A stretch of 64,000 bases of DNA. Source: Patescibacteria group bacterium. GTDB taxonomy: Bacteria > Patescibacteriota > Microgenomatia > Levybacterales > UBA12049. The stretch is from the NCBI GenBank assembly GCA_038062115.1, contig JBBTXS010000007.1, forward strand, positions 5,448 through 69,447, read 5' to 3'. How positions within the stretch are numbered: position 1 is the stretch's first letter; each line of letters opens with the position of its first letter. Below are positions 1-64,000 of the stretch, piece by piece. The translations under genes were made by a program, and so were the position numbers. Under the pieces are notes generated by a model. That model did not search any database. It had not been told where the DNA came from and saw only the letters and a program-made list of their open reading frames with translations.

Positions 1-633
1 CCTGATAAATATACTTCTTCCCATCATTTAGTTAAAACCTCTTATGGGTACCAACTGGGTGTTGCTAAGAACAATGGTTTAGAAACAACCAATCTTGCAA
101 CATTCTGTGGCGCAGGAGGTATAGATAATTGTACTTTATCTCCTAGTCTAGCACACGATATTTATCTAGCAGATGGCAATCTAAATCTTAACTCATACAC
201 GTTTCCTAGTGGGCAAAACTATGTAATCCTTGTTAATGGAAACTTAAGAATATTTGGAAACATAAACATTCCAGTTGGTTCAACCGCTACCTTCTCTGTT
301 TGGGGAAATATCTATGTAGCTAAGACTGTTGGAGAAACAGATCATTCAAAAACTACAACTACTATTAATGGTTTCTACTCTACAGACAAAAGCTTTATAG
401 TAGAAGGAACTAATGATTGTAGTATAGGAGTAGATAAGAGATTAAATATTGGAGGATCGGTAGTAGTAAACGCAGGTTTACTAGGAGGATCATTCCAAAA
501 CCAAAGAGACATTTGTGGAGGAAACATAAACTACCCAAGTGTTTATTTTACAGAGAGACTTGATCTAATACTCAATGCCCCACGCATTATTCAACACGCA
601 ACTAAAACATACAGAGAAGTCCCGCCGAAGTAA
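1..633 (+). CDS. hypothetical protein, C-terminal part (ORF runs off the left edge)
   Basis: Own translation: frame 1 is stop-free from base 1 to TAA 631-633 (...GQNYVILVNGNLRIFGNINIPVGSTATF...FYSTDKSFIVEGTNDC...). No family recognised. Confidence 0.45.
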   Translation, partial: PDKYTSSHHLVKTSYGYQLGVAKNNGLETTNLATFCGAGGIDNCTLSPSLAHDIYLADGNLNLNSYTFPSGQNYVILVNGNLRIFGNINIPVGSTATFSVWGNIYVAKTVGETDHSKTTTTINGFYSTDKSFIVEGTNDCSIGVDKRLNIGGSVVVNAGLLGGSFQNQRDICGGNINYPSVYFTERLDLILNAPRIIQHATKTYREVPPK

Positions 634-669
634 GGCTAAGGCAAATTTTATCATTGTGATATAGTTTAA

Positions 670-1554
670 GTGATGCCTTCTCAAAAACCACATTATCAGC
701 ACTTAAGAGATAAATGGACAGCCCGACATAGGGAATTGCAAGGAACGCTTTGGAGTAAGCATAAAGATTCACTTAGCTGGTTGGTGGATAAGTCAAAACA
801 ATTGGCAATTGGTTCTTCTTTGGGAGGGCTAATTATTTTTGGATTACCTCAAGTTCAACCTGTTTCTACCTCTAATTCTTTAACATTTAATGAGCAAATA
901 GCTCAAGATATAGACAAAAGTGTTTTTTTAATTTCAGACCTTTATAATGTTTTGCCAAAAGAAGTAAAGCCTTTAACATTTGGCGAAGAACAAAAAATTT
1001 CGGACATAATCTTTAGAAGTTTTGGCATTAAAGCAACGGCAGTATTTAATGGTAGAAAGCTTAATAGGAGTTATGGACTGATAGGTTTAGAGCAACATTT
1101 AGCGCGTTTTCCTGGAGATAATATGTATTCACATTTTGGTACTCAAGAGGAAGCGAAAAAGTTTTGGTCATCTGGCATGGCGCCTGGTGTTGGAGCATGG
1201 GGTTACTTTGCGCCGTCGAAAGATAAGCTTTTCGAAAAAGATAAATTGCGAGAAAAATATTACATTGCAGTACAAACTTTTTTAGCACCCGGATTTAATG
1301 AACACTTTGCTAAGTTTCGAGATTTTTTTAAATACAGAAAAATGTTGGTGGTTAACCCAAACAACGGAAAGGCAGTTGTTGCTGTAATTGGTGATGCAGG
1401 GCCTGCAGAGTTTACCGGTAAGCACATTGGAGGATCGCCAGAAGTTATGCATTATTTAGAGCGGGTTGATGGATCGCTAAAAGGACCGGTTATTTACTTT
1501 TTTATCGATGATCCAAATGATACAATTCCTTTAGGACCAATTGCCTTATCTTAA
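670..1554 (+). CDS. membrane-anchored hypothetical protein; C-terminal region weakly RlpA/DPBB-like
   Basis: ORF track 294 aa. Hydrophobic segment LAIGSSLGGLIIFGL. KMLVVNPNNGKAVVAVIGDAGPAEFTGKHIGGSPEVMHYL resembles a double-psi beta-barrel motif (by eye only). Confidence 0.5.
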   Translation: MMPSQKPHYQHLRDKWTARHRELQGTLWSKHKDSLSWLVDKSKQLAIGSSLGGLIIFGLPQVQPVSTSNSLTFNEQIAQDIDKSVFLISDLYNVLPKEVKPLTFGEEQKISDIIFRSFGIKATAVFNGRKLNRSYGLIGLEQHLARFPGDNMYSHFGTQEEAKKFWSSGMAPGVGAWGYFAPSKDKLFEKDKLREKYYIAVQTFLAPGFNEHFAKFRDFFKYRKMLVVNPNNGKAVVAVIGDAGPAEFTGKHIGGSPEVMHYLERVDGSLKGPVIYFFIDDPNDTIPLGPIALS

Positions 1555-1885
1555 TATTATGAAAAAGCATTTCTATAGCCATCTTATCGAAACATCAATA
1601 TTGTCTTTGGAGTTAGGGGATATGGATTTGTCTAAAGAAGAAAGAATCCATCTAGGCTTGCTGATTGATTCCAATATTCATAGCGTTATTTTAGATGCTA
1701 TTTTGTCTGAACTTTCAGAAAAAGATAAAAGGATATTTTTAGCTCACTTAGCAACCAACGATCATAATAAGATATGGACACATCTGAAAGCAAAGATTGA
1801 GAATATAGAAGAAAAAATCAAGAAAGCAGCGGAATCAATAAAACAAGAACTTCATCGAGATGTTAAGGAAGCGAAACGCAAGTAA
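1541..1885 (+). CDS. hypothetical protein (114 aa; alternative start 1559)
   Basis: ORF track; same strand and tightly packed with the upstream gene. No family recognised. Confidence 0.4.
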   Translation: MPYLNIMKKHFYSHLIETSILSLELGDMDLSKEERIHLGLLIDSNIHSVILDAILSELSEKDKRIFLAHLATNDHNKIWTHLKAKIENIEEKIKKAAESIKQELHRDVKEAKRK

Positions 1886-1904
1886 TTAGGTGTCGAAATT
1901 TAGC

Positions 1905-2342
1905 TTAAATGCGAATTTTGTAGCGTTTGAGAAGAGTTTTGCCAGATTTAAGTTTGGCTGTTATCTCGAATCTCATATTGGTTATATTGGTGTGATATCG
2001 GCAAACGTTTTTGGAGCATGTGCCAAACAAAAGTTCTCTAGTTGCCGTATTTCCTTGAGCCGGGTTTACTGATCCACCAGCTCCTTCTTCTTGACCGTTT
2101 GTTTGATATATAAGCATATACGAAACGCTTTGTGCGTTTTGTAAGTTGCCAAAATATATGCTGAGTGCTTTTCGATCGCTTCTTAGTTTTGGCGAGACAC
2201 TGATTCCTTTGGTCGAAGATTTTTGGGGCGTTATTGCTTTTTTGCTTACTTTTGATTGTGGAAGTACTTTTGCAGCATTAACAGCTTCGGTATAAAAAGA
2301 AAAAAGGAAAATTAAAGCAGTAAGAAATAATAGTTTTTTCAC
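1905..2342 (-). CDS. secreted hypothetical protein
   Basis: ORF track 145 aa. N-terminal signal-peptide-like MKKLLFLTALIFLFSFYTEAVNA. The overlapping + strand 60-aa ORF is ignored. Confidence 0.55.
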   Translation of the reverse strand: MKKLLFLTALIFLFSFYTEAVNAAKVLPQSKVSKKAITPQKSSTKGISVSPKLRSDRKALSIYFGNLQNAQSVSYMLIYQTNGQEEGAGGSVNPAQGNTATRELLFGTCSKNVCRYHTNITNMRFEITAKLKSGKTLLKRYKIRI

Positions 2343-2372
2343 TTATAATTAAATATAGCAAATAAAAATACT

Positions 2373-3056
2373 TTGGTCAAAAACATGTTATACTTTTATA
2401 GTATGACGAGGCTTTCGAGTTTTAAAATAATTATTATAATTATAATAGTTATAATTACAGTTCTAAGTATTGTTGTTTTTCTTGTTCAACCCAAAAAAAC
2501 AATTTCTCCTATTTCTTATAACCCTCAAGAAAACAAAACTATTGTAGCTTCTGATATAGCTTCTGAAAAACAGCCTCCAACAACTCTTAAAGAATACACA
2601 GATGAGGCTGGATTTAGTTTTAAGTATCCAGACGATGTTCTTGTAACTAAAAAAGAAGCAAATGATTCTACTATTTATGCAAATTTAGAACTTACTTCTA
2701 ACCAAAAAGGTAGCATATCGATTAAAATTGCAGATAGCAAACTTAAGTCTATTGATGATTGGTTTAAAAAAAGCAAGTTAGGCTCAGAAATGACAAATAA
2801 AAAAGAAATAAAAATTGGTGAAATTCCTGGTAGTGAAATGCAAGTGGATAATAAACTATTGGTAGTTGCACTAGATCAAGATATTCTATTTACAATAGAA
2901 GTTTCTCCACAAGATCAAAAGTATTGGCTTAATATATACGATACTATACTTTCAAGTTTTAATTTTGTTCCTCAGCCATCAAAACAGGAAACAGAAACTT
3001 TACCTTTGGACGATTCAAATACAGATGCTGTATTAGAAGAAGAAACTATAGAGTAA
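2373..3056 (+). CDS. membrane-anchored hypothetical protein
   Basis: ORF track 227 aa. Poly-Ile TM segment FKIIIIIIIVIITVLSIVVFLV. The start is uncertain (several in-frame Met). Confidence 0.5.
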   Translation: MVKNMLYFYSMTRLSSFKIIIIIIIVIITVLSIVVFLVQPKKTISPISYNPQENKTIVASDIASEKQPPTTLKEYTDEAGFSFKYPDDVLVTKKEANDSTIYANLELTSNQKGSISIKIADSKLKSIDDWFKKSKLGSEMTNKKEIKIGEIPGSEMQVDNKLLVVALDQDILFTIEVSPQDQKYWLNIYDTILSSFNFVPQPSKQETETLPLDDSNTDAVLEEETIE

Positions 3057-3064
3057 AAGAAGTT

Positions 3065-4264
3065 CTATTTTCTAATAAATAAAACCGCGTTTGGGATATT
3101 GCGGCCCGGACCAACTTTGTAGCCGTTGTACCAAAGGGCAGTAGAGCCACCATCATCAAGATTAAGTGCATTTTCAAGTCCAAGCGCTTTTAATGCGTGT
3201 GCAGCTTCCGCCACCGTTGCGTTGTGAACCACGCCTATATATGCGCTACTCCCCTTATTTCCTACAAAACTTCTTCCACCCTTGCTTCCTTTCTTGGGAT
3301 CACCATCTCCTCCAAAGATAATATTTCCTTTAGAGAGTAGTAATCCTTGGTTAGCAATCACTGCATTTACTCCAGTATCTCTCCCCCATTCTAAAGATTG
3401 ACCTCTTATTCCGGCAGAATTACCGGAGAAATATATAAGCGGAATGGTGCTATATTTATTGTTATCAGAATTAAAGTAAACTTTATTTTTATTCATAAGA
3501 AGAATATCAAAAGAATTTGCCTTGCCAGCACAAGTTGGGTATGATGCTGGGCAAAAGTACGATCCATTTACACCTCCATAAGCATTGCTTCTTGAGGCAT
3601 ACTCGCTTAGAGATAAGACTGGGCAATTGTCGCGACAGTCGGAGTCGGATGCTGTATCTACAATTACTCGAGTCGAATTTAGATCGGCTGTAATAATGTC
3701 AACCAAGAATGTGCCTATATCGGCTTTTACTTGTTGGCGGCTGTATCCTGAGGCAGGCGGCAAATTTTTGGTTGGAACATTTTGAGGAATAACAAATTGA
3801 GATACAAGTTTTTCTTGCTGTTGCCTTATCTGATTGTTAAGGCTTTCTAACAAGGCTTCCGAGGAAGCGTAATTTCGCTGTGAAAGTAAAACAATAGCAT
3901 CTGTAAAAAGGTTATCAAATTTTTCGGTTTTTTTGTCAATTTCTTTTAAAGACAAGAGTTTTTCGTAAGAGTCAACTCCTTTTTTGTAGGTTTTTTGGAT
4001 ATTGTCAATTTCTTCTTGAAGATTTTTATTATAAACGAATTGATCTTGCGTCTTTAAAAACTTTAGTTCTTTTTGCACAACTTCAAGGGCATTTTCTGCA
4101 CTTTGTTTTTGTGTAGTTAGAAGTGCAATTTGAGATTTTGTGCTTTTTATGTAACTAACTAAGAAAGACGCCAACACAACTAAGGCTATGCTTGCAATAA
4201 TAAAGTAGGTAGTAAAATATGGGTTTTTAACAACAGTTTTTGTAAGATGCGAAATTAAAGTCAT
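3065..4264 (-). CDS. phosphodiester glycosidase (DUF2233/NAGPA-like) family protein with N-terminal TM and coiled coil
   Basis: ORF track 399 aa. C-terminal LNLDDGGSTALWYNG motif is typical of the family. N-terminal TM helix. Confidence 0.65.
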   Translation of the reverse strand: MTLISHLTKTVVKNPYFTTYFIIASIALVVLASFLVSYIKSTKSQIALLTTQKQSAENALEVVQKELKFLKTQDQFVYNKNLQEEIDNIQKTYKKGVDSYEKLLSLKEIDKKTEKFDNLFTDAIVLLSQRNYASSEALLESLNNQIRQQQEKLVSQFVIPQNVPTKNLPPASGYSRQQVKADIGTFLVDIITADLNSTRVIVDTASDSDCRDNCPVLSLSEYASRSNAYGGVNGSYFCPASYPTCAGKANSFDILLMNKNKVYFNSDNNKYSTIPLIYFSGNSAGIRGQSLEWGRDTGVNAVIANQGLLLSKGNIIFGGDGDPKKGSKGGRSFVGNKGSSAYIGVVHNATVAEAAHALKALGLENALNLDDGGSTALWYNGYKVGPGRNIPNAVLFIRK

Positions 4265-4310
4265 GTTCTATAATTTAACATGTTAAACAAGAATAGAAAT
4301 GTCCGCTTTT

Positions 4311-4413
4311 TTGTCATTCCGAGTGCAGTGAAACGGAGTCGAGGAATCTCTCTCAACAGGCTCAGGTCAAACAGATCCCTCCACTCCGCTATCGCTACGG
4401 TCGGGATGACAAA
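4311..4413. repeat. TGTCAT...ATGACA hairpin repeat, copy in a divergent intergenic region
   Basis: TTGTCATTCCGAGTGCAGTGAAACGGAGTCGAGGAATCTC...GGTCGGGATGACAAA. Flanked by an 18-bp perfect IR at 4287-4304 / 4442-4459. Confidence 0.75.
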
Positions 4414-4515
4414 CCATGTAACTTATTGTGTCTCTTAAATAGGACATTTCTATTCTTGTCTGACAGTTCTATATTTAACATATCACACGTAATCAATATT
4501 TGCTACAATAGCTTT

Positions 4516-4932
4516 ATGGAAAGGCGAGAAAGCATAGAAACTTGGAATAAGAAAAAGATTTTTATAACTTTACTAATTGTTGTTGCAATAGTGGGATTTG
4601 GAGTAAAGACTTTTGTTTTAAGTAAGAATAAAGATTTTTTTAGTATGCATACGGTGCCAACTTTCTTGAAATCTGTTATGGGTGTAAATACGCAAAAAGA
4701 TAAGGAAAAAACTGCAAGCTCAACAAAAAAAACTACATCATCTTTGCCAATTCAGGCAGTTATTAAAGAGAAACTAGATGATTTAAAAAAAGAAGTAAAT
4801 AGCCTTAATGTTGTAGATATTGCCTCATCGTCTCCGCAGATTCAAAAAATAATTAACGACCTTAATTCACTTAGACAGTATCCAGTTAATGAAGCAAAAG
4901 ATATTTGTCAAAAGATTTGTGGCACGCTATGA
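4516..4932 (+). CDS. membrane-anchored hypothetical protein
   Basis: ORF track 4426..4932 starts at a non-ATG codon inside the repeat region. The first ATG is at 4516 (MERRESIETWNKKK + TM). Its stop overlaps the prfB start as ATGA. Confidence 0.5.
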   Translation: MERRESIETWNKKKIFITLLIVVAIVGFGVKTFVLSKNKDFFSMHTVPTFLKSVMGVNTQKDKEKTASSTKKTTSSLPIQAVIKEKLDDLKKEVNSLNVVDIASSSPQIQKIINDLNSLRQYPVNEAKDICQKICGTL

Positions 4933-5930
4933 ACGATATAAAAGAACAGGCTAAAAAGATTTTAGAAAAATTAAATATAGATAGCAAAGGGCAAAAAGTA
5001 AGGCAAATAGAGGCCGAGAGTGCACATCCTAATTTTTGGATTGATCATAAGATGGCTTCGGCAAAAATGAAGGAGTTAGCAAGTCTTCAGAAAGAAATAG
5101 AGGAGGCAGAATTATTGCAGGAATTTATTGGAAGTGGTCGCTATGATGAGGCTGAGGCGTTATTAAAAAAGCTTGAGATTTTACTTTATTTATCAGGCTA
5201 CTATGATAATAAAGACGCAATATTATCAATCCATGCAGGTCAAGGAGGGGTTGAGGCAATGGATTGGACCCAGATGCTATTTAGAATGTATATAAGGTAT
5301 TGTGAGAGAGAAGGGTTTAAATCTGAAATAATTGACGAAGCATTTGGGGAGGAAGCAGGATATAAAAGTGTTACCATAACGGTTGTGGGCAAATATGCTT
5401 ATGGATATTTAAAAGGCGAGGCAGGCGTGCATAGGCTCGTTCGCCAGTCGCCATTTAATGCTGATAATTTGCGCCAAACATCGTTTGCTTTAGTTGAAGT
5501 TTTGCCCCAGATTCAAGATAAGGAGGTAGAGTTAAAAGAAGACGATTTAGAATGGGATTTTTATAGAGCAAGTTCTCATGGGGGACAAAACGTACAGAAG
5601 GTTTCCTCAGCTGTTCGTCTAAAACATAAACCTACAGGTATTGTGATAACTGCTCAGTCAGAACGATATCAGGCTCAGAATCGCGAATATGCCCTGAAGA
5701 TTTTGCGAGGAAAACTTTGGACGCTTAAGGAAGAGGCAAGAAAAAAAGAGGAGCAAAAATTAAAAGGGGGATATAAAACCCCGGGCTGGGGAAATCAGAT
5801 CAGATCCTATGTTTTGCACCCATACCATATGGTAAAAGATTTGCGTACCAATTACGAGACGTCAAATACAGAGAAAGTTTTGGATGGAGAGCTGGATGGG
5901 TTTATAGAGGAAGAGCTAAGAAAATTGTGA
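4929..5930 (+). CDS. prfB: peptide chain release factor 2
   Basis: SPF tripeptide (RQSPFNAD) and GGQ motif (SSHGGQNVQK). The single uninterrupted ORF has no +1 frameshift site. Start 4929 gives an ATGA overlap with the upstream stop. Confidence 0.9.
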   Translation: MNDIKEQAKKILEKLNIDSKGQKVRQIEAESAHPNFWIDHKMASAKMKELASLQKEIEEAELLQEFIGSGRYDEAEALLKKLEILLYLSGYYDNKDAILSIHAGQGGVEAMDWTQMLFRMYIRYCEREGFKSEIIDEAFGEEAGYKSVTITVVGKYAYGYLKGEAGVHRLVRQSPFNADNLRQTSFALVEVLPQIQDKEVELKEDDLEWDFYRASSHGGQNVQKVSSAVRLKHKPTGIVITAQSERYQAQNREYALKILRGKLWTLKEEARKKEEQKLKGGYKTPGWGNQIRSYVLHPYHMVKDLRTNYETSNTEKVLDGELDGFIEEELRKL

Positions 5931-5978
5931 AATTAGTTATTGCGTCTGATGAGAAAAATTGCTAAAATGCAATAAGAT

Positions 5979-6245
5979 ATGCAAATTACAAGTACCATTT
6001 CGCTTCCCAAAAATTTAGCTCAAGAAGTAGAAAAGCAAGTAGAGAGAGGTAGATTTACCTCAAGCTCTGAGTTTGTCCGCTCTGCAATAAAAACGTATCT
6101 TCTTTTTCAAAAAGGAGAGCTTTCTTGGGAAATTCTGGCAGCTCCATTTAGGGCATACGCTAAACAAAAAAATTTGACGGAGAAAGATATATTAAGTATT
6201 GTTAAGAAAGGACATCATGCCAAAGCTTTCAAGGGTAGTAAGTGA
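5979..6245 (+). CDS. ribbon-helix-helix (CopG/ParD-like) antitoxin
   Basis: 88 aa. ISLPKNLAQEVEKQVERGRFTSSSEFVRSAIKTYL is a typical RHH pattern. Followed by a PIN fragment. Confidence 0.6.
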   Translation: MQITSTISLPKNLAQEVEKQVERGRFTSSSEFVRSAIKTYLLFQKGELSWEILAAPFRAYAKQKNLTEKDILSIVKKGHHAKAFKGSK

Positions 6246-6354
6246 CACGAATGTTTGGCTTTCTGCATTGTACTTCTTTGGTAAACCAGCACAAATAATT
6301 CATCTAATTGAAGAGAAAAAGATTATTTCTGTAAAGCCAGAACAGTTTCTGTAA
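6217..6354 (+). pseudogene. truncated PIN-domain toxin remnant (45 codons)
   Basis: Own translation MPKLSRVVSDTNVWLSALYFFGKPAQIIHLIEEKKIISVKPEQFL*. This matches only the N-terminal part of PIN toxins (compare the intact PIN at 60823..61254). It overlaps the RHH gene end and is followed by a hairpin repeat. Confidence 0.5.
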
Positions 6355-6377
6355 CTATTCAGTTCTTACCAACGGAT

Positions 6378-6447
6378 TTGTCATTGCGAGCGTAGCGAAG
6401 CAATCTCATGAGATCGCCACGGCTACTTCGTAGCCTCGCGATGACAG
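6378..6447. repeat. TGTCAT...ATGACA hairpin repeat
   Basis: TTGTCATTGCGAGCGTAGCGAAGCAATCTCATGAGATCGCCACGGCTACTTCGTAGCCTCGCGATGACAG. Outer IR at 6357-6371 / 6453-6467. Confidence 0.75.
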
Positions 6448-6563
6448 CTTACTGGTAAAAACTGAATACTTACCCATTTTCTGCTTGACATAATGTACAT
6501 AATTCTGTAATATTTATCCAGGACCTTTCAAAACCCCGCAGAAAAAAGGTGCTGGATTTACCT

Positions 6564-6839
6564 ATGACGCATACATTACCTATCACAAAAGCAAGAGAAG
6601 AACTAACGAATTTAGTTGAAAATGCTAAAAAGCGACTAGATGAGTATGTTATTACTGTAAATGGAAGGCCTGCTGCAGTTCTTATCTCTGTTGCTGAATA
6701 TGAGTCATGGAAAGAAACCATGGAAATTATGGTAGATCCGGAGCTTTTGAAAGCAATAAAAGAAGGCGAAGAAGACATAAAAAAAGGTCGTTATATCACG
6801 CTTGATCAGCTCAAAAAAGAGCTCAAGTTAGATGTTTGA
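6564..6839 (+). CDS. Phd/YefM family antitoxin
   Basis: LPITKAREELTNLVENA...VITVNGRPAAVLISVAEYESWKET. Overlaps the downstream RelE gene by 8 nt. The ORF track start 6549 is GTG; the ATG is at 6564. Confidence 0.8.
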   Translation: MTHTLPITKAREELTNLVENAKKRLDEYVITVNGRPAAVLISVAEYESWKETMEIMVDPELLKAIKEGEEDIKKGRYITLDQLKKELKLDV

Positions 6840-7083
6840 AGTTCGCATTTCCTCGAAGGCAGAAAAACAGATAAAACAAATTAAAAAGTTGTATCAGACA
6901 GCTATCCTTTCTGCTTTAGAAGAACTAAGAGAGGATCCTTTTGCAGGTAAACCTTTATCCAAAGATCTAACCGGTAGATTTTCCTATAAAATAAGCGTAT
7001 ATAGAATTATTTATAAAGTTGATCAACGGGATAAAGTTGTTGACATTATATTTGCCGGACACAGATCAATTATTTATGAATAG
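6832..7083 (+). CDS. RelE/ParE family toxin
   Basis: 83 aa with YRIIYKVDQRDKVVDIIFAGHRS. Operon with the Phd antitoxin. Confidence 0.8.
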   Translation: MFEVRISSKAEKQIKQIKKLYQTAILSALEELREDPFAGKPLSKDLTGRFSYKISVYRIIYKVDQRDKVVDIIFAGHRSIIYE

Positions 7084-7288
7084 TTTTAAATAGAAACACT
7101 AGATAAATTAAAAACTATTTTAGAGAAGGATGAAGCATGAAAAGTTTGAAATGGAATATAGGGAAAGTTGAGATTTTTCAAATTAACCAGCTGGCGAAGC
7201 TAGTCTACATCTAAGGTGGACGATTTTCATTCTCTTCGGGGTTGTCAAAATGCTTGAAATGTGATTTACTTATCTTAAGAAGTATGGA

Positions 7289-7771
7289 GTGAGATATCAA
7301 AGTATGGATGATAAATCAAATTCTACATCGCTATCGAATAATCTAGTTAAAAACTTAAATATTTCTAGTTCTTCTATTTTTACTTCAAAATTAATTATTG
7401 CATTAATTGTTGTAATTATACTTGGGGTTGGTACGGGTTATGTTTTTAGAAAAAAAGAGTCAATCAATAATACAGGCGTTGTAAAGGAATCTGTAAGCAC
7501 CTCTTTAGAGTCAAGGGAAGTTGTGGGGTCAAGTGATACTAAAACTTTTAAAGATACTGCGACTGGTAATTTAAAGGTAGGTGGAATCGGAGGAGAGGGA
7601 GCTTATCATTTAGTAAGGCCAGGCGGAGATAGCCAGAATGTATATCTTACTTCTTCCATAGTTGATCTGTCTATATATGTAGGCAAAAAGGTTACAGTAT
7701 GGGGGCAAACACAAAAAGCTCAAACTGCCGGTTGGCTAATGGATGTTGGGAGAGTAGAAGTTTTAGAATAA
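7289..7771 (+). CDS. membrane-anchored hypothetical protein
   Basis: ORF track 160 aa. TM segment LIIALIVVIILGVGTGYVF. Confidence 0.5.
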   Translation: MRYQSMDDKSNSTSLSNNLVKNLNISSSSIFTSKLIIALIVVIILGVGTGYVFRKKESINNTGVVKESVSTSLESREVVGSSDTKTFKDTATGNLKVGGIGGEGAYHLVRPGGDSQNVYLTSSIVDLSIYVGKKVTVWGQTQKAQTAGWLMDVGRVEVLE

Positions 7772-7774
7772 AGC

Positions 7775-8461
7775 ATGATAAAGTTAGAAAAAGTCTCAAA
7801 AAAATTTGCAACTGGAGCTTTTGGGCTTTCTGATATTAGCGTTGCAGTAGATAAAGGAGAATTTGTATTTTTGGTAGGGCCAACTGGTGCTGGCAAAACA
7901 ACAATTTTTAGATTAATCACTCGAGAAATGCTTCCGACATTAGGAACAATAATAGTAGATAATTGGGATGTCGTAAAGCTGCCTCATAGTAAGATCAATC
8001 ATCTTAGAAAAAAAGTGGGTGTGGTATTTCAGGATTTAAAACTTTTAATGGATAGGACAATATTCGAAAACACTATTTTGCCTCTTGAAGTTGCGGGAGC
8101 AAAGTCAACGGAGAGAGACAGGAAAACAGAAGAAGTGCTAGAAAAGGTTGGCATAATTAACCATAGAGATAAATTTCCAGTTCAACTTTCTGGCGGAGAA
8201 TTGCAACGGGCTGCAATTGCAAGGGCATTAGTTCTAACTCCCGAGATTGTTTTAGCAGATGAGCCAACTGGAAATTTAGATTCCGAAACCGCATTTGGAA
8301 TAGTAAAACTTTTAGAAGACATAAATAAAAAAGGGACAACAATTATTATGGCGACTCATAATACAGAAATTATTAAAAATCTTCCCAGAAGAGTTATTGG
8401 TTTAGACAAAGGAAGATTAGTTCGCGATGATAAGACTAAAAAAGAAGAAAAGAAAGGATAA
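7775..8461 (+). CDS. ftsE: cell division ATP-binding protein FtsE
   Basis: Walker A GPTGAGKTT, signature LSGGELQR, Walker B VLADEPTGNLD. Followed directly by ftsX. Confidence 0.9.
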   Translation: MIKLEKVSKKFATGAFGLSDISVAVDKGEFVFLVGPTGAGKTTIFRLITREMLPTLGTIIVDNWDVVKLPHSKINHLRKKVGVVFQDLKLLMDRTIFENTILPLEVAGAKSTERDRKTEEVLEKVGIINHRDKFPVQLSGGELQRAAIARALVLTPEIVLADEPTGNLDSETAFGIVKLLEDINKKGTTIIMATHNTEIIKNLPRRVIGLDKGRLVRDDKTKKEEKKG

Positions 8462-8472
8462 GAGGAAAAGAA

Positions 8473-9336
8473 ATGACATTTAAGACAACTTGGCGGAACA
8501 TCAGACGCTCTCCGTATCAGGCATTTGCGGCGATTCTTATTATGATGTTAACTTTTCTTGTAGCATCTTTTTTTACTTTTCTTTTGGTAGGCTCGTCAAA
8601 GGTTATTACCTATTTCGAGTCGAAACCAACCTTGACTTCCTTTTTTCGAAACGAAGCTAAACAGGAAGATATAGAATCTTTAGAAAAAAAATTGAAGTCA
8701 ACTGGAAAAGTTGCTGCGGTTAAATTTGTATCTAAACAAGAAGCCCTCAAGATATATCGCCAACAAAACAAGAACGATCCACTGCTTTTAGATTTAGTAA
8801 CAGAGGATATTTTGCCTGCTTCTCTTGAAATATCTGCAATTAAAATTGATGATTTACCCTCGATTCATAGCATATTAAAAAGTTCGCCAAATGTTTCCGA
8901 AGTAATCTACCAAAAAGAAGTGGTGTCTGCTTTGACATCTTGGACAAACGCTTTACGAAAAATAGGAATAGGTTTGATAGTTATTCTTGGGTTAGTTTCG
9001 GTATTTATTATAGTAACAATAATTGGAATTAAAATTTCGCAGAAGAAAAACGATATTGAAATTATGCGGCTCATTGGAGCAAGTAGTTGGTATGTTCGTT
9101 GGCCGTTTATAATTGAGGGAATTTTTTATGGCATCGTTGGAACGTTTCTTGGTTTCGGAATAGCAACTGGTTCCATTTGGTATTTAGCGCCATTCTTGTC
9201 TGATTTTCTGAAGGGTATACCAATCTTTCCAGTTTCTCCAATTTTTCTGTTTGCGCTATTAGGCGCAGAACTCGCGATTGCTATTGTGCTTGGCGCTTTT
9301 TCGAGTTTTTTGGCAGTCCTTAGATACTTGAAATAA
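8473..9336 (+). CDS. ftsX: cell division permease-like protein FtsX
   Basis: 287 aa. N-terminal TM, periplasmic domain and three C-terminal TMs. Position immediately after ftsE. Confidence 0.85.
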   Translation: MTFKTTWRNIRRSPYQAFAAILIMMLTFLVASFFTFLLVGSSKVITYFESKPTLTSFFRNEAKQEDIESLEKKLKSTGKVAAVKFVSKQEALKIYRQQNKNDPLLLDLVTEDILPASLEISAIKIDDLPSIHSILKSSPNVSEVIYQKEVVSALTSWTNALRKIGIGLIVILGLVSVFIIVTIIGIKISQKKNDIEIMRLIGASSWYVRWPFIIEGIFYGIVGTFLGFGIATGSIWYLAPFLSDFLKGIPIFPVSPIFLFALLGAELAIAIVLGAFSSFLAVLRYLK

Positions 9337-9362
9337 TATTTTTTCTTTGCTATTTATTATGT

Positions 9363-10601
9363 ATGATTTTAAGGATAAAAAAATATGGCGCTTATCTAAT
9401 TTTAACTGTTGTATTAACATTAGTTCTTACAATCGTTAGCAATAATTTTACATACGCCGAAGATTCTCCAACCCCAACCCCTACTCAAATCCCCAATCAA
9501 GTTCATGTAGAAGGATGTCCTTACAATAATTTAAGTAAATGCGTTCAATTTTTTCAAGAAAAAGTTAGTGAGTTAAATAAGCAGGGAAAAACGCTTGCAT
9601 CCCAGATTGCTGTGATGAGTAATCAGATTCAATTAACCGAGGCAAGAATTAAAGCAACAAAACAAGAAATTTCTGATCTAACTTTAGACATAGACACGAC
9701 AACAAAAAAAATATCACATCTTCAAAATTCATTAAATAGCCTGACAGAAGTTCTTTTAAATAGAATTGTTGCAACATATGAAACTAGCAGGGTTCAGCCT
9801 TTTGAAATTCTTTTGTCATCTAACAATTTTTCTAATTTTTTTTCTCGCTTAAACTATCTTAAGATCGCACAAGCCCACGATAAGAAGCTTATATATGCAA
9901 CCCAGCAAGCAAAAAATGATTATGCAAATCAAAAAGAAATTTTTGAAAACAAAAAGAAAAAAGTTGAAGCTCTTAAAAATCAACTAGAAGCATATACTAA
10001 CCAACTTGCTCAGGAGAAAAAAGATAGGGAATCACTTTTAGAGGTTACTCAAAGTGATGAAAAAAGATACCAGACATTGTTGGAGAAAGCAAGAGCAGAA
10101 CGAGAGGCAATTGAGAGAGTCCTTACTTCTATTCAGCTTAAAGATGGGAGCCCCATTAAAGAAGGAGAAGCAATTGCTGTTGTTGGCAATACTGGCTATC
10201 CACACTGTTCAACTGGACCACACCTTCATTTTGAGGTTAGGAAAAATGGAGTCTCTGAGAACCCAAACAATTATTTAAAAGCTGGAATATCACTTAAATA
10301 TAGCTACGGAGAAGATAAGTATTATTACTACGGCACGATTAATCCGCAAGGCAATTGGAACTGGCCGCTTAAGGAAACGATACAAATTAATCAAGGATAT
10401 GGTTCTCATGGATATGCAAAGTCTTTTTATCCAGATGGAATACACCATGGGATTGATATGGATTCTGACTCTTCTATTATTAAAGCTCCAAAAGACGGAA
10501 CCCTTTATAAAGGGACGACAACTTGTAAAGGAGCAGCTATAAATTATGTAGCAATTGATCATGGAGATGGTATTGTTTCTTGGTATTGGCACGTACAATA
10601 A
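9363..10601 (+). CDS. coiled-coil M23/LytM metallopeptidase (EnvC/PcsB-like FtsEX partner) with swapped motif order
   Basis: Long coiled coil. GNTGYPHCSTGPHLHFEV (HxH block) precedes HHGIDMD...NYVAIDHGDGIVSWYWHVQ* (HxxxD block). Confidence 0.8.
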   Translation: MILRIKKYGAYLILTVVLTLVLTIVSNNFTYAEDSPTPTPTQIPNQVHVEGCPYNNLSKCVQFFQEKVSELNKQGKTLASQIAVMSNQIQLTEARIKATKQEISDLTLDIDTTTKKISHLQNSLNSLTEVLLNRIVATYETSRVQPFEILLSSNNFSNFFSRLNYLKIAQAHDKKLIYATQQAKNDYANQKEIFENKKKKVEALKNQLEAYTNQLAQEKKDRESLLEVTQSDEKRYQTLLEKARAEREAIERVLTSIQLKDGSPIKEGEAIAVVGNTGYPHCSTGPHLHFEVRKNGVSENPNNYLKAGISLKYSYGEDKYYYYGTINPQGNWNWPLKETIQINQGYGSHGYAKSFYPDGIHHGIDMDSDSSIIKAPKDGTLYKGTTTCKGAAINYVAIDHGDGIVSWYWHVQ

Positions 10602-10614
10602 GCATTTTAAATTT

Positions 10615-11466
10615 ATGCTCAGGCAGGTATTTATTCTTATATTTCTCATATTTTTATTTATTTTATTTCATAAGCCTGCATTTGCCGCATTAACCATCAC
10701 AGATGTTTCCCCTGTAAGTATAAGTTCACCAGAAAATGTTATTACCATAACAGCAACGGCATCTGGTCTTCAGAACACAACTCAATACCTACAAGTAGGG
10801 TTAACCAAAGGAGGAGAAGTATCTAATTACTTTGGTTTTACTAAAAATCAAAGTGAGGAATGGTTTAAGTATAAATCTTTGCCCTCGCCTTCGGATCTAA
10901 GTTCATATTTTTATAAATTTACTCCCGTAGGCGGCGCGTGGTCTGGTCAAATACTTGCTAAAGTTGATATAGAAGATACTGGCTATAAGGGTTCGGGAAA
11001 TTACACAATAAAATTAATTAAATATATAACCTCATCGGCTTCGTATTCATCAAATTCAGCTACAATTACAGTCAATATTGCTCCAACATCTACACCTATT
11101 CCGACAAATACGCCAACACCATCACCTACAAATACACCTGTTCCGACAAAAACACCTACGCCCTCTCCTACAAAATCTCCAACTCCTACACTAAAACCAA
11201 CGTCTGCGCTTGTTATTCCAACAAGCATAGAGCCAACGGATGAAGCTATACCAACATCGGTGTTGGGCGAGAGTACGGAAAGCGAAATTAAAGAGGATGA
11301 CAAACCCTCCAAAACAAAACCCGTTGAAGAAGCAAAAATATTGGGAATTCAAGCTGATAATCTCTCGAAAATTCTGATAAGTATTGGAGCTATTCTTCTT
11401 CTTGCTTGTGGTATACTCATTTTTCGAACCTATATGAGAAGCAAAAAAGATAGCGGAGAAGTCTAG
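10615..11466 (+). CDS. secreted Pro/Thr-rich surface protein with C-terminal membrane anchor
   Basis: Signal peptide MLRQVFILIFLIFLFILFHKPAFA. PT linker PTSTPIPTNTPTPSPTNTPVPTKTPTPSPTKSPTPTLKPT. C-terminal TM plus a basic tail. Confidence 0.6.
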   Translation: MLRQVFILIFLIFLFILFHKPAFAALTITDVSPVSISSPENVITITATASGLQNTTQYLQVGLTKGGEVSNYFGFTKNQSEEWFKYKSLPSPSDLSSYFYKFTPVGGAWSGQILAKVDIEDTGYKGSGNYTIKLIKYITSSASYSSNSATITVNIAPTSTPIPTNTPTPSPTNTPVPTKTPTPSPTKSPTPTLKPTSALVIPTSIEPTDEAIPTSVLGESTESEIKEDDKPSKTKPVEEAKILGIQADNLSKILISIGAILLLACGILIFRTYMRSKKDSGEV

Positions 11467-11490
11467 AGCTCATTTCAAAACTTCCCCATC

Positions 11491-11546
11491 GTGTCATTCC
11501 CAGCTTGACTGGGAATCTAGATTCCCGCTTTCGCGGGAATGACGTG
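11491..11546. repeat. TGTCAT...ATGAC hairpin repeat (two-hairpin short form)
   Basis: GTGTCATTCCCAGCTTGACTGGGAATCTAGATTCCCGCTTTCGCGGGAATGACGTG. Outer IR at 11463-11487 / 11548-11568. Confidence 0.75.
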
Positions 11547-11574
11547 AGGGTTTTGAAATAGCTTCTAGTTAAAC

Positions 11575-12102
11575 ATGAAAATCAAAAAAGAAATTTTTAT
11601 CACAGACAGTTTTGAGGAAACCCAAAGACTAGGGGAGAAATTTGCTAAAGATCTGAGGCTACACCTTCGAGGTGCAGCCTTAAATATTGCTTTATATGGA
11701 GATTTGGGAAGCGGGAAAACGACTTTTGTACAAGGTTTGGCAGAAGGATTTGGAATAACAAGAAGAATTATATCGCCAACATTTATTATTATTAGACAAT
11801 ATAAGCTCAGCTCTCAAATGTCAAATCTCGCGTCGTCGCCAAAGCGGCTATGGCGCGTCGGCGACAAATCCACGTCTCAAATATTAAAACTGTTTTATCA
11901 TATAGACTTATATAGAATAAAAAACGATGAAGGTATTGAAGAACTAGGAATAGAAGAGATTATAAAAGATTCGCAGAATATTGTAGCAATAGAATGGGCA
12001 GAAAAAATGGGAGATTTATTGCCGAAGGAAAGGTGGGATGTGAGATTTGAGTATGTGGGAGAAGATAAAAGGAGGATAACAATTAAAAATGGAAGAAATT
12101 AG
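11575..12102 (+). CDS. tsaE: tRNA t6A biosynthesis protein TsaE (carries a 21-aa in-frame insertion)
   Basis: GDLGSGKTTFVQG P-loop, SPTF, HIDLYR motifs. A GC-rich insert sits between them. Confidence 0.8.
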   Translation: MKIKKEIFITDSFEETQRLGEKFAKDLRLHLRGAALNIALYGDLGSGKTTFVQGLAEGFGITRRIISPTFIIIRQYKLSSQMSNLASSPKRLWRVGDKSTSQILKLFYHIDLYRIKNDEGIEELGIEEIIKDSQNIVAIEWAEKMGDLLPKERWDVRFEYVGEDKRRITIKNGRN

Positions 12103-12688
12103 AGAAGGTATAAAAGTATTAAAAGAAGGCGGGATTGTAATTTTCCCAACAGATACTGCATTTGGGATAGGATGCAGAATTGACGATGAGAAAGCAATTG
12201 AGCGTCTTTTTGAGATACGAAAAAGACCAAAGACTCAAGCGACACCAGTTTTGCTAAATTCAGTTGAAATGGCAAGAAAGTATCTTGAAAAAATTCCCAA
12301 AGATGCCGAAGAAAAACTTATGAAAAAATATTGGCCCGGAGCACTTACTATAATACTGCGCTGTAATATAGTGAAAGTGCCATCGCTTGTGAGGGGCGGA
12401 GAAGCAACTTTGGGGGTTCGAATTCCCAATCATCCAATAACTCTTGGCTTAATTAGAGGAGTGGGAGTGCCTCTTGTTGGTCCTTCGGCAAATTTTCATG
12501 GAGAACGAACACCGTACGAAGCTGGCGACTTAAATAAAAAACTTATAAAATTGGCTGATTATGTGGTTTGGGGAGACTGTACATTAAAACAACATTCAAC
12601 TGTAATTGATTGCTCGGAAAAACCCTGGAAAATAATTCGCCAAGGCGCAATAAAATTAAAGCTTCATCATTTGTCATCCTCGACCTGA
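12089..12688 (+). CDS. tsaC: L-threonylcarbamoyladenylate synthase (Sua5/YrdC/TsaC)
   Basis: FPTDTAFGIGC, LGVRIPNH, GPSANFHG motifs. The last 7 codons and the stop lie inside a hairpin repeat. Confidence 0.8.
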   Translation: MEEIREGIKVLKEGGIVIFPTDTAFGIGCRIDDEKAIERLFEIRKRPKTQATPVLLNSVEMARKYLEKIPKDAEEKLMKKYWPGALTIILRCNIVKVPSLVRGGEATLGVRIPNHPITLGLIRGVGVPLVGPSANFHGERTPYEAGDLNKKLIKLADYVVWGDCTLKQHSTVIDCSEKPWKIIRQGAIKLKLHHLSSST

Positions 12689-12725
12689 TCGAGGATCTAG
12701 ATTCCCGCTTTCGCGGGAATGACAC
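12671..12725. repeat. TGTCAT...ATGACA hairpin repeat (short form) bridging tsaC and tsaB
   Basis: TTGTCATCCTCGACCTGATCGAGGATCTAGATTCCCGCTTTCGCGGGAATGACAC. The right half is identical to copy 11491..11546. Confidence 0.75.
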
Positions 12726-12733
12726 AGGAGTCT

Positions 12734-13018
12734 ATGAAGAAAATACTTTTAATTGATATTTCAAACAATAGAGAAATAAAAGTTGGTTTAAGAATTGATA
12801 CAAAAGAATATATAATTAAAGAAAAAATTGGGCGTCAGAAAGCCCAAGTAGTACTACCCCTTATTGATAAGCTTCTAAGGAAGAAAGGATTAGAAATTAC
12901 AGATATAAACGGCATTGAAATTTATTCAATCAATGGATCTTTTACTGGAATAAGAGTTGGGATGTCTATTGCCAATGCTTTATCTTTTGCCTTAAAGATT
13001 CCAGTTAAAACGATTTGA
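12734..13018 (+). CDS. tsaB: short TsaB-like protein (N-terminal half only)
   Basis: GSFTGIRVGMSIANALSFALKIPV motif. Only about 95 aa. The ORF track start 12719 uses the ATG of the repeat terminus ATGACA. Confidence 0.55.
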   Translation: MKKILLIDISNNREIKVGLRIDTKEYIIKEKIGRQKAQVVLPLIDKLLRKKGLEITDINGIEIYSINGSFTGIRVGMSIANALSFALKIPVKTI

Positions 13019-13066
13019 TATTAACAATCATTGACTAAAAACAATAAATGATATCTAATATTAAGT

Positions 13067-13906
13067 ATGAGGGATTTATTTCATCATCTCCTTGTTCCCA
13101 ACCATACTAATAATTTTCGAGCAAAGCTTTTGCACCATAAGAATATATTGTTGGCTACCTTACTTCTCTTTTTTGGTGGTTTGTTTCTTTCTATAATAAG
13201 AACTAATTATCCGTCTGTCCTTGGTGTATCTGTTGATATTCAGGTTCAAAAGCTTTTGCTATTGACCAATAAAGAGAGGCAGGAGAATAACCTTTCTCCT
13301 CTAACTTTAAACCCCAAACTATCCTTAGCAGCAGCAAAAAAAGCAGAAAACATGTTTGAGCAAAACTATTGGGCTCATAATTCTCCAGATGGTAAAACGC
13401 CATGGGTCTTTATAAGAGATGCTGGATATAATTATATTTATGCGGGTGAAAACTTAGCAAGAGGATTCGATACGGCTGATAAGGTTGTAGGTGCATGGAT
13501 GGCAAGTCCCAAGCACAGGGCAAATGTTCTCTCGGAAAACTTTAGAGAAGTTGGGTTTGCTGTAAAAAAGGGTAAACTAAATAATGAGGAGACTGTATTG
13601 GTAGTTGAAGAATTTGGAGATCAAGGCGTAGTTGGGAGGCAGGAAGTTTCTTCAAGTACCGATAATGCCTTGAGCCAAGCATTTTCGGAGACTAATGGCT
13701 ATAACTCTTTTATAAAAAGCTTATCTTTAACCTTGAGTGTTGATAAAATAATATTATCTGTTTTCATATTAGTTTTAATATTGGATATGGTAGTTGTAGA
13801 AAGAAAAAGAATTATTCGATTTGTAGGGCATAATATAGACCATATATTCTTTCTGGTGCTTGTACTATTAATTATTGGCGTTTTGAGTAAAGGAGCAATT
13901 CTTTAA
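13067..13906 (+). CDS. CAP/SCP (YkwD-like) domain protein with membrane segments
   Basis: YWAHNSPDGKTPW...AGENLARG...WMASPKHRANVL motifs. Confidence 0.7.
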   Translation: MRDLFHHLLVPNHTNNFRAKLLHHKNILLATLLLFFGGLFLSIIRTNYPSVLGVSVDIQVQKLLLLTNKERQENNLSPLTLNPKLSLAAAKKAENMFEQNYWAHNSPDGKTPWVFIRDAGYNYIYAGENLARGFDTADKVVGAWMASPKHRANVLSENFREVGFAVKKGKLNNEETVLVVEEFGDQGVVGRQEVSSSTDNALSQAFSETNGYNSFIKSLSLTLSVDKIILSVFILVLILDMVVVERKRIIRFVGHNIDHIFFLVLVLLIIGVLSKGAIL

Positions 13907-14178
13907 TGATTGAAAAAGGCAAAAATCACATTGGTCATTATCTTGTACTTATATTGATACTAGGTAGCGGGTTTTTTATGACTGTCTTGGCAACACCTCA
14001 TAAACAGCTACAAATGGTTGCTACCGTGATGACAACATTTTTTTATATTGCTTGGGGAATATTGCATCATTTGATAAACCACGATCTAACTGCCAAAATT
14101 GTGATAGAATATGTTCTTATTGGTAGTTTTGGGCTGTCGGCAATATTTTTTTTATTGAAAGGAGGTTTTGGGATGTGA
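13906..14178 (+). CDS. small integral membrane protein
   Basis: 90 aa with three hydrophobic helices. ATGA-type packing with neighbours. Confidence 0.5.
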   Translation: MIEKGKNHIGHYLVLILILGSGFFMTVLATPHKQLQMVATVMTTFFYIAWGILHHLINHDLTAKIVIEYVLIGSFGLSAIFFLLKGGFGM

Positions 14179-14921
14179 AGGGAGTTATCTTAGCAGGAGG
14201 ATTAGCAACGAGGCTAAGACCTTTGACTTGGGTTACAAATAAGCATTTATTGCCTATTTACAATAAGCCAATGATCTATTATTCACTTGAGGCAATTGTT
14301 AGAGCTGGCATAAAAGAAGTATTGTTGGTAAGTTCCCCAGATCATGCAGGAGATTTTGCAAACTTGCTAAAATCCGGAGACGATTTTGGTTTAAGGCTAT
14401 ACTATGCTATTCAAAAAAACCCAACAGGAGGTATTGCCGATGGTCTTTCACTTGCTGCAGAATTTGCAAAAGACGAAAAGATTTTGGTTATATTAGGAGA
14501 TAATATTTTTAACTTTAACCTTAAGAAAATAGTTGATAGATTCAAAAATAAAAAAAGAGGGGCTGTGGTTTTTGGAATAGAAATGGATACAGCGTCAAGA
14601 CAATATGGAGTTGTAGAGATAGGTAAAACAGGCAAAGTGTTGTCTATAGAAGAAAAGCCGGAATTTCCCAAATCAAAGATTGCCCAAACTGGAATTTATA
14701 TGTATGACGCGCGAGTTTTTGAGTTTGCAAGAAAACTTGAGCCATCTGCGAGAGGTCAACTTGAGGTAACTGATTTAAACAACTGTTATCTTAGAGAAGG
14801 AACACTGGAATGCGAAATAATTAATTGGTGGATTGATGCTGGTACTTCTTATGATGAACTTTTGCGAGCAAATAATTTAGTCGCAGAAAAAGTAAAAAGA
14901 GGAGAATTTAGTAATAAGTGA
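14175..14921 (+). CDS. rfbA: glucose-1-phosphate thymidylyltransferase-like sugar nucleotidyltransferase (short form)
   Basis: MKGVILAGGLATRLRPLTWVTNKHLLPIYNKPMIYY. GTG start overlapping the upstream stop. Confidence 0.75.
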   Translation: MKGVILAGGLATRLRPLTWVTNKHLLPIYNKPMIYYSLEAIVRAGIKEVLLVSSPDHAGDFANLLKSGDDFGLRLYYAIQKNPTGGIADGLSLAAEFAKDEKILVILGDNIFNFNLKKIVDRFKNKKRGAVVFGIEMDTASRQYGVVEIGKTGKVLSIEEKPEFPKSKIAQTGIYMYDARVFEFARKLEPSARGQLEVTDLNNCYLREGTLECEIINWWIDAGTSYDELLRANNLVAEKVKRGEFSNK

Positions 14922-15934
14922 AAATACTAGTAACAGGGGGAGCAGGGTTCATTGGATCAAATTTTATACTCTATTGGATGAAACGTTACTCCAATGACAA
15001 AATTGTGAATCTTGATTGTTTAACTTATTCTGGCAATCTAGAAAACTTAAAAGAAGTTGCCAATAACAAAAACTATACATTCATTAAAGGTAAGATTGAG
15101 GATCCAATCATTGTTGATAAGGCCACACAAGGGATTGATGTTGTTGTTCACTTTGCCGCAGAAAGCCATGTGGATAGATCTATCAAAAAACCAGCAGAGT
15201 TTGTACTTTCAAATGTAGTAGGTACCCAAGTATTGTTAGATGCAGCAGTGAGACATAACATTAAAAAATTTCACCATGTTTCTACAGATGAGGTTTTTGG
15301 AAGCCTAGAGCTTAATAATACGAATAAATTTAATGAACGAACAAATTATAGCCCCAGAAGCCCATATGCAGCCACAAAAGCAGCCTCAGACCATTTAGTA
15401 CGATCATATTTTATAACCTATGGATTACGAATCACAATTACCAACTGTTCTAATAACTTTGGGCCATATCAATTCCCTGAAAAAATGATTCCTTTAGCAA
15501 TAACTAATATTTTGGAGGGGAAAAAAGTGCCAGTTTACGGAGACGGCCTTTACGTTAGAGACTGGCTTTATGTGAAAGATCATTGCAGAGCAATCGATTT
15601 AGTTTTGCAAAAAGGTAAAGTTGGAGAAACATATTGTGTAGGAGGACTAACAGAAGATATAAATAATCTAGCAGTAGTCAAAAAGATTATTCAAATTCTA
15701 GGCAAAGAGGAATCAATGATCGAATTTGTCAAAGATAGGCCAGGGCACGATAGGAAATATGCAATAGATTGGTCAAAAATTAAAAACGAGCTTGACTGGG
15801 AACCCCTACATAGTTTTGACGAGTGGCTCGAAAAGACCGTTGAATGGTACAAAACGAATGAAAGTTGGTGGAGGAGGTTAAAGAGTAAAGAGTACCAAGA
15901 ATATTACAAAGAACAGTATGGAGATTTAGACTAA
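14918..15934 (+). CDS. rfbB: dTDP-glucose 4,6-dehydratase
   Basis: GGAGFIGSNF, YSPRSPYAATKAASD, PGHDRKYAID motifs. Confidence 0.9.
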   Translation: MKILVTGGAGFIGSNFILYWMKRYSNDKIVNLDCLTYSGNLENLKEVANNKNYTFIKGKIEDPIIVDKATQGIDVVVHFAAESHVDRSIKKPAEFVLSNVVGTQVLLDAAVRHNIKKFHHVSTDEVFGSLELNNTNKFNERTNYSPRSPYAATKAASDHLVRSYFITYGLRITITNCSNNFGPYQFPEKMIPLAITNILEGKKVPVYGDGLYVRDWLYVKDHCRAIDLVLQKGKVGETYCVGGLTEDINNLAVVKKIIQILGKEESMIEFVKDRPGHDRKYAIDWSKIKNELDWEPLHSFDEWLEKTVEWYKTNESWWRRLKSKEYQEYYKEQYGDLD

Positions 15935-15989
15935 TTTGGTAGTTGAATTTTGTTTTTTACTGTGCTACACTGACACTGTTTACAAAAAT

Positions 15990-16772
15990 ATGACAGCAGA
16001 AAGCAGACCAGAGCTTAGATTAAATGTTGTATCGGAAGTTTCTTCTGTTGTAGATGCAGAGCAAAGAGAGGCTGTAGATTGGTACAACGAGCAACTTAGG
16101 AATCTTCCCGAAATGAAGGTCGAGCCTTTTAATTTAACTGGGGCGGGAGGATGGGAAGCTAAATTTACACCTGAAGGTCAAGTAGAAGCTGTAACTGGAA
16201 GACATTTTGACATTGAGGGAAGAAAAGTTACCACACCAAACTTTGGATGGAATCAACCAGTAATTGTTCAAAGAAGCGAAGAATTAATTACTAACGAGGG
16301 AGAAATTGATAGAATTTCTGGAATAGTTCTATTGCTTGAGAATCCACGGGGTCAAATCTTTGTTTCAGTTGCTCAAGAACCAGGCATTAAGGCTCAAACA
16401 GTTGAAGGAAAAGAAATTCATCCAGTTGTTCGTACGCCATTTCAAGCAAGCGTTGAAAAACTTCAGCAGCTTGCTAGTGGAAACGAAGAGGTAGATCCTA
16501 TTCTTTACGGTGTACTTAACATATTATCAAAAGACAGTGGTAGAAATTTATCTTCAATGGTACAAGACATGCCATTAAATAGAGTCCCAACCGATGGAAA
16601 TAGAATAGATTCAAACGTCCTTTATGGCGCATTGCAGCTTACTCAAGAAGCAGCAAATCTAGTTGCCGAGAAAGTCCCTCAAGGAAGATTTCTTTCCCCC
16701 AATCAATTAAAGGTGTTGCCTCTTAACGGACATCTTCATATAGCTCTATCGGCTACAGGCAATTGGGCGTAA
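15990..16772 (+). CDS. single-domain NDP-hexose 2,3-dehydratase-like protein
   Basis: GRHFDIEGRKV...WNQPVIVQ...GIVLLL...VSVAQEPGI...PFQAS resembles the Hexose_dehydrat (EvaA) pattern, by eye. Sits in the sugar cluster. ATG at 15990. Confidence 0.45.
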   Translation: MTAESRPELRLNVVSEVSSVVDAEQREAVDWYNEQLRNLPEMKVEPFNLTGAGGWEAKFTPEGQVEAVTGRHFDIEGRKVTTPNFGWNQPVIVQRSEELITNEGEIDRISGIVLLLENPRGQIFVSVAQEPGIKAQTVEGKEIHPVVRTPFQASVEKLQQLASGNEEVDPILYGVLNILSKDSGRNLSSMVQDMPLNRVPTDGNRIDSNVLYGALQLTQEAANLVAEKVPQGRFLSPNQLKVLPLNGHLHIALSATGNWA

Positions 16773-16872
16773 TGGTGTTTATCGTGCGGCGACCCGTGGG
16801 GTCGAGCCTCGAATATAGTTTTATAGAGCTTGAGGTCAATTAATTTTCCCAGAATGCTGTATAATCTTCTTA

Positions 16873-17733
16873 ATGAAAATCTTAGGGACTGGACTTTTGG
16901 GGCTTGTAGGGTCAAGGATCACTGCGCTACTTAAAGATCGCTACGAGTTTGAATCATCAGATGTAGATATAACAGATAGACAAGGTATTATTGAGAGAAT
17001 CAAAAACTCAAATGCTTCGACAGTTCTCCATTTGGCTGCTAAAACAGATGTGGATGGTTGTGAAAAGGATAAACTTTTAGGAGAAAATGGCGATGCATGG
17101 AAAGTTAACGTGAATGGAACAAAGAATGTTACTGATGCGTGTCAAGAAGGTAATAAAAAATTAATTTATATTTCAACAGACTTTGTTTTTGACGGCGAAA
17201 AAACCTTACAATATACAGAAGAAGATACTGCCAATCCAATTAACTGGTATGGAAAGACAAAACTTGAGGGAGAAAAAATTGTGCAAAATGCTTCAATTCC
17301 TTGGGTAATTGCTCGAATTGCTTATCCATACCGCGCTAACTTTGTAAGAAATGACTTTCTAAGAACTATTCTCAAACGATTGCAAGGTCGTAAGAAAGTC
17401 GTGGCAATAACCGATCATATTTTTACACCAACTTTTATAGATGACATTGCGTTTGCAATCGATAAACTAATAAAAAAAGAAGCTTTGGGAGTATTCCATG
17501 TAGTTGGCAACGAACCTTTAAGTCCTTACGATGCAGTAATAGCGATAACAAAGGCATTCGGTTTTGACCAAAAGGATATTACTAAAACCACTCGATCAGA
17601 ATTTTTCCGAAATCGAGCGCCAAGACCTTTCCATTTGGCGCTTAAAAATGATAAAATAGGAAAACTTGGTGTAAAAATGAGAACATTTGAGGAAGGAATA
17701 CAGGAAATAAGAAGACAAATTTCTAATTTCTAA
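16873..17733 (+). CDS. rfbD: dTDP-4-dehydro-sugar reductase (RmlD-like)
   Basis: STDFVFDG...PINWYGKTKLEGE motifs typical of RmlD substrate-binding proteins. Confidence 0.75.
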   Translation: MKILGTGLLGLVGSRITALLKDRYEFESSDVDITDRQGIIERIKNSNASTVLHLAAKTDVDGCEKDKLLGENGDAWKVNVNGTKNVTDACQEGNKKLIYISTDFVFDGEKTLQYTEEDTANPINWYGKTKLEGEKIVQNASIPWVIARIAYPYRANFVRNDFLRTILKRLQGRKKVVAITDHIFTPTFIDDIAFAIDKLIKKEALGVFHVVGNEPLSPYDAVIAITKAFGFDQKDITKTTRSEFFRNRAPRPFHLALKNDKIGKLGVKMRTFEEGIQEIRRQISNF

Positions 17734-17856
17734 TTAACCTAATTGACCTAATTTCTAAACAATGACCCAAGCACCAATTATTAAAATATTTAGACATTTG
17801 GTTTTGGGATTTACTTAGGTCAATTAGAAATTAGAATAATTAGAAATTTTATTGAT

Positions 17857-19149
17857 ATGACTATCACATTTATCGGTCATGGATATGTAGGACTTGTGTC
17901 AGCAGCAGCTTTTGCAGATTTGGGCAACACAGTTTGGGTAATTGGGCATACAAAAGAAAAGATTGAAAATCTTAAAAAAGGAATTCTTCCAATTTTTGAG
18001 CCAGGACTTGAAGAGATTGTTAAACGCAATATTAAACCAAAACGGCTAATTTTTACACTCGATTATACAAAAGCTATCCCTTCTTCTAGTGTTGTTTTTA
18101 TAGCTGTTGGTACTCCTCCAAAAACTAATGGCGAAGCAGATTTATCGATTGTATTTAAGGTAGCAGAAAAAATTGGAAGAAATCTTGGTAAATACACTGT
18201 TGTTGCAACAAAAAGCACTGTGCCAGTTGGGACAAATAAAAAAATAAAAAAAATTATTGCAGAAGCTATGCCAAAAAACGCAGATTTTGATATAGCCTCT
18301 ATTCCTGAATTTTTGCGAGAAGGACAGGCAATCTCCGACACGCTTCACCCAGATAGGATCGTAATAGGAACAGATTCCCAGAAAGCACTAGACATTTTGT
18401 TGGAATTGCACAAGCCGATTAATAGTAATAATGTTTTAACAAATATAGAGACAGCAGAAATGATTAAATATGCTGCAAACTCATTTCTTGCAACAAAGAT
18501 TTCATTTGCTAATGCTATTGCGCATTTATGCGAACTAACAGATGCAGATGGATTAAAAGTATTAGAAGGAATTGGATTTGATAAAAGAATTGGAAGCTCC
18601 TTTCTTAAACCTGGGGCTGGATTTGGAGGAAGTTGTTTTCCAAAAGACTTAAAAGCATTAATTGCGATTGCGAAAAAACAAGGTTACGATTTTGAACTTC
18701 TTAAAACAGTAGAAAAAATTAATTGTATGGCAACGGTAAATATTGTAACTAAAGCACGAAGACTTCTAGGCGGAAGCATTGAGAGGAAAACAATCGGAGT
18801 TTTGGGACTATCATTTAAGCCTGATACAGATGACATGAGAGATGCGCCATCAATAACAGTAATTAAAAAGCTTCAGGAAAGCAAAGCTATTATAAAAGGA
18901 TATGACCCAATTGCAATTAATAACGCTAAAAAGATTTTAAAAAATGTTGAATTTTGCAATGATTCTTATTCGGTTGCTAAAGATAGCGATATTTTGATTA
19001 TCATGACGGAATGGAATGAGTTTAGACAACTTGATTTACAAAAAATAAAAAACCTTATGAAAAAACCTATACTTCTTGATGGAAGAAACATATATGATCC
19101 TCAAACCGCCTCTCGAATTGGATTCACTTATATAGGAGTTGGACGATGA
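17857..19149 (+). CDS. ugd: UDP-glucose 6-dehydrogenase
   Basis: GHGYVGLVSAAAFADLG Rossmann start and the catalytic GFGGSCFPKD. Confidence 0.9.
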   Translation: MTITFIGHGYVGLVSAAAFADLGNTVWVIGHTKEKIENLKKGILPIFEPGLEEIVKRNIKPKRLIFTLDYTKAIPSSSVVFIAVGTPPKTNGEADLSIVFKVAEKIGRNLGKYTVVATKSTVPVGTNKKIKKIIAEAMPKNADFDIASIPEFLREGQAISDTLHPDRIVIGTDSQKALDILLELHKPINSNNVLTNIETAEMIKYAANSFLATKISFANAIAHLCELTDADGLKVLEGIGFDKRIGSSFLKPGAGFGGSCFPKDLKALIAIAKKQGYDFELLKTVEKINCMATVNIVTKARRLLGGSIERKTIGVLGLSFKPDTDDMRDAPSITVIKKLQESKAIIKGYDPIAINNAKKILKNVEFCNDSYSVAKDSDILIIMTEWNEFRQLDLQKIKNLMKKPILLDGRNIYDPQTASRIGFTYIGVGR

Positions 19150-20105
19150 AAAGAGTTCTTATCACTGGTATTACCGGATTTGCGGGTAGTCATCTTGCAG
19201 AATATTTATGTTCTAAAAAAGAATACGAGATTAGTGGAACATATTTATTGAATAAAAGCTTAGAGAATGTAGACGCAATAAGAGACAAGATACATCTTAT
19301 AAAAGTAGATTTAACAAACGCAAAAAAAGTATTAGAGCTGGTAGAAATAACAAAGCCAGATTTAGTTTTCAATATGGCTGGTTTGCCGTCTACAGCAGAT
19401 AGTTTTAAAAACCCAGCAGAGACGTTAATAAATAATATCTCTTTAGAAATAAATTTATTATCTGCAATAAAAGAGAATAAATTGCTAGATGCAAAGATTT
19501 TAATTATATCTTCGGCAGAGATATATGGACTGGTTAAAAAAGAAGATTTACCTATTGACGAGGAAACAAGACTCATGCCTACTAGTCCTTACTCTGTTTC
19601 TAAAATTGCACAGGATTTTTTGGGACTTCAATATTTTTTGTCTTACAATTTAAAAATAATTAGAGTAAGACCGTTTAATCATATAGGTCCTAGGCAATCA
19701 TCGCATTTTGTTGTAGCAGCAATAGCAAAAAAAATAGCAGAAATAGAAAAGGGAAAGAGAAAACCGATTTTGGCTGTTGGAAATCTTGAATCAAAGAGAG
19801 ATTTTACAGATGTAAGAGATATGGTTCGTGCTTATGCTATTACGCTTGAAAAAGGACAGTTGGGACAAGTTTATAATATAGGATCTGGCGTATCGCATAG
19901 AATTTACGATATATTGCATAAATTGCTTTTGCAATCCAGAGCAAAGATAACGGTGAAAAGTGATAAATCTTTATTTAGGCCGATAGATAATCCAGAATTA
20001 GTTTGTGATGCTAGTAAATTTAAAAGACTTACAAATTGGAAACCCGAGATTGAGCTTGCCGTTACTCTTAAAGATACGCTAGATTATTGGAGAAATATAG
20101 TTTAA
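19146..20105 (+). CDS. NAD-dependent sugar epimerase/reductase (GDP-4-dehydro-6-deoxy-D-mannose reductase-like)
   Basis: MKRVLITGITGFAGSHL, SPYSVSK. Adjacent to gmd. Confidence 0.7.
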   Translation: MKRVLITGITGFAGSHLAEYLCSKKEYEISGTYLLNKSLENVDAIRDKIHLIKVDLTNAKKVLELVEITKPDLVFNMAGLPSTADSFKNPAETLINNISLEINLLSAIKENKLLDAKILIISSAEIYGLVKKEDLPIDEETRLMPTSPYSVSKIAQDFLGLQYFLSYNLKIIRVRPFNHIGPRQSSHFVVAAIAKKIAEIEKGKRKPILAVGNLESKRDFTDVRDMVRAYAITLEKGQLGQVYNIGSGVSHRIYDILHKLLLQSRAKITVKSDKSLFRPIDNPELVCDASKFKRLTNWKPEIELAVTLKDTLDYWRNIV

Positions 20106-20114
20106 TATAAATAT

Positions 20115-21083
20115 ATGAAAAGAGCGTTGATCACTGGAATAACTGGACAAGATGGATCGTATTTAGCAGAGTTGTTATTATCAAAAGGATACAAAGTATA
20201 TGGTTTAACTAGAAGAACTAGCACGGTTAATAACGAAAGAATTGCACATATTGAAGACAAAATAGAACTTATCCAAGGAGATTTACTAGATCAAAGTTCT
20301 CTTTCCTCAGCTCTGGTTGCGTCTATGCCGGACGAAGTGTATAACCTAGCTGCACAATCTTTTGTCCGAACCTCTTGGAATCAGCCAGTTTTAACAGGGG
20401 AATTTACTGCGCTTGGAGTAACAAGGCTTTTGGAGGCAATTCGAGTAGTAAATCCCAAAATAAAATTTTACCAAGCATCGTCATCGGAAATGTTTGGAAA
20501 AGTAACAGAGAGTCCCCAAAAAGAAACGACACGCTTTCATCCAAGAAGCCCCTATGGCGTGGCAAAAGTTTATGGTCATTATATTACCGTTAACTACAGA
20601 GAAAGTTTTGATCTTTTTGCTTGTTCGGGAATTCTTTTTAACCACGAGTCTCCTAGACGCGGGCTAGAATTTGTTACCAGAAAAATAACTCATGCAGCAG
20701 CAAAAATTAGCTTGGGGCAACAGAAACAACTAGAACTTGGACCTCTTGAACCCAAAAGAGATTGGGGGTTTGCCGGAGATTATGTAGAGGCAATGTGGCT
20801 TATGCTGCAAAGACCTAAGGCTGACGATTACGTTATAGCAACAGGCGAGAACCACAGCGTTTTAGAGTTTGTTAAACTAGCTTTTAAGACAGTTGGGATA
20901 GACGATTGGAAAAAATATGTGGTAACAAATAAGCCCCAACATATGAGGCCCGCAGAAGTTGATTATTTGGTTGGGGATGCAAGTAAAGCAAGGAAGATTT
21001 TAAGCTGGAAACCAAAAACAAACTTTAAACAATTGGTAGAGATGATGGTGAAGGCAGACCTAGAAATGGAGAAAGATAGATAG
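20115..21083 (+). CDS. gmd: GDP-mannose 4,6-dehydratase
   Basis: [39 protein letters not shown] motifs. Confidence 0.9.
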
Positions 21084-21086
21084 GAT

Positions 21087-21257
21087 ATGCAAACTGTGGT
21101 TGTAGCAGGTGGCGCTGGATTTATAGGGTCTTCTTTATGCAAGTCGCTTCTCACCGATGGATATCAAGTTGTATGTATAGATAATCTAATCACAGGCGAT
21201 AAAAGGAATATTCAAGAGTTATTAAAAAATCCTCATTTAAACTATAGAATATTTTAA
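21087..21257 (+). pseudogene. N-terminal fragment of a UXS-like short-chain dehydrogenase (56 codons)
   Basis: Own translation MQTVVVAGGAGFIGSSLCKSLLTDGYQVVCIDNLITGDKRNIQELLKNPHLNYRIF*. This is only the Rossmann start of a normally ~310-aa enzyme. Confidence 0.5.
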
Positions 21258-21269
21258 GAATACAAGTAT

Positions 21270-22436
21270 ATGAAAGTTGTAATAATAATTCCTACATATA
21301 ACGAAAAGGGTAATATAGAACGTTTGATTGAGATTTTGGAAAATAAGATTTTTCCAACAATTAGAAATCACGACATGAATATATTAGTTGTAGATGATAA
21401 TTCACCTGATGGGACAGATAACGAGGTTAGAAAATTAATGAGGAAGTGGAAAAATATCAATATTATTCAAGGCGAAAAACATGGCTTAGGAGAAGCTTAC
21501 GTAAGGGGAATGACTTTTGCAAGCCAAAATTTGGGAGCAGAAATTATGTTTGAAATGGATGCCGACCTCTCCCATGATCCTAATAAAATTCCAGAATTTC
21601 TAAAAAACATAGAAGATGGTTATGATATGGCAATTGGGACACGGTACAGTGGAGGTGGTTCAATTCCCTCGAATTGGGGCTTAAGTAGAAAGCTTTTCTC
21701 AATTTTTGGAAACCTGCTAGTAAGAGCTATACTCATGCGCTTTAAAATTCACGACTGGACAGGAGGGTTTAGGGCAATGCGAAAAGAAGTATTTTTGAAA
21801 GAAAAAAATGAACTCACAGCATTTAGAGGATACACATTTCAAGTTTCTTTTTTGCATAAAATAGTTAGAGACGGCTTTAAAATTGCAGAAGTACCAATTC
21901 ACTTTACAGACAGAACCTTAGGTCGATCAAAAATTGCACCAAAAGAATACATTATAGATCTTCTTAAATATATAATTATTGCCCGCACGATAGAACTTAT
22001 TCATTCGCCATTTCTAAAATATGCAATTACTGGTTTTACTGGATATGTTATTAATGCTGTGGCTCTTGAAATTTTTAAAAGTAAATTAGGCTTTCACTCG
22101 GGTCTTGCAGCATCAAGTGGTGCCGAAATGTCAATTATCTGGAATTTTCTTGTAAATAATTTCTGGAGTTTCTCATCCCAAAGAATAAAATCGAGAGTTA
22201 AGTTTTTTTATAAGTTTTTACAGTTTAATTTAATTTCGTTTGGCTCACTTGTTATTATCGGGGTGGTTGTTAGTATTGGCACTCATTTATTTGGTGATAT
22301 TGGAATTATTAGACAAATATTTCTAGTTGTTGCAATAGGTTTAGTAATTCCATATAGCTATACAATGTATAATATATTTATATGGAAAAGGTGGCGCATT
22401 TCTTTGCTGACAAAACTCCAAGCAGCACTTGGATAA
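21270..22436 (+). CDS. polyprenol-phosphate mannose synthase-like GT2 fused to a GtrA-like membrane domain
   Basis: IIIPTYNE, VVDDNSPDGT, EMDADLSHDP. C-terminal 4-TM GtrA-like region. Confidence 0.8.
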   Translation: MKVVIIIPTYNEKGNIERLIEILENKIFPTIRNHDMNILVVDDNSPDGTDNEVRKLMRKWKNINIIQGEKHGLGEAYVRGMTFASQNLGAEIMFEMDADLSHDPNKIPEFLKNIEDGYDMAIGTRYSGGGSIPSNWGLSRKLFSIFGNLLVRAILMRFKIHDWTGGFRAMRKEVFLKEKNELTAFRGYTFQVSFLHKIVRDGFKIAEVPIHFTDRTLGRSKIAPKEYIIDLLKYIIIARTIELIHSPFLKYAITGFTGYVINAVALEIFKSKLGFHSGLAASSGAEMSIIWNFLVNNFWSFSSQRIKSRVKFFYKFLQFNLISFGSLVIIGVVVSIGTHLFGDIGIIRQIFLVVAIGLVIPYSYTMYNIFIWKRWRISLLTKLQAALG

Positions 22437-23935
22437 GCGGGATTTTACTTTTGGCTTCATTTCTGCGTCTGTATAGAATCCAAGACTATCTGACCTTTTT
22501 GGGAGATGAGGGGCGCGATGTTTTGGTTGTATACAAGATCTTGCATGGCCAACCAACGCTTCTTGGTCCGACTGCCTCTGTAGGAGGATTTTTCTTAGGT
22601 CCTATTTATTACTACCTAATGACTCCTTTTCTTTGGCTTTCTAATTATAATCCAGTTGGTCCTGCAGTGATGGTAGCATTTTTTGGAGTTGCTACAGTTT
22701 TTCTTGTTTATAAGATTGGAAGTGAATTTTTTAATAAGGGCGTTGGGTTGATTACAGCTTTTTTATACAGCATTTCTCCCCTTGTTATCGCGCATTCTCG
22801 TTCGTCTTGGAATCCCAATCTTATGCCCTTTTTTTCGCTTCTTACGCTTTATATTCTCTATAAAGCAATAAGCAAGAATAGTCTTAAATTGTTTATTTTT
22901 TGTGGAATTTTACTTGGAATTACTATGCAGATTCATTATCTAGCAACTTTTTTAGGCGTCATAATCGCAATATACGTTTTGCTATCAAGGAGTATCCTTG
23001 TACAAGGATACTCCTTGCAAAAAACAATAGTTAGAGCTTTAAAAGATTATTTTTATATTTTAGTAGGATTTATAATAGGATGGTCTCCATTTTTGGCATT
23101 TGAGGTTAGACACGGTTTTCCAAATATACAAAGCATTTTATCTTTTGTGTTTTCATCAAAAGACGCAGGAGCCAATAACCATTTTTTTCAAACGATTTAC
23201 GATGTTTTTTTTCGTCTTTTTGGTAGGCTTGTAACTTATTTTCCTCCGCCCGAACAAGTGGCAATCGACGCTCACAAAAATATCACACTTTGGTATTACG
23301 CAACATTGGCTTTAGGAATTGCAAGTTTGGTTGCAGTCCTTCGCTCAAGAAATAATCCTGCGAGAACACTTCTTATGACTTGGTTTATCTTAGGGGTCGG
23401 GCTTTTTGGATTTTACAAAAAATCCATTTATGATTATTACTTTGGTTTTATGTTTCCATTGCCTTTTATTCTTGTTGGCATTTTTCTTTCAAGCTTATAT
23501 AAAACTAGAATTGGAAAGATTTTGACCATAAGCATTTTTGTGGGTTTGACTTTGATTAATCTTAAAGGAATTCCGTTTCAATTCATTCCCAACAGACAAC
23601 TTGCCCAAGTTGAGGGAATTTCAAAATTTGTGATTGAGAAGACGGATAACAAGCCATTTAATTTTGCTCTGATCACTGGTGGAAATTCTGATCACGCATA
23701 CCGTTATTTTTTTACAGTTTGGGGTAAATCGCCTATAACAATAGAAAATCCTAAAAAAGATCCAGAAAGAAAAACAGTTGCAAATCAATTGCTTATTGTC
23801 TGCGAAGTTAACCCCTGTCATCCGCTTGGCAATTCTCTTTGGGAAGTTGCTGGGTTTGGAAGGGGGGAAATAGAGAGCCAATGGGACGTATCAGTAGTGA
23901 AGGTTTATAAACTAAGACACTATAAAGGAAATTAA
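22382..23935 (+). CDS. GT39/ArnT-like membrane glycosyltransferase
   Basis: 517 aa, polytopic. N-terminal RLYRIQDYLTFLGDEGRD loop is typical of PMT_2-type enzymes. Overlaps the upstream gene by 55 nt. Confidence 0.7.
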   Translation: MEKVAHFFADKTPSSTWISGILLLASFLRLYRIQDYLTFLGDEGRDVLVVYKILHGQPTLLGPTASVGGFFLGPIYYYLMTPFLWLSNYNPVGPAVMVAFFGVATVFLVYKIGSEFFNKGVGLITAFLYSISPLVIAHSRSSWNPNLMPFFSLLTLYILYKAISKNSLKLFIFCGILLGITMQIHYLATFLGVIIAIYVLLSRSILVQGYSLQKTIVRALKDYFYILVGFIIGWSPFLAFEVRHGFPNIQSILSFVFSSKDAGANNHFFQTIYDVFFRLFGRLVTYFPPPEQVAIDAHKNITLWYYATLALGIASLVAVLRSRNNPARTLLMTWFILGVGLFGFYKKSIYDYYFGFMFPLPFILVGIFLSSLYKTRIGKILTISIFVGLTLINLKGIPFQFIPNRQLAQVEGISKFVIEKTDNKPFNFALITGGNSDHAYRYFFTVWGKSPITIENPKKDPERKTVANQLLIVCEVNPCHPLGNSLWEVAGFGRGEIESQWDVSVVKVYKLRHYKGN

Positions 23936-24342
23936 TATTTCTAAAAGTATGCTACTACATAGTGACATACTTTAGCAAAATATTTATAGATACAAATATG
24001 AGTTTAGCTTTAAAAGACGACTCAGTATCAAAAAGTCGCTGTAGATAGTAGCGATGAGGAGAATACAGGAATAGAAAAATTACCAAAAGCAAGAAAACGC
24101 AAACAATAGTTAAATGATCAAATCATTGAACCATACTCCGCGTCATTCTGAGGATTCGCCAGATGACGGATCGCTTGCAATGGCAAATTTAAGCCTAAAG
24201 TACAGCGCTATGTAGTAATGGACTTTAGCGTAAATCCAAAGCTTCTGCAACCTCATTACATCAATCTGCTATAGCATGTTATTGTACAGACAGAAAACAA
24301 AAGAATTTAGGCTTTCTTCTCGTGTTATAATTACCTAAAGAT

Positions 24343-25098
24343 GTGAAAATAAAGTTTGTTACGCTAAATATTTGGGAAGGTGGGAAATTATTTGATTCTG
24401 TTACCTCTTTTATAAAAAAAGAAGATTCAGATATTATCGTAATGCAGGAGGTGAAAAATGGCAGAAATCCTAATTTTGAAAAGAATTCTAGAACAATGGA
24501 TGCTTTTAAGGAGGACTTAAAATATCCTTATTTTGTTTTTTCTCCAGCATTTCTCAATAAACTGTCTGTAGGCGATGTTGACGAAGGGAATGCAATATTT
24601 TCAAGATTTCCAATTGTCAGCAACAATGTTACATTTTTTGATAATCAATATGGTGAGTTTAATAGTCTAGATTCAAAATATTTTGAACTTATTCCAGGTA
24701 TCCTTCAGCATGCAGTAATTGAAATTGAGAATTTGAAGCTTAATATTTTTAATGCGCACGGGATTTGGGGATTTGATGGAAGAGATAATGAAAGGCGTTT
24801 GAAAATGAGCGAAACAATTGTTAATAAAATTAAAGATAAAGAAAATGTTGTTTTGGCTGGAGATTTTAATATACAACCCAACACAAAAACAATACAAAAT
24901 ATCGAGCACCATCTCAAAAATGTGTTTAAAGATGAATTAGCCACAACGTTTAACATGACGCGAAAGATTAACGGTGGTTATGCAAAAGCAGTAGTTGATA
25001 TGGTTTTTGTGAGCAAAAATATAAAGGTCCAAGAGCATTTTTGTCCAAATGTCGATATCTCTGATCATTTGCCCCTTGTTTGTACCCTAGAGCTATAA
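24343..25098 (+). CDS. endonuclease/exonuclease/phosphatase (EEP) family protein
   Basis: VTLNIWEG...IIVMQEV...GDFN...SDHLPL motifs. Confidence 0.75.
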   Translation: MKIKFVTLNIWEGGKLFDSVTSFIKKEDSDIIVMQEVKNGRNPNFEKNSRTMDAFKEDLKYPYFVFSPAFLNKLSVGDVDEGNAIFSRFPIVSNNVTFFDNQYGEFNSLDSKYFELIPGILQHAVIEIENLKLNIFNAHGIWGFDGRDNERRLKMSETIVNKIKDKENVVLAGDFNIQPNTKTIQNIEHHLKNVFKDELATTFNMTRKINGGYAKAVVDMVFVSKNIKVQEHFCPNVDISDHLPLVCTLEL

Positions 25099-25103
25099 AA
25101 AGT

Positions 25104-25135
25104 AAAAACCCCTGGACTTTACAGCAGGGGTTTTT
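25104..25135. terminator. bidirectional intrinsic terminator
   Basis: AAAAA-CCCCTG-(10 nt)-CAGGGG-TTTTT between convergent genes 24343..25098 (+) and 25168..25311 (-). Confidence 0.7.
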
Positions 25136-25167
25136 ATTGGTGAAGGATATTTGTCCTTCGGAGAATA

Positions 25168-25311
25168 TTAGGCTTTCCCAATCTTGTACATTCCAGTACC
25201 ACAAACTGGGCACTTTCCCTTCATTGCTGGTTTGCCATTTTTCATGGTAACCGCTTGAGCATTTGGATCTTCTCTTTTTGCTCTGCATTTAACGCAATAC
25301 ATGGATGCCAT
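25168..25311 (-). CDS. small zinc-ribbon protein (47 aa, DUF5679-like), absent from the ORF track
   Basis: Own translation MASMYCVKCRAKREDPNAQAVTMKNGKPAMKGKCPVCGTGMYKIGKA* with CxxC...CxxC. The terminator lies downstream. Confidence 0.55.
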   Translation of the reverse strand: MASMYCVKCRAKREDPNAQAVTMKNGKPAMKGKCPVCGTGMYKIGKA

Positions 25312-25321
25312 ACTTTTATTT

Positions 25322-25421
25322 CACCCCCTTTCACCCCGCGAAGCTACGTTCAGCTTCATGAACGTAGCGAAGTGGGGCTTCGCTTTCAGCTTCGGTGGAC
25401 AAGTCGGGGAACAAGCCCCCT
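25322..25421. repeat. GC-rich palindromic element related to the hairpin-repeat family
   Basis: CCCCGCGAAGCTACGTTC-agcttcat-GAACGTAGCGAAGTGGGG, followed by GCTTCGCTTTCAGCTTCGG. Shares the GTAGCGAAG theme with copy 6378..6447. Confidence 0.5.
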
Positions 25422-25720
25422 CAATAACTCAGCATTGGTAGTACTATCATTTTATTTTTCAAAATAACAAAAAGAATAAGTTGCACAGCAATAATAGATA
25501 TTGTTAAAATTCCAGTTTTTAAAATATCGTGCAATAGGTAAGGGTATTTATTTACGCTTGTAATTGAAATTGAATCATTTTTCATTTCGGAAAAAGCTTT
25601 GGTATTTAAAGAAGGAATATTTTTGCTATCGAAACCGCGTCTGACGCGGTCCAAACCGTAAAACTTATGGCGAAGATCGGCAATCTTTTTCTGTTCTAAA
25701 GTTTTTCTGTGTTTAGCCAT
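25421..25720 (-). CDS. hypothetical protein with C-terminal TM
   Basis: ORF track 99 aa. Basic N-terminus and a hydrophobic C-terminus. Confidence 0.4.
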   Translation of the reverse strand: MAKHRKTLEQKKIADLRHKFYGLDRVRRGFDSKNIPSLNTKAFSEMKNDSISITSVNKYPYLLHDILKTGILTISIIAVQLILFVILKNKMIVLPMLSY

Positions 25721-25779
25721 TTCAATATTGCTTAGACTACACTATTGACACAAAGCTGTCAAGAGGCTAGTATAATTTT

Positions 25780-26256
25780 ATGATGCTCAATTTAGAATTT
25801 GTTGCATTTGTGGCTATCGTTATTTGGATTCTTATTCTTTCTATAATTTTGTGGAAAGCGCTATCGCATTATAATAAATTAACAAAAGGACTCACAAATA
25901 AAGGACTTAAGTCAGTACTTGAAAATATTATAAAAGATGTAAATCAGAGAAAATTAGATATTGATTACTTAAAAACATATTGTGATACAATACAAAAAGA
26001 AGGGCTTTTGCATATCCAAAAAATTGGGCTTTTACGCTTTAACCCTTTTAAAGATACGGGAGGGAATCAAAGTTTTATATTGTCTTTAGTAGATGGTGAA
26101 GATACAGGAGTAATAATCTCTGGGCTTTATTCGCGTTCGGGCACAAGATGGTATGCCAAGAGAATAGTAAAAGGTAAGGCTTTGGAGCATGAATTATCCG
26201 AGGAGGAGAAAACAGCTCTGGAAATAGCACGTAAACCGCGTACAATAAGGGATTAA
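25780..26256 (+). CDS. DUF4446 family protein
   Basis: N-terminal TM. GLLRFNPFKDTGGNQSFILSLVDGEDTGVIISGLYSR pattern. Confidence 0.65.
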   Translation: MMLNLEFVAFVAIVIWILILSIILWKALSHYNKLTKGLTNKGLKSVLENIIKDVNQRKLDIDYLKTYCDTIQKEGLLHIQKIGLLRFNPFKDTGGNQSFILSLVDGEDTGVIISGLYSRSGTRWYAKRIVKGKALEHELSEEEKTALEIARKPRTIRD

Positions 26257-26268
26257 TAGCGTGAATTT

Positions 26269-27450
26269 ATGGGAAATAAGAAATCTATAGGTATTATTAT
26301 ACTGTTGGTTGTTATTTATATTATTTCATCAGCTACTTCATATGCATTATTCTCGCAAGGAAAAAATGCTAAAGCACAAAATGCTCAAGTGCCTAGCCCA
26401 TCAACTGCAACCAACGCAAAGGATAGTAAGGTAGTGTTTAACCAAACTCTTCCAAAAACAGAAGCCTGTCCACTAAACGGTGCTCTTTATTCTAGTCCAC
26501 AAAGAGAGTGGTGGGAAAAACATAGACCATTGGGAGTAATGATAGAGAATCACAAAGAAGCACGTTCTCAATCGGGACTATCTTTTGCAGATGTTATTTA
26601 TGAGGCAGTGGCAGAGGGAGGAATTACAAGATTTTTGGCTATGTATTACTGTCAAGATGCAGGCACTATAGGACCTATTAGGAGCGCACGGACTTACTTT
26701 ATAGATTTTGTTTCCGAATATGGTAGTGATCCTTTGTACGTGCATGTAGGGGGAGCAAATACGCCTGGCCCTGCTAATGCACTGGGACAAATTAATGATT
26801 ATGGGTGGACTGGATATAACGATATAAATCAGTTTTCGATAGGGTTCCCTACATTTTGGAGAGATTATGATAGATTGGGTCATCCTGCTGCAACAGAACA
26901 TACAATGTACTCAACAACAGAAAAACTTTGGAAATTTGCCACTACACGCGGTCTAACAAATGTTGGTAAAGATGAAACACCTTGGACAAAAGGTTTTGTC
27001 CCTTATGCGTTTAAAGATGATGTCTTCTTATCAGAGCTCCCAAAAAAGCAGACTGTTCACCTTGAGTTTTGGTCAAGAGACCCAGATTATTATGTTGATT
27101 GGATCTTTGATCCATCTACTAATTTGTATAAACGAAATAATGGTAAAGTTGTCCATATAGATCGCGATAATAATCAGACCTTGACTACAAAAAATATTGT
27201 TGTATTATTTATGCAGCAATATAACGCAAATGATGGGTACGAAGACAATGTTCATCTTTTGTATAAAGATAAAGGAGTAGGTAAAGCTATAGTGTTTATG
27301 GATGGAACAAGGATTGATGGTACATGGAGAAAAGATAAGAGAGTCTCAAGAACTCTTCTTTTCGACTCAAACGGTACTCCAATAAAATTTAATAAGGGAA
27401 CTATCTGGTTTAGCATCCTGCCCACAGATGGTATAGTGACCGTTCAATGA
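26269..27450 (+). CDS. DUF3048 domain protein
   Basis: RPLGVMIENHKEARSQSGLSFADVIYEAVAEGGITRFLAMY pattern. N-terminal TM. Confidence 0.65.
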   Translation: MGNKKSIGIIILLVVIYIISSATSYALFSQGKNAKAQNAQVPSPSTATNAKDSKVVFNQTLPKTEACPLNGALYSSPQREWWEKHRPLGVMIENHKEARSQSGLSFADVIYEAVAEGGITRFLAMYYCQDAGTIGPIRSARTYFIDFVSEYGSDPLYVHVGGANTPGPANALGQINDYGWTGYNDINQFSIGFPTFWRDYDRLGHPAATEHTMYSTTEKLWKFATTRGLTNVGKDETPWTKGFVPYAFKDDVFLSELPKKQTVHLEFWSRDPDYYVDWIFDPSTNLYKRNNGKVVHIDRDNNQTLTTKNIVVLFMQQYNANDGYEDNVHLLYKDKGVGKAIVFMDGTRIDGTWRKDKRVSRTLLFDSNGTPIKFNKGTIWFSILPTDGIVTVQ

Positions 27451-27554
27451 AGAGGATTAGACCTCTCTTCATATAAATGAAGAATTTAAGTATTCTTTAT
27501 TATTATTTCATCTTAGTGCTATAATACGAAATAACAATAACTAAGGGGTAGGAT

Positions 27555-28130
27555 ATGTTTTCTGATTTAATTACATCGAAGTCTCGGGTAAAATTACTTG
27601 ATGTTTTTCTTGTAGATCCTTTAGAAATGTACCACGTGAGAGAGTTTGTGCGTAGGACAGATGATGAGATTAACGCTGTAAGACGAGAACTTTTGTTTTT
27701 GGAAAAGAAAGGAATTTTAGCAAAAGAAGCACGGGGAAATAGAGTCTATTATTCATTGTCAAAAAATTATCCATTTTATTTCGATTTGCTAAGATTAGGA
27801 GCAAAAACCGTAGGGCTAGGCAGAGAAGTATTAAAAAATCGAGCTAAGATCGGCAAAATAAAATATGCAATGTTTTCTGGGAGATTTGCTAGACGTCTTA
27901 AAAAAGAACCAAATCATGTAGATTTTTTGATAGTTGGAGTGGTGGTTTTGCCGGAACTTGCTCTTTTAATAAGAGAGGAAGAAAAAAGATTGAATACAGA
28001 AATTAATTATACAGTTATGACTGAGGAAGAATTTTCTTTTAGGAAGAAGAAAAGAGACCCTTTTATTCTATCTATTTTAAGCGGCTCAAGAATTATGTTA
28101 TTGGGAGATGAAGAAAGCATGCTTGCATGA
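27555..28130 (+). CDS. winged-helix regulator-like protein with C-terminal nucleotidyltransferase-like fold
   Basis: SRVKLLDVFLVDPLEMYHVREFVRRTDDEINAVRRELLFLEKKGIL is wHTH-like. Overlaps the secD start. Confidence 0.5.
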   Translation: MFSDLITSKSRVKLLDVFLVDPLEMYHVREFVRRTDDEINAVRRELLFLEKKGILAKEARGNRVYYSLSKNYPFYFDLLRLGAKTVGLGREVLKNRAKIGKIKYAMFSGRFARRLKKEPNHVDFLIVGVVVLPELALLIREEEKRLNTEINYTVMTEEEFSFRKKKRDPFILSILSGSRIMLLGDEESMLA

Positions 28131-29461
28131 GAAAAAACAGACGTCTTCCACGAGTGATTCTTTGCTTCATTGTTGCTTTATACCTTGCTGCAGTTTTAAT
28201 TAATCTGCCGACACTTGAGTTTTTGCATATAAAAAAAACGTTATCTTTTAGAAAAGGTTTGGATTTAGCCGGAGGAACTAGCCTTACCTATAAAGCTAAT
28301 ATGTCGGGAATAGATAAGGATAGAAAAGAAGAGGCATTAAACGCTGTCAGGACTATAATTGAGAAAAGAATTAATCTTTTTGGCGTATCAGAACCTTTAA
28401 TTCAAACTGCAGTTGGGAAAGACGATTACAGAATTATAGTTGAGTTGCCTGGAGTAAATATTACCCAAGCAAAAAGCATAATTGGTACAACTGCTCAGCT
28501 TTCTTTTTGGGAGAGAAGTGCAACAAGTTCTGCGATTTCAGTTACATCAAAATCTGATCTTGGGATGCTATTTGCTACGCAGTCTGCATATCCGATTAGT
28601 GTTGTGGAGGTGCTGGGAACAAACCCCAATAAGACCAATCTTGATGGTCGCGACCTTCGTGAAACAAGCGTAACATTTGATTCAAATACTGGCAAACCAC
28701 AAGTTCAATTAAATTTTACAACGGATGGAGCAGAGAAATTTGCAGATATTACGAAAAGAAATATTAATAAAATCGTTGCAATTGTGTTAGACGACATGGT
28801 TATAGAGGCTCCTCGAGTTAATCAGCCCATACTTGAAGGTAATGCTGTAATAACTGGAGGCTTTACTTATGATACAGCAAAGGTTTTAAGTACACAGCTT
28901 AATGCCGGCGCACTGCCGGTACCCCTTATTCCTTTGCAACAACATGCGGTTGATCCAACTCTTGGAAGCGTCTCTTTGCAAAAAAGTCTTTTTGCAGGGT
29001 TTTTGGGATTTGCAATAATAGTTATTTTTATGATGGTTTTGTATGGCAAATTAGGAATTGCTGCAAGCCTAGCGTTAACTTTATATACTTTACTAGTTTT
29101 GTCTATTTTTAAACTGAGCAATTTAACTCCATATGGTATAACCCTTACTCTTTCGGGAATTGCTGGATTTATTTTGTCCATTGGAATGGCAGTTGATGCA
29201 AACATTTTGATTTTTGAGAGAATGAAAGAAGAAATTCGACTTGGAAAAAGTAAAGAGTTAGCATTAGATCTTGGTTTCTTGCGAGCTTGGTCATCAATTA
29301 GAGACTCGAATGTTGCAACTCTTATAACATGCGCAGTGCTTTACAATTTTGGCAATGGAATGGTTAGAGGGTTTGCGCTTGTGTTGGCAATTGGTGTTTT
29401 GATTTCCATGTTTTCGGCGATTGTGGTAACTAGAACATTACTGAGATTTATTTATCGTTAA
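28127..29461 (+). CDS. secD: protein translocase subunit SecD
   Basis: LDLAGGTSLTY and a C-terminal 5-TM block with SIGMAVDANILIFERMKEE. Confidence 0.9.
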   Translation: MRKNRRLPRVILCFIVALYLAAVLINLPTLEFLHIKKTLSFRKGLDLAGGTSLTYKANMSGIDKDRKEEALNAVRTIIEKRINLFGVSEPLIQTAVGKDDYRIIVELPGVNITQAKSIIGTTAQLSFWERSATSSAISVTSKSDLGMLFATQSAYPISVVEVLGTNPNKTNLDGRDLRETSVTFDSNTGKPQVQLNFTTDGAEKFADITKRNINKIVAIVLDDMVIEAPRVNQPILEGNAVITGGFTYDTAKVLSTQLNAGALPVPLIPLQQHAVDPTLGSVSLQKSLFAGFLGFAIIVIFMMVLYGKLGIAASLALTLYTLLVLSIFKLSNLTPYGITLTLSGIAGFILSIGMAVDANILIFERMKEEIRLGKSKELALDLGFLRAWSSIRDSNVATLITCAVLYNFGNGMVRGFALVLAIGVLISMFSAIVVTRTLLRFIYR

Positions 29462-29532
29462 TGTCATGCCGAATTTATTTCGGCATCTAGTTCCTGAAAA
29501 GAGGAGATGCTGAAACAAGTTCAGCATGACAA
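29462..29532. repeat. TGTCAT...ATGACA hairpin repeat between secD and secF
   Basis: TGTCATGCCGAATTTATTTCGGCATCTAG...GGAGATGCTGAAACAAGTTCAGCATGACAA. Starts right at the secD stop. Confidence 0.75.
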
Positions 29533-29544
29533 CGAAGGACGATT

Positions 29545-30447
29545 ATGGATATTATTGGTAAAAAATATTTTTATTTTGCATTATCGCTTTTGGTTGTTGT
29601 GCCAGGATTAATTTCTCTTATTTTGTTTGGCCTTAATCTTTCGATAGACTTTGCTGGTGGATCAAGGATTACGCTTGCTTTTTCGAAAAAGATTGATGAA
29701 TCAACAAGAGAAAGAATAAAAAATATTCTAGCAACTCAGAAGGTGCATACTACAACAATAGTAACTTCTGATAGGTTGGCTTTTGTTCGCACAAGTCCAA
29801 TAGATCAAGACCAAAACAATAAATTTATAACCTTATTGGCCAGCGAGTTTAAAGGAGTCAAACAAACAGAATTCGAAACAATAGGGCCAACTATTGGAAA
29901 AGAAACAACAGCTAACGCAATTAAGGCAGTAATATTAGCATCAATATTAATTGTTTTGTACATTACATGGTCTTTTCGCAAAGTTCCAAAACCAGCAAGT
30001 AGTTGGCGATTTGGCATTTGCACAATTGTTGCTTTAATCCACGATGTGTTAGTAGTAGTTGGTATTTTTTCAATACTTGGACATTTTTTTAAAGTTGAAA
30101 TTGATAGCCTTTTTGTTACAGCGCTTCTTACTATTATTGGATTTTCTGTTCATGATACTATTGTTGTTTTTGATAGAATTCGTGAAAATCTAAAAAGAAT
30201 GGTAGGCGTTCCTTTTGCAACTATTGTGAATGACTCAATTCTCCAAACACTTGCACGTTCTCTTAATACCTCTATAACTACACTTCTTGTTTTATTTGCA
30301 CTCTATATTTTTGGTGGCGAGAGCACAAAGTGGTTTATTGTGGCGCTTCTTATTGGTATTACAAGCGGCACATACTCATCAATCTTTAACGCCGCACCCT
30401 TGTTGGTAGTGTGGAACGAATGGCGTGAGAAGAGAAACTCTTCTTAA
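29545..30447 (+). CDS. secF: protein translocase subunit SecF
   Basis: GLNLSIDFAGG, IGFSVHDTIVVFDRIREN. Confidence 0.9.
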   Translation: MDIIGKKYFYFALSLLVVVPGLISLILFGLNLSIDFAGGSRITLAFSKKIDESTRERIKNILATQKVHTTTIVTSDRLAFVRTSPIDQDQNNKFITLLASEFKGVKQTEFETIGPTIGKETTANAIKAVILASILIVLYITWSFRKVPKPASSWRFGICTIVALIHDVLVVVGIFSILGHFFKVEIDSLFVTALLTIIGFSVHDTIVVFDRIRENLKRMVGVPFATIVNDSILQTLARSLNTSITTLLVLFALYIFGGESTKWFIVALLIGITSGTYSSIFNAAPLLVVWNEWREKRNSS

Positions 30448-30450
30448 CGG

Positions 30451-30536
30451 TGTCATCCTAAACTTTTTTGCAGGATCTTGTTTCAGGATATTATCTGTCG
30501 AAAAAGGAGATGCTGAAATAAATTCAGCATGACAAA
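30451..30536. repeat. TGTCAT...ATGACA hairpin repeat after secF
   Basis: TGTCATCCTAAACTTTTTTGCAGGATC...GGAGATGCTGAAATAAATTCAGCATGACAAA. The right half is nearly identical to copy 29462..29532. Confidence 0.75.
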
Positions 30537-30542
30537 TCGTGT

Positions 30543-30995
30543 TTAGTTATGTAGCGTTTCACGCACAATTTTGCTTATTACGCTTCCATCTGCTTTGCCT
30601 TTGACTTTTGACATAAGTGTTCCCATAACTTTTCCAATATCTGCCATTGACTTGGCTCCAGTTTGCTTAATTGCCTCAATTACCAATTTCTTAATTTCTT
30701 CCACACCCATTTGCTCTGGTAAGTATTTTTGAAGCATTTCAAGCTCTTTTTTTTCTTTATCAACCAAATCTTGCCGATTTCCCTTTTGGAATTGTTCAAT
30801 AGAATCTTTTCTTTGCTTAACTTCTTTTTGAATTACAGTAAGAACATTCTCGTCCGTTGCTTCATATCCCGCGCCGCCTTTTTGGATTTCATAATAGTTG
30901 ATCGCCGAAAGAAGTAGTCTCAGAACAGAGGTTTTTAATTCATCTCTTGCCAGCATTGACTGTTTTAGTTCTTCTTGAAGTTGTTGTTTTAACAT
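30543..30995 (-). CDS. GatB/YqeY domain protein
   Basis: LKQSMLARDELKTSVLRLLLSAINYYEI...VIQKEVKQRKDSIEQF pattern. Confidence 0.8.
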   Translation of the reverse strand: MLKQQLQEELKQSMLARDELKTSVLRLLLSAINYYEIQKGGAGYEATDENVLTVIQKEVKQRKDSIEQFQKGNRQDLVDKEKKELEMLQKYLPEQMGVEEIKKLVIEAIKQTGAKSMADIGKVMGTLMSKVKGKADGSVISKIVRETLHN

Positions 30996-30996
30996 G

Positions 30997-31254
30997 CTAA
31001 TTTTTGTATACGCCTTGTCTTGATCGTATGCGAGAGACGATAATAATTTTATCTTTTGGATAATACTTGTAGACTATTCTGTAATCTCCTATTCGTATCT
31101 TGCGATATGTCTTAAACTCTCCGCTTAATGGTATTCCTATAAGTGGTTCTTGTTTTAATTTTTCAAGACTTTCGAAGAATCGAGTTTTTATAATTGCTGG
31201 AATCTTCTTTAAATCTTTTTCAGCTCTATTATCCAGTAAAACTCGTATTTGCAT
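30997..31254 (-). CDS. RelE/ParE family toxin
   Basis: 85 aa with YRIVYKYYPKDKIIIVSRIRSRQ. Downstream of the Phd gene. Confidence 0.75.
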   Translation of the reverse strand: MQIRVLLDNRAEKDLKKIPAIIKTRFFESLEKLKQEPLIGIPLSGEFKTYRKIRIGDYRIVYKYYPKDKIIIVSRIRSRQGVYKN

Positions 31255-31258
31255 GCAT

Positions 31259-31543
31259 TTATTGCGCTTTTAGTCTTTTCTTTAGCTCCTCAAGAGTTAT
31301 AAATTTTTTGCTTTTTTTTATTTGTTGTATGCTCATCTTATTTATTTCTCTTGCTCTTTCCAAACTTTCTGGATCTTGGTATTCTTCAATTGTTTCCATC
31401 CAACTTTCAAATTCTTCAGCGGACATAAGAACCGCTTTCGCTTTCCCGCCTTTGGTAATAAAAAGCCTTTCAAATCGAGCATCAATCTCGTCAATTAGTT
31501 TCGGGAGATTTTGTCTAACTTGTGAAACGCCCAAAGTCATCAT
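31259..31543 (-). CDS. Phd/YefM family antitoxin
   Basis: VSQVRQNLPKLIDEI...FITKGGKAKAVLMSAEEFESWMET. Confidence 0.75.
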   Translation of the reverse strand: MMTLGVSQVRQNLPKLIDEIDARFERLFITKGGKAKAVLMSAEEFESWMETIEEYQDPESLERAREINKMSIQQIKKSKKFITLEELKKRLKAQ

Positions 31544-31609
31544 ATAAAAGTATGGTACAAAAAATTGTACAATCTGTCAAGCATTGATTTACAGCAAAAA
31601 TATATTTAT

Positions 31610-32395
31610 TTAGTACACCTTAACAAGCCCAATCTTAAGCACCTTATTGAAACTCTTTTTTAAGAAAATCAAAGACAAAACTATATAAATAGCGTTTAAT
31701 AAAAAGCTTAGGTATAGCTTATTTGGATCAAGGATTCCTCTTTCAATAACTTCTCTTGCTCCTTCAAACACATAGCTTGTGGGGATAAGTAATGCAATTG
31801 TTTGTGCCCATTCAGGTAGAGAAGAAACTGGGTAGTAAATTGCAGAAAATGGTGCAATAATCCATGGTGCAGTCCAGGCCAATGTTTGTATTTTAGTTCC
31901 AAATCTAAGGATAAGACCCGCAATAAAAAATCCCATCCACCAACCAGTCATAATTAAAAGAAGAGATAATGGAATCAAATATAAACCATATGCAAACACC
32001 TCAATTTTATAGAGGATAAAAGCAACAAGTAATCCAAAAGAAAAACTCATTACAGCTTTAATTACTCCTAATGTAACTAGAGAAACAACCCATTCGGAAA
32101 ATTTTAGCGGGGAAACAAAAATATTAACTAGGTTTCTATTCCATAAATCTTCTAAGATGCCAACGGTAATTTCGTATTGACCTCGCCACACAATAATCCA
32201 CAAAAGGATTCCTCCGAGAATAACTAAAACAATTTGAGAGGTTTGTGGAAGATATGACCTAAAATAGGAACTCGTGATTCCCCATAGCAGAAGATCTAAA
32301 GTTGGCCAATAAAAAGCATCGCTTAGTCTATCCAAGCTATGTCTAAACAAATACATAAATCTTAAAATAATTGCATAGATACGATGCAGTTTCAT
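31610..32395 (-). CDS. ABC-2 type transporter permease
   Basis: 261 aa with six TMs. Translationally coupled to the ATPase gene (4-nt overlap). Confidence 0.75.
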   Translation of the reverse strand: MKLHRIYAIILRFMYLFRHSLDRLSDAFYWPTLDLLLWGITSSYFRSYLPQTSQIVLVILGGILLWIIVWRGQYEITVGILEDLWNRNLVNIFVSPLKFSEWVVSLVTLGVIKAVMSFSFGLLVAFILYKIEVFAYGLYLIPLSLLLIMTGWWMGFFIAGLILRFGTKIQTLAWTAPWIIAPFSAIYYPVSSLPEWAQTIALLIPTSYVFEGAREVIERGILDPNKLYLSFLLNAIYIVLSLIFLKKSFNKVLKIGLVKVY

Positions 32396-33312
32396 AATCT
32401 TGTTTTATCAGCTATATATAAAAAATAATCTTCAAGAGTTGGCTTCTCAATACTTATTTCATCGTAATAAATTTTTTTACTCGTTAAATCTCGTAAAAAT
32501 TCAGGGATATTTTTTTCTTTTACATCAACAATTAAGTATCGGCCTTGAATTTTAAATGAGAAATTTTTTTCTTTGCAAAGCTCAATTATGTTTTTGAATC
32601 CATCGCTGATTAAGAGTTCTATATGGGACGTCTTAATCGATTTAGCAAGATTTTTTGGTATGTCATCTGCAATAATTTCTCCCTTGTTGATAAATATGAC
32701 TCTATCGCATACTTCCTCAACCTCGGCCATATTGTGAGAAGTAAGGATAATAGAGACTTTAAATTCTTTCTGTTGGTTTAACAAGAAATCACGGATATAG
32801 CGTGCTATATCTGGGTCTAGTGATGCAGTTGGTTCATCTAAAAGCAAAATTTTTGGAAAGTTAAGGAACGCTTTTGCTAAGTTGACTCTAGTAAGCTGTC
32901 CTGATGAAAGCTCATGAATTTGTTTGTTTATAAGCTCGCTAAGTCTAAATATTTCTTCAATCTTTCGTAACCTTGATCTTCGATCATTAATTATATATAG
33001 GTAAGACATGTAAGTTAAAACTTCTCTAACGGTTAAGTTCCATGGGAAATTAGTATAGCTAGAAGAAAAGTTTACCTGCTCAAGAATCTCTTCGCGATTT
33101 TCAGTTAGTTTTTTATCAAAATATTTTATATCGCCCGATGTCGGCGTTAGGACTCCGAGCAGCATTTGAATTGTCGTAGTTTTTCCGGCACCGTTTGGGC
33201 CTAAAAGACCAAGAATCTCTCCTTCTTTTAGAGAAAAAGAAATGTTATCAACTGCTGTGAATTCGCCGAATTTTTTGGTGAGATTTTTTACTTCTAAAAT
33301 TTGATTACTCAT
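32392..33312 (-). CDS. ABC transporter ATP-binding protein
   Basis: GPNGAGKTT, LSSGQLTR, LLLDEPTASLD. The real start is MSNQILEV at 33312. The ORF track extension to 33345 reads into a half hairpin repeat. Confidence 0.85.
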   Translation of the reverse strand: MSNQILEVKNLTKKFGEFTAVDNISFSLKEGEILGLLGPNGAGKTTTIQMLLGVLTPTSGDIKYFDKKLTENREEILEQVNFSSSYTNFPWNLTVREVLTYMSYLYIINDRRSRLRKIEEIFRLSELINKQIHELSSGQLTRVNLAKAFLNFPKILLLDEPTASLDPDIARYIRDFLLNQQKEFKVSIILTSHNMAEVEEVCDRVIFINKGEIIADDIPKNLAKSIKTSHIELLISDGFKNIIELCKEKNFSFKIQGRYLIVDVKEKNIPEFLRDLTSKKIYYDEISIEKPTLEDYFLYIADKTRL

Positions 33313-33313
33313 T

Positions 33314-33347
33314 TTGTCGTTGCGAGGAACGAAGTGACGAAGCAATC
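33314..33347. repeat. half copy of the hairpin repeat
   Basis: TTGTCGTTGCGAGGAACGAAGTGACGAAGCAATC, similar to the left half of copy 34798..34879. Confidence 0.55.
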
Positions 33348-33350
33348 TTT

Positions 33351-33768
33351 TTACTTGATTAGATTTATGTGCAAATCATTAAATGACGAATTATCTTTTC
33401 TAATAAGCTCAAGCTTCTTTATTCGTGAACCCGCTTTAATTTGTTTTTCTCTTCGTATAGCTTCATATATTGTATCAAATATTTCAAGATATACTAGCTT
33501 AGTTACATTATGACTGGGTCATAATTGTCATTTCGAGCTTGCCGAGAAATCTCCTTCAAAGAGATTCCTCGACTCGCTACACTCGCTCGGAATGACAAAT
33601 GAGTATTTATGTCCCAGTCACAGTTACATTATAGCGTGAAGTAAAACTAGATACCATTTTGTCTTTATGTTCGTACATGCGTCTTATTAGATTATTAGTG
33701 ACGCCTGTATATAAGACAGTATTTGTAAAATTCGTAGCAATATACACAAAATATTTTCTTGTATACAT
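33351..33768 (-). pseudogene. GIY-YIG nuclease (UPF0213-like) gene split by a 111-bp MITE
   Basis: The N-part MYTRKYFVYIATNFTNTVLYTGVTNNLIRRMYEHK...SRYNVT ends in the insert. The C-part KLVYLEIFDTIYEAIRREKQIKAGSRIKKLELI...HINLIK* (own translation, stop 33351-33353) resumes in a frame shifted by 1. Removing 121 bp restores one 98-aa ORF. Confidence 0.75.
33511..33621. mobile_element. MITE copy with TIRs and 10-bp target-site duplication
   Basis: TSD AGTTACATTA at 33501-33510 and 33622-33631. TIR TGACTGGGTCATAA (33511-33524) versus TTATGTCCCAGTCA (33607-33620), 13/14 complementary. The core is TTGTCATTTCGAGC...GGAATGACAAA. Confidence 0.8.
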
Positions 33769-33785
33769 TTTTATTGTTTCTTTAA

Positions 33786-33817
33786 GATTGCTTCGCTTCG
33801 GAGCTCGCAATGACAAA
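33786..33817. repeat. half copy of the hairpin repeat
   Basis: GATTGCTTCGCTTCGGAGCTCGCAATGACAAA. This is the right-half type. Confidence 0.55.
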
Positions 33818-33821
33818 TGGA

Positions 33822-35270
33822 TTAAGATATAATTTCTTTTATTCTCTCAAGCAAATACTCCTTATTATTTTTGGATAAATCTTCATCAACCTCTTCAAAA
33901 AGTTTTTGTAAAATTTCGCCAACTTTTGGTCCAGGTTTGATATTTAGCTCTTTCATAATATCGTTTCCATCAACTGAAAGGTCGTTGATAGAAAAAGGCG
34001 CTGGCTTTAATTGCTCTTCTATTCTTTTTTTGAAAAGTTTTAGTCTCCAACTTTCGGCAGTTTGAGTTCCTCCTCCTAGCCTATCGCCAATTCTTAAATC
34101 CATCATGTCTTTTACGCTCGTAATCCCTACTCTTCGAATAAATCTTCTAACTGCCGCATCTGTTATTTTTTCATCCACAGTAAACATATGCCAGCGTATA
34201 AGATTAACTATTTTATCGCGGTCTTTTCTTGAGAATCTTAGTCTATTGCATATTTCACCCACCATGTGCGCTCCTACAATTTCGTGGTTATGAAATATCA
34301 CAAGGCCCTTTTCATCCTTTTTTTCAACCTTTGGTTTCCCAACATCATGAAGAAGAGTCGCGAATCTAACGATTGGATCAACTGATGGGCAGAATTTTAA
34401 AGAAAGGATGTTATGCATGAAGACGTCAGATGTATGGTGTCTGCCGGGACGAACTTGCGAAACCCCAATTCCTTCCAAAAGTTCTGGCAGAATGTATTGT
34501 AAAAGAGAAGAGTTTTTTAGAAGCATTATTCCGTCGTATGGATGCTTGCTTGCTAAGATTCTTAATAGCTCAATTCTTACTCTTTCTCCGGAAATTTCTC
34601 TGATAAGCTGAGCATCGGAAATAATTTCTTCCCAAGTTTTGTTCTCGATAGTAAAACCGTGTTCGGTTGCAATTCTTATTGCCCGAATAAGCCTTAATGC
34701 GTCTTCTTTGAATCTTTGTTTTGGATCTCCAACGGAGCGAATAATTTTGTCTTTAATATCTTGCTGACCGCCAAAAGGATCAACAATAATACTTTTATTG
34801 TCATTGCGAGGAACCCGCTGAGCGGGTGACGAAGCAATCCCATCCTTCGGAGATTGCTTTGCTTTGCTCGCAATGACAGAGGCTGTATATTCAATTTTTA
34901 GTGCTATGGCGTTGACAGTAAAGTCGCGGCGAGATAGATCTTCTTCGATAGATTTTCCCCACTTAACGATCTTAGGATGTCTTCTATCAAAGTATTCGTG
35001 CTCGGTTCTAAACGTTGTAACTTCGACAGTATGCTTTTTTCCAAATAGCTCTACTGGAATGCCAACAGTTCCAAATTTGTTGTCATAAAACCCATTAGGA
35101 AAAAGATTTAGTATTTGTTCCGGAGTTGCATTTGTTGTAAAGTCCCAATCTTTAATCTCCTTTTCCATCAAAAGATTTCGGACACAACCACCAACAAAAT
35201 AAACTTCAAAACCAGCATCTTGGAATTTGTTATAAATTTCTAAAATTTCCTTTGGAATATGTTCAGTCAT
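33822..35270 (-). CDS. cca: CCA-adding enzyme / tRNA nucleotidyltransferase with HD domain
   Basis: GGCVRNLL, DWDFTT, RRDFTVNA, LLHDVGKP motifs. Contains one in-frame repeat insertion. Confidence 0.85.
   Translation of the reverse strand: MTEHIPKEILEIYNKFQDAGFEVYFVGGCVRNLLMEKEIKDWDFTTNATPEQILNLFPNGFYDNKFGTVGIPVELFGKKHTVEVTTFRTEHEYFDRRHPKIVKWGKSIEEDLSRRDFTVNAIALKIEYTASVIASKAKQSPKDGIASSPAQRVPRNDNKSIIVDPFGGQQDIKDKIIRSVGDPKQRFKEDALRLIRAIRIATEHGFTIENKTWEEIISDAQLIREISGERVRIELLRILASKHPYDGIMLLKNSSLLQYILPELLEGIGVSQVRPGRHHTSDVFMHNILSLKFCPSVDPIVRFATLLHDVGKPKVEKKDEKGLVIFHNHEIVGAHMVGEICNRLRFSRKDRDKIVNLIRWHMFTVDEKITDAAVRRFIRRVGITSVKDMMDLRIGDRLGGGTQTAESWRLKLFKKRIEEQLKPAPFSINDLSVDGNDIMKELNIKPGPKVGEILQKLFEEVDEDLSKNNKEYLLERIKEIIS
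34798..34879. repeat. hairpin repeat inserted in frame inside cca
   Basis: TTGTCATTGCGAGGAACCCGCTGAGCGGGTGACGAAGCAATCCCATCCTTCGGAGATTGCTTTGCTTTGCTCGCAATGACAG. Read as ...SVIASKAKQSPKDGIASSPAQRVPRND... on the minus strand. Confidence 0.75.
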
Positions 35271-35350
35271 ATCTGTTATAGTATAACAGAAGGGGTTAAG
35301 TTCTGAAATGATTTAACTTTAAACGACGGCCGTCGAAAGAAATTAAATGT

Positions 35351-37120
35351 ATGAAGGGGTGGAAAATCATTAGTGAATCGGGAATAAAGAATCAGGAATC
35401 AGGCATTAAGGACTTGATAGAAATTTTATTAAGCAATAGAGGGCTAAAGACAAAAAAGGAAATAGAAGAGTTTTTAAATCCTAAATTGGAAAATGTAACA
35501 ATTAAGAATGTTGGGATCGATAAAAGACAACTTCGGAAAACAATTGGGAGAATTCAAAAATCCATAAAAAATAAAGAGAAAATTGTTGTTTTTGGCGACT
35601 ATGATGTGGATGGGATTTGCGGATCAGCAATTCTTTGGGAAACTCTTAATGGTTTGGGAGCAAGTGTTATGCCGTATATACCGCATAGGATGGATGAAGG
35701 ATACGGGCTTTCTATGAAAGCAATTCAAAATTCAGAATTCAGAATTCAGAATATCAAATTGATTATAACAGTAGATAATGGAATTGTTGCAAATGAGGCG
35801 GTTAAATATGCTAAAGATCAAGGTATTGATGTTATTATTACCGATCACCATGTTCCATCTAAGAAACTTCCCGATGCTTTTGCTATAGTTCACACGACAA
35901 AACTTTGTGGAGCAGGAGTTGCTTGGGTTCTCTCTTCTGTCATTCTGAATTCATTTCAGAATCTCAATATTTTGGAGAACAAGACCCTGAAACAAGTTCA
36001 GGGTAACAATAATAAAAATAATCTTTTAGAATTGGTAGCACTTGCTACGATTGCAGATCTTGTTTCTCTTTTGGGAGCAAATAGAATACTTGTTAAGTTT
36101 GGACTTGAAGCCCTCCGAAGAACAAAAAGGGTTGGTCTTTTGGAGCTATTAAAAGAAGCAGTATTGGAAAAAGATAAAATTGGAGTTTATGAAATAGGAC
36201 ATATAATTGCGCCAAGATTAAATGCAATGGGGCGATTAGAGTATGCAATGGATAGTTTAAGGTTATTATGTACAAAAAACAGAGACAGAGCAAGAATGTT
36301 GGCTCAAACTTTAGGAAGTACAAATAGGGAGCGACAGGCACGGACATTAACTACTGTTAAGCATGCAAAATCAGCAATTCAGAATTCAGAATTCAGAATT
36401 CAGAATTTATTGTTTGTTGCACACGAGAGTTATCAACAAGGGGTTATTGGGCTAGTTGCTGGGAAATTGGTAGAAGAATATTATCGACCTACAATTGTAG
36501 TTTCAAAAGGAGAGATTTACAGCAAGGCATCAGCTAGATCAATTAACGGTTTTAATATTATTGAATTTATACGAAGTGCATCTGAATATTTAGTGGATGC
36601 TGGGGGCCATCCAATGGCTGCTGGTTTTACAGTTGAAACTTCTAAACTTGCTTTAGTTCAGAAAACTCTCGAGAATAAAGCAGAGTCTTTACTTGACGAG
36701 GAAAAATTGACAAGAACTCTTAGGATTGACTGTGAGCTAGATTTATCATTAGTAAACAATAAGTTATATGACGCAATTCAAAAACTTGCACCTTTTGGAA
36801 TGGGGAATCCTGAACCAACGTTTGTTGGTAGAGGCGTTGAGATTCAAGATATAAGAACTGTTGGAAGAGAAGCAAAGCATTTAAAGCTGCAATTAGTGTG
36901 TCATCCTGAGGCTTTAGCCAAAGGATCTCATGAGATTCTTCGCTTCGCTCAGAATGACAAGGGAATGATTGATGGGATTGCGTTTGGGATGGGAGAGAAG
37001 TATTCTCAATTTCATGTTGGGGATGCGGTTGATATAGCTTATACGGTTGATGAAAATAAGTGGAATGGAAATAAAAAGTTGCAGTTAAAGATAAAGGATT
37101 TAAAGCTATCGAGGTCTTGA
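35351..37120 (+). CDS. recJ: single-stranded-DNA-specific exonuclease RecJ
   Basis: FGDYDVDGICG, IITVDNG, ITDHH, GGHPMAAG motifs. Four repeat-derived in-frame insertions. Confidence 0.85.
   Translation: MKGWKIISESGIKNQESGIKDLIEILLSNRGLKTKKEIEEFLNPKLENVTIKNVGIDKRQLRKTIGRIQKSIKNKEKIVVFGDYDVDGICGSAILWETLNGLGASVMPYIPHRMDEGYGLSMKAIQNSEFRIQNIKLIITVDNGIVANEAVKYAKDQGIDVIITDHHVPSKKLPDAFAIVHTTKLCGAGVAWVLSSVILNSFQNLNILENKTLKQVQGNNNKNNLLELVALATIADLVSLLGANRILVKFGLEALRRTKRVGLLELLKEAVLEKDKIGVYEIGHIIAPRLNAMGRLEYAMDSLRLLCTKNRDRARMLAQTLGSTNRERQARTLTTVKHAKSAIQNSEFRIQNLLFVAHESYQQGVIGLVAGKLVEEYYRPTIVVSKGEIYSKASARSINGFNIIEFIRSASEYLVDAGGHPMAAGFTVETSKLALVQKTLENKAESLLDEEKLTRTLRIDCELDLSLVNNKLYDAIQKLAPFGMGNPEPTFVGRGVEIQDIRTVGREAKHLKLQLVCHPEALAKGSHEILRFAQNDKGMIDGIAFGMGEKYSQFHVGDAVDIAYTVDENKWNGNKKLQLKIKDLKLSRS
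35722..35752. repeat. tandem AATTCAG heptamer array (about 4.4 units) inside recJ
   Basis: aattcaaaattcagaattcagaattcagaat, encoding AIQNSEFRIQN. Confidence 0.8.
35938..36009. repeat. hairpin repeat inserted in frame inside recJ (72 nt)
   Basis: TGTCATTCTGAATTCATTTCAGAATC...CCCTGAAACAAGTTCAGGGTAACAA, encoding VILNSFQNLNILENKTLKQVQGNN. Confidence 0.7.
36376..36407. repeat. second tandem AATTCAG heptamer array (about 4.5 units) inside recJ
   Basis: aattcagaattcagaattcagaattcagaatt, again encoding AIQNSEFRIQN. Confidence 0.8.
36899..36960. repeat. hairpin repeat inserted in frame inside recJ
   Basis: TGTCATCCTGAGGCTTTAGCCAAAGGATCTCATGAGATTCTTCGCTTCGCTCAGAATGACAA, encoding CHPEALAKGSHEILRFAQNDK. 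Confidence 0.7.
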
Positions 37121-37369
37121 TTTATTTAAACTCTCTTGCCGCCATCTTTCGCCGTCAATAGCTTGTCTCAAATCTTGTATATATTTTTCAGCATCTCCAA
37201 ATAAGCCCACCTTATTTCTGCCTTCTCTTCTAGCAGCATCTCCTGCTTTCAAGGTTATTCCTGTGGGATCAAGACCTAATTTTAAAGCCTTTACGACTAA
37301 ATCCCGTGTTCCCTTAGAGGGAGTGAGTCCTCCAAACATTGCCGTATGACGACCGTTTTCTTTATTCAT
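37106..37369 (-). CDS. hypothetical protein (87 aa)
   Basis: ORF track. Convergent with recJ, overlapping its 3' end by 15 nt. No family recognised. Confidence 0.4.
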   Translation of the reverse strand: MNKENGRHTAMFGGLTPSKGTRDLVVKALKLGLDPTGITLKAGDAARREGRNKVGLFGDAEKYIQDLRQAIDGERWRQESLNKSRPR

Positions 37370-37471
37370 AATTTAGATATTTTAAGGTTATAAGCTGAGT
37401 CTCGCTTGACAATTTGCTGACAAATTCCTGACACAACAAAGTGCTTGTCAAGAGAAGAAAACCAATGTATT

Positions 37472-38875
37472 ATGTATCAAGTATTAAGTATTATGTATCA
37501 AGTATTGAAAAGGACACTTGTAAGCGAAACGCCAACTCTAAGAAATAAAGAAGTTTTAGTGAAAGGCTGGGTTAGAATACGGAGAGATCATGGAAAGTTG
37601 ATTTTTCTTGACATTCGCGATAGGTCGGGTTTAATACAGGTGGTTGTCAATCCAAAAGTTTCAAAAAGCGCTTACCAAGTTGCACAAACCATAAGATCAG
37701 AATTTGTGGTTGAGATTGTTGGAAGAGTAAATAAAAGACCAAAAGAAGCTGTTAATAAGAATTTGCCAACAGGAGGAGTTGAGGTTGAAGCAACAGGAAT
37801 CGTTATACTTTCAAAAGCAGAAACTTTGCCTTTTGATATGGGAGGAGAAGATTTAAAGCTTGAATTGCCAACTCTTTTAGATCATAGATCTTTAACTCTG
37901 CGTCATCCAAAAATAGCTGCCATATTTAAAGTACAGAATGTTATTGTCGATTCTTTCAGAAGATTTATGCAACAGAATGACTTTTTTGAATTCCAATCGC
38001 CACTGATTATTCCAGCTGCTCCAGAGGGAGGAGCAGATGTTTTTGCAGTATCATATTTTGGGCAAAAAGTATACCTTGCGCAAAGTCCCCAGCTTTATAA
38101 GCAAATTTTGGTCGGAGCATTCGAGCGCGTGTTTACAGTTACACAGATTTTTCGGGCGGAACCATCCGTTACTACACGACATTTAGCAGAAGTTACAGTT
38201 TTGGATGCGGAGATGGGATTTATAGAAAGTTGGAAAGATGTAGAAAAAATGGCGGCAGAAACAATTATGTTTATACTAAAGGATATTCAAGAAAAATGCG
38301 CACAAGAACTTAAAATGTACAAAGTGGAGAATCCAAAAGTAAAAGATGAAATCCCATCCCTAAAACTTAGAGAAGCGCAGGAAATTATTTTCAAGCGGAC
38401 AGGGAGAGATAATAGGAGGGAAAAAGATTTATCTCCAGATGATGAGCGAGAAATTTGCAAATGGTCGCTTGAGGAAAAAGAATCAGATCTAGTTTTTGTT
38501 TCGCATTATCCAACTAAATCAAGGCCATTTTATACGTACCCAGACGATGAGGATCCTAAGTTTAATCAAGGCTTTGATTTGTTGGGTAGAGGGTCTGAGT
38601 GGTTGACTGGGGGCAGAAGAATTAATGACTACAAAACACTGATTAATCACGCCATCGAATGGGGGATAGATCCAAAGAAAATAAAACTATATTTAGATTC
38701 ATTTAAATATGGTATGCCGAGAGAGGGAGGATTCTCTTTTGGGACGGAGAGAATTACAATGCAAACGTTAGGACTTGCAAATATTCGGGAAGCAAGTCTT
38801 TTTCCACGAGACATGGAGCGGGTCGATGAAAGATTTTCAAAAATTGATCAAAAAAGCAAAAAGACTTCTACATAA
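37472..38875 (+). CDS. aspS: aspartyl-tRNA synthetase, archaeal/eukaryotic type
   Basis: OB-fold GWVRIRRDHGKLIFLDIRDRSG, QSPQLYKQ, FRAEPSVTTRHLAEV, GGFSFGTERI. The start is ambiguous (ATG 37472 or 37493) because of a 21-bp tandem duplication. The ORF track start 37445 is TTG. Confidence 0.85.
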   Translation: MYQVLSIMYQVLKRTLVSETPTLRNKEVLVKGWVRIRRDHGKLIFLDIRDRSGLIQVVVNPKVSKSAYQVAQTIRSEFVVEIVGRVNKRPKEAVNKNLPTGGVEVEATGIVILSKAETLPFDMGGEDLKLELPTLLDHRSLTLRHPKIAAIFKVQNVIVDSFRRFMQQNDFFEFQSPLIIPAAPEGGADVFAVSYFGQKVYLAQSPQLYKQILVGAFERVFTVTQIFRAEPSVTTRHLAEVTVLDAEMGFIESWKDVEKMAAETIMFILKDIQEKCAQELKMYKVENPKVKDEIPSLKLREAQEIIFKRTGRDNRREKDLSPDDEREICKWSLEEKESDLVFVSHYPTKSRPFYTYPDDEDPKFNQGFDLLGRGSEWLTGGRRINDYKTLINHAIEWGIDPKKIKLYLDSFKYGMPREGGFSFGTERITMQTLGLANIREASLFPRDMERVDERFSKIDQKSKKTST

Positions 38876-39794
38876 GCCGGTGGAAGCAAAAGGCATACTT
38901 CAACACGCAGTACTACCGATTTATGCTATTGTTTTATTTGTAATTCTTGTTATAGATATTAGTGTACAGCAATATAATTACTCTAATAAAATAATTCCAT
39001 CGCCAATTTACCCTGAGGTTTCGTATTATCCAATTCTAACGGAGAGTTTAAAACCAAATATTTCTGCAAAAGCAGCAATTGTTATGGATAATGACTCGAA
39101 AGTTATATTATTTGCTAAAAATCCAAAATTGTTGTTTTCTATGGCGTCCACTACAAAAATAATGACAGCATTAGTTGCTATGGATTACTATAGTTTGGAC
39201 GACGTATTAACTGTAAAAACAACAGGAGCCGGCGGAATAACAATAGGTCTTAAAAAAGGACAAAGAATATTATTTAAAGACTTATTGCATGCAATGCTTC
39301 TGCCTTCAAGCAATGACGCAGCTTTAACTTTGGCTCAAAATTATAGTGGCGGCGAAAAAGCATTTATAAATAAAATGAACGAATATGCGAGACTTTTACA
39401 CCTTTTTAATACTAGCTTTGCTGATCCTGCCGGTTTACTAGATGGAGAGGATTATACAACGCCTCTAGATCTAGCAAGACTGGCATCAATTGCTTTAAAA
39501 AACAAAATGTTTGCTCAAATAGTTGCTACAAAACATAAAATAATTTCTGACGTTGACGGATTTAATTATTCCATTTTTAATTTAAATAAGTTGTTGGGAA
39601 TAGATGGAATAAATGGAGTAAAAACTGGATTTACAGATGAAGCAGGAGAAGTTTTGGTTACATCAAAAAAGACTCGTGATGGACATATGCTTATTGCTGT
39701 TGTTATGAACAGTGAAGATAGATTTTTGGATACAAAAATACTGTTAAATTATGTTTCGGGAAATATTAAGTATTTAGACACACACAATTTTTAA
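38826..39794 (+). CDS. D-alanyl-D-alanine carboxypeptidase (peptidase S11)
   Basis: SxxK (SMASTTK), SxN (PSSND) and KTG (VKTGFT) motifs. ATG 38826 overlaps the aspS 3' end. Confidence 0.75.
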   Translation: MKDFQKLIKKAKRLLHKPVEAKGILQHAVLPIYAIVLFVILVIDISVQQYNYSNKIIPSPIYPEVSYYPILTESLKPNISAKAAIVMDNDSKVILFAKNPKLLFSMASTTKIMTALVAMDYYSLDDVLTVKTTGAGGITIGLKKGQRILFKDLLHAMLLPSSNDAALTLAQNYSGGEKAFINKMNEYARLLHLFNTSFADPAGLLDGEDYTTPLDLARLASIALKNKMFAQIVATKHKIISDVDGFNYSIFNLNKLLGIDGINGVKTGFTDEAGEVLVTSKKTRDGHMLIAVVMNSEDRFLDTKILLNYVSGNIKYLDTHNF

Positions 39795-39816
39795 TTTCTT
39801 GTAACTTCAATGGGAA

Positions 39817-40872
39817 TTATCTCCCATCTTCATTTACCCATTCCTCTTTAACCGCAGAAATATATGCAAAAAAATCGTTATCTCCTTCAAAAATAATTAT
39901 TGGCATTAGATATTTTTGCTCTTCTTTTCCTAAATAGTAGGCAAGAGCCATATTTTTTATAGCAACATTTATGTCTTTTCCAGCAAAGGAAGAAATATAT
40001 GCTTTTCCCTGTTTTAATTCCAAAAAAGCGTTGGATGCAGACTTAATTGGATATGTGGCAGATTCATTTGATATATTTTTGTAAGAATATAAAGCCTCAA
40101 CAACTTGAGGGTTATCCTGTCCTCCAGAAATTAGTAAATTAATGGTTGATGATATAGGCTTAGGATAATATATGGGCAGTTTATCTATGTTGTTCTGAAA
40201 AAAATCAACCCTTATTATTTGTGCTTTAGAAATACTGGTTGAAGGTATAATTGTATAGTTTTTAATTGTATGATAGCTCGTTTTTGTTTTTGTAGTGTTA
40301 ATGTCGTTTGGAAAAGACGACAGACTCTCAAGGAACGTTTTGGCAATATTTATAGCCTCACTCTCGTTTGGAAGATTTATGCCTGATTGAATTGTTGGAT
40401 CTGTAACAAATGACGAAGAGAATGTAAAATCAGAAGATAGGATATTAAATGCTATTTTTCTAAGTAGTGTAGTTCTGTCTATCCACTGATAAGTGTTTTC
40501 CGAAATAAGAGACTTTTGAGTGCCAAAACCAAGCTTAGAAACTTTGTCTTGAGCCTTTTCTAGAGAAAGAAAATCTGCTCTGTTGGGAGTAATTTTGTAT
40601 ATTTTTGCCCTATCTGGAAATATAGGGAGAGTCCCAGAAATTGTGTCGAGTGTATACTTTAATACTTTATCGGTTGCATTTGTTGGAAATTTAAGCGCTT
40701 CAAGTTTGCCAAAAGACACAGTTGGCGGAGGGGGTGGGGTTGGATAAAATTTTTCCTTAATTACAGGCCCAATTTTTGCAACTATAAAAACAATAAGCAG
40801 TGTTGATATTATGATAGAGCCCCATTTAATTATAAATTTTGTTTCTGAGGTAACTTTACTTAGAGTTGCCAT
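39817..40872 (-). CDS. membrane-anchored hypothetical protein
   Basis: ORF track 351 aa. N-terminal TM followed by PPPPP. Confidence 0.5.
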   Translation of the reverse strand: MATLSKVTSETKFIIKWGSIIISTLLIVFIVAKIGPVIKEKFYPTPPPPPTVSFGKLEALKFPTNATDKVLKYTLDTISGTLPIFPDRAKIYKITPNRADFLSLEKAQDKVSKLGFGTQKSLISENTYQWIDRTTLLRKIAFNILSSDFTFSSSFVTDPTIQSGINLPNESEAINIAKTFLESLSSFPNDINTTKTKTSYHTIKNYTIIPSTSISKAQIIRVDFFQNNIDKLPIYYPKPISSTINLLISGGQDNPQVVEALYSYKNISNESATYPIKSASNAFLELKQGKAYISSFAGKDINVAIKNMALAYYLGKEEQKYLMPIIIFEGDNDFFAYISAVKEEWVNEDGR

Positions 40873-40886
40873 AACTTAAATACTAA

Positions 40887-40971
40887 TTTGTCATTCCGAG
40901 CGAGCCAAGTCTGACTTGGCGAGTCGAGGAATCTCTTTGCAGGGGATTTCTCGACAAGCTCGAAATGACAA
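40887..40971. repeat. hairpin repeat, close relative of the 33511..33621 MITE core
   Basis: TTTGTCATTCCGAGCGAGCCAAGTCTGACTTGGCGAGTCGAGGAATCTCTTTGCAGGGGATTTCTCGACAAGCTCGAAATGACAA. Also shares flanking AAATACT.A and ATTAT with the 33.5-kb copy. Confidence 0.8.
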
Positions 40972-41023
40972 TTATTCCCAATCATACCTTGAGTATAGGG
41001 AAAAGTTGAGGTACAATGCAAGT

Positions 41024-42256
41024 ATGATTAGAGTAAGAATAGCGCCAAGTCCAACAGGCATTCCTCATATTGGCAATACAAGAACTGCACTTTTTAATTA
41101 TTTGTTTGCTAGACGCAATAAGGGTAAATTTATTTTGCGTATAGAAGATACCGATCAAAAAAGGGTCGTTCCTGGTGCAGAAGAGGCAATTTATGAAATT
41201 CTTGAATGGTTGGGATTACATGTTGATGCGAAATTTAAACAATCAGAAAGGCTAGATCTCTACAAAGAAGCCTCACAGATTTTGCTTAGACAAAAAAATG
41301 CGCGAATGGAGGAAGGTGCAGTTCGATTCATTGTTCCAAAGGGACGGGTTATCGAGTGGGTAGACATGGTTGGCAATAAGAATATTTCATTCAAAAGTGA
41401 CGATATCGAAGATTTTATTGTTCTTAAATCCGATGGTTATCCAACGTACCATTTAGCAAATATAGTTGATGATCATTTAATGGAGATATCTCATGTTATA
41501 CGAGGGGACGAATGGATTTCTTCAACCCCCAAACATATTTTGCTTTATGAATCTTTAGGCTGGGATCAGCCTATATTTGCCCACCTTCCTGTTATTTTAG
41601 GTCCAGATAAAACTAAATTATCTAAACGACACGGTGCCAAATCGGTTCTTGATTATAGAAATGAAGGAATTCTTAAAGAAGCGCTTTTAAATTTTATGGC
41701 TTTTTTGGGCTGGGCGACTAAGGGAGACAAAGAAATATTGTCAATTGCTGAGATTATAGCTCTTTTTGACTTGAAAGATGTAAATACAAATCCTCCAATT
41801 TTTAATATCGATAAACTTTTGTGGTTTAATGGCCATTATATTCGAACAATGCCTGTTCACAAATTAGTATCAAGCATTAAGCATCAGGTATTAAACATGA
41901 GGGATAAAGATAATGAATTGATTAAAAAAATTGTTCCTTTAGCTCAAACACGCATGAAAACGTTGAAAGATTTTGTTCAACTCGCAGCACATTTTTTTGA
42001 AGAGCCAAAGACAGAGTTAAGTCAGAAAGAGAAAATGATTGCAGACCAACTTACAAAGCGTTTTTCAACAATGGAACAATGGAACAATGGAACAATTCTT
42101 GTAGCAATAAAAAATGTTATGGCAAGCGAGAATGTACGAATGCCAATTATTTACAAAATAATCACTGGTCAAGATAGGGGTTTACCACTGCCCGAGTCAA
42201 TTGAGATTTTAGGAAAAGAGAAAACTTTAGAAAGACTTAAAAGATTAATATCATGA
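41024..42256 (+). CDS. gltX: glutamyl-tRNA synthetase
   Basis: RIAPSPTGIPHIGNTR (HIGH) and KLSKRHG (KMSKS). The ORF track start 40916 (TTG) lies inside a hairpin repeat; the real ATG is at 41024. Confidence 0.9.
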   Translation: MIRVRIAPSPTGIPHIGNTRTALFNYLFARRNKGKFILRIEDTDQKRVVPGAEEAIYEILEWLGLHVDAKFKQSERLDLYKEASQILLRQKNARMEEGAVRFIVPKGRVIEWVDMVGNKNISFKSDDIEDFIVLKSDGYPTYHLANIVDDHLMEISHVIRGDEWISSTPKHILLYESLGWDQPIFAHLPVILGPDKTKLSKRHGAKSVLDYRNEGILKEALLNFMAFLGWATKGDKEILSIAEIIALFDLKDVNTNPPIFNIDKLLWFNGHYIRTMPVHKLVSSIKHQVLNMRDKDNELIKKIVPLAQTRMKTLKDFVQLAAHFFEEPKTELSQKEKMIADQLTKRFSTMEQWNNGTILVAIKNVMASENVRMPIIYKIITGQDRGLPLPESIEILGKEKTLERLKRLIS

Positions 42257-42840
42257 TTTATTTTGCAAAAGCAGTTTCTATCATTTTTCATCCTGCTATA
42301 CTTATTTTGTTTCTTCCTTTTTTAGTAGTTTATAGACAGACAGAAAGTAGTTTTTACGCTTTAAAATGGCAGATTTTTTCTGCGCTTTTTGTCTTTTTAG
42401 CTGGACTTTTGGTTTTTTTAGGTGAAGCCGCAGGAGTTTTTTCGGATTCAGATTTAACAAAAAGAAATGAGAGAAATAAATTTTACACAATGGTTATTAT
42501 TTTATTGGCTTTATATATTGTTGCTGTTGTGTTTTTTAAAGGAATATTTTCGCCGCTTGTTATTATTTCTTTCGGAATCCTTTTTGGGGTAGTGCTTTTT
42601 ACTATCGCAAACCATCTTATTAAAATTAGCATTCACTCTGGCGCGGTTTGTGCTTTTGTAATAAGTTTAGGTATTCTTTATGGAATAAACATTTTTTTTG
42701 CTGTAGTATGGATTGTGCCCCTTACGATATGGGCAAGAATAATGCTAAAAAGACATACCATTTATGAGGCTATTTCGGGAGGTACTCTTGGTGGAATTAT
42801 TACAATTGTTACTTATTTAATAGGTAAAAATTTTTTATAA
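42253..42840 (+). CDS. integral membrane protein (about 6 TM)
   Basis: ORF track 195 aa, polytopic. Overlaps the gltX stop. Confidence 0.5.
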   Translation: MIYFAKAVSIIFHPAILILFLPFLVVYRQTESSFYALKWQIFSALFVFLAGLLVFLGEAAGVFSDSDLTKRNERNKFYTMVIILLALYIVAVVFFKGIFSPLVIISFGILFGVVLFTIANHLIKISIHSGAVCAFVISLGILYGINIFFAVVWIVPLTIWARIMLKRHTIYEAISGGTLGGIITIVTYLIGKNFL

Positions 42841-42844
42841 AGAT

Positions 42845-43213
42845 ATGATTAATCACAAAACATTGCTTAAGTCCTTTATATATTCTTTTGAAGGCGTATT
42901 TCACGCAATTCGTTACAACCAAAACATGAGAATCCATATTATAGCTGCAATACTTGTTATTATAGCAAGTTTAATACTTAAGGTTACTCCGTTTGAAATG
43001 GGAATTCTTGGAATTATGATTTTACTTGTTATAATGGCAGAAATGATAAATACAGCAATTGAAGAGATGGTTGATCTTATTGTTACCGAGCATAAGCGGC
43101 AAGCAAAGATTGCCAAAGATGTTGCATCGGGCATGGTTTTGGTGGCAGCGATGGGATCAGTTATAGTTGGCATCCTTATATTTACTCCATATATATTAAA
43201 GATATTTAGATAG
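42845..43213 (+). CDS. dgkA: diacylglycerol/undecaprenol kinase family protein
   Basis: 122 aa. FEGVFHAIRYNQNMRIH and AEMINTAIEEMVDL motifs. Confidence 0.8.
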   Translation: MINHKTLLKSFIYSFEGVFHAIRYNQNMRIHIIAAILVIIASLILKVTPFEMGILGIMILLVIMAEMINTAIEEMVDLIVTEHKRQAKIAKDVASGMVLVAAMGSVIVGILIFTPYILKIFR

Positions 43214-43214
43214 T

Positions 43215-44096
43215 TTATTTCGATCGAATATGCTCTCGAACAATAAAAAAAGAGGTAAACATTACTATTATCGCCCCAAGTATCTGAACAAAGCTTAGGC
43301 TTTCTTTAAGAAGAAGGTAGGCAACTGGAGCGCCAAGAATTGGGCCAATGTATCTTAATGCCGATACTATCCATCCTTTTACAGTTTTTAAAGATGTATA
43401 CCATAGAGTTAAGCCAATTACATTAAATAAAATTACATATACTAGAAGATAAACCCACCCTAATGGATTAACAAGTTTGTTTACAGAGGAAAACGCCATC
43501 AGTGGCAATAAGATTAAGCCTGCTATTCCCATAGAAATAGCATTGCTGTAGATTGGTCCAATATTTTCTGCCAAACGTTTCCCAAAACTATAAGAAGAAG
43601 CAAATAATGCCATGGAAACAATAATAAATAAATCGCCAATTTGAGCTCTATTTACAATACTTAAATTTCCTCCAGTCGATAGAATAATTGCTCCAACTAA
43701 GTGCACTAGTAATAAGAAAAGATGCTTTGGCTTAACCTTTTCTTTATAGACAATCCAAGCAAGAATTAAAACAAAATAAGGTTCAATCTTTGTAAGAAAA
43801 ATTGCTTTTACTGCTTGAGTTTGGCTAAGCCCAAAAGTCAAAAATATCTCTCCAAGCAAACCTCTAAATAATACTACTAGTAAAAGATCTTTTCTGTTTG
43901 CTTTAAGTTTTTGAACAGTAATTTTCTCCTGAAATAATTTGGCAAGAAAGAATAGAATAGTGCTTCCGATTATTCCTCCAAGAACAATTACAACAAGAGG
44001 CGACAAAGCTTTGGCAGCACCAGTTTTAAAAATGGTTGCAACGCTTGAGAAAAATGGAGAAAGAATAGCAAAAAGAATTCCGTAATGTTTATTCAT
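43215..44096 (-). CDS. EamA/DMT family transporter
   Basis: 293 aa, 10 TM, two EamA-like halves. Confidence 0.75.
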   Translation of the reverse strand: MNKHYGILFAILSPFFSSVATIFKTGAAKALSPLVVIVLGGIIGSTILFFLAKLFQEKITVQKLKANRKDLLLVVLFRGLLGEIFLTFGLSQTQAVKAIFLTKIEPYFVLILAWIVYKEKVKPKHLFLLLVHLVGAIILSTGGNLSIVNRAQIGDLFIIVSMALFASSYSFGKRLAENIGPIYSNAISMGIAGLILLPLMAFSSVNKLVNPLGWVYLLVYVILFNVIGLTLWYTSLKTVKGWIVSALRYIGPILGAPVAYLLLKESLSFVQILGAIIVMFTSFFIVREHIRSK

Positions 44097-44233
44097 TCAG
44101 TTCTTTATTATAGCAGCATGGAAAGAAGCATAAAAATTCTAGTGCATTCCTTAGACAACTTTTTTATGCGATCGCATAAAAAAGTTGTCACAAGAATTGT
44201 AGTTAATTGGCATATTTGATAGAATTAAAACCT

Positions 44234-44256
44234 ATTGCCGGATCATCTAATGGTAG
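44234..44256 (+). other. pseudo-tRNA: duplicated 5' fragment of tRNA-Gln
   Basis: ATTGCCGGATCATCTAATGGTAG versus the genuine ATTGCCGAGTCGTCTAATGGTAG at 44981-45003 (20/23). The D-stem can no longer pair. Confidence 0.55.
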
Positions 44257-44285
44257 TCAGATCATTTTTATGATAAAATTACAGC

Positions 44286-44975
44286 GTGAATCATGATAGT
44301 CTTAATTCTTTAAGATCAAAGAAGATATCAGAAACATTTAGGAAGAGGAAAATTGACAATTTTAAAAAGTGGCGTGAAGAAATGAAAAGGACAGGCAGAA
44401 CGCCTAGATACCTATCATTTATTAGATCAAAAGATTTAGCTGAATATATTGGTGTCGTACTTGGAGACGGCAATATTAGTAGCTTTCCAAGAACTGAAAG
44501 GCTCATAATAGTTGGTAATCTTAATAATGCTGGTTTTATTCGACAGTATAGTTTATTGACTGAAAAAATTTTTGGAAAAATTCCAACAGCTACAAAGATA
44601 TCAGGCAGTAACGCTATTAGAATAAGTATTTATCAAAAATTCATATCGAAAAGGTTAAACATTCCATCAGGAGATAGGGCAAAATATATTTTTAAAATTC
44701 CTGCATGGATATTAGGCAATAAGAATTATATAGTTAGTCTTTTGAAAGGTTTATTTGAAGCGGAAGGGTCCTTGTCTATCCATAAAAAAACATGCACGTA
44801 TAACTTTCAGTTCAAGAATAGTAATCAAAGTTTACTAAAGACAGTTGCAGATAGCTTAATATATTTAGGGTTTCACCCTGAAATAAGAACAAACTGCACT
44901 AGATTAAGAAGAAAAAAAGAAGTAGAATCCTTTAAGTACTTAATTAAATTCAGAGAATATCGATCATCCATCTAA
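44286..44975 (+). CDS. free-standing double-motif LAGLIDADG homing endonuclease
   Basis: LAEYIGVVLGDGNIS and LLKGLFEAEGSLS motifs. GTG start. Ends 7 nt before tRNA-Gln. Confidence 0.75.
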   Translation: MNHDSLNSLRSKKISETFRKRKIDNFKKWREEMKRTGRTPRYLSFIRSKDLAEYIGVVLGDGNISSFPRTERLIIVGNLNNAGFIRQYSLLTEKIFGKIPTATKISGSNAIRISIYQKFISKRLNIPSGDRAKYIFKIPAWILGNKNYIVSLLKGLFEAEGSLSIHKKTCTYNFQFKNSNQSLLKTVADSLIYLGFHPEIRTNCTRLRRKKEVESFKYLIKFREYRSSI

Positions 44976-44982
44976 TTAAGAT

Positions 44983-45056
44983 TGCCGAGTCGTCTAATGG
45001 TAGGACACGACCCTCTGGAGGTCGCTATTGGGGTTCGAATCCCTGCTCGGCAGCCA
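44983..45056 (+). tRNA. tRNA-Gln (anticodon CTG), CCA encoded
   Basis: Hand-folded cloverleaf: acceptor TGCCGAG/CTCGGCA, anticodon arm CGACC-CTCTGGA-GGTCG, T arm TGGGG-TTCGAAT-CCCTG, discriminator G, then CCA. Confidence 0.85.
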
Positions 45057-45084
45057 GTAAAGAGAGGAAAGCCGTTGAGAGGTA

Positions 45085-45116
45085 GCGCTTTCCGCGCCCA
45101 CCTCCGCGGAAAGCGC
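45085..45116 (+). terminator. 12-bp perfect GC-rich hairpin downstream of tRNA-Gln
   Basis: GCGCTTTCCGCG-cccacctc-CGCGGAAAGCGC with a T-run 10 nt later. Could be a terminator or part of the element-end homology. Confidence 0.4.
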
Positions 45117-45208
45117 GTCAAATCCGCCTTTTTTGAAACTTGCGGACAGCCGCCGGAAAAAGAAGGAAGAAAAAACGCAAAAATTTTAAATAACTTTCTA
45201 TTAACTCA

Positions 45209-45297
45209 AATGGCCGCTCTGGTTGTACTCAACTCGGATTGCTCCAAATTGTCCAAAGCGGCCATTAAAAAAGCAATCCGAACAAGTTGAGTACAAC
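45209..45297 (+). ncRNA. candidate structured RNA / nested inverted repeat
   Basis: 21-bp stem 45222-45242 / 45273-45297 with a 4-nt bulge. The 10-nt AATGGCCGCT (45209-45218) is complementary to AGCGGCCATT (45257-45266) in the apical loop. Confidence 0.35.
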
Positions 45298-45375
45298 TAC
45301 AATATACAAAATTGTTGAAACAAAAACAACACCAACACTTGCACAAATTTAGAAAAATTGATAAAATACAAGCAT

Positions 45376-45807
45376 ATGACGCAAGCTGATGAATTAACAA
45401 ATAAGTTTGTAGCTGTACTCAACAAGAAAATTCCTGTTGGCGTTTTAATGAATGCGTTGGGGCATATGTCAGCCGGTCTTTCAGCTATCTTTCCTAATTT
45501 GGCTGAAATGCGATTTGATTCTTACTTCGACCAAAATGGCGGCGAGCATAAAAGTATATCCGATCACCCATTTATTATCCTTTCCGCGGATAATTCAAAC
45601 CAAATTAGAGTACTCAGGAAAGAGCTAATTTCAACAAACATTCATTTTGTTGATTTTACAAACACAATGACTGTTGGAACATATGCGGAACAAAAAGAAA
45701 GAACAAAAAATACCCCTGAGGAACAACTGGAGTATTACGGTATTTGTATGTTTGGTAACATAGCAACACTTAACCAGCTCAATCGAAAATTTTCTCTTTG
45801 GAAATAA
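45376..45807 (+). CDS. DUF2000 domain protein
   Basis: KFVAVLNKKIPVGVLMNALGHMSAGL pattern. ATG at 45376 (the ORF track start 45358 is TTG). Confidence 0.6.
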   Translation: MTQADELTNKFVAVLNKKIPVGVLMNALGHMSAGLSAIFPNLAEMRFDSYFDQNGGEHKSISDHPFIILSADNSNQIRVLRKELISTNIHFVDFTNTMTVGTYAEQKERTKNTPEEQLEYYGICMFGNIATLNQLNRKFSLWK

Positions 45808-45810
45808 TTT

Positions 45811-46167
45811 ATGAAAAATATTGCAAAAGACATCTTTCGCCAAAGACTTCTGATGGAAGGGTATTATGAAATTCCTGTAGACGAGTCCGTAATAGAAAAA
45901 TATTTTATAGAAATTTGTAGCCATCTCAATTTAAGAATGTATGGAAAACCGATAATTTTTTCTCCTGGTGGCGAAGGGAAAAAAGAAAATCAAGGCTATG
46001 ATGCTTTTGTGCCACTCATTGATTCAGGAATTTCAGTTTATGTATGGACGAACAAAAAATTTGTTTCCATTATTCTTTACACCTGCAAAGGTTTTAACTC
46101 CGATGAGGCGATGGCATTTACGAAGAACTTTTTCAAAGTTAAAGAATTAGTTTCGGAAGAATTTTAA
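45811..46167 (+). CDS. S-adenosylmethionine decarboxylase-related protein
   Basis: 118 aa. PLIDSGISVYVWTNKKFVSIILYTCKGFN resembles the (E)SHxxxHTWPE...D.F.C core of SpeH-type proenzymes (by eye). Confidence 0.45.
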   Translation: MKNIAKDIFRQRLLMEGYYEIPVDESVIEKYFIEICSHLNLRMYGKPIIFSPGGEGKKENQGYDAFVPLIDSGISVYVWTNKKFVSIILYTCKGFNSDEAMAFTKNFFKVKELVSEEF

Positions 46168-46168
46168 T

Positions 46169-46405
46169 ATGAACAAATGGTTTGTAACATGGAATAGACC
46201 GAATTATTTCGAATGGGCAAAAGCTAATAAGAATGGGTATAGGTTATTAGTAATACATCCAGAGAGTGATGGAAGATATTTAGCTGTGGATGCTCAATTG
46301 GAGATGCTTCCGCAAGGGTTGCCAAAGTTTACTGTTACCGAGCAGAAATACATAGGTGATCTGAAATCTGCTAAACAACAGGTTGCTGAGTGGCAAAATA
46401 AATAA
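46169..46405 (+). CDS. hypothetical protein (78 aa)
   Basis: ORF track. Tightly packed behind 45811..46167. Confidence 0.4.
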   Translation: MNKWFVTWNRPNYFEWAKANKNGYRLLVIHPESDGRYLAVDAQLEMLPQGLPKFTVTEQKYIGDLKSAKQQVAEWQNK

Positions 46406-46575
46406 GCGATTGCGGAGCAATCGCAAAATCGCGCGCGCAAAAAATAGCGGAGGCGCGGCGGGTGGGGGCGCCGCGCCGGCCTGTCCGCCGAAGCCTCGGC
46501 GAAGGCGGGAGCAAGCGAGCCGAGCGGAGCGAGGCGACCTAACACATTGAGGTTCGACATTTTTTGTAAACCGCC
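46406..46575. repeat. GC-rich hairpin block ending in a W'-like element-end sequence
   Basis: GCGATTGCGGAGCAATCGC and GGCGCGGCG...CGCCGCGCC hairpins. GAGGTTCGACATTTTTTGTAAA (46549-46570) matches GAGGTTCGAATTTTTTCGTATA at 58933-58954. Confidence 0.5.
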
Positions 46576-46665
46576 AGCCAGTCTGGAAGGGTGTGTGAAG
46601 CTATATCACATCCGATGCGATGTGTGGTAATACTTATAAAAGATTAATGGTAAGATAAGTATGGG

Positions 46666-47571
46666 ATGATAACAAAAAGAGTTTCCCTGCTTTTTCTTAG
46701 TGGGGTTTTGCTTATTGGTATAGGGTTTTTTATTGGAAGGTTGTCGAAAGAAAACCCAATAATAGAGAGTTATTCTTTGTCAGAAAGGATAATATCAAGG
46801 ACGGCTTCAATTTTGGGAGAACGGAGCGTAGCAGAAGTTAAGATTACTAAAATTTTTGATGGAGATACTGTTGAGACAGAAACTGGGGAAAAGATTCGTT
46901 ATCTTGGTATTAACGCACCGGAGAAAGGCGAACCCTTTTTCGAAGAGGCAACAAAATTTAACGAAAGTTTGGTATTGAGAAAGAACGTGGTTTTGGAGCT
47001 TGACGCTGAGAAAAACGACAGATACAGAAGAACGATTGCGTATGTTTTTGTTTCGGATAAGTTGGTGAATCTTGAGATGGTCAAAAGCGGTTGGGCAGTA
47101 TTACAAACTATTCCACCCAATGTAAGATATCAGGATAAACTTGTTGCGGCTCAGAACGAATCAAAAGAGAAATGTTTAGGGCTTTGGGCTGGTTTATGTA
47201 AAGATGGGGTAAAGATTTCAAATGATTCGTCAAGCTGCGTAAAAATATCATCAATTTACGCGGATGCGTCTGGGAATGATAACGAGAATAAAAACGGAGA
47301 GTGGATAGAAATAACAAGCTCATGTTTGGAATCCGTGTCGTTAAACGGTTGGCTCTTAAAAGACAGTTCGGCTTCAAATAGGTATCGGTTTAAAGACTTT
47401 AGTTTGGATAGGGGTCAAAGCGTTATTATTTATTCGGGATGTAGTCAGGATTCAGAAGACAGACTATATTGGCAATGCCCTGAGGGAAAATATGCAATCT
47501 GGAATAATTCAGGAGACCATGCGTTTTTATACAACGATAAAGGAAAACTGTCAGCAGATTATCAATACTGA
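46666..47571 (+). CDS. thermonuclease (SNase-like) fused to a lamin-tail domain
   Basis: FDGDTVE...IRYLGINAPE...RTIAYVF for SNase. C-terminal NGEWIEITSSC...LNGWLLKD for the LTD. Confidence 0.75.
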   Translation: MITKRVSLLFLSGVLLIGIGFFIGRLSKENPIIESYSLSERIISRTASILGERSVAEVKITKIFDGDTVETETGEKIRYLGINAPEKGEPFFEEATKFNESLVLRKNVVLELDAEKNDRYRRTIAYVFVSDKLVNLEMVKSGWAVLQTIPPNVRYQDKLVAAQNESKEKCLGLWAGLCKDGVKISNDSSSCVKISSIYADASGNDNENKNGEWIEITSSCLESVSLNGWLLKDSSASNRYRFKDFSLDRGQSVIIYSGCSQDSEDRLYWQCPEGKYAIWNNSGDHAFLYNDKGKLSADYQY

Positions 47572-47579
47572 TTCAGAAA

Positions 47580-48635
47580 CTAAAACCAGCGTTTTAATCT
47601 AAATACAAAAAGCATACCGCCACCTATAATAAACATAATGGTTAATAGAATAACAAACGAGGAATTACCTTGCGCATAAGGCAACCCTTGGATGTTCATT
47701 CCGTAAATGCTTGCAACTAAATTGAGAGGAAGTACAATTGCGGAAAAGATTGTTAAAACTTTAATAATTTGGTTTGTTTTAGATGCTATAAGCCAATCAT
47801 TGCTTTGTGCTATTCCTTCAATAAGCTCTCGGCTATCCTCAAGCCGGTGCCCTATTTTCATTAAATGGTCAAGGATATTACTCCAGTAAGGCAACATATC
47901 ACCATTTAGAGTCTTGTGTTTTCCTTCTTCAAGCTGTTTAAAAAGAGGCATGCTTGGCTTTATCATAGTTTGAAGGAAAACGATATTTCGTCTTGTAACA
48001 GAAATTTCCTCAAGAGCTGTTTGAGATTTTTTGTTTTCTATTTCCTGATCAATTTTTTCAATCATGACAATAAGCTCATTTATTACTGGAAAACATGAAT
48101 CTACCAACGCGTCAATTATTTTATATGCAAGAAACACAGCGCCCTGACCCATAAACTTGTTTCTATTGCCTAATGTTTTTTGGCATAAAGAAAAAATTTC
48201 GTTAATAGGAGACAGAACTCCTTCGTGTAGGACAACTAAGTATTCTTTTCCAATAAATAAGTTAACATGGGACGTAATAATTCTTCTTTTTTCAGGTAGA
48301 GAGAATTGGAAAATAGGGATAGAAGAGAGGGTTGCATGGGAAATATTTAGCAGGCGTGATAGTGTAGTTCTGTCTGCTTTTTCTTGGCCGTTTGAATTTA
48401 CATGATTGCCGTTTTGTTTAAAGAAAGGAAAATCTAACACAACAAGGCTGTAATCTTTGAACGTTTCAATCTTTGGTATTTGTGTTCTGTGGGTATAGTC
48501 TTCAAGATCAAGAGGGTTAAAGCCGAAATTTCTTTTGAGATCTTTAATTTCTAGCTCATGTGGATTAGTTACATTAACAAATGATAACCCGTTAAAACTA
48601 ACCGTTTGAATGTTCACATATTGTATTGTAGCCAA
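47580..48635 (-). CDS. corA: CorA family magnesium transporter
   Basis: YGMNIQGLP (GMN motif) followed by two C-terminal TMs. Confidence 0.85.
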   Translation of the reverse strand: MATIQYVNIQTVSFNGLSFVNVTNPHELEIKDLKRNFGFNPLDLEDYTHRTQIPKIETFKDYSLVVLDFPFFKQNGNHVNSNGQEKADRTTLSRLLNISHATLSSIPIFQFSLPEKRRIITSHVNLFIGKEYLVVLHEGVLSPINEIFSLCQKTLGNRNKFMGQGAVFLAYKIIDALVDSCFPVINELIVMIEKIDQEIENKKSQTALEEISVTRRNIVFLQTMIKPSMPLFKQLEEGKHKTLNGDMLPYWSNILDHLMKIGHRLEDSRELIEGIAQSNDWLIASKTNQIIKVLTIFSAIVLPLNLVASIYGMNIQGLPYAQGNSSFVILLTIMFIIGGGMLFVFRLKRWF

Positions 48636-48782
48636 CAGAATTTATTTGTCAAGTCCAGGCAAATATTGGGGGTTGACCTAAGGAGTGTAGAATGGTTTAA
48701 TGAGAATTAAAGAGACTCTTGACAATTAGCAGATGATATGGTAGGTTGCCAATAGTAGTTCGACAAGCTCACTATTAAAATT

Positions 48783-51158
48783 ATGGAAAAACTTGTTCCA
48801 CTAATACCAATTCGAGACGGAGTTATTTTCCCAAACACTGATTCTGTTTTAACTTTTGGTAGACCAAAAAGTTTAGCAGCACTTGAATCCTCTTTTAATA
48901 ACGAAAGAATTATCTGTTTTGTTCTTCAGAAAAATTCAAAGCTAAATGATCCTACTCCCACAGATCTTTATAATGTCGGTACTCTTTCTCGAATTGAGCG
49001 CATGATTAAAACCGATAGAGAGATAAACGCTCATGTAAGGGGAATTTCTAGAGTTAAGGTTTTGACAATTGAAGAACACGATTCTTTTCTTTTGGCAAAA
49101 GTTATAGAAATGCCCGATATAGTAGATAATGATCCAGAAATTAAGGCTCTTTGTAACCATCTGACAAATGAGTTTAGGCGCGCAATGAATTATGGAAAAT
49201 CAGTAGACTTTTTGGTGTTTATGAACATCATGTCCGAGAGCTCCCCTTCGGAGTTGTCAAATCTTATAGGTTCGGTTCTAGATATAAAGCCAGGAGAACG
49301 CCAACTTCTTTTAGAGACAAGCAATGTAAAAGAAAGGCTTGAGAAAATTACAGAACTTCTGGCGAAGGAGCTAAAGGTTTTAGAGCTTGAAAGACGAATT
49401 GCCTCAAAAACTCAAGAAAGATTTGAGAAAGGGGCGCGAGAAGCAATGCTTAGAGAAAGGCTTAAAACTATAGAGAGAGAGCTTGGGGAAAATGAAGAAG
49501 ATGGCGAAATTCGAGAGTTAATGGATAAAATAAAGAAGGCTGGGATGCCAGAAGAGGTTGAGGAGAAAACAAAAAAAGAAGTGAAAAAACTTTCTCAAAT
49601 GACCCAATTTAATCCAGAGGCTGGTTATATTAGGAATTACTTAGATTGGTTGGTAAGTCTTCCATGGAGCAGGGAAAGTAAGAACAATATAGACATAAAA
49701 GTAGCCCAAAAAATTCTTGATGAGGACCATTTTGGTTTAAAAAAAGTCAAGGAGCGTATTGTTGAGTATTTAGCAGTCCATAAATTAGCAGGCAAAATGA
49801 AAGGGCCAATTCTTTGCTTTGTTGGACCTCCCGGAGTTGGAAAGACGTCAATTGGTAAGTCAATTGCTCGTTCGCTTGGAAGAAAATTTGTTAAGGTTTC
49901 CCTTGGAGGAATTAGAGACGAGGCAGAAATTAGAGGACATAGGCGTACTTATGTGGGCGCATTGCCTGGACGCATAATTCAAGGAATAAAAAATGCGGAT
50001 ACAAAAAATCCAGTGTTTATGTTGGATGAGATAGATAAAGTTGGTACAGATTTTAGAGGCGACCCATCCTCGGCTCTTCTTGAGGCATTGGATCCAGAAC
50101 AAAATAACCAATTTTCCGATCACTATCTTGAGGTTGCATTTGATTTGTCGGATGTAATGTTTGTAACAACTGCAAATATACTAGATACTATTCCACCAGC
50201 ACTTCGCGATAGGCTGGAGGTTATTCACTTTGCTGGATACACAGAGGATGAGAAATTTAAGATAGCGCGTGAATTCTTGGTTAAAAAGCAAATGGAAAAT
50301 CATGGATTGAATCAAGACTTAGTTGAGATAACCGATGATGGTCTTCATTTTGTGATACAACATTATACAAGAGAGGCTGGGGTTAGAAGTCTTGAGCGTC
50401 AAATAGCAGCAATATTTAGAAAAGTTGCCAAGATGATAGCTGAAGGGAATAATAAAAAAGTAATAATTTCCCCAAAAAATGTTCCTAAGTTTTTGGGACC
50501 CATTAAAATTAGCTCAACAATCCTTGAGAAAAAAGATGAGATTGGAATGGCAACGGGTCTTGCTTGGACAGAGGCAGGGGGAGACATTTTGTTTATCGAA
50601 GTTGCTCTTATGCCAGGAAAAGGCCAACTTATTCTTACTGGTCAGTTAGGCGAGGTTATGAAAGAGTCATGTACAGCAGCAATGTCTTATATTAGAGCTA
50701 AAGCTCATCAACTGGGACTTTCTGAAAAATTCTATCAAAAGATTGATGTGCATATTCATGTTCCAGAGGGCGCTGTTCCTAAAGACGGTCCATCCGCTGG
50801 AATTGCAATTACAACAGCAATTGTATCGGCTCTTACAAAGATTCCAGTAAAAAGAATTGTTGGAATGACAGGGGAAATAACATTAAGAGGTCGAGTTTTA
50901 GAAATTGGCGGGCTAAAAGAGAAAGTTATTGCAGCTCATAGATCTAAGCTTAAAACAATTATTGTGCCAAAAGAGAACAAAAAAGACCTAGAAGATATAC
51001 CAAAAGAAGTTTTGGAAGACCTAAGGTTTATGTTTGTTTCGCACATGGATGAGGTTTTAGACATTGCACTTTCTAAGCAATTAAAAAAGCGCGAGACAGA
51101 AATAATTACTGCGCACCATCCACTTCTCCACGCGCCCTCTCCTTACCCTATTGACTAA
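48783..51158 (+). CDS. lon: ATP-dependent Lon protease
   Basis: GPPGVGKTS Walker A. Proteolytic PKDGPSAGIAITTAIVSAL (catalytic Ser) and LKEKVIAAHR. Confidence 0.95.
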   Translation: MEKLVPLIPIRDGVIFPNTDSVLTFGRPKSLAALESSFNNERIICFVLQKNSKLNDPTPTDLYNVGTLSRIERMIKTDREINAHVRGISRVKVLTIEEHDSFLLAKVIEMPDIVDNDPEIKALCNHLTNEFRRAMNYGKSVDFLVFMNIMSESSPSELSNLIGSVLDIKPGERQLLLETSNVKERLEKITELLAKELKVLELERRIASKTQERFEKGAREAMLRERLKTIERELGENEEDGEIRELMDKIKKAGMPEEVEEKTKKEVKKLSQMTQFNPEAGYIRNYLDWLVSLPWSRESKNNIDIKVAQKILDEDHFGLKKVKERIVEYLAVHKLAGKMKGPILCFVGPPGVGKTSIGKSIARSLGRKFVKVSLGGIRDEAEIRGHRRTYVGALPGRIIQGIKNADTKNPVFMLDEIDKVGTDFRGDPSSALLEALDPEQNNQFSDHYLEVAFDLSDVMFVTTANILDTIPPALRDRLEVIHFAGYTEDEKFKIAREFLVKKQMENHGLNQDLVEITDDGLHFVIQHYTREAGVRSLERQIAAIFRKVAKMIAEGNNKKVIISPKNVPKFLGPIKISSTILEKKDEIGMATGLAWTEAGGDILFIEVALMPGKGQLILTGQLGEVMKESCTAAMSYIRAKAHQLGLSEKFYQKIDVHIHVPEGAVPKDGPSAGIAITTAIVSALTKIPVKRIVGMTGEITLRGRVLEIGGLKEKVIAAHRSKLKTIIVPKENKKDLEDIPKEVLEDLRFMFVSHMDEVLDIALSKQLKKRETEIITAHHPLLHAPSPYPID

Positions 51159-51283
51159 GGCAAGAGTTATATAGTAGCATAAATACTGCTTTTTAATACA
51201 AACACATTATAATGTTGTAAAGTAGAGCTATGCAAAGGGGAAAAGAGACAGATTATCGATCCGTAGAACCGCCAAAAGAGAAC

Positions 51284-52228
51284 ATGATGCTTGGGGGGAA
51301 AGTTGCATCTGTCTTTCCAGGACAAGGATCGCAATTTGTAGGTATGGGTTTTGAGTTGTATCAAAACTCAAGATCAGCAAGAGACGTATTTGACGAGGTG
51401 GATCAGGCTTTGAGATTTAAGCTCTCAAGACTGATTTTTGAAGGATCAGACAAGGATCTTACAGATACAATTAACTCTCAGCCGGCGATAACGGCTGTTA
51501 GCATAGCAAGCGTTAAAGCATTAGAAGAAACTTTAGGAAATAAAATACCACAATCTGAAGTGGTGGCTGGTCATAGCTTGGGATTCTATACATCTCTGGT
51601 TGTGGCAGGCGTTATACCTCTTAGCGATGGAGTGAGGTTAGTAAGAGAACGGGGTAGGTTGATGAAGGAGGAGTCAGCAAAACGGCCAGGAGGAATGGTT
51701 GCTATAATTGGACTCGATCAATTGACGTTGGAAGAAATATGCCAAGAGGTAGGGGCTGAGATTTCAAATATTAATTCTCTTAATCAGTTAATAATCAGTG
51801 GGGATAGAATTGCTCTTGCACGAGCAACGGATCTTGCGTCTGCCAGAGGAGCAAGAAAAGCTGTTTCTTTGGCTGTGAGCGGAGCTTTTCATTCTTCTCT
51901 AATGGGGGGAGCAAGAGACGAATTAGCTAGAATAATTAATGCGATGGAATTTAATGACCCAAAAATTCCAATAGTGGGGAATTCGAATGCAAAATTCTTA
52001 ACTACAGCACAGGAAGTTAAAGAAGAATTAATAGATGGATTGTGCAATTGTGTTCAATGGCATAAGTCGGTACTCAATATGGTTAACTTTGGTGTATCCC
52101 ACTTTATTGAATTTGGGCCGGGCAGGGTGCTTAGCGGTTTGATTAGGCAAATAGACGAAAGTGTTCAAGCTTTTAGTATTAATTCTCCAGGTTCTATTCA
52201 AAAGCTAGCAAACGCAATGGCGCCCTAA
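51284..52228 (+). CDS. fabD: malonyl-CoA:ACP transacylase
   Basis: VFPGQGSQFVGMG, GHSLGFYTS (GHSxG), SGAFHS. Start chosen at MMLGGK. Confidence 0.85.
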   Translation: MMLGGKVASVFPGQGSQFVGMGFELYQNSRSARDVFDEVDQALRFKLSRLIFEGSDKDLTDTINSQPAITAVSIASVKALEETLGNKIPQSEVVAGHSLGFYTSLVVAGVIPLSDGVRLVRERGRLMKEESAKRPGGMVAIIGLDQLTLEEICQEVGAEISNINSLNQLIISGDRIALARATDLASARGARKAVSLAVSGAFHSSLMGGARDELARIINAMEFNDPKIPIVGNSNAKFLTTAQEVKEELIDGLCNCVQWHKSVLNMVNFGVSHFIEFGPGRVLSGLIRQIDESVQAFSINSPGSIQKLANAMAP

Positions 52229-52261
52229 GAAGTAATTCCTGTTCTAATTAGTCGCTTATTT

Positions 52262-52366
52262 TAGTAGACCTATACGAAAAAATTCGAACCTCTTTCATAT
52301 TAAAAAGGTAGTCGCTCTCTTCGTTCGCTCCTTCTATTTTATATTGCTCGGCCTTCGGCCTCGCTC
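52262..52366 (+). repeat. island left junction (core TAGTAG) plus arm W
   Basis: tagtagACCTATACGAAAAAATTCGAACCTCTT...ATTTTATATTGCTCGGCCTTCGGCCTCGCTC. An inverted copy lies at 58866-58962; the first ~31 and last ~32 nt are identical and the middle has diverged. Confidence 0.8.
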
Positions 52367-52947
52367 TTTTGTATTTTTTGCGATTGGACCGACGACTATG
52401 TGCGCGATTTTTTTTGGAACTCCAAAATGGATTATATCAGGTTTTTCTTTAATCCGTTTCAACCCACCCACCCGATTATGGTGGCGGCGACCCCGCCTTT
52501 GGGCGCTAGGTCCCGCTTGGGCGGGACTCGCCAATGTTTTTACTTTTCTAAAATCCTATACAGTCTCTTCCCAACTCCAGACCAATTTAGTATCGTTGCG
52601 CCGTCGGCGGGGTACTTCCGCTTTTCGCCCCCGCCGCTGTTATTTTACCCCTTCCTGTTCATGAAGCATCGTCCCGCCCTTGGCGGGACTTGTGGTAGCT
52701 CGGTTGGCTCACCCGCCTGTTTTCTAAAACCATAGTATGATTTCGGCGGGTTCGCGTTGGTCGGGCTACCTATCCAAAACATATCTTACGTTAAAGTTTT
52801 TCTGACGGTAGCCCTCCCTTTAGCAAAGATTCCATGATGGGGCGGGGTCGGCGGACGCCGCCAAAACTAATCGGCCAGAATGGTGGAAATTGGCCGTCCG
52901 TCTTTAATATTTCCCATGAAAGTGCTAGAATTCAAAGTAAACAAGAT
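52367..52947. ncRNA. GC-rich, hairpin-dense non-coding block (candidate structured RNA)
   Basis: Repeated GTCCCGC(C)-YTTGG-GCGGGAC hairpins at ~52510-52528 and ~52671-52689. A 9-bp stem GGTAGCTCG/CGGGCTACC (52694-52702 / 52762-52770) encloses CCCGCC...GGCGGG. Only overlapping low-complexity ORFs on both strands. Confidence 0.35.
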
Positions 52948-53787
52948 ATGGGAAAAGTTATTTCAAAAATAGATGCCATAAAGTTGTCAGGTCTTGACGA
53001 TAAAACATTTGATAACTATTTTAAAAATGCAGGTGAATTTGCTTGTCTTCCAAGAGAGGGAAAGACACGATTTCTTTTTGACGAAGACAAATTAAAAAGA
53101 TGGAAGGAAGATTACGAATGGAGGACTGTAGAGCTTGATTTTCAAGATTATGCTCTTTGCTTGGACTTTGCGCTAGCACAGCATTTTCGAGGGTATGTTT
53201 TATCTGATTGGGGTACTGGCCGCCAAAGAGAGTTTGGGCAGAAAATAACAAACTGGATAAAGGGTCAGCTGGGCGAAGTTGCTGTTAAGAAGTTTTTTAA
53301 AAAAGAGTTTGGAGTTGAAATAGAACTTGATTTTGATATCTATTCAAAAATTGTTCCGCAGGATATTATTGGAGTCTTTGAAAATGGGAAAATGAGGAAA
53401 CCTAAAACAGGAGTTGGCATAAAATCATCAAAGCCAAAAAGCGCATTTCTAGTGTTGGGATCAAACGAAATAAAACTTCCTGAAAGGAGATCGGATATTT
53501 ATGTCTATTGCAGACCAGATATTCCAGACGACCATCTGCTTAGATTAACAAAAGATCTGATAGTAAAAGCAGTAAAAGATAAGCCCCATTTCTCAAGGTA
53601 TAAAGATCAGTTGCCTGATTTTACAAATATTCCTTGTGAAATAGTCGGGTGGTGTAGGCCAGCAGAGTTAGAAGAGGTTTCAGGAATACCTGGACAAGAA
53701 TTCGATAATGGAACAAGATTTGTCAAAAAGTCCGGTTTACTCCATCGAAACAAGGACGAATGGAAAAAGCTTATACGAATGCTGTAG
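52948..53787 (+). CDS. putative type II restriction endonuclease (partner of the adjacent C5 methyltransferase)
   Basis: Convergent with dcm, overlapping by 17 nt. ELDFDIY...PQDIIGV...GVGIKSSKPKS is PD-(D/E)XK-like by eye. The ORF track N-terminal 38 aa fall in the GC-rich block; the ATG is at 52948. Confidence 0.45.
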   Translation: MGKVISKIDAIKLSGLDDKTFDNYFKNAGEFACLPREGKTRFLFDEDKLKRWKEDYEWRTVELDFQDYALCLDFALAQHFRGYVLSDWGTGRQREFGQKITNWIKGQLGEVAVKKFFKKEFGVEIELDFDIYSKIVPQDIIGVFENGKMRKPKTGVGIKSSKPKSAFLVLGSNEIKLPERRSDIYVYCRPDIPDDHLLRLTKDLIVKAVKDKPHFSRYKDQLPDFTNIPCEIVGWCRPAELEEVSGIPGQEFDNGTRFVKKSGLLHRNKDEWKKLIRML

Positions 53788-54916
53788 CTTGAGGAAAGTT
53801 AAATATCTCAATTTGCCTAATTTGGCGGTTTAATACGTTTCCATTTGTGAGTTTTGCAGGAATCCATTCGTATTTAACTCCGGCAAATGTTTTTAGCACG
53901 GCTTCAACTATACCTTTAGCGGCTTTAGGAGATACAGCCATTCCTATTTGTTTCCTAACACTTTCTTTTGATCCCTCAAAAACAAAAGTGTCAGGGAAAG
54001 TCTGTATCCTAGCTCTTTCTCTATTTGTTAATGCTCTGTTTTCTTTCCAATGGTAGCCATGAGTGCCGCCCCCGCCGCTGCCAGTTAATGTATAGGACGG
54101 TTTGTCTGGATGAAGCCTTTTATATATCTGGCTCATTCTAGCTCCTTTGACATTTAGTCTTAAATGTTCAGGCAATCCTTCGAACCAGACATTCTCACCG
54201 GGCGGGATATACTTTAGTCTTTCAACAACCATTTTACCTTGAGCCGTAATTTCATTATTCGAAGCGTCTTGCGGAATAGGAGGATTGTCTATAGCTTCTC
54301 TTGCAGAAACATATCTGCCAGCAGTTGTAGGAATTGGTACTTTAAACTCTAATCCAAGATCTTTTCTAATTCCTATAATTACAACTCTATGGCGGGCTTG
54401 CGGAACCCCGTACTCTTCAAATTTATATAGGTGGGGAGTTAGCCTATATCCTTTACCGGCATTTTCTAAATCTTTAAGAATTTTATTAAAAGCTCCGCCG
54501 CTGTTGGCGCTTTGCAGACCGCTTACATTTTCGGCAATGAACCATTTTGGATTGTGAATATTTATTGCTTTTACGCCGTAAGTATAAAGAGGACCGTATT
54601 TTCCGTTAAAGCCTTTTTGTTCTCCCACTATGCTGAAATCATTGCATGGAAATCCAAAAGCCAAAACATCAAAGGATGGCACTTTTTTGAAATCAATTGT
54701 TTCTACAGGAGCGCAGACGACATTTTTTAAATTTCCTCCGTGAATATTTCTTGCGTAAGTTCTGCAGGTGTCTTCATCGATATCATTAGCCCAGACAGGC
54801 ATCATTTTGTATAAATTGTTGTTAGAGTCTTTTACAGCGGCAAGCATTGCTCCCAGAGATAGTCCCCCTGGTCCGCAAAATAACTCGGCAAGTTTAAATA
54901 TCTTTGTATTTTTCAT
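53771..54916 (-). CDS. dcm: DNA (cytosine-5)-methyltransferase
   Basis: Motif I FCGPGG, motif IV GFPCNDFS, motif VI AENV, motif VIII QARHRV, C-terminal RIQTFPD. Confidence 0.9.
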   Translation of the reverse strand: MKNTKIFKLAELFCGPGGLSLGAMLAAVKDSNNNLYKMMPVWANDIDEDTCRTYARNIHGGNLKNVVCAPVETIDFKKVPSFDVLAFGFPCNDFSIVGEQKGFNGKYGPLYTYGVKAINIHNPKWFIAENVSGLQSANSGGAFNKILKDLENAGKGYRLTPHLYKFEEYGVPQARHRVVIIGIRKDLGLEFKVPIPTTAGRYVSAREAIDNPPIPQDASNNEITAQGKMVVERLKYIPPGENVWFEGLPEHLRLNVKGARMSQIYKRLHPDKPSYTLTGSGGGGTHGYHWKENRALTNRERARIQTFPDTFVFEGSKESVRKQIGMAVSPKAAKGIVEAVLKTFAGVKYEWIPAKLTNGNVLNRQIRQIEIFNFPQATAFV

Positions 54917-55310
54917 AGGCAGTTCTTAATATAAGATAACATCGTTTTGCATTATTTGCTATTTCATGCTCCCAAAATCTTAATACTTTAATATTTCCAT
55001 TTTTTAGTTCTAGATTTATCTTTTTGTCTCTGCTGACATTATTTTTAATTTTTCTGTCCCAATAATCATTTTGCGATTTAGGTCTGATAAAATCAATGGG
55101 ACATTTGTGCCAGAAACAGCCGTCAATAAATACAGCTAATTTTTGTTTCGGAAAATAAATATCCGGTTTTCCTGTAATTTTTGATTTTATCCTATATCCT
55201 TTTAACCCTTTTTTCCATATAAATTTTCTAAATTTTAGCTCAACTAGAGTGTTTGAGCTTTTTATCCGAGACATATTATATTTTCTCTGCTTCGGCGTAT
55301 GGGTATCCAT
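54894..55310 (-). CDS. vsr: very short patch repair endonuclease
   Basis: 138 aa. MSRIKSSNT, GKPDIYFPKQKLAVFIDGCFWH, LRFWEHE motifs. Overlaps dcm by 23 nt. Confidence 0.85.
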   Translation of the reverse strand: MDTHTPKQRKYNMSRIKSSNTLVELKFRKFIWKKGLKGYRIKSKITGKPDIYFPKQKLAVFIDGCFWHKCPIDFIRPKSQNDYWDRKIKNNVSRDKKINLELKNGNIKVLRFWEHEIANNAKRCYLILRTAYEKYKDI

Positions 55311-55342
55311 GCCGAAATTATAGACAAAAAGCTTATTAAAAA

Positions 55343-55966
55343 CTAGTTCTTTCTTAGCAAATCTATAAATTTACCCTGTATTACGAATTGTTTTCCAATT
55401 TTGGGTTGATAAGCTGGATCATCACTTTCTGGTAAAAGCATAACGTAATCCTGTAGTCGTTTAAATCTTTTTAGCGTTGCTGTTTCGTCATCTGGGTCAA
55501 AAGCGACTACGATATCTCCATTGTTAGCACTATTTTGCGATGCGATTATAGCTAAATCGCCTGGATTTATTCCCGCTTTTAGCATACTTGTTCCTTTGAC
55601 TCGAAGTATGAAGACATCTCTTTGGCCTTTTGCTAAGAGTAGGGGAATCTTTTTATAACCTTCAATACTCTGTTCAGCTAAAGAACCATATCCAGCCCTT
55701 ATCTCGCCAAGAATAGGAACATTAATCATAGTTTCTTTATTAATCTTTGTGGGCTTACGTAGTATTTTAATTGCCCGGCGAGAATTTTTTTCACGCTGAA
55801 TATAGCCTAGTCTCTGCAGTTTATCTAATTGCAAAACAATTCCGCGCGTGGACTTATTCCCAATGATGGTCTTGAGCTCTGTTATTGAAGGGGAATAGCC
55901 ATTTTTATTTTGGAATTGAATAATAGTTTGTAAAACTTTTTCTGTTTTTGAAAGTAAATACTGCAT
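55343..55966 (-). CDS. lexA: LexA-like repressor (wHTH + S24 autopeptidase)
   Basis: LexA DNA-binding domain NGYSPSITELKTIIGNKSTRGIVLQLDKLQRLGYI. Cleavage-site-like GEIRAGYG, catalytic VKGTSML and TLKRF. Confidence 0.8.
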   Translation of the reverse strand: MQYLLSKTEKVLQTIIQFQNKNGYSPSITELKTIIGNKSTRGIVLQLDKLQRLGYIQREKNSRRAIKILRKPTKINKETMINVPILGEIRAGYGSLAEQSIEGYKKIPLLLAKGQRDVFILRVKGTSMLKAGINPGDLAIIASQNSANNGDIVVAFDPDDETATLKRFKRLQDYVMLLPESDDPAYQPKIGKQFVIQGKFIDLLRKN

Positions 55967-56055
55967 AATAAGTGGTTATTATTTACCACCTTGCAAATAG
56001 TACCACTATCTGTAATAATATGTCAATAAGCAAAATAAAGGCAGGTGAATAAAAG

Positions 56056-56322
56056 ATGGTTTACGCAATAACATATGATTTAAACAAGCCTGGACAGAAT
56101 TATCCTAGTTTATATAGTACCATAAAAAGACTAGGCCACTGGATATGGCCACTACAAAATCTTTGGTTCATAGATTCAGAGAATGGAGCACAAGAAATAG
56201 CAAATGAAATACATACAGTTATTGATCAAAATGATTCTGTTTTTGTAGTAAGAGTTTATCGTGGTCAATGGGGTTCGTGGATGTCAAGTGAAACAAATCA
56301 ATGGATTAATGCAAGGACATGA
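56056..56322 (+). CDS. small alpha/beta hypothetical protein (88 aa), divergent from the lexA-like gene
   Basis: MVYAITYDLNKPGQNY...LQNLWFIDSENGAQEIANEIHTVIDQNDSVFVVRV. The beta-alpha-beta-alpha-beta pattern is reminiscent of ferredoxin-like/Cas2-like small proteins (weak). Confidence 0.4.
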   Translation: MVYAITYDLNKPGQNYPSLYSTIKRLGHWIWPLQNLWFIDSENGAQEIANEIHTVIDQNDSVFVVRVYRGQWGSWMSSETNQWINART

Positions 56323-56568
56323 GGATGTAAATAAATAATGGGATTGTCACAATATTAAATAACAAAACAAGGAAGTTTCCGTCAAGTCAAGCGAGAGGGA
56401 TGAGCTTACCAGCAACTTAGCAAAAGATTGTCCTGAATTTAATAAAGTTAGATCTAGTACAAAGTTAGAAGCTTTAAGAAAAAGATTCGATGTTGCTTCT
56501 ATAAACAATGTTAGAGAGGAATTGAGAAGGTTGGATGAATAGAATTTTTCTCTTGGCGGTTTCTTTCA

Positions 56569-56592
56569 TTTTAATTTGACTTCCTATCCACA
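56569..56592 (+). repeat. 24-nt direct repeat DR1 upstream of the RT gene
   Basis: TTTTAATTTGACTTCCTATCCACA versus DR2 TTTTAATCTGACTTCCTAGTCACA (21/24). Contains TTGACT followed 17 nt later by TATTTT, a possible promoter. Confidence 0.6.
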
Positions 56593-56616
56593 GAAGAGTA
56601 TTTTATCAACTAGTTT

Positions 56617-58014
56617 ATGGATAATTTCAATGAGTTCAGAAAATACTTTAATAAAACCTTTTGGAAAGTTTTTAGTAATAAAAATATTTTTATAGATAAC
56701 CCATCTAATAAAGAAAAGTTTACAAAAAGTGTTTTTAAGGAAATCTATTTTAAAAAATATTACCCTTCCATCCCTCAACTATATATAGATATTAATAAAG
56801 GCAACGGTGTAACAAGAATAATTCCAGTTTTTTCACTTAAGGACTATTGTGTTTATTATTATTGTATAAAAAAATTAGAAACGAAAATTGCATTTAATAG
56901 AATTCCAAATACTTTTGGAGGATGGACATTAGGCGGTTTAATCAGAAAAAACGAAGAAGACGAAATGATAAAAAGAAGAATGGATTACAATAAATTTGAA
57001 GATTTTATGGCTGAGCTAAACGGTATTTCCGTTAGTCAACATTCATTTAATCCTTTAGCGTGGGCTAAGGCATACGGCGATTTGAACTCTAAACTATACG
57101 CCTCTTCTAAAGAAAAAAAATATAATTTTGTTGCTGAGCTGGATATATCAAACTTTTATGATTCTATTCGTTTAGATATTTTAGAGCTTAAGATAAGAGA
57201 GATTTCTGATGATAAATATTCAGAGATTATTGCTATACTTTTCCTATTTTTAAATTATTGGAATCGAAAAACTAATTCATACAATAAACAAACAGTGGGA
57301 ATACCGCAAGATGCTCTTGGAGATTGTTCTCGAATTTTGGCAAATTTTTATTTGCAGTCTTACGACAAATTCGTTTATGAAATTTGCAAAAAAACGGGAT
57401 GTAAATACTTAAGATATGCAGATGACCAATTTATTTTTTCTAATAGCCAAGAAGAATTAAAATATCTGATATATATGATGTCTAAAAAATTAAATAGTAT
57501 GGGCCTTTCTGTGAATCAAAAGAAAGTCAGAATTTTTCCCACGGCAGGGTTAATAGAATATCGTGCTTTTAAAATATTCGATATTGTGAAGTCTAGCAAA
57601 GATAAGAATGATAAGGTAAAAGTTGAAACGCTTGTCAATAAGTATATTGAGCTAGTCAAGGAGAACAAGTTGGCAAAGATTAAGGATAATGGAAAATCTA
57701 TTTTAACCAGAATTTTATTTTGTCCTGCTCTTAAGAGAATTGATGTGAGCAAAAGAAATACTATTGTCAATTTCTTAATAGACGAAAACTACTTAGAGTT
57801 TTGCAGAACTAACCATTTGCTAAAAATATATGATTTACTAGAAAAAAATCAAAAAGGAAAATTTGTTCTTAAATTGAAAAAACTTACTAAAAAATTAATG
57901 CACAACTCTTTTCATTATGAGGTTTTAGGCTTTTTTGATAAATATAGCATTCATACTAAGCTTATAAAGACAAGATTGAAAAAATTAGAACAAGATCTCA
58001 ATCTTTTAATCTGA
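56617..58014 (+). CDS. stand-alone reverse transcriptase (Abi/UG-like, not group II or retron by visible features)
   Basis: RT motifs GVTRIIPVFSLKDY (1/2), ELDISNFYDSI (A), GIPQDALGDCSRILANFYL (B), LRYADDQFIF (C, YADD), GLSVNQKKVRIF (D/E). A ~150-aa helical C-terminal extension. No maturase or endonuclease domain. Confidence 0.85.
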   Translation: MDNFNEFRKYFNKTFWKVFSNKNIFIDNPSNKEKFTKSVFKEIYFKKYYPSIPQLYIDINKGNGVTRIIPVFSLKDYCVYYYCIKKLETKIAFNRIPNTFGGWTLGGLIRKNEEDEMIKRRMDYNKFEDFMAELNGISVSQHSFNPLAWAKAYGDLNSKLYASSKEKKYNFVAELDISNFYDSIRLDILELKIREISDDKYSEIIAILFLFLNYWNRKTNSYNKQTVGIPQDALGDCSRILANFYLQSYDKFVYEICKKTGCKYLRYADDQFIFSNSQEELKYLIYMMSKKLNSMGLSVNQKKVRIFPTAGLIEYRAFKIFDIVKSSKDKNDKVKVETLVNKYIELVKENKLAKIKDNGKSILTRILFCPALKRIDVSKRNTIVNFLIDENYLEFCRTNHLLKIYDLLEKNQKGKFVLKLKKLTKKLMHNSFHYEVLGFFDKYSIHTKLIKTRLKKLEQDLNLLI

Positions 58015-58027
58015 CTTCCTAGTCACA
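58004..58027 (+). repeat. 24-nt direct repeat DR2 overlapping the RT stop, upstream of the nuclease gene
   Basis: TTTTAATCTGACTTCCTAGTCACA. TATAAT at 58043-58048 lies 8 nt before the nuclease ATG. Confidence 0.6.
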
Positions 58028-58056
58028 AAATTTTCTTAGTGGTATAATCATTATTA

Positions 58057-58734
58057 ATGTCACAACTATACAAATTGAGTCCCTCGGATTTTGCCTATTT
58101 GTGGGAAGATTGTAAGCATTGTTATTACCAGAAAGTAAAATTTGGCATTACCTATTCTAGTCCGTTTCCTGCGATGTTTGGTAGGATTAATAAATTGCTT
58201 CAGACTTCAATCATGGGAATGAATCTTCAAGATGTTCATCCCGATCTTCCGAGCGGAATCATTACGGTTCAGGAAGGATTTATGAAATCAAAACAAATTC
58301 CGGGGACAAACACTTATCTAAGCGGAAGGTTTGATATTTTGACAAAACTAGACGATGGGACACACGCTATTATTGATTTCAAAATTACCAGCCCTGATGA
58401 AGAAAAAATCCTCAAAAAGTATTCGAGTCAACTGCACGCTTATAAATTCGCATTGGAAAATCCACTGGAAGGAGAACCGATTAAAATTTCAAAAATGGGG
58501 GCTGTAAGCATAAATCCTGATGAGATGAAGTTAGTTAATGGAAAAGTAGTTTTTACAGCTACGCCTACATGGTATCCGATTGAGGAAAATATGGATAATT
58601 TCTACAATCTTATTCACGAAATTTCGACAGTTCTAAGCGGGCCGTTACCTCCAACAGCTGATACTTGTAATTTATGTATTTACAGAAAATCTTTTGAACC
58701 AAAAGCTAAAATTGTAGACGATATTCCTTTTTAA
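58057..58734 (+). CDS. Cas4/RecB-like PD-(D/E)XK nuclease with four Cys
   Basis: GRFDIL...HAIIDFKIT (D...DxK), QLHAYKFAL (QxxxY), CKHC near the N-terminus and CNLC near the C-terminus (possible Fe-S or Zn site). Confidence 0.7.
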   Translation: MSQLYKLSPSDFAYLWEDCKHCYYQKVKFGITYSSPFPAMFGRINKLLQTSIMGMNLQDVHPDLPSGIITVQEGFMKSKQIPGTNTYLSGRFDILTKLDDGTHAIIDFKITSPDEEKILKKYSSQLHAYKFALENPLEGEPIKISKMGAVSINPDEMKLVNGKVVFTATPTWYPIEENMDNFYNLIHEISTVLSGPLPPTADTCNLCIYRKSFEPKAKIVDDIPF

Positions 58735-58865
58735 TCCGCTATTGATATAGAAAATCTCAGTTGAAATCTTCTTTGGAACTGCTATATTAAAATCGTAGAG
58801 TGGACATTTGAATTTTGGAAAAATTTTTGCGTTTTTTACCTTGCGGGAACGAGCCGACAGTTTTT

Positions 58866-58962
58866 GAGCGAGGCCGAAGGCCGAGCAATATAAAATAGTA
58901 GGAGCGGAAGCGACTACCGCTTTAGAATAAAAGAGGTTCGAATTTTTTCGTATAGGTCTACT
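58866..58962 (-). repeat. inverted copy of arm W plus core (hybrid junction B)
   Basis: The reverse complement reads CAGTAGACCTATACGAAAAAATTCGAACCTCTT...ATTTTATATTGCTCGGCCTTCGGCCTCGCTC. Continuous with the X arm at 58958-59056. Confidence 0.8.
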
Positions 58963-59056
58963 GAAACAGATTTCTCTGAAGCCAGAGCTGGGGAGGTCGG
59001 GGCAGAAGGGCGGGAATGGAGCTCCGCAAAGCCCAATTTGAAAGAAACGGAAAGCT
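58958..59056 (-). repeat. left copy of a 99-bp perfect inverted repeat (arm X)
   Basis: Exact reverse complement of 60515-60613 by manual comparison. Imperfect homology extends about 20 nt further (59057-59073 vs 60494-60514). Confidence 0.85.
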
Positions 59057-59106
59057 ACCGGTAAAAAGAAGTGAAAAAACGCAAAAATTAAGGAACAAGA
59101 ACTACT

Positions 59107-60723
59107 ATGAAATATATAGCATATTGCAGGAAATCAACGGACGAGAAAAACAAACAAGTTCTCTCGATTGACCAGCAAATAGCAGAATTAAAAGAATTTG
59201 CTACCAGAGAACATTTAGAAGTAGTTGATTTTGTAACAGAAGCAAAAACTGCAAAAGTTCCGGGGAGAGAAAAATTCGCGCAGGTTTTAAAAAGAATAGA
59301 AAAAGGAGAAGCTCAGGGAGTTGTCTCATGGCATCCGGACCGTCTGGCAAGAAATTCTATCGACGGCGGAAAAGTTATTTATCTTTTAGATACCGGAAAA
59401 CTTTTGGACTTAAAATTTCCGTCTTTCTGGTTTGAAAGTACTCCTCAAGGAAAATTCATGTTGTCAATCGCATTTGGACAATCCAAGTATTACGTTGATA
59501 ATCTTTCCGAGAATGTTAAAAGAGGCATGAAACACAAGCTACGTGTCGGTTTATGGCCGTTAAAAGCTCCTTTAGGATACATAAATGATTCGAACACAAA
59601 AACAATTCAAATACATCTGGAAACCTCTCGGATTATAAAGAAAGCATTCCAGCTTTTTGCAGAAGGTAATAAATCCTTCAGAGAGATATCTCTTTTTCTT
59701 AGTAAATTCAAAATTGATCGAGGATGGAAAGGTAAAGACGATAGGCCATTTCGTATAACACGAATTAAGAACATGTTTACAAACAGATTTTACATCGGAA
59801 TTATGAAGTACAACGGTGAATACTATCAGGGATCGTATAAATTATTCATTACGAAGAAATTATTTGACGAAGTTCAAAAGCAAGTAGACCGAATAGAGAG
59901 ACCAAGATATAGAGGGCATAATTTTGCATTTAGCGGATTTGCGCGTTGCGGAGAATGCAAAGCTTCTATTACATCAGAACAACACTTAAAGAAATATAAA
60001 AATGGAACTTCCCAGACGTTTATGTATTACCGCTGTACAAAAAAATTAAAACCCTGTACTCAAAAATATGTTACGGAGGATAAATTAGAAAATCAGATAA
60101 GGGAAATGCTGGAAAAAGTATCGTTTCCGCAAGAATGGGCTGCTGATTGGTATAGTTGGTTAGACAGAGACGAAAAAGAAGAATTAACTGTAGCCGAGGA
60201 TAATATTGGAAAGTTAAGGGTTGAAGTGGAAAAAGTAGACAAAAGACTGAATTTTCTTTTGGATAGTTTTCTTGATCAAGTTATTGATTCCGAGATTTAC
60301 AAGAAAAAGAAGAACGAATTATTCGAAGAAAAATTAAAAATAACTGAGGAAATTGAAAAAATAAAAGAGAGTGGCTCAAGTTGGCTCGAACCTATGAGAG
60401 AGTTCGTAGATAGGGCTCTGCAGAGCCAAAAAATCGCACGTGCAAAAAATACAAAAGAAGATTTGGCAATCTTCGCAAAAACTGTCGGCTCGAACTTCTT
60501 TTTAACCGATCGGCAGCTTTCCGTTTCTTTCAAATTGGGCTTTGCGGAGCTCCATTCCCGCCCTTCTGCCCCGACCTCCCCAGCTCTGGCTTCAGAGAAA
60601 TCTGTTTCAGTAGCCCCAAGGGGAGTCGAACTCCTGCCTGCGGCAAGCGAAGGACCGATCTTCACCTTAACCTGCCCGCCGCTTGTGCCCCCAAGGGGAT
60701 TCGAACCCCTGTTACAAGGTTGA
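59107..60723 (+). CDS. large serine recombinase
   Basis: Resolvase catalytic start YCRKSTDEKNKQVLSIDQQ...VSWHPDRLARN, recombinase domain, zinc ribbon CGECK...YYRCTKK, coiled coil. The last ~70 codons read through arm X, a pseudo-tRNA and into antisense tRNA-Glu, so the true C-terminus is uncertain. Confidence 0.85.
   Translation: MKYIAYCRKSTDEKNKQVLSIDQQIAELKEFATREHLEVVDFVTEAKTAKVPGREKFAQVLKRIEKGEAQGVVSWHPDRLARNSIDGGKVIYLLDTGKLLDLKFPSFWFESTPQGKFMLSIAFGQSKYYVDNLSENVKRGMKHKLRVGLWPLKAPLGYINDSNTKTIQIHLETSRIIKKAFQLFAEGNKSFREISLFLSKFKIDRGWKGKDDRPFRITRIKNMFTNRFYIGIMKYNGEYYQGSYKLFITKKLFDEVQKQVDRIERPRYRGHNFAFSGFARCGECKASITSEQHLKKYKNGTSQTFMYYRCTKKLKPCTQKYVTEDKLENQIREMLEKVSFPQEWAADWYSWLDRDEKEELTVAEDNIGKLRVEVEKVDKRLNFLLDSFLDQVIDSEIYKKKKNELFEEKLKITEEIEKIKESGSSWLEPMREFVDRALQSQKIARAKNTKEDLAIFAKTVGSNFFLTDRQLSVSFKLGFAELHSRPSAPTSPALASEKSVSVAPRGVELLPAASEGPIFTLTCPPLVPPRGFEPLLQG
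60515..60613 (+). repeat. right copy of the 99-bp perfect inverted repeat (arm X + core AGTAG), inside the recombinase 3' end
   Basis: AGCTTTCCGTTTCTTTCAAATTGGGCTTTGCGGAGCTCC...CAGAGAAATCTGTTTCAGTAG. Confidence 0.85.
60614..60645 (-). other. degenerate tRNA-Glu-like 3' fragment (T arm + acceptor)
   Basis: The minus strand GCAGGCAGGAGTTCGACTCCCCTTGGGGCTA resembles the tRNA-Glu 3' end GTAACAGGGGTTCGAATCCCCTTGGGGGCA. No matching 5' acceptor strand. Confidence 0.45.
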
Positions 60724-60757
60724 GAACCTTGCGTCCTAACCGCTAGACGATAGGGGC
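60686..60757 (-). tRNA. tRNA-Glu (anticodon CTC), no encoded CCA
   Basis: Hand-folded: GCCCCTA/TGGGGGC acceptor, CAAGG-TTCTCAA-CCTTG anticodon arm, AGGGG-TTCGAAT-CCCCT T arm. 72 nt. Confidence 0.85.
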
Positions 60758-60822
60758 GGCTCTATTCTATTTTACCGCAATAGGCTTTATATCACAAGGA
60801 GTTTTTGGATTACACAAGACAA

Positions 60823-61254
60823 CTATTTTTTATTGGGCAATTGGTCTAAGAAGTCTCTCGCTTTTACAATTTTGATTTCTTGATATTCTCCAAGCGACAA
60901 AAGATGTTTTTTGTCTCCTGTTACGATATAAGAGGCTGAACCTTCGATTGCGCAAGCAATAATCTTGTTATCATCAGGATCGTCTTTTATTACATCAACC
61001 TCAAGTGTTCCAGCAGTAACAAATGCTTTTGTAGAAAGAGCATCAATAACCCCATTAATCTCACTAGAGGTAAGAGAAAACTGCTTTTTAATTTCAGGCC
61101 GTTCTAATACATCCTTTACCTCTTGAATTATTGGAGGAGAAGTTACAAGTATATACTCGCCATTTTTCCATGCTTCGAGAAGTTGATAGGGGGTTGTGGT
61201 TACAGTGCCCGCTCCTGAAATAATGAGGTTAGTATCAACTACGGCCCTGTACAC
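60823..61254 (-). CDS. PIN-domain toxin
   Basis: AVVDTNLIISG...LLEAWKNGEYILVTSPPIIQEVKDVLERP...IVTGDKKHLL. Confidence 0.8.
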   Translation of the reverse strand: MYRAVVDTNLIISGAGTVTTTPYQLLEAWKNGEYILVTSPPIIQEVKDVLERPEIKKQFSLTSSEINGVIDALSTKAFVTAGTLEVDVIKDDPDDNKIIACAIEGSASYIVTGDKKHLLSLGEYQEIKIVKARDFLDQLPNKK

Positions 61255-61549
61255 GTTTTCCTCTCCTTACTTTTTCGACTGCATCACCCACCACTTTCTC
61301 GATTTGTCTGGGAGGGATACTTTTGGTTTTTGCTCTTATCTTGTCAAATACCACAAATCCTTTTTTCCATTCCCCATCAGTAAATCGGAGACGTGGATTC
61401 ATTAGGCGATCGTATTCCTTATAATCTATAATTACCGCCTGCGGTTTATTAAATCGAGTGATCACCACATTAGTTCTACCATATATTGCGGTGTTTAAAA
61501 TTTCGGCAAATTTGTTTCTTACATCTTGTGCGGCGACCTTTATTGTCAT
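61235..61549 (-). CDS. Phd/YefM-like antitoxin
   Basis: MTIKVAAQDVRNKFAEILNTAIYGRTNVVITRFNKPQAVIIDYKEYDRL. Overlaps the PIN gene by 20 nt. Start chosen at MTIKV. Confidence 0.65.
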   Translation of the reverse strand: MTIKVAAQDVRNKFAEILNTAIYGRTNVVITRFNKPQAVIIDYKEYDRLMNPRLRFTDGEWKKGFVVFDKIRAKTKSIPPRQIEKVVGDAVEKVRRGKRVQGRS

Positions 61550-61716
61550 ATCAATCTCCTTTCTTAGATTATAATAAAAGAAGTTATAAAATGTCAATAA
61601 GTTACATACTGTATGTTTAATAACTATTCCTTACGGAAAATAGAGCGAGAGAAAAACGTCAAGCTGAGCTTGGCGCAAAAAATTTTAAAGAACTTCTATT
61701 TTGCAAAATTAATGGA

Positions 61717-62493
61717 GTGGTATATAATCTTTTTGTGAGTAAAGTTTTTCTTTCGGTTGTAATTCCTTCATACGATGAAATGGCAAATCTGCAAAAAGGA
61801 GTACTTGATAAAGTCGAGCATTTTCTAAGTAAGAAAAAATACAAATACGAGGTAATTATAGTAGACGATGAGTCAACAGATGGAAGCGTTGAGTTTGTAA
61901 AAAGATTTATAAAAGATAATAATAGTAGTTTTAAACTTATCGAAAATCCTCATCTTGGCAAAGCAGGAACAGTTACCACTGGGGTACTTAATGCACAAGG
62001 AAAATATATTCTGTTTACCGACATGGATCAAGCAGCACCAATAGAAGAGCTTGATAAACTTTTTCCTTATTTTGATAAGGGTTACGACATTGTAATTGGC
62101 TCAAGAAATAGCAAGCGAAAAGGTGCTCCATGGACTAGAATTCTCATGGCAAGAGGTATGATCTTTTTAAGGAGATTTATGGTTGGGATTAAAGGCATTT
62201 CCGATACTCAGTGTGGGTTTAAAATGTTTCGCCACGATGCTGCCAAAAAACTTTTTACAAAGATCAATAATCTCCATTCTGATATTAAAAGGGCTTCTGG
62301 ATCAAGCGTTTCTGCTGGATTTGATGTTGAGCTTTTATATCTTGCACAAAAAATGGGTTATAAAATTAAAGAGGCAAGCGTGAATTGGCTTTACGTAGAA
62401 ACAAGAAGAGTAAACCCAATTAAAGATTCAATCGAGGGTTTATTGGATCTAGTGAGAATAAAAATTAATGATTTGCGAGGGGTTTATAAATAA
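61717..62493 (+). CDS. GT2 glycosyltransferase (dolichyl-phosphate glucosyltransferase-like)
   Basis: VVIPSYDE, IVDDESTDGS, FTDMDQA motifs. Confidence 0.8.
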   Translation: MVYNLFVSKVFLSVVIPSYDEMANLQKGVLDKVEHFLSKKKYKYEVIIVDDESTDGSVEFVKRFIKDNNSSFKLIENPHLGKAGTVTTGVLNAQGKYILFTDMDQAAPIEELDKLFPYFDKGYDIVIGSRNSKRKGAPWTRILMARGMIFLRRFMVGIKGISDTQCGFKMFRHDAAKKLFTKINNLHSDIKRASGSSVSAGFDVELLYLAQKMGYKIKEASVNWLYVETRRVNPIKDSIEGLLDLVRIKINDLRGVYK

Positions 62494-62580
62494 TAAATTT
62501 AACCAAGTCAATAATAAGAAAATCTTAATCTCCCCACCCGCTATATTTTGCTTCAGTTTTGTGATAAAGTTATAGAGAAA

Positions 62581-62832
62581 ATGTTATTGAACGAAGCAGA
62601 TAGAAGAGCAGAACTGATTGACCCAAAATTGAAAGGTGCAGACTGGACAGATGAAATTATCCAGCGAGAATTTCAAATCACAGCTGGGAAAGTTAATATA
62701 TTTGGTGATCGTGTAGAGTGGGAAGATAAAAAAATTGCGGATTACCTCCTAACTAACGGTCTATGCCCACCACTTCAGTGGTGGGTTGGTGGGGTACTGT
62801 CCAGTGAAAAAATTAGAAGTATATGTAGTTGA
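62581..62832 (+). pseudogene. N-terminal fragment of a type I/III restriction enzyme R subunit
   Basis: MLLNEADRRAELIDPKLKGADWTDEIIQREFQITAGKV...KIADYLL matches only the HSDR_N-type N-terminus. The ORF then degenerates and stops. Confidence 0.5.
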
Positions 62833-63061
62833 CGCATTTTTAATATTATTTGCGTTCCTATTTTTTAATAAGTCTCAATTTGTTGAATCTTTAACATCCT
62901 TGATTTTGCTGGTAGTTTTATTAAAAATCGATGAGGTTAAAAAACTGCAAAAAGAAACACAACAAGAATTAGAACTTTTAAAACAATCAGTCCTCTATCA
63001 ATCTTTTCAAGGAGAATTAGCAGGTGAAAAGAATAAAGAGAAAGACCAAACCAAAGCTTAA
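62786..63061 (+). pseudogene. possible type I R-M specificity-subunit C-terminal remnant
   Basis: ELELLKQSVLYQSFQGEL resembles the conserved HsdS C-terminal helix (LKQSILQKAF.GEL). Nothing else of the protein is present. Confidence 0.3.
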
Positions 63062-63168
63062 GGTGATTTCCTAGTCCGGATGCTGAGGAAAGAGTTGAAA
63101 GGACATTTGATATGATTTTTGATAAAATTAAAAAGTTACCAAAGTAGTTTACGAATTGGAAGGTTGAT

Positions 63169-63675
63169 ATGAGAAAACACAAAAGGAAGAAAATATTTGC
63201 TTTTATAGATAGTCAAAACTTAAATCTCGGCGTACAATCACAGGGATGGCGGCTCGATTTTGCCAGATTTAGAGTTTATCTAAAGGATAAATATGGTGTA
63301 AGCAAGGTATTTTTATTTATAGGTTTTATTCCCAAATATAAATCCCTTTATACCTTTCTTGAAAAAGCAGGTTATACACTTATTTACAAACCAGTGCTAG
63401 AATCAAAAAAACCTCATAAACCAAAAGGTAATGTCGATGCAGAGCTCGTGCTTCATGCAATGATAGAGTTTCCTAAGTATGATAAAGCGATTATTGTTTC
63501 AGGAGATGGTGATTTTTACTGCCTCATAGAGTATTTATTGAGTAAAAAGAAATTGGAACGGATTATTGTGCCGAATTATTACAAATATTCTGCTCTACTG
63601 AGAAGATTTGGCGAGGATATTGATTTTTTGAATAGTCTTAAAAAGAAGTTAGAACAAAAAAAGGAGGGGCATTAA
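63169..63675 (+). CDS. NYN/LabA-like domain protein
   Basis: IFAFIDSQNLNLG...KGNVDAELVLHAM...AIIVSGDGDFYCL motifs. Confidence 0.75.
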   Translation: MRKHKRKKIFAFIDSQNLNLGVQSQGWRLDFARFRVYLKDKYGVSKVFLFIGFIPKYKSLYTFLEKAGYTLIYKPVLESKKPHKPKGNVDAELVLHAMIEFPKYDKAIIVSGDGDFYCLIEYLLSKKKLERIIVPNYYKYSALLRRFGEDIDFLNSLKKKLEQKKEGH

Positions 63676-63733
63676 CCTTCGGACGAAACCTTAGGCGTGT
63701 CCCCTCATCGTGATTGATACTAATTTACCATAT

Positions 63734-64000
63734 ATGAAACAAAAAGTCAATACTATTAGTAGATTGCTACAGATCGGCTATTTGATTGTAGTAGTTGGAT
63801 TATTCTTATATTCCTTCACCCAAGTTGATCTTAGTTTGACGCTATCTGAATGGTCGATTTGGCAAATAGTGCAAAAGTTTTTTCAGAATATTGGATATTT
63901 CCAAAGACCTCTTTCAACCCTTTTTTATATTGTTATTATTTTGCTGCTTTATATCTTTTATTTTGCATTTCTCTTCTTAGCGCACAAAAAGAAGATCACT
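63734..64000 (+). CDS. membrane protein, N-terminal part (runs off the right edge)
   Basis: Own translation from ATG 63734: MKQKVNTISRLLQIGYLIVVVGLFLYSFTQVDLSLT... Stop-free to the window end. Confidence 0.4.
   Translation, partial: MKQKVNTISRLLQIGYLIVVVGLFLYSFTQVDLSLTLSEWSIWQIVQKFFQNIGYFQRPLSTLFYIVIILLLYIFYFAFLFLAHKKKIT

What the first reader, a model, noticed from the sequence alone, without database searches (positions are those of the whole stretch)
4311..40971. Pervasive family of TGTCAT...ATGACA multi-hairpin repeats (at least 13 copies in 64 kb)
**Full or short copies:** 4311-4413, 6378-6447, 11491-11546, 12671-12725, 29462-29532, 30451-30536, 33511-33621, 34798-34879, 35938-36009, 36899-36960 and 40887-40971.

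**Half copies:** 33314-33347 and 33786-33817.

**Related GC-rich palindromes:** 25322-25421, plus a degenerate one near 24139-24170.

**Shared architecture:** (T)TGTCAT(T/C)(C/G)... hairpin 1, a spacer (often GAGGAATCTC or CTAG), hairpin 2, then ...(A/G)ATGACA(A). Sub-modules are exchanged between copies. For example, ATTCCCGCTTTCGCGGGAATGAC is shared by 11.5 kb and 12.7 kb, GGAGATGCTGAAA.AA.TTCAGCATGACAA by 29.5 kb and 30.5 kb, and nearly the whole core by 33.5 kb and 40.9 kb.

The copies sit at gene ends, between operon genes and inside ORFs. The density is far above what I would expect for a small streamlined genome. This suggests a REP/BIME- or MITE-like system with consequences for transcription termination, mRNA stability and annotation.
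Basis: seen in the sequence. Interest (0 to 1): 0.6.

Follow-up and report, generated by a model that had tools for sequence, protein, structure and literature searches.

The report
Hairpin repeats of a GIY-YIG nuclease
The TGTCAT...ATGACA repeats are real and are the already described "CGTC-tagged REP / Ssn-related motif" hairpins, the DNA partners of a small single-strand-specific GIY-YIG nuclease (Ssn) whose broken gene lies in this window, seen here for the first time in a candidate-phyla-radiation bacterium with direct evidence that they were gained by insertion.

Summary
**Observation:** confirmed. The window (a Levybacteria/CPR groundwater contig) holds 24 hairpin half-units, 22 canonical and 2 with mutated tags. 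All sit in 12 inverted pairs with the tags outward. Shuffles give about 1.5 half-units and 0 pairs.

**Anatomy:** each half-unit is (T/C)GTC-A-T[variable stem]...loop...[stem']A-T-C.

**Identity:** these are the CGTC/TGTC-tagged REPs of Di Nocera 2013 (Neisseria dRS3, Rickettsia RPE-4/-6). Chenal 2025 calls them Ssn-related motifs. Two half-units match the Neisseria NTS consensus 28/28.

**Partner gene:** Its GIY-YIG gene is 46% identical to gonococcal SsnA. It is split by a nested 110-nt copy with an 11-bp target duplication. An intact empty site exists in a related metagenome contig.

**Gain and loss:**
- The closest syntenic relative has none of the seven pairs in its 21 kb.
- Three pairs sit in frame inside recJ and the CCA-adding enzyme.
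- recJ orthologues carry independent insertions at three sites.

**Partner enzyme:** it is Ssn, not a RAYT transposase.

**Verdict:** a new member of a known kind, of moderate interest. The mobility evidence is the new part. The role of Ssn in mobilisation is inferred.

The parts
4312..4411 (.). SRM pair. Half-units 4313-4348 (+) and 4374-4410 (-), stems TTCC/GGAA and TCCC/GGGA with long GAG...CGA interiors. It lies in the loop of an outer inverted repeat (4281-4309 / 4437-4465). That repeat is flanked by a roughly 17-nt direct repeat GTTCTATA(A)TTTAACAT (4265 / 4466). The site is between divergent genes.
   Evidence: I14; z -3.97
6379..6446 (.). SRM pair. Half-units 6380-6405 (+) with stem TTGC/GCAA and 6412-6445 (-) with stem TCGC/GCGA. 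It sits in the loop of an outer 16-bp inverted repeat, TATTCAGTTCTTACCA / TGGTAAAAACTGAATA. It lies downstream of a ribbon-helix-helix gene.
   Evidence: (z -4.05)
11492..11544 (.). SRM pair upstream of tsaE. Half-unit 11520-11543 (-) is CGTCATTCCCGCGAAAGCGGGAATCTAG, a 28/28 match to the Neisseria NTS consensus. The pair is enclosed by the outer inverted repeat AGCTCATTTCAAAAC / GTTTTGAAATAGCT and a TCTAG direct repeat. It is absent at the orthologous site of L079.
   Evidence: (z -6.63)
12672..12724 (.). SRM pair at the Sua5/TsaB junction. Its right half is identical to the NTS-like unit at 11.5 kb. The loop of its left half supplies Sua5's stop codon (TGA 12686-12688). Several relatives have Sua5 and TsaB fused into one ORF.
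   Evidence: D11; z -6.22
24141..24168 (.). Probable internally deleted pair, CGTCATTCTGAGG..CCAGATGACG. It is extra sequence relative to L064. The assignment is uncertain.
29462..29531 (.). SRM pair in the secD-secF spacer, with 7-bp stems TGCCGAA and TGCTGAA (8 bp if the flanking A-T pair is counted) and 5-nt loops. Relatives L064, L067 and L068 carry a different palindromic element at this spot.
   Evidence: D7, D8; z -5.80
30451..30534 (.). SRM pair just after the secF stop codon. It is absent in L064 and L067, and L068 has only a short remnant.
   Evidence: (z -3.20)
33314..33347 (+). Left SRM of the SRM-ssn-SRM unit. Its tag has mutated to GTCG and its stem is TTGC/GCAA. It abuts the ssn stop codon and the start codon of the ABC ATPase gene.
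33351..33768 (-). ssn pseudogene, encoding a GIY-YIG Ssn-family protein of 98 aa once the nested insertion is removed. Residues equivalent to SsnA Y6, Y17 and E64 are kept (Y9, Y20, E67). It is 46% identical to N. gonorrhoeae SsnA and 96% identical to the intact P0001.
33512..33621 (.). Nested 110-nt insertion that splits ssn. It consists of the outer inverted repeat GACTGGG.CATAA plus the SRM pair 33526-33597. It is flanked by the 11-bp target duplication AGTTACATTAT (33501-33511 and 33622-33632). Its core is 95% identical to the 40.9-kb copy.
   Evidence: I2, I6; empty site in L004; z -6.78
33786..33816 (-). Right SRM of the SRM-ssn-SRM unit, stem TTGC/GCAA. It lies 17 nt upstream of the ssn start codon. 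In L004 its loop is 9 nt longer.
34799..34878 (.). SRM pair in frame inside the CCA-adding enzyme gene (33822-35270, minus strand). It encodes ...SVIASKAKQSPKDGIASSPAQRVPRNDNKS... and interrupts the PolyA_pol head domain after model position 107. It is present in L004 with 6- and 9-nt indels, and absent in L064 and L068.
   Evidence: (z -8.29)
35938..36008 (.). SRM pair in frame inside recJ (35351-37120, plus strand). It encodes VILNSFQNLNILENKTLKQVQGNN. The tag of its right half has mutated to GTTA. L064 is 54 nt shorter at this site.
   Evidence: (z -3.80)
36899..36959 (.). SRM pair in frame inside the recJ OB domain. It encodes CHPEALAKGSHEILRFAQNDK and splits the RecJ_OB Pfam match at residue 516. 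L064 has only a 26-nt hairpin at this site.
   Evidence: (z -1.93)
40889..40970 (.). SRM pair between divergent genes, upstream of gltX. It is the closest relative of the nested copy at 33.5 kb and shares extra flanks with it (ATAAT / AATKAGTATTTAWGT).
   Evidence: I2, I6; z -6.89

Best explanation
**What the repeats are.** They are inverted pairs of Ssn-related motifs (SRMs), also called CGTC/TGTC-tagged REPs. Each half is a DNA hairpin with three parts:
- an unpaired 5' (T/C)GTC tag;
- a stem that always opens A-T, T-A and otherwise co-varies;
- a 3' C tail.

In every pair the tags point outward.

**The parent unit.** The parent form is the SRM-ssn-SRM unit at 33314-33816. Its spacer encodes a 98-aa single-domain GIY-YIG nuclease of the Ssn family. 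The short pairs are the same ends without the gene, which makes them non-autonomous, MITE-like derivatives.

**Proposed mechanism (inferred from the Neisseria enzyme).** When the DNA is single-stranded, during replication, repair or DNA uptake, each half folds. Ssn binds the hairpin and nicks a few nucleotides 5' of the tag. For a tag-outward pair, that places a nick just outside each end, on opposite strands.

**Mobility.** The pairs, often wrapped in a further outer inverted repeat, have been gained by insertion in this lineage. One case has an 11-bp target duplication. Copies that land in genes survive only where they stay in frame and free of stop codons, adding 18-28 residues to loops of recJ and the CCA-adding enzyme.

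**What is shown here.**
- Family identity.
- The ssn gene and its flanking SRMs.
- Insertion polymorphism and target duplication.
- In-frame persistence.

**What is inferred.**
- That the Levybacteria Ssn cuts these hairpins (likely, about 0.7).
- That Ssn nicking is what mobilises them (about 0.3-0.4).
For: **1. Sequence family.**
- The 22 canonical half-units share GTCA-T...A-TC. Stems vary in a complementary way: TTGC/GCAA, TTCC/GGAA, TCCC/GGGA, TCGC/GCGA, TTTC/GAAA, TCCT/AGGA, TGCTGAA/TTCAGCA and others.
- Enrichment is 25 against 1.5 for half-units and 10 against 0 for pairs.

**2. Match to the known motif.**
- Half-units 11520-11543 and 12700-12723 match the published SRM search pattern; the former also matches the Neisseria NTS consensus CGTCATTCCCGCGMAVGCGGGAATCYRG at 28 of 28 positions, and the latter differs from it only at the first tag base (T for C) (motif from PMC11893778).
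- The invariant positions here are GTC before the stem and C after it. Chenal et al. found these same positions critical for SsnA cleavage and binding.

**3. The protein.**
- Removing the nested insertion restores a 98-aa ORF.
- It hits Pfam GIY-YIG at 3.9e-15.
- It has about 8000 homologues of about 97 aa.
- tblastn against a N. gonorrhoeae chromosome gives one hit at 2e-19. That hit is a 94-aa ORF embedded in 9 NTS copies within 3.3 kb.
- Pairwise identity is 46%, E 1e-29.
- Y9, Y20 and E67 align with the mutated catalytic residues Y6, Y17 and E64.

**4. Architecture repeated elsewhere.** Tag-outward SRMs flank ssn homologues in L027, L059 and L044, and in L071, L072 and L074 from the viral collection; a fourth viral-collection locus, L070, has a pair upstream only.

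**5. Gain by insertion.**
- L004 has the intact ssn and the empty site. The window has +110 nt and an 11-bp duplication.
- L044 against L059: a 119-nt multi-hairpin insertion with a 9-bp duplication, again inside ssn.
- The closest syntenic relative, L064, has no canonical half-unit in 20.9 kb. The window has 7 pairs over the same span.
- L079 lacks the 11.5-kb pair.
- Most of 60 Levybacteria loci have none.

**6. In-frame copies.**
- recJ and the CCA-adding enzyme ORFs stay open through the pairs.
- L004's CCA-gene copy differs by 6- and 9-nt indels.
- recJ orthologues have independent insertions at three sites, and most are empty.

**7. Prior description.** Di Nocera 2013 describes TGTC variants, A-T/T-A stem openings, predominant inverted dimers and in-frame intragenic dimers of 20-30 aa, often in replication and repair genes.
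Against: - The only ssn copy visible here is a pseudogene. Whether the genome has an intact copy is unknown.
- Only 2 of 24 half-units satisfy the published SRM search pattern. Most have a short 4-5 bp outer stem followed by G.A/A.G mismatches and 11-30-nt interiors. No Ssn has been tested on such hairpins.
- Chenal et al. showed that changing the Neisseria stem sequence while keeping the structure abolishes SsnA activity. One enzyme may therefore not serve all the stem variants seen here.
- No experiment links Ssn to mobility. The published function is restriction of incoming single-stranded DNA.
- Clear target duplications were found only for composite units that carry extra outer inverted repeats. 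Their lengths differ: 11 and 9 bp with empty sites, and possibly 5 and about 17 bp without clean empty sites.
- Bare pairs show no recognisable duplication.
- The CDD family cd10448 could not be checked with the tools available.
Confidence: 0.8

Rival explanations
1. The pairs, or the larger units that enclose them in an outer inverted repeat, are ordinary MITEs moved in trans by a conventional DDE-type transposase encoded elsewhere in the genome. On this view Ssn is not the mobilising enzyme. It only uses the hairpins as recognition sites, for example to restrict incoming single-stranded DNA as in Neisseria.
For: - Target duplications of 9 and 11 bp are typical of cut-and-paste transposases.
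- The units with duplications have terminal inverted repeats outside the SRM pair: GACTGGG.CATAA at 33512-33621 and AGCTCATTTCAAAAC at 11.5 kb.
- A nuclease with a single active site and no known strand-transfer activity is an unlikely transposase (established knowledge of GIY-YIG enzymes).
Against: - No transposase domain was found in the window.
- The outer inverted repeats differ between copies, so no single terminal sequence is shared.
- The L044 insertion has no terminal inverted repeat at all.
- Duplication lengths vary.
- The only gene consistently bracketed by these ends, in eight independent loci, is ssn.
Confidence: 0.15
2. This is a RAYT-driven REP/REPIN system. The hairpins would be recognised and moved by an IS200/IS605-like Y1 (HUH) transposase.
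For: - The general resemblance is real: short tagged hairpins, inverted dimers, and intergenic plus occasional intragenic positions (PMC3733652).
- Only 64 kb of the genome is visible, so a RAYT gene elsewhere cannot be excluded.
Against: - The tag is (T/C)GTC, not GTAG.
- Di Nocera et al. found no Y1 transposase flanked by CGTC repeats in any species.
- No Y1_Tnp domain appears in the window's ORFs.
- The bracketed gene is a GIY-YIG nuclease.
Confidence: 0.02
3. The hairpins are host-selected RNA or DNA structural signals (terminators, mRNA stabilisers or processing sites) kept at gene boundaries, rather than selfish elements.
For: - Eight of 12 pairs sit at gene ends or between operon genes, for example secD-secF and the tsaE-sua5-tsaB cluster.
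- The folds are strong.
- The ATGACA tag resembles a -35 box facing outward.
Against: - No T tract follows the hairpins. Terminator-like and promoter-like counts are at shuffle level.
- Three pairs lie inside ORFs.
- Orthologous sites in the nearest relatives are empty or hold unrelated palindromes.
- One copy destroys a gene.
Confidence: 0.03

Closest known systems
Ssn-related motifs (SRM / Neisseria NTS, an extension of dRS3) with the GIY-YIG single-strand nuclease SsnA (Chenal et al. 2025, PMC11893778)
   Same: - The same tag-hairpin-tail anatomy.
- One half-unit matches the NTS consensus at all 28 positions, and a second differs only at the first tag base.
- The same invariant GTC and C positions.
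- A homologous 98-aa single-domain GIY-YIG gene (46% identical to gonococcal SsnA) bracketed by the motifs.
- High copy density, about 0.4 half-units per kb.
   Different: - The host is a Levybacteria (CPR) genome, a group not mentioned in that paper.
- Here every motif is in a tag-outward inverted pair, whereas Neisseria has large clusters.
- Most hairpins have long interiors that the published search pattern misses (22 of 24).
- A quarter of the pairs are intragenic, against 2% of NTS in N. meningitidis.
- The local ssn is a pseudogene.
- Insertion with target duplication is seen here, whereas mobility was only hypothesised there.
CGTC-tagged REP super-family (Di Nocera, De Gregorio, Rocco 2013, PMC3733652), including Rickettsia conorii RPE-4 and RPE-6
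   Same: - A CGTC tag that is often changed to TGTC.
- Stems that open A-T, T-A.
- 4-5-nt loops in the short class.
- Predominantly inverted dimers, mostly heterodimers.
- In-frame intragenic dimers encoding 20-30 aa, often in replication and repair genes (here recJ).
   Different: - That paper found no associated enzyme, whereas ssn is present here.
- Its stems are 8-9 bp with tails near CCA. Here many stems are 5 bp plus G.A mismatches with long interiors, and tails are CTC, CTA or CCC.
- The phylum differs.
- Direct sequence comparison with RPE consensus sequences was not done.
REP/BIME and REPIN elements with RAYT transposases
   Same: - Short tagged hairpins in inverted dimers.
- A single associated gene flanked by the repeats.
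- Recognition is presumed to occur in single-stranded DNA.
   Different: - The tag is different (GTAG).
- The enzyme class is different (HUH Y1 transposase rather than GIY-YIG nuclease).
- No RAYT gene is found in this window.
Bacterial MITEs (Correia, ERIC, Nezha and others)
   Same: - Small non-coding palindromic units.
- Presence/absence polymorphism.
- Target duplication in at least two events.
- Occasional in-frame insertion.
   Different: - No shared terminal inverted repeat derived from an insertion sequence.
- No transposase.
- The duplication length is variable.
- The core is made of two independently variable hairpin modules.

Membership tests
Ssn / SRM system (Chenal 2025) | Hairpin motif matching the NTS consensus or the degenerate SRM search pattern HGTCWYN(0-2)YYVSBRHN(0-5)WNVSBRGN(0-2)RNCYNB | tested here: inconclusive
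   - 2 of 24 half-units match the SRM pattern, against 0.08 expected; one of them also matches the NTS consensus at all 28 positions, and the other differs only at the first tag base.
- The other 22 fail only because their loops or interiors are longer, or their perfect stems shorter, than the pattern allows.
Ssn / SRM system (Chenal 2025) | Conserved GTC immediately 5' of the palindrome and C immediately 3' (the positions critical for SsnA cleavage and binding) | tested here: met
   - All 22 canonical half-units read GTC-A-T...A-T-C.
- The only exceptions are the two decayed copies, with tags GTCG and GTTA (criterion).
Ssn / SRM system (Chenal 2025) | A single-domain GIY-YIG protein of about 94 aa homologous to Neisseria SsnA (the paper's criterion: tblastn E < 1e-10) | tested here: met
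   - The reconstructed 98-aa ORF gives tblastn 2e-19 against the N. gonorrhoeae chromosome, with a single hit.
- That hit is a 94-aa ORF among 9 NTS copies.
- BLASTP gives 46% identity, E 1e-29.
- The ORF is interrupted in the window itself.
Ssn / SRM system (Chenal 2025) | Catalytic residues equivalent to SsnA Y6, Y17 and E64 | tested here: met
   Y9, Y20 and E67 align with them and are invariant in the 10-sequence alignment A4.
Ssn / SRM system (Chenal 2025) | SRMs on both sides of the ssn gene | tested here: met
   - In the window, 33314-33347 (+) and 33786-33816 (-) flank the gene.
- The same arrangement occurs in L027, L059, L044, L071, L072 and L074.
Ssn / SRM system (Chenal 2025) | [quoted passage not shown] | not testable with these tools
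   - No CDD library is available.
- Pfam gives only the generic GIY-YIG domain.
- NCBIfam has no specific model.
- The hit to UPF0213 structures is weak (E 0.002), which argues against the YhbQ-type family.
Ssn / SRM system (Chenal 2025) | Site-specific cleavage of single-stranded DNA only, a few nucleotides 5' of the hairpin | not testable with these tools
   This needs the purified protein and oligonucleotide substrates.
CGTC-tagged REP super-family (Di Nocera 2013) | Unpaired terminal CGTC (or TGTC/CCTC) tag, and a stem opening with complementary A-T and T-A | tested here: met
   21 half-units carry TGTC and 1 carries CGTC, and each is followed by A-T ... A-T.
CGTC-tagged REP super-family (Di Nocera 2013) | Stem of 8-9 bp, loop of 4-5 nt, 3-nt tail near CCA | tested here: inconclusive
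   - About 9 half-units have 8-bp stems (counting the A-T pair) and 4-5-nt loops.
- The rest have 5-bp stems plus G.A/A.G mismatches and 11-30-nt interiors.
- Tails are C followed by TC, TA or CC.
CGTC-tagged REP super-family (Di Nocera 2013) | Predominantly inverted dimers; in-frame intragenic dimers | tested here: met
   - 12 of 12 are inverted pairs.
- 3 are intragenic and in frame.
- I could not verify from the text held whether my tag-outward orientation is that paper's 'HH'.
RAYT-associated REP / REPIN | GTAG tag and a flanked Y1 (HUH) transposase gene | tested here: not met
   - The tag is GTC(A).
- No Y1_Tnp domain was found in any scanned ORF or precomputed list.
- The rest of the genome was not visible.
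Classical MITE | Terminal inverted repeats shared with a parent insertion sequence, a fixed-length target duplication, and a transposase in trans | tested here: not met
   - The outer repeats differ between copies.
- Duplications are 11 and 9 bp (possibly 5 and about 17 bp), and none is seen for bare pairs.
- No transposase was found.
Rickettsia palindromic elements (RPE) | Palindromic repeats inserted in frame in functional genes; sequence match to an RPE consensus | not tested
   - In-frame insertion is met.
- The equation RPE-4/-6 = CGTC-4/-1 is taken from PMC3733652.
- No Rickettsia sequence was compared here.
Intrinsic terminators | GC-rich hairpin followed by a T tract on the coding strand of the upstream gene | tested here: not met
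   - Three half-units are flagged, only on the opposite strand and with weak tails.
- Counts are 10 against 7.1 and 4 against 5.5 in shuffles.

The most novel reading that the evidence does not exclude
SRM pairs would be genuine transposable elements whose mobilising enzyme is the tiny GIY-YIG single-strand nuclease Ssn. On this reading:
- Nicks 5' of the two outward tags release or prime copying of the unit.
- Insertion occurs at staggered breaks and leaves 9-11-bp duplications.
- The ssn gene itself is a preferred target. Two independent insertions lie within about 15 nt of the same codons in the window and in L044.

This would make Ssn the founder of a new class of single-strand-DNA mobile element. 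It would also explain the origin of the long-orphan CGTC REPs, RPE-4/-6 and dRS3.
Probability: 0.25. Interest if true: 0.7.

Novelty: new member of a known kind. Interest (0 to 1): 0.38.

Why it matters
**Annotation.**
- The family explains odd peptides such as VILNSFQNL, CHPE...RFAQNDK and VIASKAKQS inside essential CPR proteins.
- It explains a split ssn gene and a stop codon supplied to Sua5. It also accounts for spurious TTG-start ORFs such as 32392-33345 and 40916-42256.
- The published SRM search pattern would miss more than 90% of the copies here. Censuses based on it therefore undercount the family.

**Biology.**
- The window extends the Ssn/SRM system to streamlined CPR bacteria, which are thought to depend on DNA uptake. 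That is my own background knowledge and was not tested here.
- It supplies something the two key papers lacked: filled and empty orthologous sites with target duplications. These show that units built around SRM pairs insert into new places.
- This makes the open question of who moves CGTC REPs more directly testable.

Tried and rejected
- **Rfam:** at gathering thresholds only two tRNAs were found, and nothing at the repeats.
- **Published SRM pattern as sole detector:** it catches 2 of 24 half-units, so I wrote a tag + stem + tail scanner instead.
- **Metagenome and GTDB scans with RecJ for close relatives:** the best hits were 65-68% identical at protein level. That was too distant for intergenic empty sites, though useful for the recJ insertion map.
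- **Population polymorphism of the nested insertion:** the other Hainich assemblies that carry the identical CCA-adding enzyme have the same filled site.
- **Target duplications around bare pairs:** nothing longer than chance 6-7-mers at inconsistent distances.
- **Outer inverted repeats as copies of the target:** they are not present at the empty site in L004.
- **Phage carriage of ssn:** only 5 full-length hits in 2.9 million viral contigs.
- **Sua5 relatives:** none were closer than 76%. P0243's contig had no retrievable DNA.
- **A 2026 preprint that mentions Ssn and hairpins:** it could not be opened.
- **Covariance model:** I did not build one. Any alignment of half-units would have been selected by pairing, making covariation counts circular.

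Full report
**Source and context.** The window is 35.7% G+C. Its Lon protease is encoded identically on Hainich groundwater contigs from 0.1-µm filter fractions and on GCA_964361775.1. RecJ, SecF and Sua5 relatives are all Candidatus Levybacteria / Patescibacteria.

- The end-to-end pattern TGTCATYS...RATGACA occurs 8 times, against 0.01 in shuffles.
- Reading the copies in one orientation shows that each is two half-units in inverted orientation.
- A half-unit is (T)TGTCA, then a stem that always starts with T, then a loop or longer interior, then the complementary arm ending in A, then TC (usually TCTC).
- A scanner that asks only for GTCAT, a perfect stem of at least 4 bp, and ATC finds 25 half-units, against 1.53 ± 1.17 in 200 dinucleotide shuffles.
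- It finds 10 pairs with tags outward, against none in any shuffle.
- Three of the 25 are chance-level singletons (33362, 37949, 50840). Two further halves have mutated tags (33314 GTCG, 35982 GTTA).
- The result is 24 half-units in 12 pairs, with no solitary copy.

**Structure of the half-units.**
- Stems differ between copies but stay complementary: TTGC/GCAA, TTCC/GGAA, TCCC/GGGA, TCGC/GCGA, TTTC/GAAA, TCCT/AGGA, TTCT/AGAA, TGCCGAA/TTCGGCA, TGCTGAA/TTCAGCA, TTCCCGC/GCGGGAA and others.
- The tag and tail do not vary.
- As single-stranded DNA, 11 of the 12 sequences folded (the 11 short pairs plus the 110-nt nested unit) are far more stable than shuffles, with z from -3.2 to -8.3. They fold either as two hairpins or as one long hairpin. 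The pair at 36899 scores -1.9.
It follows from the pairs being mostly heterodimers of independently varying halves.

- The two "half copies" (33314-33347 and 33786-33817) face each other across about 440 nt.
- On the minus strand this interval starts with MYTRKYFVYIATNFTNTVLYTGVTNNLIRRMYEHK..., a GIY-YIG signature.
- The reading frame breaks at the full copy listed at 33511-33621.
- That copy is flanked by an 11-nt direct repeat, AGTTACATTAT (33501-33511 and 33622-33632). Removing 121 nt restores a 98-aa ORF.
- The ORF hits Pfam GIY-YIG at 3.9e-15.
- It has thousands of homologues of about 97 aa, the closest in Microgenomates.
- One homologue, P0001, is 96% identical. It lies on a 1.4-kb Logan contig (L004) next to the orthologous CCA-adding enzyme gene.
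- L004 has the uninterrupted gene. The two alignment blocks overlap by exactly the 11 nt that are duplicated in the window.
- The 33.5-kb copy is therefore a true insertion of 110 nt with an 11-bp target duplication, and it inactivated the gene.

**What the system is.** Two papers describe it.
- Di Nocera et al. 2013 (PMC3733652) defined "CGTC-tagged REPs". [quoted passage not shown] Their stems open with complementary A-T residues, loops are short, and they are mostly organised as inverted dimers.
- That paper found intragenic in-frame dimers of 20-30 aa, often in replication and repair genes.
- It equated the family with Neisseria dRS3 and Rickettsia RPE-4 and RPE-6. It found no dedicated transposase.
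- Chenal et al. 2025 (PMC11893778) extended dRS3 to the 28-nt NTS, CGTCATTCCCGCGMAVGCGGGAATCYRG, and generalised it to "Ssn-related motifs".
- They showed that the motifs bracket ssnA, a 94-aa single-domain GIY-YIG protein. SsnA binds the hairpin only as single-stranded DNA and cuts a few nucleotides 5' of it.
- The three bases before the palindrome matter most for cutting, and the C after it matters most for binding. Mobility of the NTS-ssnA-NTS unit was only hypothesised.

**Membership tests.**
- The half-unit at 11520-11543 matches the NTS consensus at 28/28; the one at 12700-12723 differs from it only at the first tag base (T for C). Only these two satisfy the degenerate SRM pattern, because the others have longer interiors.
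- The invariant bases here (GTC and C) are exactly the functionally critical ones.
- By luck, the plasmid collection contains gonococcal chromosomes. The reconstructed protein hits one place there at 2e-19.
- That place is a 94-aa ORF sitting among nine NTS copies in 3.3 kb.
- The two proteins are 46% identical (E 1e-29). The residues mutated by Chenal et al. (Y6, Y17, E64) are conserved.
- The same tag-outward SRM-ssn-SRM layout recurs in three other CPR loci (L027, L059/L044) and in three of five viral-collection loci; a fourth has a pair upstream only.
- I could not test the CDD assignment or the enzymology.

**Evidence that the pairs come and go.**
- The closest syntenic relative found is L064, with 72-93% nucleotide identity over window positions 20.3-40.9 kb.
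- L064 has no canonical half-unit, where the window has seven pairs.
- In L064 the pair after secF, the whole SRM-ssn-SRM unit, the CCA-gene copy and the first recJ copy are all absent.
- At the second recJ site L064 has only a 26-nt hairpin. In the secD-secF spacer it has an unrelated palindrome.
- L079 lacks the pair upstream of tsaE.
- Among about 60 Levybacteria loci, most have none and a few have several.
- A second filled/empty comparison came from L044 against L059, which are 97.8% identical.
- L044's ssn is split by a 119-nt multi-hairpin insertion that includes a decayed half-unit. It has a 9-bp duplication, AATAAACTA.
- That insertion lies 4-15 nt from the position homologous to the window's insertion. 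With two cases this coincidence is only suggestive.

**Copies inside genes.**
- The recJ ORF (589 aa) and the CCA-adding enzyme ORF (482 aa) read straight through three pairs.
- The Pfam matches are interrupted at the insertion points: RecJ_OB splits at residue 516, and the PolyA_pol head domain stops at residue 128.
- In a 19-sequence RecJ alignment, lineage-specific insertions occur at three sites. Each encodes tell-tale peptides such as VILNLFQD...LKQVQHD, VIPAKAGIQ or CHPE...RFAQNDK:
  - after about residue 135: L006, L013, L017;
  - after about residue 196: window, L008, L013, L017;
  - in the OB domain: window, L011, L013.
- Most orthologues are empty at all three sites.
- L004's CCA-gene copy differs from the window's by 6- and 9-nt indels, which preserve the frame.
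- This is the RPE-type behaviour already reported for this super-family.

**Layering.**
- Several pairs sit in the loop of a further, copy-specific inverted repeat: 4281-4309/4437-4465, 6356-6371/6453-6468, 11476-11489/11548-11561, and 33512-33524/33608-33620.
- For the 33.5-kb copy the outer repeat is absent from the empty site, so it arrived with the insertion.
- Possible direct repeats flank the 4.3-kb unit (about 17 nt) and the 11.5-kb unit (TCTAG). No clean empty sites are available for these.
- Bare pairs show no recognisable duplication.
- The variable duplication length and the copy-specific outer repeats do not fit a single classical transposase. They also do not demonstrate an Ssn-based mechanism.

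**Mechanism.**
- *Shown:* the family identity, the partner gene, gain by insertion, and in-frame survival.
- *Inferred from the Neisseria enzyme:* each half folds in single-stranded DNA, and Ssn binds it and nicks just 5' of the tag. With tags outward, the nicks fall immediately outside both ends of a pair, or of the ssn unit, on opposite strands. This geometry could release or prime copying of the unit.
- I rate cutting of these hairpins by the Levybacteria Ssn at about 0.7.
- I rate Ssn as the mobilising activity at 0.3-0.4.
- The main alternative is an unseen conventional transposase acting on the outer repeats.
- A role in restricting incoming single-stranded DNA, as in Neisseria, is possible and was not tested.
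- The pairs are not canonical terminators.

**Verdict.**
- The proposed partner (RAYT) is wrong.
- The kind is known, from the 2013 and 2025 papers. The CPR instance, the long-interior hairpin variants that escape the published pattern, and the filled/empty sites with target duplications are new details.

Noticed in passing
window 52259-52366, 58866-59060, 60511-60616 (genes 52834-60757): There are nested long inverted repeats. 52259-52366 is an inverted copy of 58866-58966. 58955-59060 is an inverted copy of 60511-60616 (106 nt, 98%). They bracket a C5 DNA methylase, Vsr, a LexA-like S24 protein, a reverse transcriptase (RVT_1) and a large serine recombinase, next to tRNA-Glu. This looks like an integrated or invertible element carrying defence-type genes.
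   Followed up: no
window 25322-25421: This GC-rich multi-hairpin has no GTCA tags, so it is not a member of the family. It is an insertion of about 89 nt relative to L068 and L069 (empty site TTTCACCC|CCCTTCAAT). In L064 it is present with a 26-nt internal deletion. It is a second, different mobile palindrome.
   Followed up: partly
L064 9912-10000, L067 3721-3809, L068 4938-5026 (orthologous to window 29462-29531): In the nearest relatives the secD-secF spacer holds an unrelated palindromic element (GCGTTTAG...CCGTCAGGTGACGG...CTAAACGC), exactly where the window has a TGTCAT pair. The same spacer has been colonised by different palindromes.
   Followed up: no
L044 9180-9298 versus L059 3579-3591: A second ssn gene is split by a 119-nt multi-hairpin insertion with a 9-bp duplication (AATAAACTA). 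The insertion point is within about 15 nt of the codons where the window's ssn is split. This may be an insertion hot spot in ssn, or it may be coincidence.
   Followed up: partly
window 35719-35752 and 36359-36406 (inside recJ): Runs of the heptanucleotide AATTCAG are translated as IQNSEFRIQN. RecJ orthologues have comparable SKFKVQ or NSKFEIRN runs at the same places and at the N-terminus. This is a recurrent low-complexity feature of these proteins.
   Followed up: no
window 12089-13018: Sua5 and a TsaB-like domain are one fused ORF in several relatives (P0243 at 295 aa, P0247 at 316 aa). In the window they are separate ORFs with the 12672-12724 pair at the junction. The pair supplies Sua5's stop codon. 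The TsaB-like ORF is only 99 aa.
   Followed up: partly
window 23944-23975 / 24195-24226; L064 13930-13965: Another palindrome family, CTAAAGTAT..CTACATAG..ATACTTTAG, occurs in the window and at the ABC/CCA-enzyme junction of L064, where the window instead has the SRM-ssn-SRM unit.
   Followed up: no
window 29526-29555, 12719-12747, 6441-6470, 4317-4290: The outward-facing ATGACA tag is a 5/6 match to the -35 hexamer TTGACA. In these places it lies 16-18 nt from a -10-like hexamer, so pairs could create outward hybrid promoters. Promoter-like counts are not above shuffle level.
   Followed up: partly
window 44146-44197 and 44286-45056: A perfect 26+26-nt palindrome with no spacer lies upstream of a 229-aa ORF. 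That ORF has a faint LAGLIDADG_3 hit and ends 7 nt before tRNA-Gln.
   Followed up: no
window 6549-7083 and 30997-31543: There are two Phd/YefM-type antitoxin loci. One is paired with ParE. One of them lies directly beside the 6379 pair.
   Followed up: no

Follow-up and report, generated by a model that had tools for sequence, protein, structure and literature searches.

A small inverted-repeat element, very probably a recently inserted MITE, interrupts a GIY-YIG nuclease gene enclosed by hairpin-repeat halves in a Patescibacteria genome

Insertion sequences of the IS4 family (IS50/Tn5, IS10 and IS231) are flanked by target duplications of 9-13 nt, and their ends start (C)TGA; the outer end of IS50, CTGACTCTTATACACAAGT, is an example. 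Free-standing GIY-YIG homing endonuclease genes include the seg genes of phage T4 and those of I-TevI-like enzymes. Rickettsia palindromic elements and the small dispersed repeats of cyanobacteria nest in one another and can lie in frame in genes; to our knowledge, neither has been linked to a GIY-YIG gene. Bacterial MITEs are represented by Correia in Neisseria, Nezha in cyanobacteria and MITEAba12 in Acinetobacter (PMC6382973, PMC10969869, PMC11602168). In REP/REPIN systems with their RAYT genes, a genome contains many copies of a short palindromic repeat, and a small nuclease-type gene lies between inverted repeat units (PMC3116915, PMC2817692, PMC3337134).

How does the locus described here compare with these systems? 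Within the window (the whole 64-kb stretch of Patescibacteria DNA that was analysed), a gene for a small GIY-YIG nuclease is split by an insert that resembles the bacterial MITEs in many respects: it is ~110 nt long, is non-coding, carries terminal inverted repeats and flanking duplications, exists in near-identical copies, is inserted both between genes and within one, and folds along its whole length into a hairpin. It differs from those MITEs in that a parent insertion sequence was not found, in that its interior is a copy of a separate and very widespread hairpin-repeat family, in that its duplication, at 10-12 nt, exceeds the usual length for MITEs of bacteria, and in its host, a Patescibacteria (CPR) genome. 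The element end, (G)TGACTGGGACATAAATACT, resembles the IS50 outer end at 9 of 19 positions, a similarity that we take as a lead and not as a classification; unlike for the IS4 family, no IS4-type transposase was found in the sequences searched.

The insert is bordered by a direct repeat, AGTTACATTA, which a repeat search extends to the 11-nt AGTTACATTAT (33501-33511 and 33622-33632). Read in gene orientation, the element consists of GTGACTGGGACATAAATACTCATT, the hairpin core and ATTATGACCCAGTCA. Its outer arms are the sole such inverted pair in the window, even with two mismatches allowed. These terminal inverted repeats measure 14-15 nt, read 5'-(G)TGACTGGGNCATAA, and sit at the very ends of the segment that is delimited by the empty site described below. 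Between the right arm and the direct repeat lies an extra C (33621), which is present in all three known copies of the element; this additional G/C leaves the ends not perfectly symmetric and counts against an explanation of the insert as a MITE. The first-pass annotation had located both copies of AGTTACATTA, with a 111-nt element between them, and had described the ends as 13/14 complementary; all of its positions are correct, and the complementarity holds for TGACTGGGTCATAA against TTATGTCCCAGTCA. Its assignment of the core to a hairpin family is likewise borne out, as 33525-33599 belongs to the TGTCATTNCGAG...CTCGNAATGACA family. What it called a 10-bp target-site duplication is a real duplication, the length of which is 10-12 nt across copies and not strictly 10.

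Table 1. Coordinates of the interrupted gene, the insert, the flanking hairpin-repeat halves and the further copies of the element. Positions refer to the window, except for L011 and L015, where they refer to the respective locus. The copies are compared in a common orientation, GTGACTGGGACATAAATACTCATT...ATTATGACCCAGTCA.
Feature	Position	Strand	Remarks
GIY-YIG gene, 5' part	33622..33768	minus	Codons 1-49 (MYTRKYF...SRYNVT); fragment matches Pfam PF01541, E=6.5e-8
GIY-YIG gene, 3' part	33351..33510	minus	Codons 50-98 (KLVYLEIF...HINLIK) and stop codon 33351-33353
Target-site duplication, copy 1	33501..33510	.	AGTTACATTA; 11 nt if T33511 is included
Target-site duplication, copy 2	33622..33631	.	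AGTTACATTA; 11 nt if T33632 is included
Inserted element (probable MITE)	33511..33621	minus	111 nt, or 110 nt if the duplication is 11 nt
Outer terminal inverted repeat, one arm	33511..33524	.	TGACTGGGTCATAA; 13/14 complementary to 33607-33620
Outer terminal inverted repeat, other arm	33607..33620	.	TTATGTCCCAGTCA; 13/14 complementary to 33511-33524
Hairpin-repeat core of the element	33525..33599	.	TTGTCATTTCGAGC...GCTCGGAATGACAA; inverted pair and family arm matches
Hairpin-repeat half upstream of the GIY-YIG start codon	33784..33818	.	Gene orientation TTGTCATTGCGAGCTCCGAAGCGAAGCAATCTT
Hairpin-repeat half downstream of the GIY-YIG stop codon	33313..33350	.	Gene orientation AAAGATTGCTTCGTCACTTCGTTCCTCGCAACGACAAA
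Element, window copy	33511-33621		Reference; inside GIY-YIG gene; duplication (common orientation) TAATGTAACT
Element, L011 copy	615-725		100% identical; between stop codon and ATG of next gene; duplication TATTTATAGT
Element, L015 copy	13368-13478	opposite orientation	One mismatch (99% identical); intergenic, after a TATAAT-like box; duplication TAGTTAGAGTT
Diverged fourth relative	40874-41004		81-83% identical; between the start of a minus-strand gene (40872) and gltX

As DNA, the whole element folds into one long hairpin of -28.4 kcal/mol (z=-7.9 against shuffles). It has no coding capacity: the ORFs inside are spurious (25-31 aa), and a protein search with its single open frame, which would reveal miscalled ORFs at other copies, returned no match. 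Rfam matched no RNA family on 33000-35400, and nothing in a promoter and terminator scan of the locus exceeded the shuffled expectation. Two additional AGTTACATTA sites in the window (32069 and 48567), set in surroundings otherwise unlike the GIY-YIG locus, were rejected as related sites and look like chance occurrences in an AT-rich genome.

Removal of 33511-33631 (121 nt) yields an ORF of 98 codons, MYTRKYF...HINLIK, with the full protein sequence MYTRKYFVYIATNFTNTVLYTGVTNNLIRRMYEHKDKMVSSFTSRYNVTKLVYLEIFDTIYEAIRREKQIKAGSRIKKLELIRKDNSSFNDLHINLIK followed by the stop codon. Residues 5-75 align colinearly with positions 1-73 of the 78 in the Pfam GIY-YIG profile (PF01541, E=3.9e-15), at 56.4 bits compared with a curated cut-off of 22.6, and the reconstruction together with this match upholds the proposal of the first-pass annotation that a 121-bp deletion restores a GIY-YIG/UPF0213 frame. 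The nearest solved structure is 1ZG2, the UPF0213 protein BH0048 (E=0.002); no NCBIfam family scored over its cut-off. The core motifs YFVYI, LYTGVT, RR at 29-30 and E67 in REKQIK are present in the reconstructed protein and in its homologues, and from knowledge of the family we take these Tyr and Arg residues and the metal-binding Glu to have their usual catalytic roles. A search with the reconstructed protein retrieved 7992 homologues, mostly of 95-99 aa, the best of which (P0001) covers 100% of the query at 96% identity and spans the junction as ...SRYNVTKLVYLEIF... / ...SSFTSRYNVTKLVYLEIFDT..., so that the two halves align colinearly to a single homologue and the best match crosses the junction as had been predicted. 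Judged by its sequence, the gene is a member of the GIY-YIG superfamily, among the UPF0213-like small proteins.

The interrupted frame reads ...RYNVT-VTGT: it enters the element and stops four codons on. Since the resulting 53-residue fragment lacks the conserved Glu67 of the REKQIK motif, which is encoded by the 3' part of the gene, the nuclease is almost certainly dead; the insertion, which adds 121 nt and shifts the frame so that it is lost after residue 49, almost certainly inactivates it. Might the insert be tolerated instead, with full-length protein made by translational bypassing, a hop between the identical ...AATGTAACT sites as in phage T4 gene 60, where 50 nt are bypassed? In favor of this, the take-off and landing sequences on either side of the insert are identical, the frame meets a stop codon four codons past the first site, and the insert is a strong hairpin. 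We find this scarcely credible, however, because 121 nt is far beyond any translational bypass known to us, because the matching sites are fully accounted for by target duplication and are found at both intergenic copies too, and because there is no sign of selection for bypassing.

An empty site is available for comparison. Contig L003 (Logan SRR22388340), from another sample, holds the orthologous syntenic locus at ~97% nucleotide identity. It shares with the window both the flanking repeat halves and, upstream, the end of the CCA-adding-enzyme gene. Its alignment with the window has a gap of precisely 121 nt; ATAATGTAACT is there once, and the GIY-YIG ORF, the one that encodes P0001, is uninterrupted. 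The uninterrupted allele for which the first-pass annotation had suggested a search thus exists, with the junction as predicted, and its single repeat copy and clean 121-nt gap dispose of the concern that the repeat was part of a longer, older duplication. The ORFs of the two alleles differ at eight positions, four of them synonymous and four nonsynonymous. Apart from the insert, the interrupted gene is free of further frameshifts and stop codons, which fits a recent event. The identical interrupted allele is found in three independent assemblies, one NCBI genome assembly and two ENA assemblies, and the window sequence is present in Hainich H51 0.1-µm groundwater samples and in NCBI assembly GCA_964361775.1. 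An allele that is base-for-base identical in separate assemblies is not an assembly artefact.

Two alleles alone give no direction to the change in an alignment, and recombination between direct repeats of 10-11 nt can delete such an insert exactly. One might thus reverse the order of events, making the interrupted allele the older one in the lineage and the L003 allele the product of precise excision between the direct repeats. This we regard as very improbable: the 7992 homologues speak against the intact allele being the derived state, and as thousands of them are uninterrupted at this point, an insertion had to come first anyway. Moreover, the copies of the element are 99-100% identical, which points to recent spread. 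Given this identity and a gene that is otherwise undamaged, the sequences date the insertion as recent.

Further copies were sought by scanning metagenome contigs for both terminal repeats. Two more were found, both on Hainich contig ERZ1292623.186 from the same aquifer and at unrelated sites; the copy in L011 is bordered on both sides by ACTATAAATA. In all three copies an A precedes the duplication, and the element likewise ends in A; because this one base is ambiguous between element and duplication, the arrangement can be read as a duplication of 10-11 nt with a 111-nt element or as one of 11-12 nt with a 110-nt element. The three targets are AT-rich and the duplications all start ATA.T. 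Two near-identical copies at unrelated sites, each with its own duplication, imply recent transposition. The near-identical copies known thus number three, all from one aquifer, a small number that counts against the MITE reading. In the diverged fourth relative, the right outer end is kept (ATTAT-TCCCAATCATA) and the left outer end is unrecognisable; a possible decayed duplication, TACTTAGAG / TACCTTGAG, can be seen there, and the probable start of gltX is at 41025.

The window, the fetched loci, 185,579 species-representative genomes, viral contigs and plasmids yielded neither an autonomous element nor a transposase that has these ends, and this too counts against the MITE reading. The terminal repeat is absent from the rest of the 64-kb window and from the 14-kb L015 locus; both terminal repeats used as a pattern had no match in the 185,579 species-representative genomes, terminal-repeat searches of viral contigs gave nothing, and neither did blastn of the element against plasmids. 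A relaxed right-junction pattern retrieved only unrelated half-hairpins from Verrucomicrobia and Oscillatoriales, at loci with no GIY-YIG gene, and was discarded. Several metagenome matches (L008/L010/L013, L009/L012 and L014) were also rejected as copies; they share the end motif only and are unrelated. The search for partners of the terminal repeats, as earlier suggested, has therefore supplied two additional copies, and no transposase with matching ends in the sequences searched.

The element has inserted and duplicated its target, it has recently spread in multiple copies, and the reading frame of the nuclease gene has been lost. It is small and non-coding, and has terminal repeats, copy-specific duplications and homogeneous copies at unrelated sites, as MITEs do. 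We therefore consider it highly probable that a non-autonomous MITE inserted recently into the conserved ...RYNVT/KLVY... segment of the gene for the 98-aa GIY-YIG nuclease. In such an event, a transposase supplied in trans would recognise and bind the outer repeats, and its cuts in the two strands of the AT-rich target would be offset by roughly one helical turn; gap repair would then duplicate 10-12 nt of the target. The added 121 bases put the gene out of frame, with a stop after four codons and a 53-residue fragment without Glu67. The TG...CA-like ends (TGACTGGG...CCCAGTCA) and the near-constant length of the staggered duplication make a DDE-type transposase the most likely enzyme. Because the duplications bound the outer repeats and not the hairpin-family sequence, it is the composite, hairpin-carrying element that transposes and not hairpins in general; the hairpin core may be a passenger. 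The earlier proposal that a subfamily of the hairpins transposes stands to this extent, that a composite element with a hairpin moves; the mobile unit itself is set by outer repeats from outside the family.

The hairpin family is abundant in its own right. Thirteen arm matches to TGTCATTNCGAG...CTCGNAATGACA occur in the window, compared with 0.77 expected. About eight hairpin-repeat copies are spread over the 64 kb, and one lies in frame within an essential gene. This complete hairpin (34799-34878) lies in frame in the CCA tRNA nucleotidyltransferase gene (minus-strand ORF 33822-35270), to which it adds ~27 residues (...SVIASKAKQSPKDGIASSPAQRVPRNDNK...). Hairpin copies in the window other than the core of the inserted element have quite different outer inverted repeats and, except for the copy at 4312-4411, no flanking duplication. 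The latter copy is part of a second hairpin-cored element (4281-4465; with flanks, 4264-4481) in a divergent intergenic region. The outer inverted repeats of this second element, TGTYARACAAGAATAGAAATGTCC (4281-4309 and 4437-4465), measure 24-29 nt and bear no relation to the ones of the element studied here; it is bordered by a direct repeat of 15-16 nt, GTTCTATAATTTAACA / GTTCTATATTTAACA. No further copy of it was found in the window or the fetched loci. Its structure suggests that hairpin cores repeatedly end up in other small inverted-repeat elements. Hairpin copies at 6356-6468 and 11465-11570 are each contained in a unique outer inverted repeat of their own (TATTCAGTTNTTACCA and CTAGAGCTCATTTCAAAAC, respectively), with no flanking direct repeat visible at either.

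Hairpin halves also affect gene calls. ORF lists prolong the ABC ATPase (MLRHFVPRNDK-MSNQ...; 33301-33345) and gltX (MASRGISLQGISRQARNDN...; 40916-41024) upstream through such halves, and repeat-derived N-terminal extensions are likewise seen in public gene calls of GIY-YIG homologues. Outside the window, half-hairpins of the same family (...GATTGCTTCGTTCCTCGCAATGACAATTATNACCCAA) form tandem arrays in Oscillatoriales (L007 4150-4430 and L005 7250-7410) and are single in Udaeobacter (Verrucomicrobia; L004 and L006); with representatives in cyanobacteria and Udaeobacter, the family spans distant phyla. A separate inverted repeat in the window, 106 nt long and 98% complementary (58955-59060 and 60511-60616), brackets most of ORF 59107-60723, the 538-aa product of which looks by sequence like a putative large serine recombinase; a tRNA-Glu(CTC) gene on the opposite strand (60685-60757) overlaps the end of this ORF. 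The 58955-60616 region could be either an invertible segment or an element that has integrated.

The interrupted nuclease gene is itself enclosed by two halves of a family hairpin. In gene orientation, the unit reads TTGTCATTGCGAGCTCCGAAGCGAAGCAATCTT, 16 nt, ATG ... TAA, AA and AGATTGCTTCGTCACTTCGTTCCTCGCAACGACAA; without the MITE it measures 385 bp and exactly spans the distance from the stop codon of the CCA-enzyme gene to the start codon of the ABC ATPase gene. Within the window, the hairpin at 34799-34878, 1 kb off, matches the joined arms of the unit best (62/73 positions). DNA surrounding ten more homologues was retrieved, giving eleven independent loci together with the window locus; the split-hairpin layout is present in eight of them, the window and seven others. 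In those seven, the left half ends ...AATCT a few bases before the ATG, and the right half, which starts ...(A)GATTGC, lies at the stop codon or directly after it. They belong to Daviesbacteria (L016), Curtissbacteria (L020), Woesebacteria (L026), Berkelbacteria (L027), another Patescibacteria genome (L036), the cyanobacterium Microcoleus (L032, with two halves per side) and Ignavibacteria (L035). At the loci of WWE3 (L029), Bacteroidota (L033) and Melioribacter (L024/L025), there are hairpins no more than 150 nt away, but the gene is not enclosed. The genes neighbouring the unit are different in every lineage. A neighbourhood conserved by vertical descent was rejected: the adjacent ABC ATPases of the window and L016 are only 27% identical, and the neighbours vary. 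Of 18 homologues called with N-terminal extensions, eleven read through a left half (giving peptides such as ...RSNL, APRND and HCE). The hairpin arms are of two module types, which can lie either way round with respect to the gene. A comparison of the two hairpin halves of each GIY-YIG locus for co-variation gave no signal on the diagonal, and no presence/absence pair for the unit was found among the loci examined.

Could the element, then, have been moved by the machinery of the hairpin family itself, that is, by the small GIY-YIG nuclease inside the split hairpins? In this scheme the nuclease would nick both strands ~10-11 nt apart, hairpin-shaped DNA would be inserted, and the system would have hit itself. 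The core of the element does belong to the repeat family that supplies the halves on either side of GIY-YIG genes at eight of eleven loci, the entire element forms one hairpin, and no transposase was found in the sequences searched; in addition, the 4281-4465 element, with its different outer repeats, has a 15-16-nt direct repeat, which is unlike the fixed length expected of one transposase. Set against this, ordinary hairpin copies lack flanking duplications, and the duplications that do exist border the outer repeats, which are outside the hairpin family. Known GIY-YIG endonucleases cleave with a stagger of a few bases, not 10-12, and the sole GIY-YIG gene in the window is the broken one. 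We hold this explanation to be unlikely, and favor insertion of a MITE by a transposase acting in trans.

The split-hairpin layout suggests a REP/RAYT-like or a homing link, in which mobilisation is only a lead. As in REPIN/RAYT systems, the gene lies between inverted halves at eight of eleven loci. Unlike in those systems, the enclosed gene encodes a GIY-YIG nuclease and not an HUH/Y1 (IS200/IS605-like) transposase, so that the unit is not a member of that group; the repeat sequence is unrelated to the GTAG/CGTC-tagged REPs, and mobilisation of hairpins by the GIY-YIG protein is a lead only. The nuclease gene occupies a precise position in a recognisable DNA site, as homing would give and as in free-standing GIY-YIG homing genes. 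Unlike the products of such genes, the window protein has 98 aa and no DNA-binding domain, its closest solved structure is the UPF0213 protein, and a group I intron endonuclease model matched the reconstructed protein at E=0.006 only, below the cut-off. The in-frame position of hairpin 34799-34878 within the CCA-adding enzyme gene recalls Rickettsia palindromic elements; the sequences are unrelated to those elements and to the cyanobacterial dispersed repeats, and the hosts are different. Tentatively, and with rather more doubt than conviction, we propose that the TGTCATTGCGAG...CTCGCAATGACA hairpins are gene-less partners or homing sites of a mobile unit of ~385 bp, a GIY-YIG gene in a hairpin. 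No literature linking GIY-YIG genes to palindromic repeats, or describing the repeat motif in bacteria, was found in the full texts searched.

A gene killed by a MITE is routine biology, and the present case is a clean and well demonstrated one, useful and unsurprising. Its main value comes from an element that is active in a Patescibacteria genome and from the association of the hairpin family with a gene for a small GIY-YIG nuclease. The recently active MITE, with its empty site, belongs to a genome of the Patescibacteria (CPR), a group in which little mobile-element activity has been described. The hairpins recur in distant phyla and in most of the loci examined enclose a tiny GIY-YIG nuclease gene at the tip. 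If the proposed partnership is true, Patescibacteria, cyanobacteria and Ignavibacteria would possess a GIY-YIG-based counterpart of REPIN/RAYT, and the MITE would have disabled the sole nuclease gene of this kind seen in the 64-kb window. Should the nuclease spread or maintain the repeats, this would explain a very common class of bacterial repeat, and many spurious "...RSNL / ...RND" gene-call extensions with it. The split-hairpin context may be a new form of the repeat-plus-nuclease theme, for now a lead only; if true, a large family of small GIY-YIG proteins, so far uncharacterised, would gain a function, and a new partnership of nuclease and repeat would be defined.

Follow-up and report, generated by a model that had tools for sequence, protein, structure and literature searches.

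Analysis of a 64 kb window, the whole stretch of DNA studied here, from a CPR bacterium revealed a dispersed family of double-hairpin repeats with the ends TGTCAT...ATGACA, to which one copy in the cca gene and two copies in the recJ gene belong. We consider it quite probable that these are REPIN- or MITE-like repeats which are tolerated in frame, translated as loops and, most likely, mobilised by a GIY-YIG nuclease.

Repeat family in the window

Each copy (Table 1) is composed of two inverted arms with the layout TGTC, stem, loop, complementary stem and C, and the elements range in size from 50 to 100 bp. The pattern TGTCAT-N(38-95)-ATGACA has nine exact matches in the window against 0.15 (0.07 + 0.08) expected from dinucleotide shuffles, 0 of 100 of which reached the observed counts; with two further copies that have one changed end (11492-11544 and recJ insert 1), the family comprises 11 copies. 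The exact termini and this excess uphold the nucleotide similarity to a repeat family proposed in the initial annotation. In 21 of the 22 arms, the pentamer that comes after GTC is matched within ~40 nt by its exact reverse complement, with C following, the 100% arm pairing being partly by construction because the complementary pentamer was used to choose the arm ends. At least seven different stems, mutually compensated, occur among the arms; the left arm stem of the 12672-12724 copy, which contributes the last five codons and the stop of ORF 12089-12688, shows full compensation relative to the 11492 copy. RNA folding of the three genic copies is far better than that of shuffles (z-scores -6.9, -3.6 and -3.4, the first being that of the cca insert, at -39.4 kcal/mol, and the last that of recJ insert 2). 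The family is also present in many phyla and in phage contigs, and the left arm of the 6379-6446 copy is identical to arms flanking GIY-YIG genes in other phyla.

Table 1. Repeat copies, host genes and associated elements in the 64 kb window
Feature	Position	Strand	Details
Family copy	4312..4411	.	intergenic; inside larger 29-nt inverted repeat (4281-4309 / 4437-4465)
Family copy	6379..6446	.	intergenic; left arm TGTCATTGCGAGCGTAGCGAAGCAATC
Family copy	11492..11544	.	intergenic; tight 8-bp arms
Family copy	12672..12724	.	over 3' end of ORF 12089-12688; exact pattern match
Family copy	29462..29531	.	intergenic; exact pattern match
Family copy	30451..30534	.	intergenic; exact pattern match
GIY-YIG unit	33315..33815	-	arm + ORF + arm, 501-bp block between cca and ABC gene; left arm 33786-33815; ORF start 33768, stop 33351-33353; right arm 33315-33347
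Composite MITE	33512..33621	-	breaks GIY-YIG ORF; outer inverted repeats GTGACTGGGACATAA / TTATGACCCAGTC
cca	33822..35270	-	class II CCA-adding enzyme with HD domain, 482 aa; host of one insert
cca insert	34799..34878	-	double hairpin, GAG-type arms, 80 nt, in frame; exact TGTCAT...ATGACA
recJ	35351..37120	+	single-stranded-DNA exonuclease, 589 aa; host of two inserts
recJ insert 1	35938..36010	+	double hairpin, tight 8-bp arms, in frame; aa 197-220, VILNSFQNLNILENKTLKQVQGNN
recJ insert 2	36899..36959	+	double hairpin, in frame; aa 517-537, CHPEALAKGSHEILRFAQNDK; exact pattern match
Family copy	40889..40970	.	intergenic; 95% complementary to 33526-33597 copy; exact pattern match

Hainich groundwater (three samples, four assemblies) and the NCBI MAG GCA_964361775.1 yielded the sequence with all three inserts and zero indels, so that it is not an assembly artefact; no insert-free allele was found in this population. 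That the segments are lineage-specific variable loops resembling the repeats by chance, or chimeras of MAG assembly, is barely credible: length is variable at all three sites in all Levybacteria and MAGs can mis-join at repeats, but the 6+6-nt termini are exact, intergenic copies and other phyla have near-identical arms, shuffles predict almost no such matches, the four assemblies are identical, and the same inserts recur in sister species that were assembled independently.

Insertions in Cca and RecJ

The initial annotation had placed one copy in cca and two in recJ, with coordinates that proved correct to 1-2 nt, and the ORFs are indeed continuous, in frame and stop-free through all three. 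Cca has its best PDB matches in 1MIV and 6IBP (E about 1e-44), and its AF2 model (pLDDT 87.6 overall) retrieves CCA enzymes with Foldseek. Its insert, precisely two canonical arms, encodes S131-D157 (...YTA[SVIASKAKQSPKDGIASSPAQRVPRND]NKSIIVDPFGG) between RRDFTVNA and DPFGG, whereas the Bacillus stearothermophilus enzyme 1MIV is without it, residue 121 aligning to 122 across query residues 126-157. RecJ, which is 100% identical to P0121, matches 8Y30 (E 8e-75; AF2 pLDDT 87.9 overall, TM 0.81), the Staphylococcus aureus RecJ, which has a 19-aa gap opposite insert 1. In insert 1 the right terminal motif is changed to GTTAC, while the arm hairpin ACCCTGAA/TTCAGGGT is retained and one arm is compensated. 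Neither 1MIV nor 8Y30, the orthologues of unrelated lineages, has homologous segments.

Regarding structure, AF2 confidence is low only within the inserts in both proteins, the folds otherwise matching CCA enzymes and RecJ. The inserts are predicted to be loops between secondary-structure elements: Cca residues 131-155 (pLDDT <50) lie between strands 123-127 and 159-163, RecJ residues 205-220 (pLDDT <50) between helices 187-203 and 222-235, and insert 2 (pLDDT about 62-66) at a beta-hairpin tip in the OB-fold domain, between strands 510-516 and 539-544. The surface-loop placement suggested earlier is in line with these low-confidence loops and with the variable length of the loop tips among orthologues. 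The three loops measure 43, 37 and 29 residues in the window, where the commonest lengths among 119-120 orthologues are 18, 16 and 13, and short loops are found at all three positions in most Levybacteria orthologues, although loop length varies. Judged by these alignments, all three segments are true insertions. Other subfamilies occupy the same sites in orthologues (VIAS..PRND, RHSG..SGQARMT, CHPE..QND, VIPAKAGIQ and VILNSF..MLKQVQHD), and site 1 of recJ is a variable hotspot with an insert in over half of 119 orthologues; such shared hotspots could have been hit independently, or could go back to old insertions that were later replaced or lost.

The sister contig L001 shares the cca insert, which is not present in most Levybacteria orthologues, and recJ insert 1, of which its copy has additional in-frame indels; these two inserts are therefore most likely older than the split from the L001 lineage, the alternatives being gene conversion and insertion more than once into one site. 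RecJ insert 2 is found neither in L001 nor in most orthologues and is lineage-specific; it is younger, or else the sister has lost it. The loop tips are too diverged to define a target-site duplication or a clean empty site of the double hairpins.

The description of both hosts as essential genes holds for cca, which is needed here because the tRNA-Glu gene has no encoded CCA, whereas recJ is conserved but not necessarily essential.

Reading frame and fate of the inserts

The coding share of the window is 84%, yet just 3 of the 11 copies are genic (P = 4e-5). The family is not intrinsically frame-neutral, as length is a multiple of three in 4 of the 11 copies and 22 of 66 frames are stop-free; the genic copies of the window, L001 and L083 are nevertheless all in frame and open. 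Among 80 recJ loci retrieved by DNA, 79 were intact, and L083 was the one with true elements, at the same two sites and in frame. On an IMG/VR contig, a further in-frame copy lies in the gene of a Mu-like portal protein. The depletion from coding sequence and the non-neutral lengths and frames fit selection that keeps only tolerated in-frame insertions, which, of the two alternatives offered in the initial annotation, is the one these data support; the position of the inserts at loop tips of variable length and the later evolution of a shared insert through in-frame indels and ordinary codon substitutions point the same way. We infer that the inserts are translated as part of Cca and RecJ and that the enzymes tolerate them, the proteins probably being extended by floppy loops.

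The other alternative, removal of the inserts before the mature protein through mRNA excision (intron-like, or RNase III processing of the hairpin with religation), ribosomal bypass or protein splicing, is very improbable. Highly stable mRNA hairpins (-39 kcal/mol and z -6.9 in cca) and a recJ insert 2 peptide with Cys first and Asn-Asp last would suit it, but no Rfam family, intron or ribozyme match was found in the region, and neither a stop codon nor matched take-off and landing codons for bypass are present. Group I/II introns are far longer than the 59-80 nt of these elements, and even mini-inteins exceed 100 aa, far above the 21-27 aa of the inserts, in which no intein blocks occur. Removal would also make frame and freedom from stops needless, yet every genic copy in the window, L001 and L083 has both, when only a third of family frames are open and copies are strongly depleted from genes; and with the terminal motif of recJ insert 1 lost and in-frame indels in the L001 copies, an excision signal would be damaged in genes that are intact.

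Tolerance of the inserts is also to be weighed against exaptation, in which the added loop, or the hairpin in mRNA or DNA, is now useful (for partner contact, translational pausing or regulation). This is unlikely, although two species with 77% DNA identity have both kept the cca insert, with 26 of 27 left-arm positions identical, the recJ site 1 insert is widespread among orthologues, and hairpin potential persists in coding sequence, including the compensated arm of recJ insert 1. Against it, presence is patchy in close relatives, many orthologues 77-79% identical being without any insert, unrelated subfamilies and reading frames occupy the same sites, and the insert peptides are predicted to be disordered. 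Within the shared cca insert no significant codon-position signal of protein-level constraint was found, conservation at third versus first and second positions not differing significantly from the rest of the gene.

A GIY-YIG nuclease gene associated with the arms

The arm-flanked GIY-YIG block next to cca is missing as a whole from the related contigs L001 and L002, where 10 nt separate the cca stop from the ABC-transporter start. Its ORF, the sole GIY-YIG copy in the window, is a decayed pseudogene whose two halves were found by tblastn; the reconstructed 98-aa protein gives a full-profile Pfam GIY-YIG match (E 3.9e-15). A composite MITE interrupts the ORF; hairpin copy 33526-33597 lies inside this MITE, and an 11-bp direct duplication, ATAATGTAACT, borders it at 33501-33511 and 33622-33632. 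A second, decayed copy of the composite MITE surrounds 40889-40970.

Relatives 54-71% identical are encoded at 77 loci in CPR, Cyanobacteria, Chloroflexi, Omnitrophota, Bacteroidota, Planctomycetota, Proteobacteria and others, an identity across phyla that suggests horizontal spread. The protein is a bare domain of ~95 aa of UPF0213/Slx1 type (PF01541), with UPF0213 proteins (PDB 1ZG2, 1YWL) as nearest solved relatives. Its Tyr, Arg, His and Glu positions are conserved, and purifying selection on it is strong. The inverted arm motif lies on both sides within 200 nt at 57 of the 77 loci, against 7/64 and 6/64 in control windows 500-700 nt away, and arm-to-ORF spacing is conserved across phyla; arm density in the distal flanks is 2.05 per 10 kb, whereas 167 kb of CPR recJ loci unrelated to these contain none. 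The same arrangement surrounds the gene on a finished Planktothrix plasmid with recJ insert 2-type arms (stems ATCCT/AGGAT and ATTCT/AGAAT), while in Nostoc and Chloroflexi the arms and ORF form disorderly arrays instead of a tidy arm-ORF-arm unit. The tight-arm subfamily of recJ insert 1 is connected to GIY-YIG through shared architecture only.

The link between GIY-YIG gene and repeats is one of association, from which mobilisation by the nuclease is inferred. Alternatively, the gene may be no mobiliser but a homing-type selfish gene targeting existing hairpins, or one around which arms accumulate or regulate, with the repeats spreading through another enzyme or recombination; we regard this as possible, if somewhat unlikely. 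Arms are common without a nearby GIY-YIG gene, no homologue having been found in 120 arm-bearing viral-contig loci, and one double hairpin rides in a conventional MITE with a target duplication. One Chloroflexi genome has two copies whose common sequence stops at the inner end of the right arm, which looks like recombination of the ORF into different sets of arms, and arm contexts are rearranged at Nostoc loci. Mobilisation by the nuclease is favoured, on the other hand, by the arm-ORF-arm block being wholly present in the window and wholly missing from L001/L002, the conserved spacing, the enrichment of arms in gene-carrying genomes, and the lack of any other transposase-like gene linked to arms in the window.

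Comparison with known systems

Rickettsia palindromic elements (RPEs; Ogata et al., 2000 Science, 2002 Genome Res; summarised in PMC10969869) are likewise dispersed palindromic repeats, often in frame in unrelated housekeeping genes, that add a peptide at fold-compatible positions in a small-genome bacterium, here a CPR bacterium. RPEs are described as ~100-150 bp, Rickettsia-specific and without a known mobilising enzyme (PMC10969869). The present elements, in contrast, are 50-100 bp with two self-folding arms and TGTCAT termini, occur in many phyla and phage contigs, and are linked to a GIY-YIG nuclease gene.

REP units are short, imperfectly paired hairpins that share a short conserved motif on the 5' side, commonly in inverted doublets able to form a long hairpin, and the RAYT gene is flanked by inverted REP units, with no target-site duplication. 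The present family resembles them in its hairpin units with a short 5' motif, its inverted doublets, the small nuclease gene flanked by inverted units, and the double hairpins for which no target-site duplication is seen. Unlike RAYT (HUH/Y1), the flanked gene encodes a GIY-YIG protein; REPs are extragenic by definition, whereas the present elements also lie in frame within genes; and RAYTs are mostly inherited vertically, in contrast to the 54-71% identity of this nuclease clade across phyla. Repeats and gene together appear to form a system of REPIN/RAYT type in which another nuclease is used, and no description of such a GIY-YIG-linked system was found in the literature searched. REP/REPIN elements and RAYT transposases were reportedly treated by Nunvar in 2010, Bertels and Rainey in 2011 and Ton-Hoang in 2012.

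Bacterial MITEs (ERIC, Correia/NEMIS, BOX, Nezha and cyanobacterial MITEs; PMC10969869) are comparable in being small, non-autonomous and mostly intergenic, with terminal inverted repeats, occasional in-frame fusion to host ORFs and ends sometimes common to an autonomous partner. Classical MITEs, however, derive from insertion sequences with DDE transposases and leave target-site duplications, whereas the double hairpins showed none, except that the copy inside 33512-33621 rides a conventional MITE, and the sole partner found is not a known transposase.

GIY-YIG homing endonuclease genes, including those of I-TevI and Seg proteins, encode ~250 aa with extra DNA-binding domains. The present gene shares with them its presence/absence polymorphism at a conserved intergenic site, and with them and UPF0213 proteins the catalytic domain and its conserved residues, but encodes the bare 95-aa domain. 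Slx1/YhbQ/YazA (UPF0213) form a structure-selective nuclease family, in which Slx1 cuts branched and hairpin DNA (PMC7017083); no report of an activity, target or mobility role of UPF0213 proteins was found in the literature searched.

Proposed model

In the explanation preferred here, copies would land across the genome and selection would remove nearly all insertions into genes, leaving those that keep the frame, contain no stop and lie at a beta-hairpin tip or inter-helix loop. These survivors would be transcribed and translated with the host gene, adding 21-27 largely disordered surface residues that subsequently evolve as a weakly constrained part of the protein, and different subfamilies would strike the same few loops repeatedly in related species. 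The most likely mobilising activity would be the structure-specific GIY-YIG nuclease, acting on extruded or single-stranded hairpins, with ORF-less double hairpins as non-autonomous derivatives of the arm-flanked unit. Thus, in a CPR bacterium from groundwater, short palindromic "selfish" repeats occupy two housekeeping genes with the reading frame unbroken, and a nuclease bracketed by these repeats in many bacterial phyla may be their spreader.

Hairpin repeats in cca and recJ

The initial annotation had reported hairpin repeats inserted in frame once in cca and twice in recJ, and this is confirmed, each gene being a single open frame that runs through its copies (see table). All three genic copies keep the frame and contain no stop codons, and every genic copy seen, in the window, in L001 (a sister contig with the same gene order) and in L083 (a metagenomic recJ locus with elements), is in frame and open. 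RNA folds of -39.4, -21.1 and -22.8 kcal/mol (z -6.9, -3.6 and -3.4) were obtained for the cca insert, recJ insert 1 and recJ insert 2, respectively. Insert 1 of recJ has lost one terminal motif (GTTAC vs GTCAT) and the copies in L001 carry in-frame indels, the host genes being still open in both cases.

Features of the window and their coordinates
Feature	Coordinates	Strand	Remark
cca	33822-35270	minus	one open frame, 482 aa
80-nt element in cca	34799-34878		gives Cca S131-D157
recJ	35351-37120	plus	one open frame, 589 aa
recJ insert 1	35938-36010		RecJ aa 197-220
recJ insert 2	36899-36959		RecJ aa 517-537
GIY-YIG unit	33315-33815	minus	501 bp, between cca stop and true ABC-ATPase start
Composite MITE	33512-33621		110 bp
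Target duplication of composite MITE	33501-33511 and 33622-33632		11 bp
Decayed copy of composite MITE	around 40870-40990
tRNA-Gln	44983-45056		encodes its own 3' CCA
tRNA-Glu	60685-60757		CCA not encoded, next bases CAA

Regarding the origin of the sequence, the G+C content of the window is 35.7%, its RecJ is 100% identical to the protein of a Patescibacteria MAG, and the nearest relatives of Cca and RecJ carry the name Candidatus Levybacteria (Microgenomates, CPR). Over 31851-40600 the window matches a 375-kb contig from Hainich groundwater and NCBI assembly GCA_964361775.1 without differences, and two more assemblies of other samples differ by one base and no indels; as the inserts recur in these assemblies, they are not artefacts of assembly. 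Among the Hainich population assemblies compared, none had an insert-free allele.

Insertion sites in orthologues and protein folds

The view that these segments are extra to the proteins is borne out by orthologues and structures: Cca residues 126-157 face zero residues of the Bacillus stearothermophilus CCA enzyme (1MIV, residue 121 followed by 122), RecJ insert 1 corresponds to a 19-residue gap against Staphylococcus aureus RecJ (8Y30), and the three regions have modal lengths of 18, 16 and 13 residues in 119-120 close orthologues and 43, 37 and 29 residues in the window. Plain short loops are also present in orthologues that are 77-79% identical, e.g. P0003 and P0004. By sequence comparison, the segments in cca and recJ are insertions.

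The contig L001, which has the same gene order as the window and is 77% identical in DNA, shares two inserts with it, the one in cca and recJ insert 1, which in L001 has extra in-frame pieces; it lacks recJ insert 2 and has a further insert of the family at a fourth recJ site. Other orthologues carry, at exactly these sites, peptides from clearly different subfamilies and frames of this repeat (VIAS..PRND, RHSG..SGQARMT, CHPE..QND, VIPAKAGIQ and VILNSF..MLKQVQHD), and the loops are therefore recurrent hotspots. The loop tips of the window, L001 and the second related contig, L002, are too diverged to define a target-site duplication or a clean empty site for the genic inserts. A protein-database search with the three concatenated insert peptides returned no candidates with three shared 5-residue words.

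A tandem heptamer, (AATTCAG)n, is also present inside recJ at 35719-35752 and 36373-36406, where it is translated as QNSEFRIQN; a single base distinguishes it from the 16-nt palindrome ATTCTGAATTCAGAAT, of which the arm stem of recJ insert 1 is made. Strings resembling QNSEFRI are found at the OB-hairpin site in many RecJ orthologues, and at the position of the first heptamer run of the window L001 carries a hairpin-repeat insert instead.

AlphaFold2 models of Cca and RecJ (overall pLDDT 87.6 and 87.9) match CCA-adding enzymes and RecJ with TM up to 0.81, and low confidence is confined to the inserts, each placed between two strands or two helices: Cca 131-155 between strands 123-127 and 159-163, at the tip of the beta-hairpin between motif B (RRDFTxNA) and DPFGG, RecJ 205-220 between helices 187-203 and 222-235, and RecJ 517-537 (pLDDT ~62-66) between OB-domain strands 510-516 and 539-544. 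The insertion points are thus predicted to be surface loops compatible with the fold.

The hairpin repeat family

The window contains 11 complete copies of the double hairpin and two separated arms. The pattern TGTCAT-N(38-95)-ATGACA has nine exact matches in the 64 kb, against 0.07 + 0.08 = 0.15 expected from dinucleotide shuffles, none of which reached the observed counts, and two more copies have one end altered. The termini are the inverted repeats TGTCATYSNRAG / CTYNSRATGACA, and 21 of 22 arms consist of (T)GTC, a 5-8-nt stem, a loop, the complementary stem and C, the five bases after (T)GTC recurring as an exact reverse complement within ~40 nt. The 100% pairing in the count of arm-end pairs is partly circular, as the 3' ends were picked by complementarity; the meaningful evidence is the presence at all of a complementary pentamer in 21 of 22 arms, and not the shuffle statistic. 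The stems are of at least seven different kinds, mutually compensated (e.g. ATTGC/GCAAT, ATTCT/AGAAT, ATCCT/AGGAT, ATTCCCAG/CTGGGAAT and ATGCCGAA/TTCGGCAT), and the doublets are head-to-head; what is conserved is therefore the self-folding arm, and the element is a REPIN-like doublet. Alignment of 77 arms with MAFFT and RNAalifold recovered the outer 5-bp stem alone, the inner stems being missed because their lengths differ and they fall out of register, and the arm architecture was established by direct pattern logic, not by a covariance model. The similarity of the inserts to the repeat family that the initial annotation had noted holds, the cca insert being exactly two consensus arms.

The flanks of 10 copies have no consistent direct repeat, and several extend the palindrome instead. 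The 11-bp target duplication was found only around the outer composite element, which has the outer inverted repeats GTGACTGGGACATAA / TTATGACCCAGTC and a double hairpin in the core of this conventional-looking MITE; another element thus also serves as a vehicle for at least one hairpin subfamily.

Intergenic double hairpins are centred in larger, unrelated inverted repeats at 4281-4465, ~6353-6470 and ~11466-11563; these are possibly terminators or older elements, and the arrangement hints at copies inserting into pre-existing hairpin loops. The element at 12672-12724 supplies the last five codons and stop of ORF 12089-12688, a C-terminal fusion and not an internal insert, and its left arm stem is wholly changed relative to the copy at 11492-11544 and still pairs (ATCCTCGA/TCGAGGAT vs ATTCCCAG/CTGGGAAT).

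Fate of the inserts

Long ORFs cover 84% of the window, yet of the 11 complete copies only three fall inside genes (binomial P = 4e-5). The element length is divisible by three in only four of the 11 copies, and just 22 of 66 frames are free of stops; the repeat family is not built to be coding-neutral. Of 80 metagenomic recJ loci, retrieved by DNA pattern and not by gene calls, 79 are intact; a lenient terminal-repeat detector run on them gave 11 calls of which nine were false positives, only L083 being real. A codon-position test for protein-level constraint on the shared cca insert, which has too few sites, was not significant.

The initial annotation had left two readings, either selection for tolerated in-frame insertions or removal or bypass of the inserts at the RNA or protein level. 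Regarding the second, no signatures of splicing or bypass were detected: the inserts (21-27 aa) are too short for an intein and lack intein blocks, an Rfam search of the insert region gave no family match, and the inserts lack the stop with matched take-off and landing codons that translational bypass needs; intein, intron and bypass readings are all disfavoured. As tRNA-Glu has no encoded CCA, Cca must be active, and the organism depends on the insert-bearing enzyme. Tolerated, translated loops are favoured on the grounds of the genic depletion, the non-neutral lengths and frames, the open genic copies, the intact recJ loci, the lost terminal motif of recJ insert 1 and the in-frame indels of L001, the lack of Rfam, intein or bypass features and the need for Cca. 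The first reading is accordingly supported by the depletion, the frames and the loop sites, and from these we infer that the inserts are probably translated.

A GIY-YIG gene between hairpin arms

The 501-bp block beside cca consists of an arm, a GIY-YIG ORF and an inverse arm, and is absent from L001 and L002, where the cca and ABC genes are 10 nt apart. In the window the ORF is split by the composite MITE with its duplication and is a pseudogene; without the MITE it encodes a 98-aa protein that matches Pfam GIY-YIG (PF01541) end to end (E 3.9e-15) and has no other Pfam hits. A scan of one genome per species detected more than 576 relatives, the best 80 of which (54-71% identity) belong to CPR lineages, Cyanobacteria, Chloroflexi, Omnitrophota, Bacteroidota/Ignavibacteria, Planctomycetota, Proteobacteria, Nitrospirota and others. 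The ORFs encode single-domain proteins of 91-102 aa in which Y9, Y20-T-G, R30, H34, E55 and REKQIKAGSR are conserved at >=90% (81 sequences). Among solved structures the nearest are those of UPF0213 proteins with no assigned function (1ZG2, 1YWL), a family that includes the structure-selective nuclease Slx1 (PMC7017083).

Among the 77 loci with enough flank, 57 have the arm motif on both sides in inverted orientation, compared with 7/64 and 6/64 in control windows placed 500-700 nt away. The left motif usually begins 35-65 nt upstream of the ATG, and the right one usually extends to 30-45 nt past the stop. In the consensus, an arm is made up of TGTCATTGCGAG, a variable mini-hairpin and CGAAGCAATCTC, and the left arm of the intergenic copy at 6379-6446 is identical to arms of other phyla. 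The motif GCGNAGC, an unusually stable DNA mini-hairpin, occurs in 24 of 77 arms vs 2.9 in shuffles. Genomes with the gene are enriched in arms, the density being 2.05 per 10 kb in the distal flanks of gene-bearing loci and zero in 167 kb of other CPR loci. On the finished Planktothrix agardhii plasmid NZ_LR882964.1 (18530-19446), a gene annotated only as "GIY-YIG nuclease family protein" and dense arms and half-arms, in arrays of the recJ insert 2 subfamily, occupy the whole interval from a type IIL MmeI restriction-modification gene to the DISARM gene drmA; this locus lies inside a defence island. Arms were also detected in more than 120 IMG/VR contigs, and no GIY-YIG homologue was found in 1.05 Mb of them. 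The link between gene and arms is one of association in the sequences compared.

One such viral contig, IMGVR_UViG_3300037264_007091, has an in-frame double hairpin of the same family (VIPDSIRDPEILKQVQDD, 8373-8426) directly after the Portal_Mu domain (Pfam E 6.5e-87) of a Mu-like phage portal protein, so that in-frame copies also occur outside the CPR. Long "read-through" ORFs in the GC-rich viral contigs L178, L201 and L204 look like wrong-frame artefacts and were left out of the counts.

A tentative reading, held with somewhat more doubt than confidence, is that the repeats are the non-autonomous form of an undescribed prokaryotic mobile element, whose full unit of ~380 bp would be a gene for a 95-aa GIY-YIG structure-specific nuclease between two self-folding arms. 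The system would resemble REPIN/RAYT with a different nuclease fold and would have spread horizontally over at least a dozen phyla and phage contigs, ORF-less double hairpins being a recurrent source of peptide loops in essential CPR proteins. That the GIY-YIG ORF homed into pre-existing arms is a live alternative, because, in one Chloroflexi genome, the similarity between two copies stops at the inner end of the right arm, and the Nostoc loci are rearranged. Homing endonuclease genes of the GIY-YIG type likewise have the catalytic domain and conserved catalytic residues, and show presence or absence at a conserved site as seen at the cca-ABC junction (present in the window, absent from L001 and L002), whereas they encode extra DNA-binding domain(s) and ~200-300 aa and the proteins here have one domain.

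Comparison with known systems

The mobile-element reading can be set against several known systems. The Rickettsia palindromic elements (RPE) behave alike with respect to frame, as described in PMC10969869, and RPE-type traits found here are a dispersed palindromic family, frame-keeping, stop-free genic copies and loop sites; as size and host range differ, membership of the RPE is not claimed and the likeness is one of behaviour. With REP/REPIN-RAYT the family shares a short imperfect hairpin unit, a flanking motif, inverted doublets and the layout of a flanked nuclease, but the gene here is a PF01541 GIY-YIG and not an HUH/Y1 RAYT, and REP/REPIN are strictly extragenic whereas three copies here are wholly inside genes. 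MITEs derived from DDE insertion sequences also have terminal inverted repeats. Of the target-site duplication expected for them, a clear case was seen only around the outer composite element, the flanks of 10 double hairpins giving no consistent direct repeat. An autonomous transposase partner is expected as well, whereas the same-ended partner here encodes a GIY-YIG nuclease and no known transposase. No account of the repeat sequence or of the GIY-YIG/repeat pairing was found in the full-text literature searched, the matches being primer coincidences and eukaryotic elements.

Other features of the window

A probable integrated mobile island (52200-60800) adjoins tRNA-Glu and has genes for a Dcm-type methylase with Vsr, a LexA-like repressor, a reverse transcriptase followed by a PD-(D/E)XK nuclease, and a large serine recombinase, which is bracketed by a 106-nt inverted repeat of 98% identity (58955-59060 / 60511-60616). 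Further inverted repeats are present at 52259-52366 and 58866-58966, and G+C dips to 0.29 at 56-58 kb. The long aspartyl/asparaginyl-tRNA synthetase-like ORF 37445-38875 has the direct repeat ATGTATCAAGTATT(A/G)A twice near its start (37470-37505), read as MYQVLSIMYQVLK, and gene callers start it further downstream (467 or 460 aa). Near the C-terminus of ORF 10555-11466, an imperfect 42-nt tandem repeat (11083-11190) gives a Pro/Thr-rich low-complexity stretch (PTSTPIPTNTPTPS...).

Implications

Until now, "selfish" palindromic DNA carried in frame by housekeeping genes has been regarded as peculiar to Rickettsia. That a free-living CPR bacterium from groundwater shows it too suggests that new protein segments arise from small repeats in this way quite generally; the recurrent insertions in the same loops of related species and the phage portal copy support this. 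The inserts account for part of the unusual insertions and variable lengths of CPR proteins, and for many spurious "hypothetical proteins" predicted on the repeats. They should be anticipated in gene calling and in domain models, and in MAG curation they should not be taken for frameshifts or chimeras. The small and very widespread GIY-YIG/UPF0213 gene is a concrete candidate for the mobilising enzyme, which offers a possible function for a family with solved structures and no known role, and, if confirmed, this would be a second, independent REPIN/RAYT-like system with a different nuclease.
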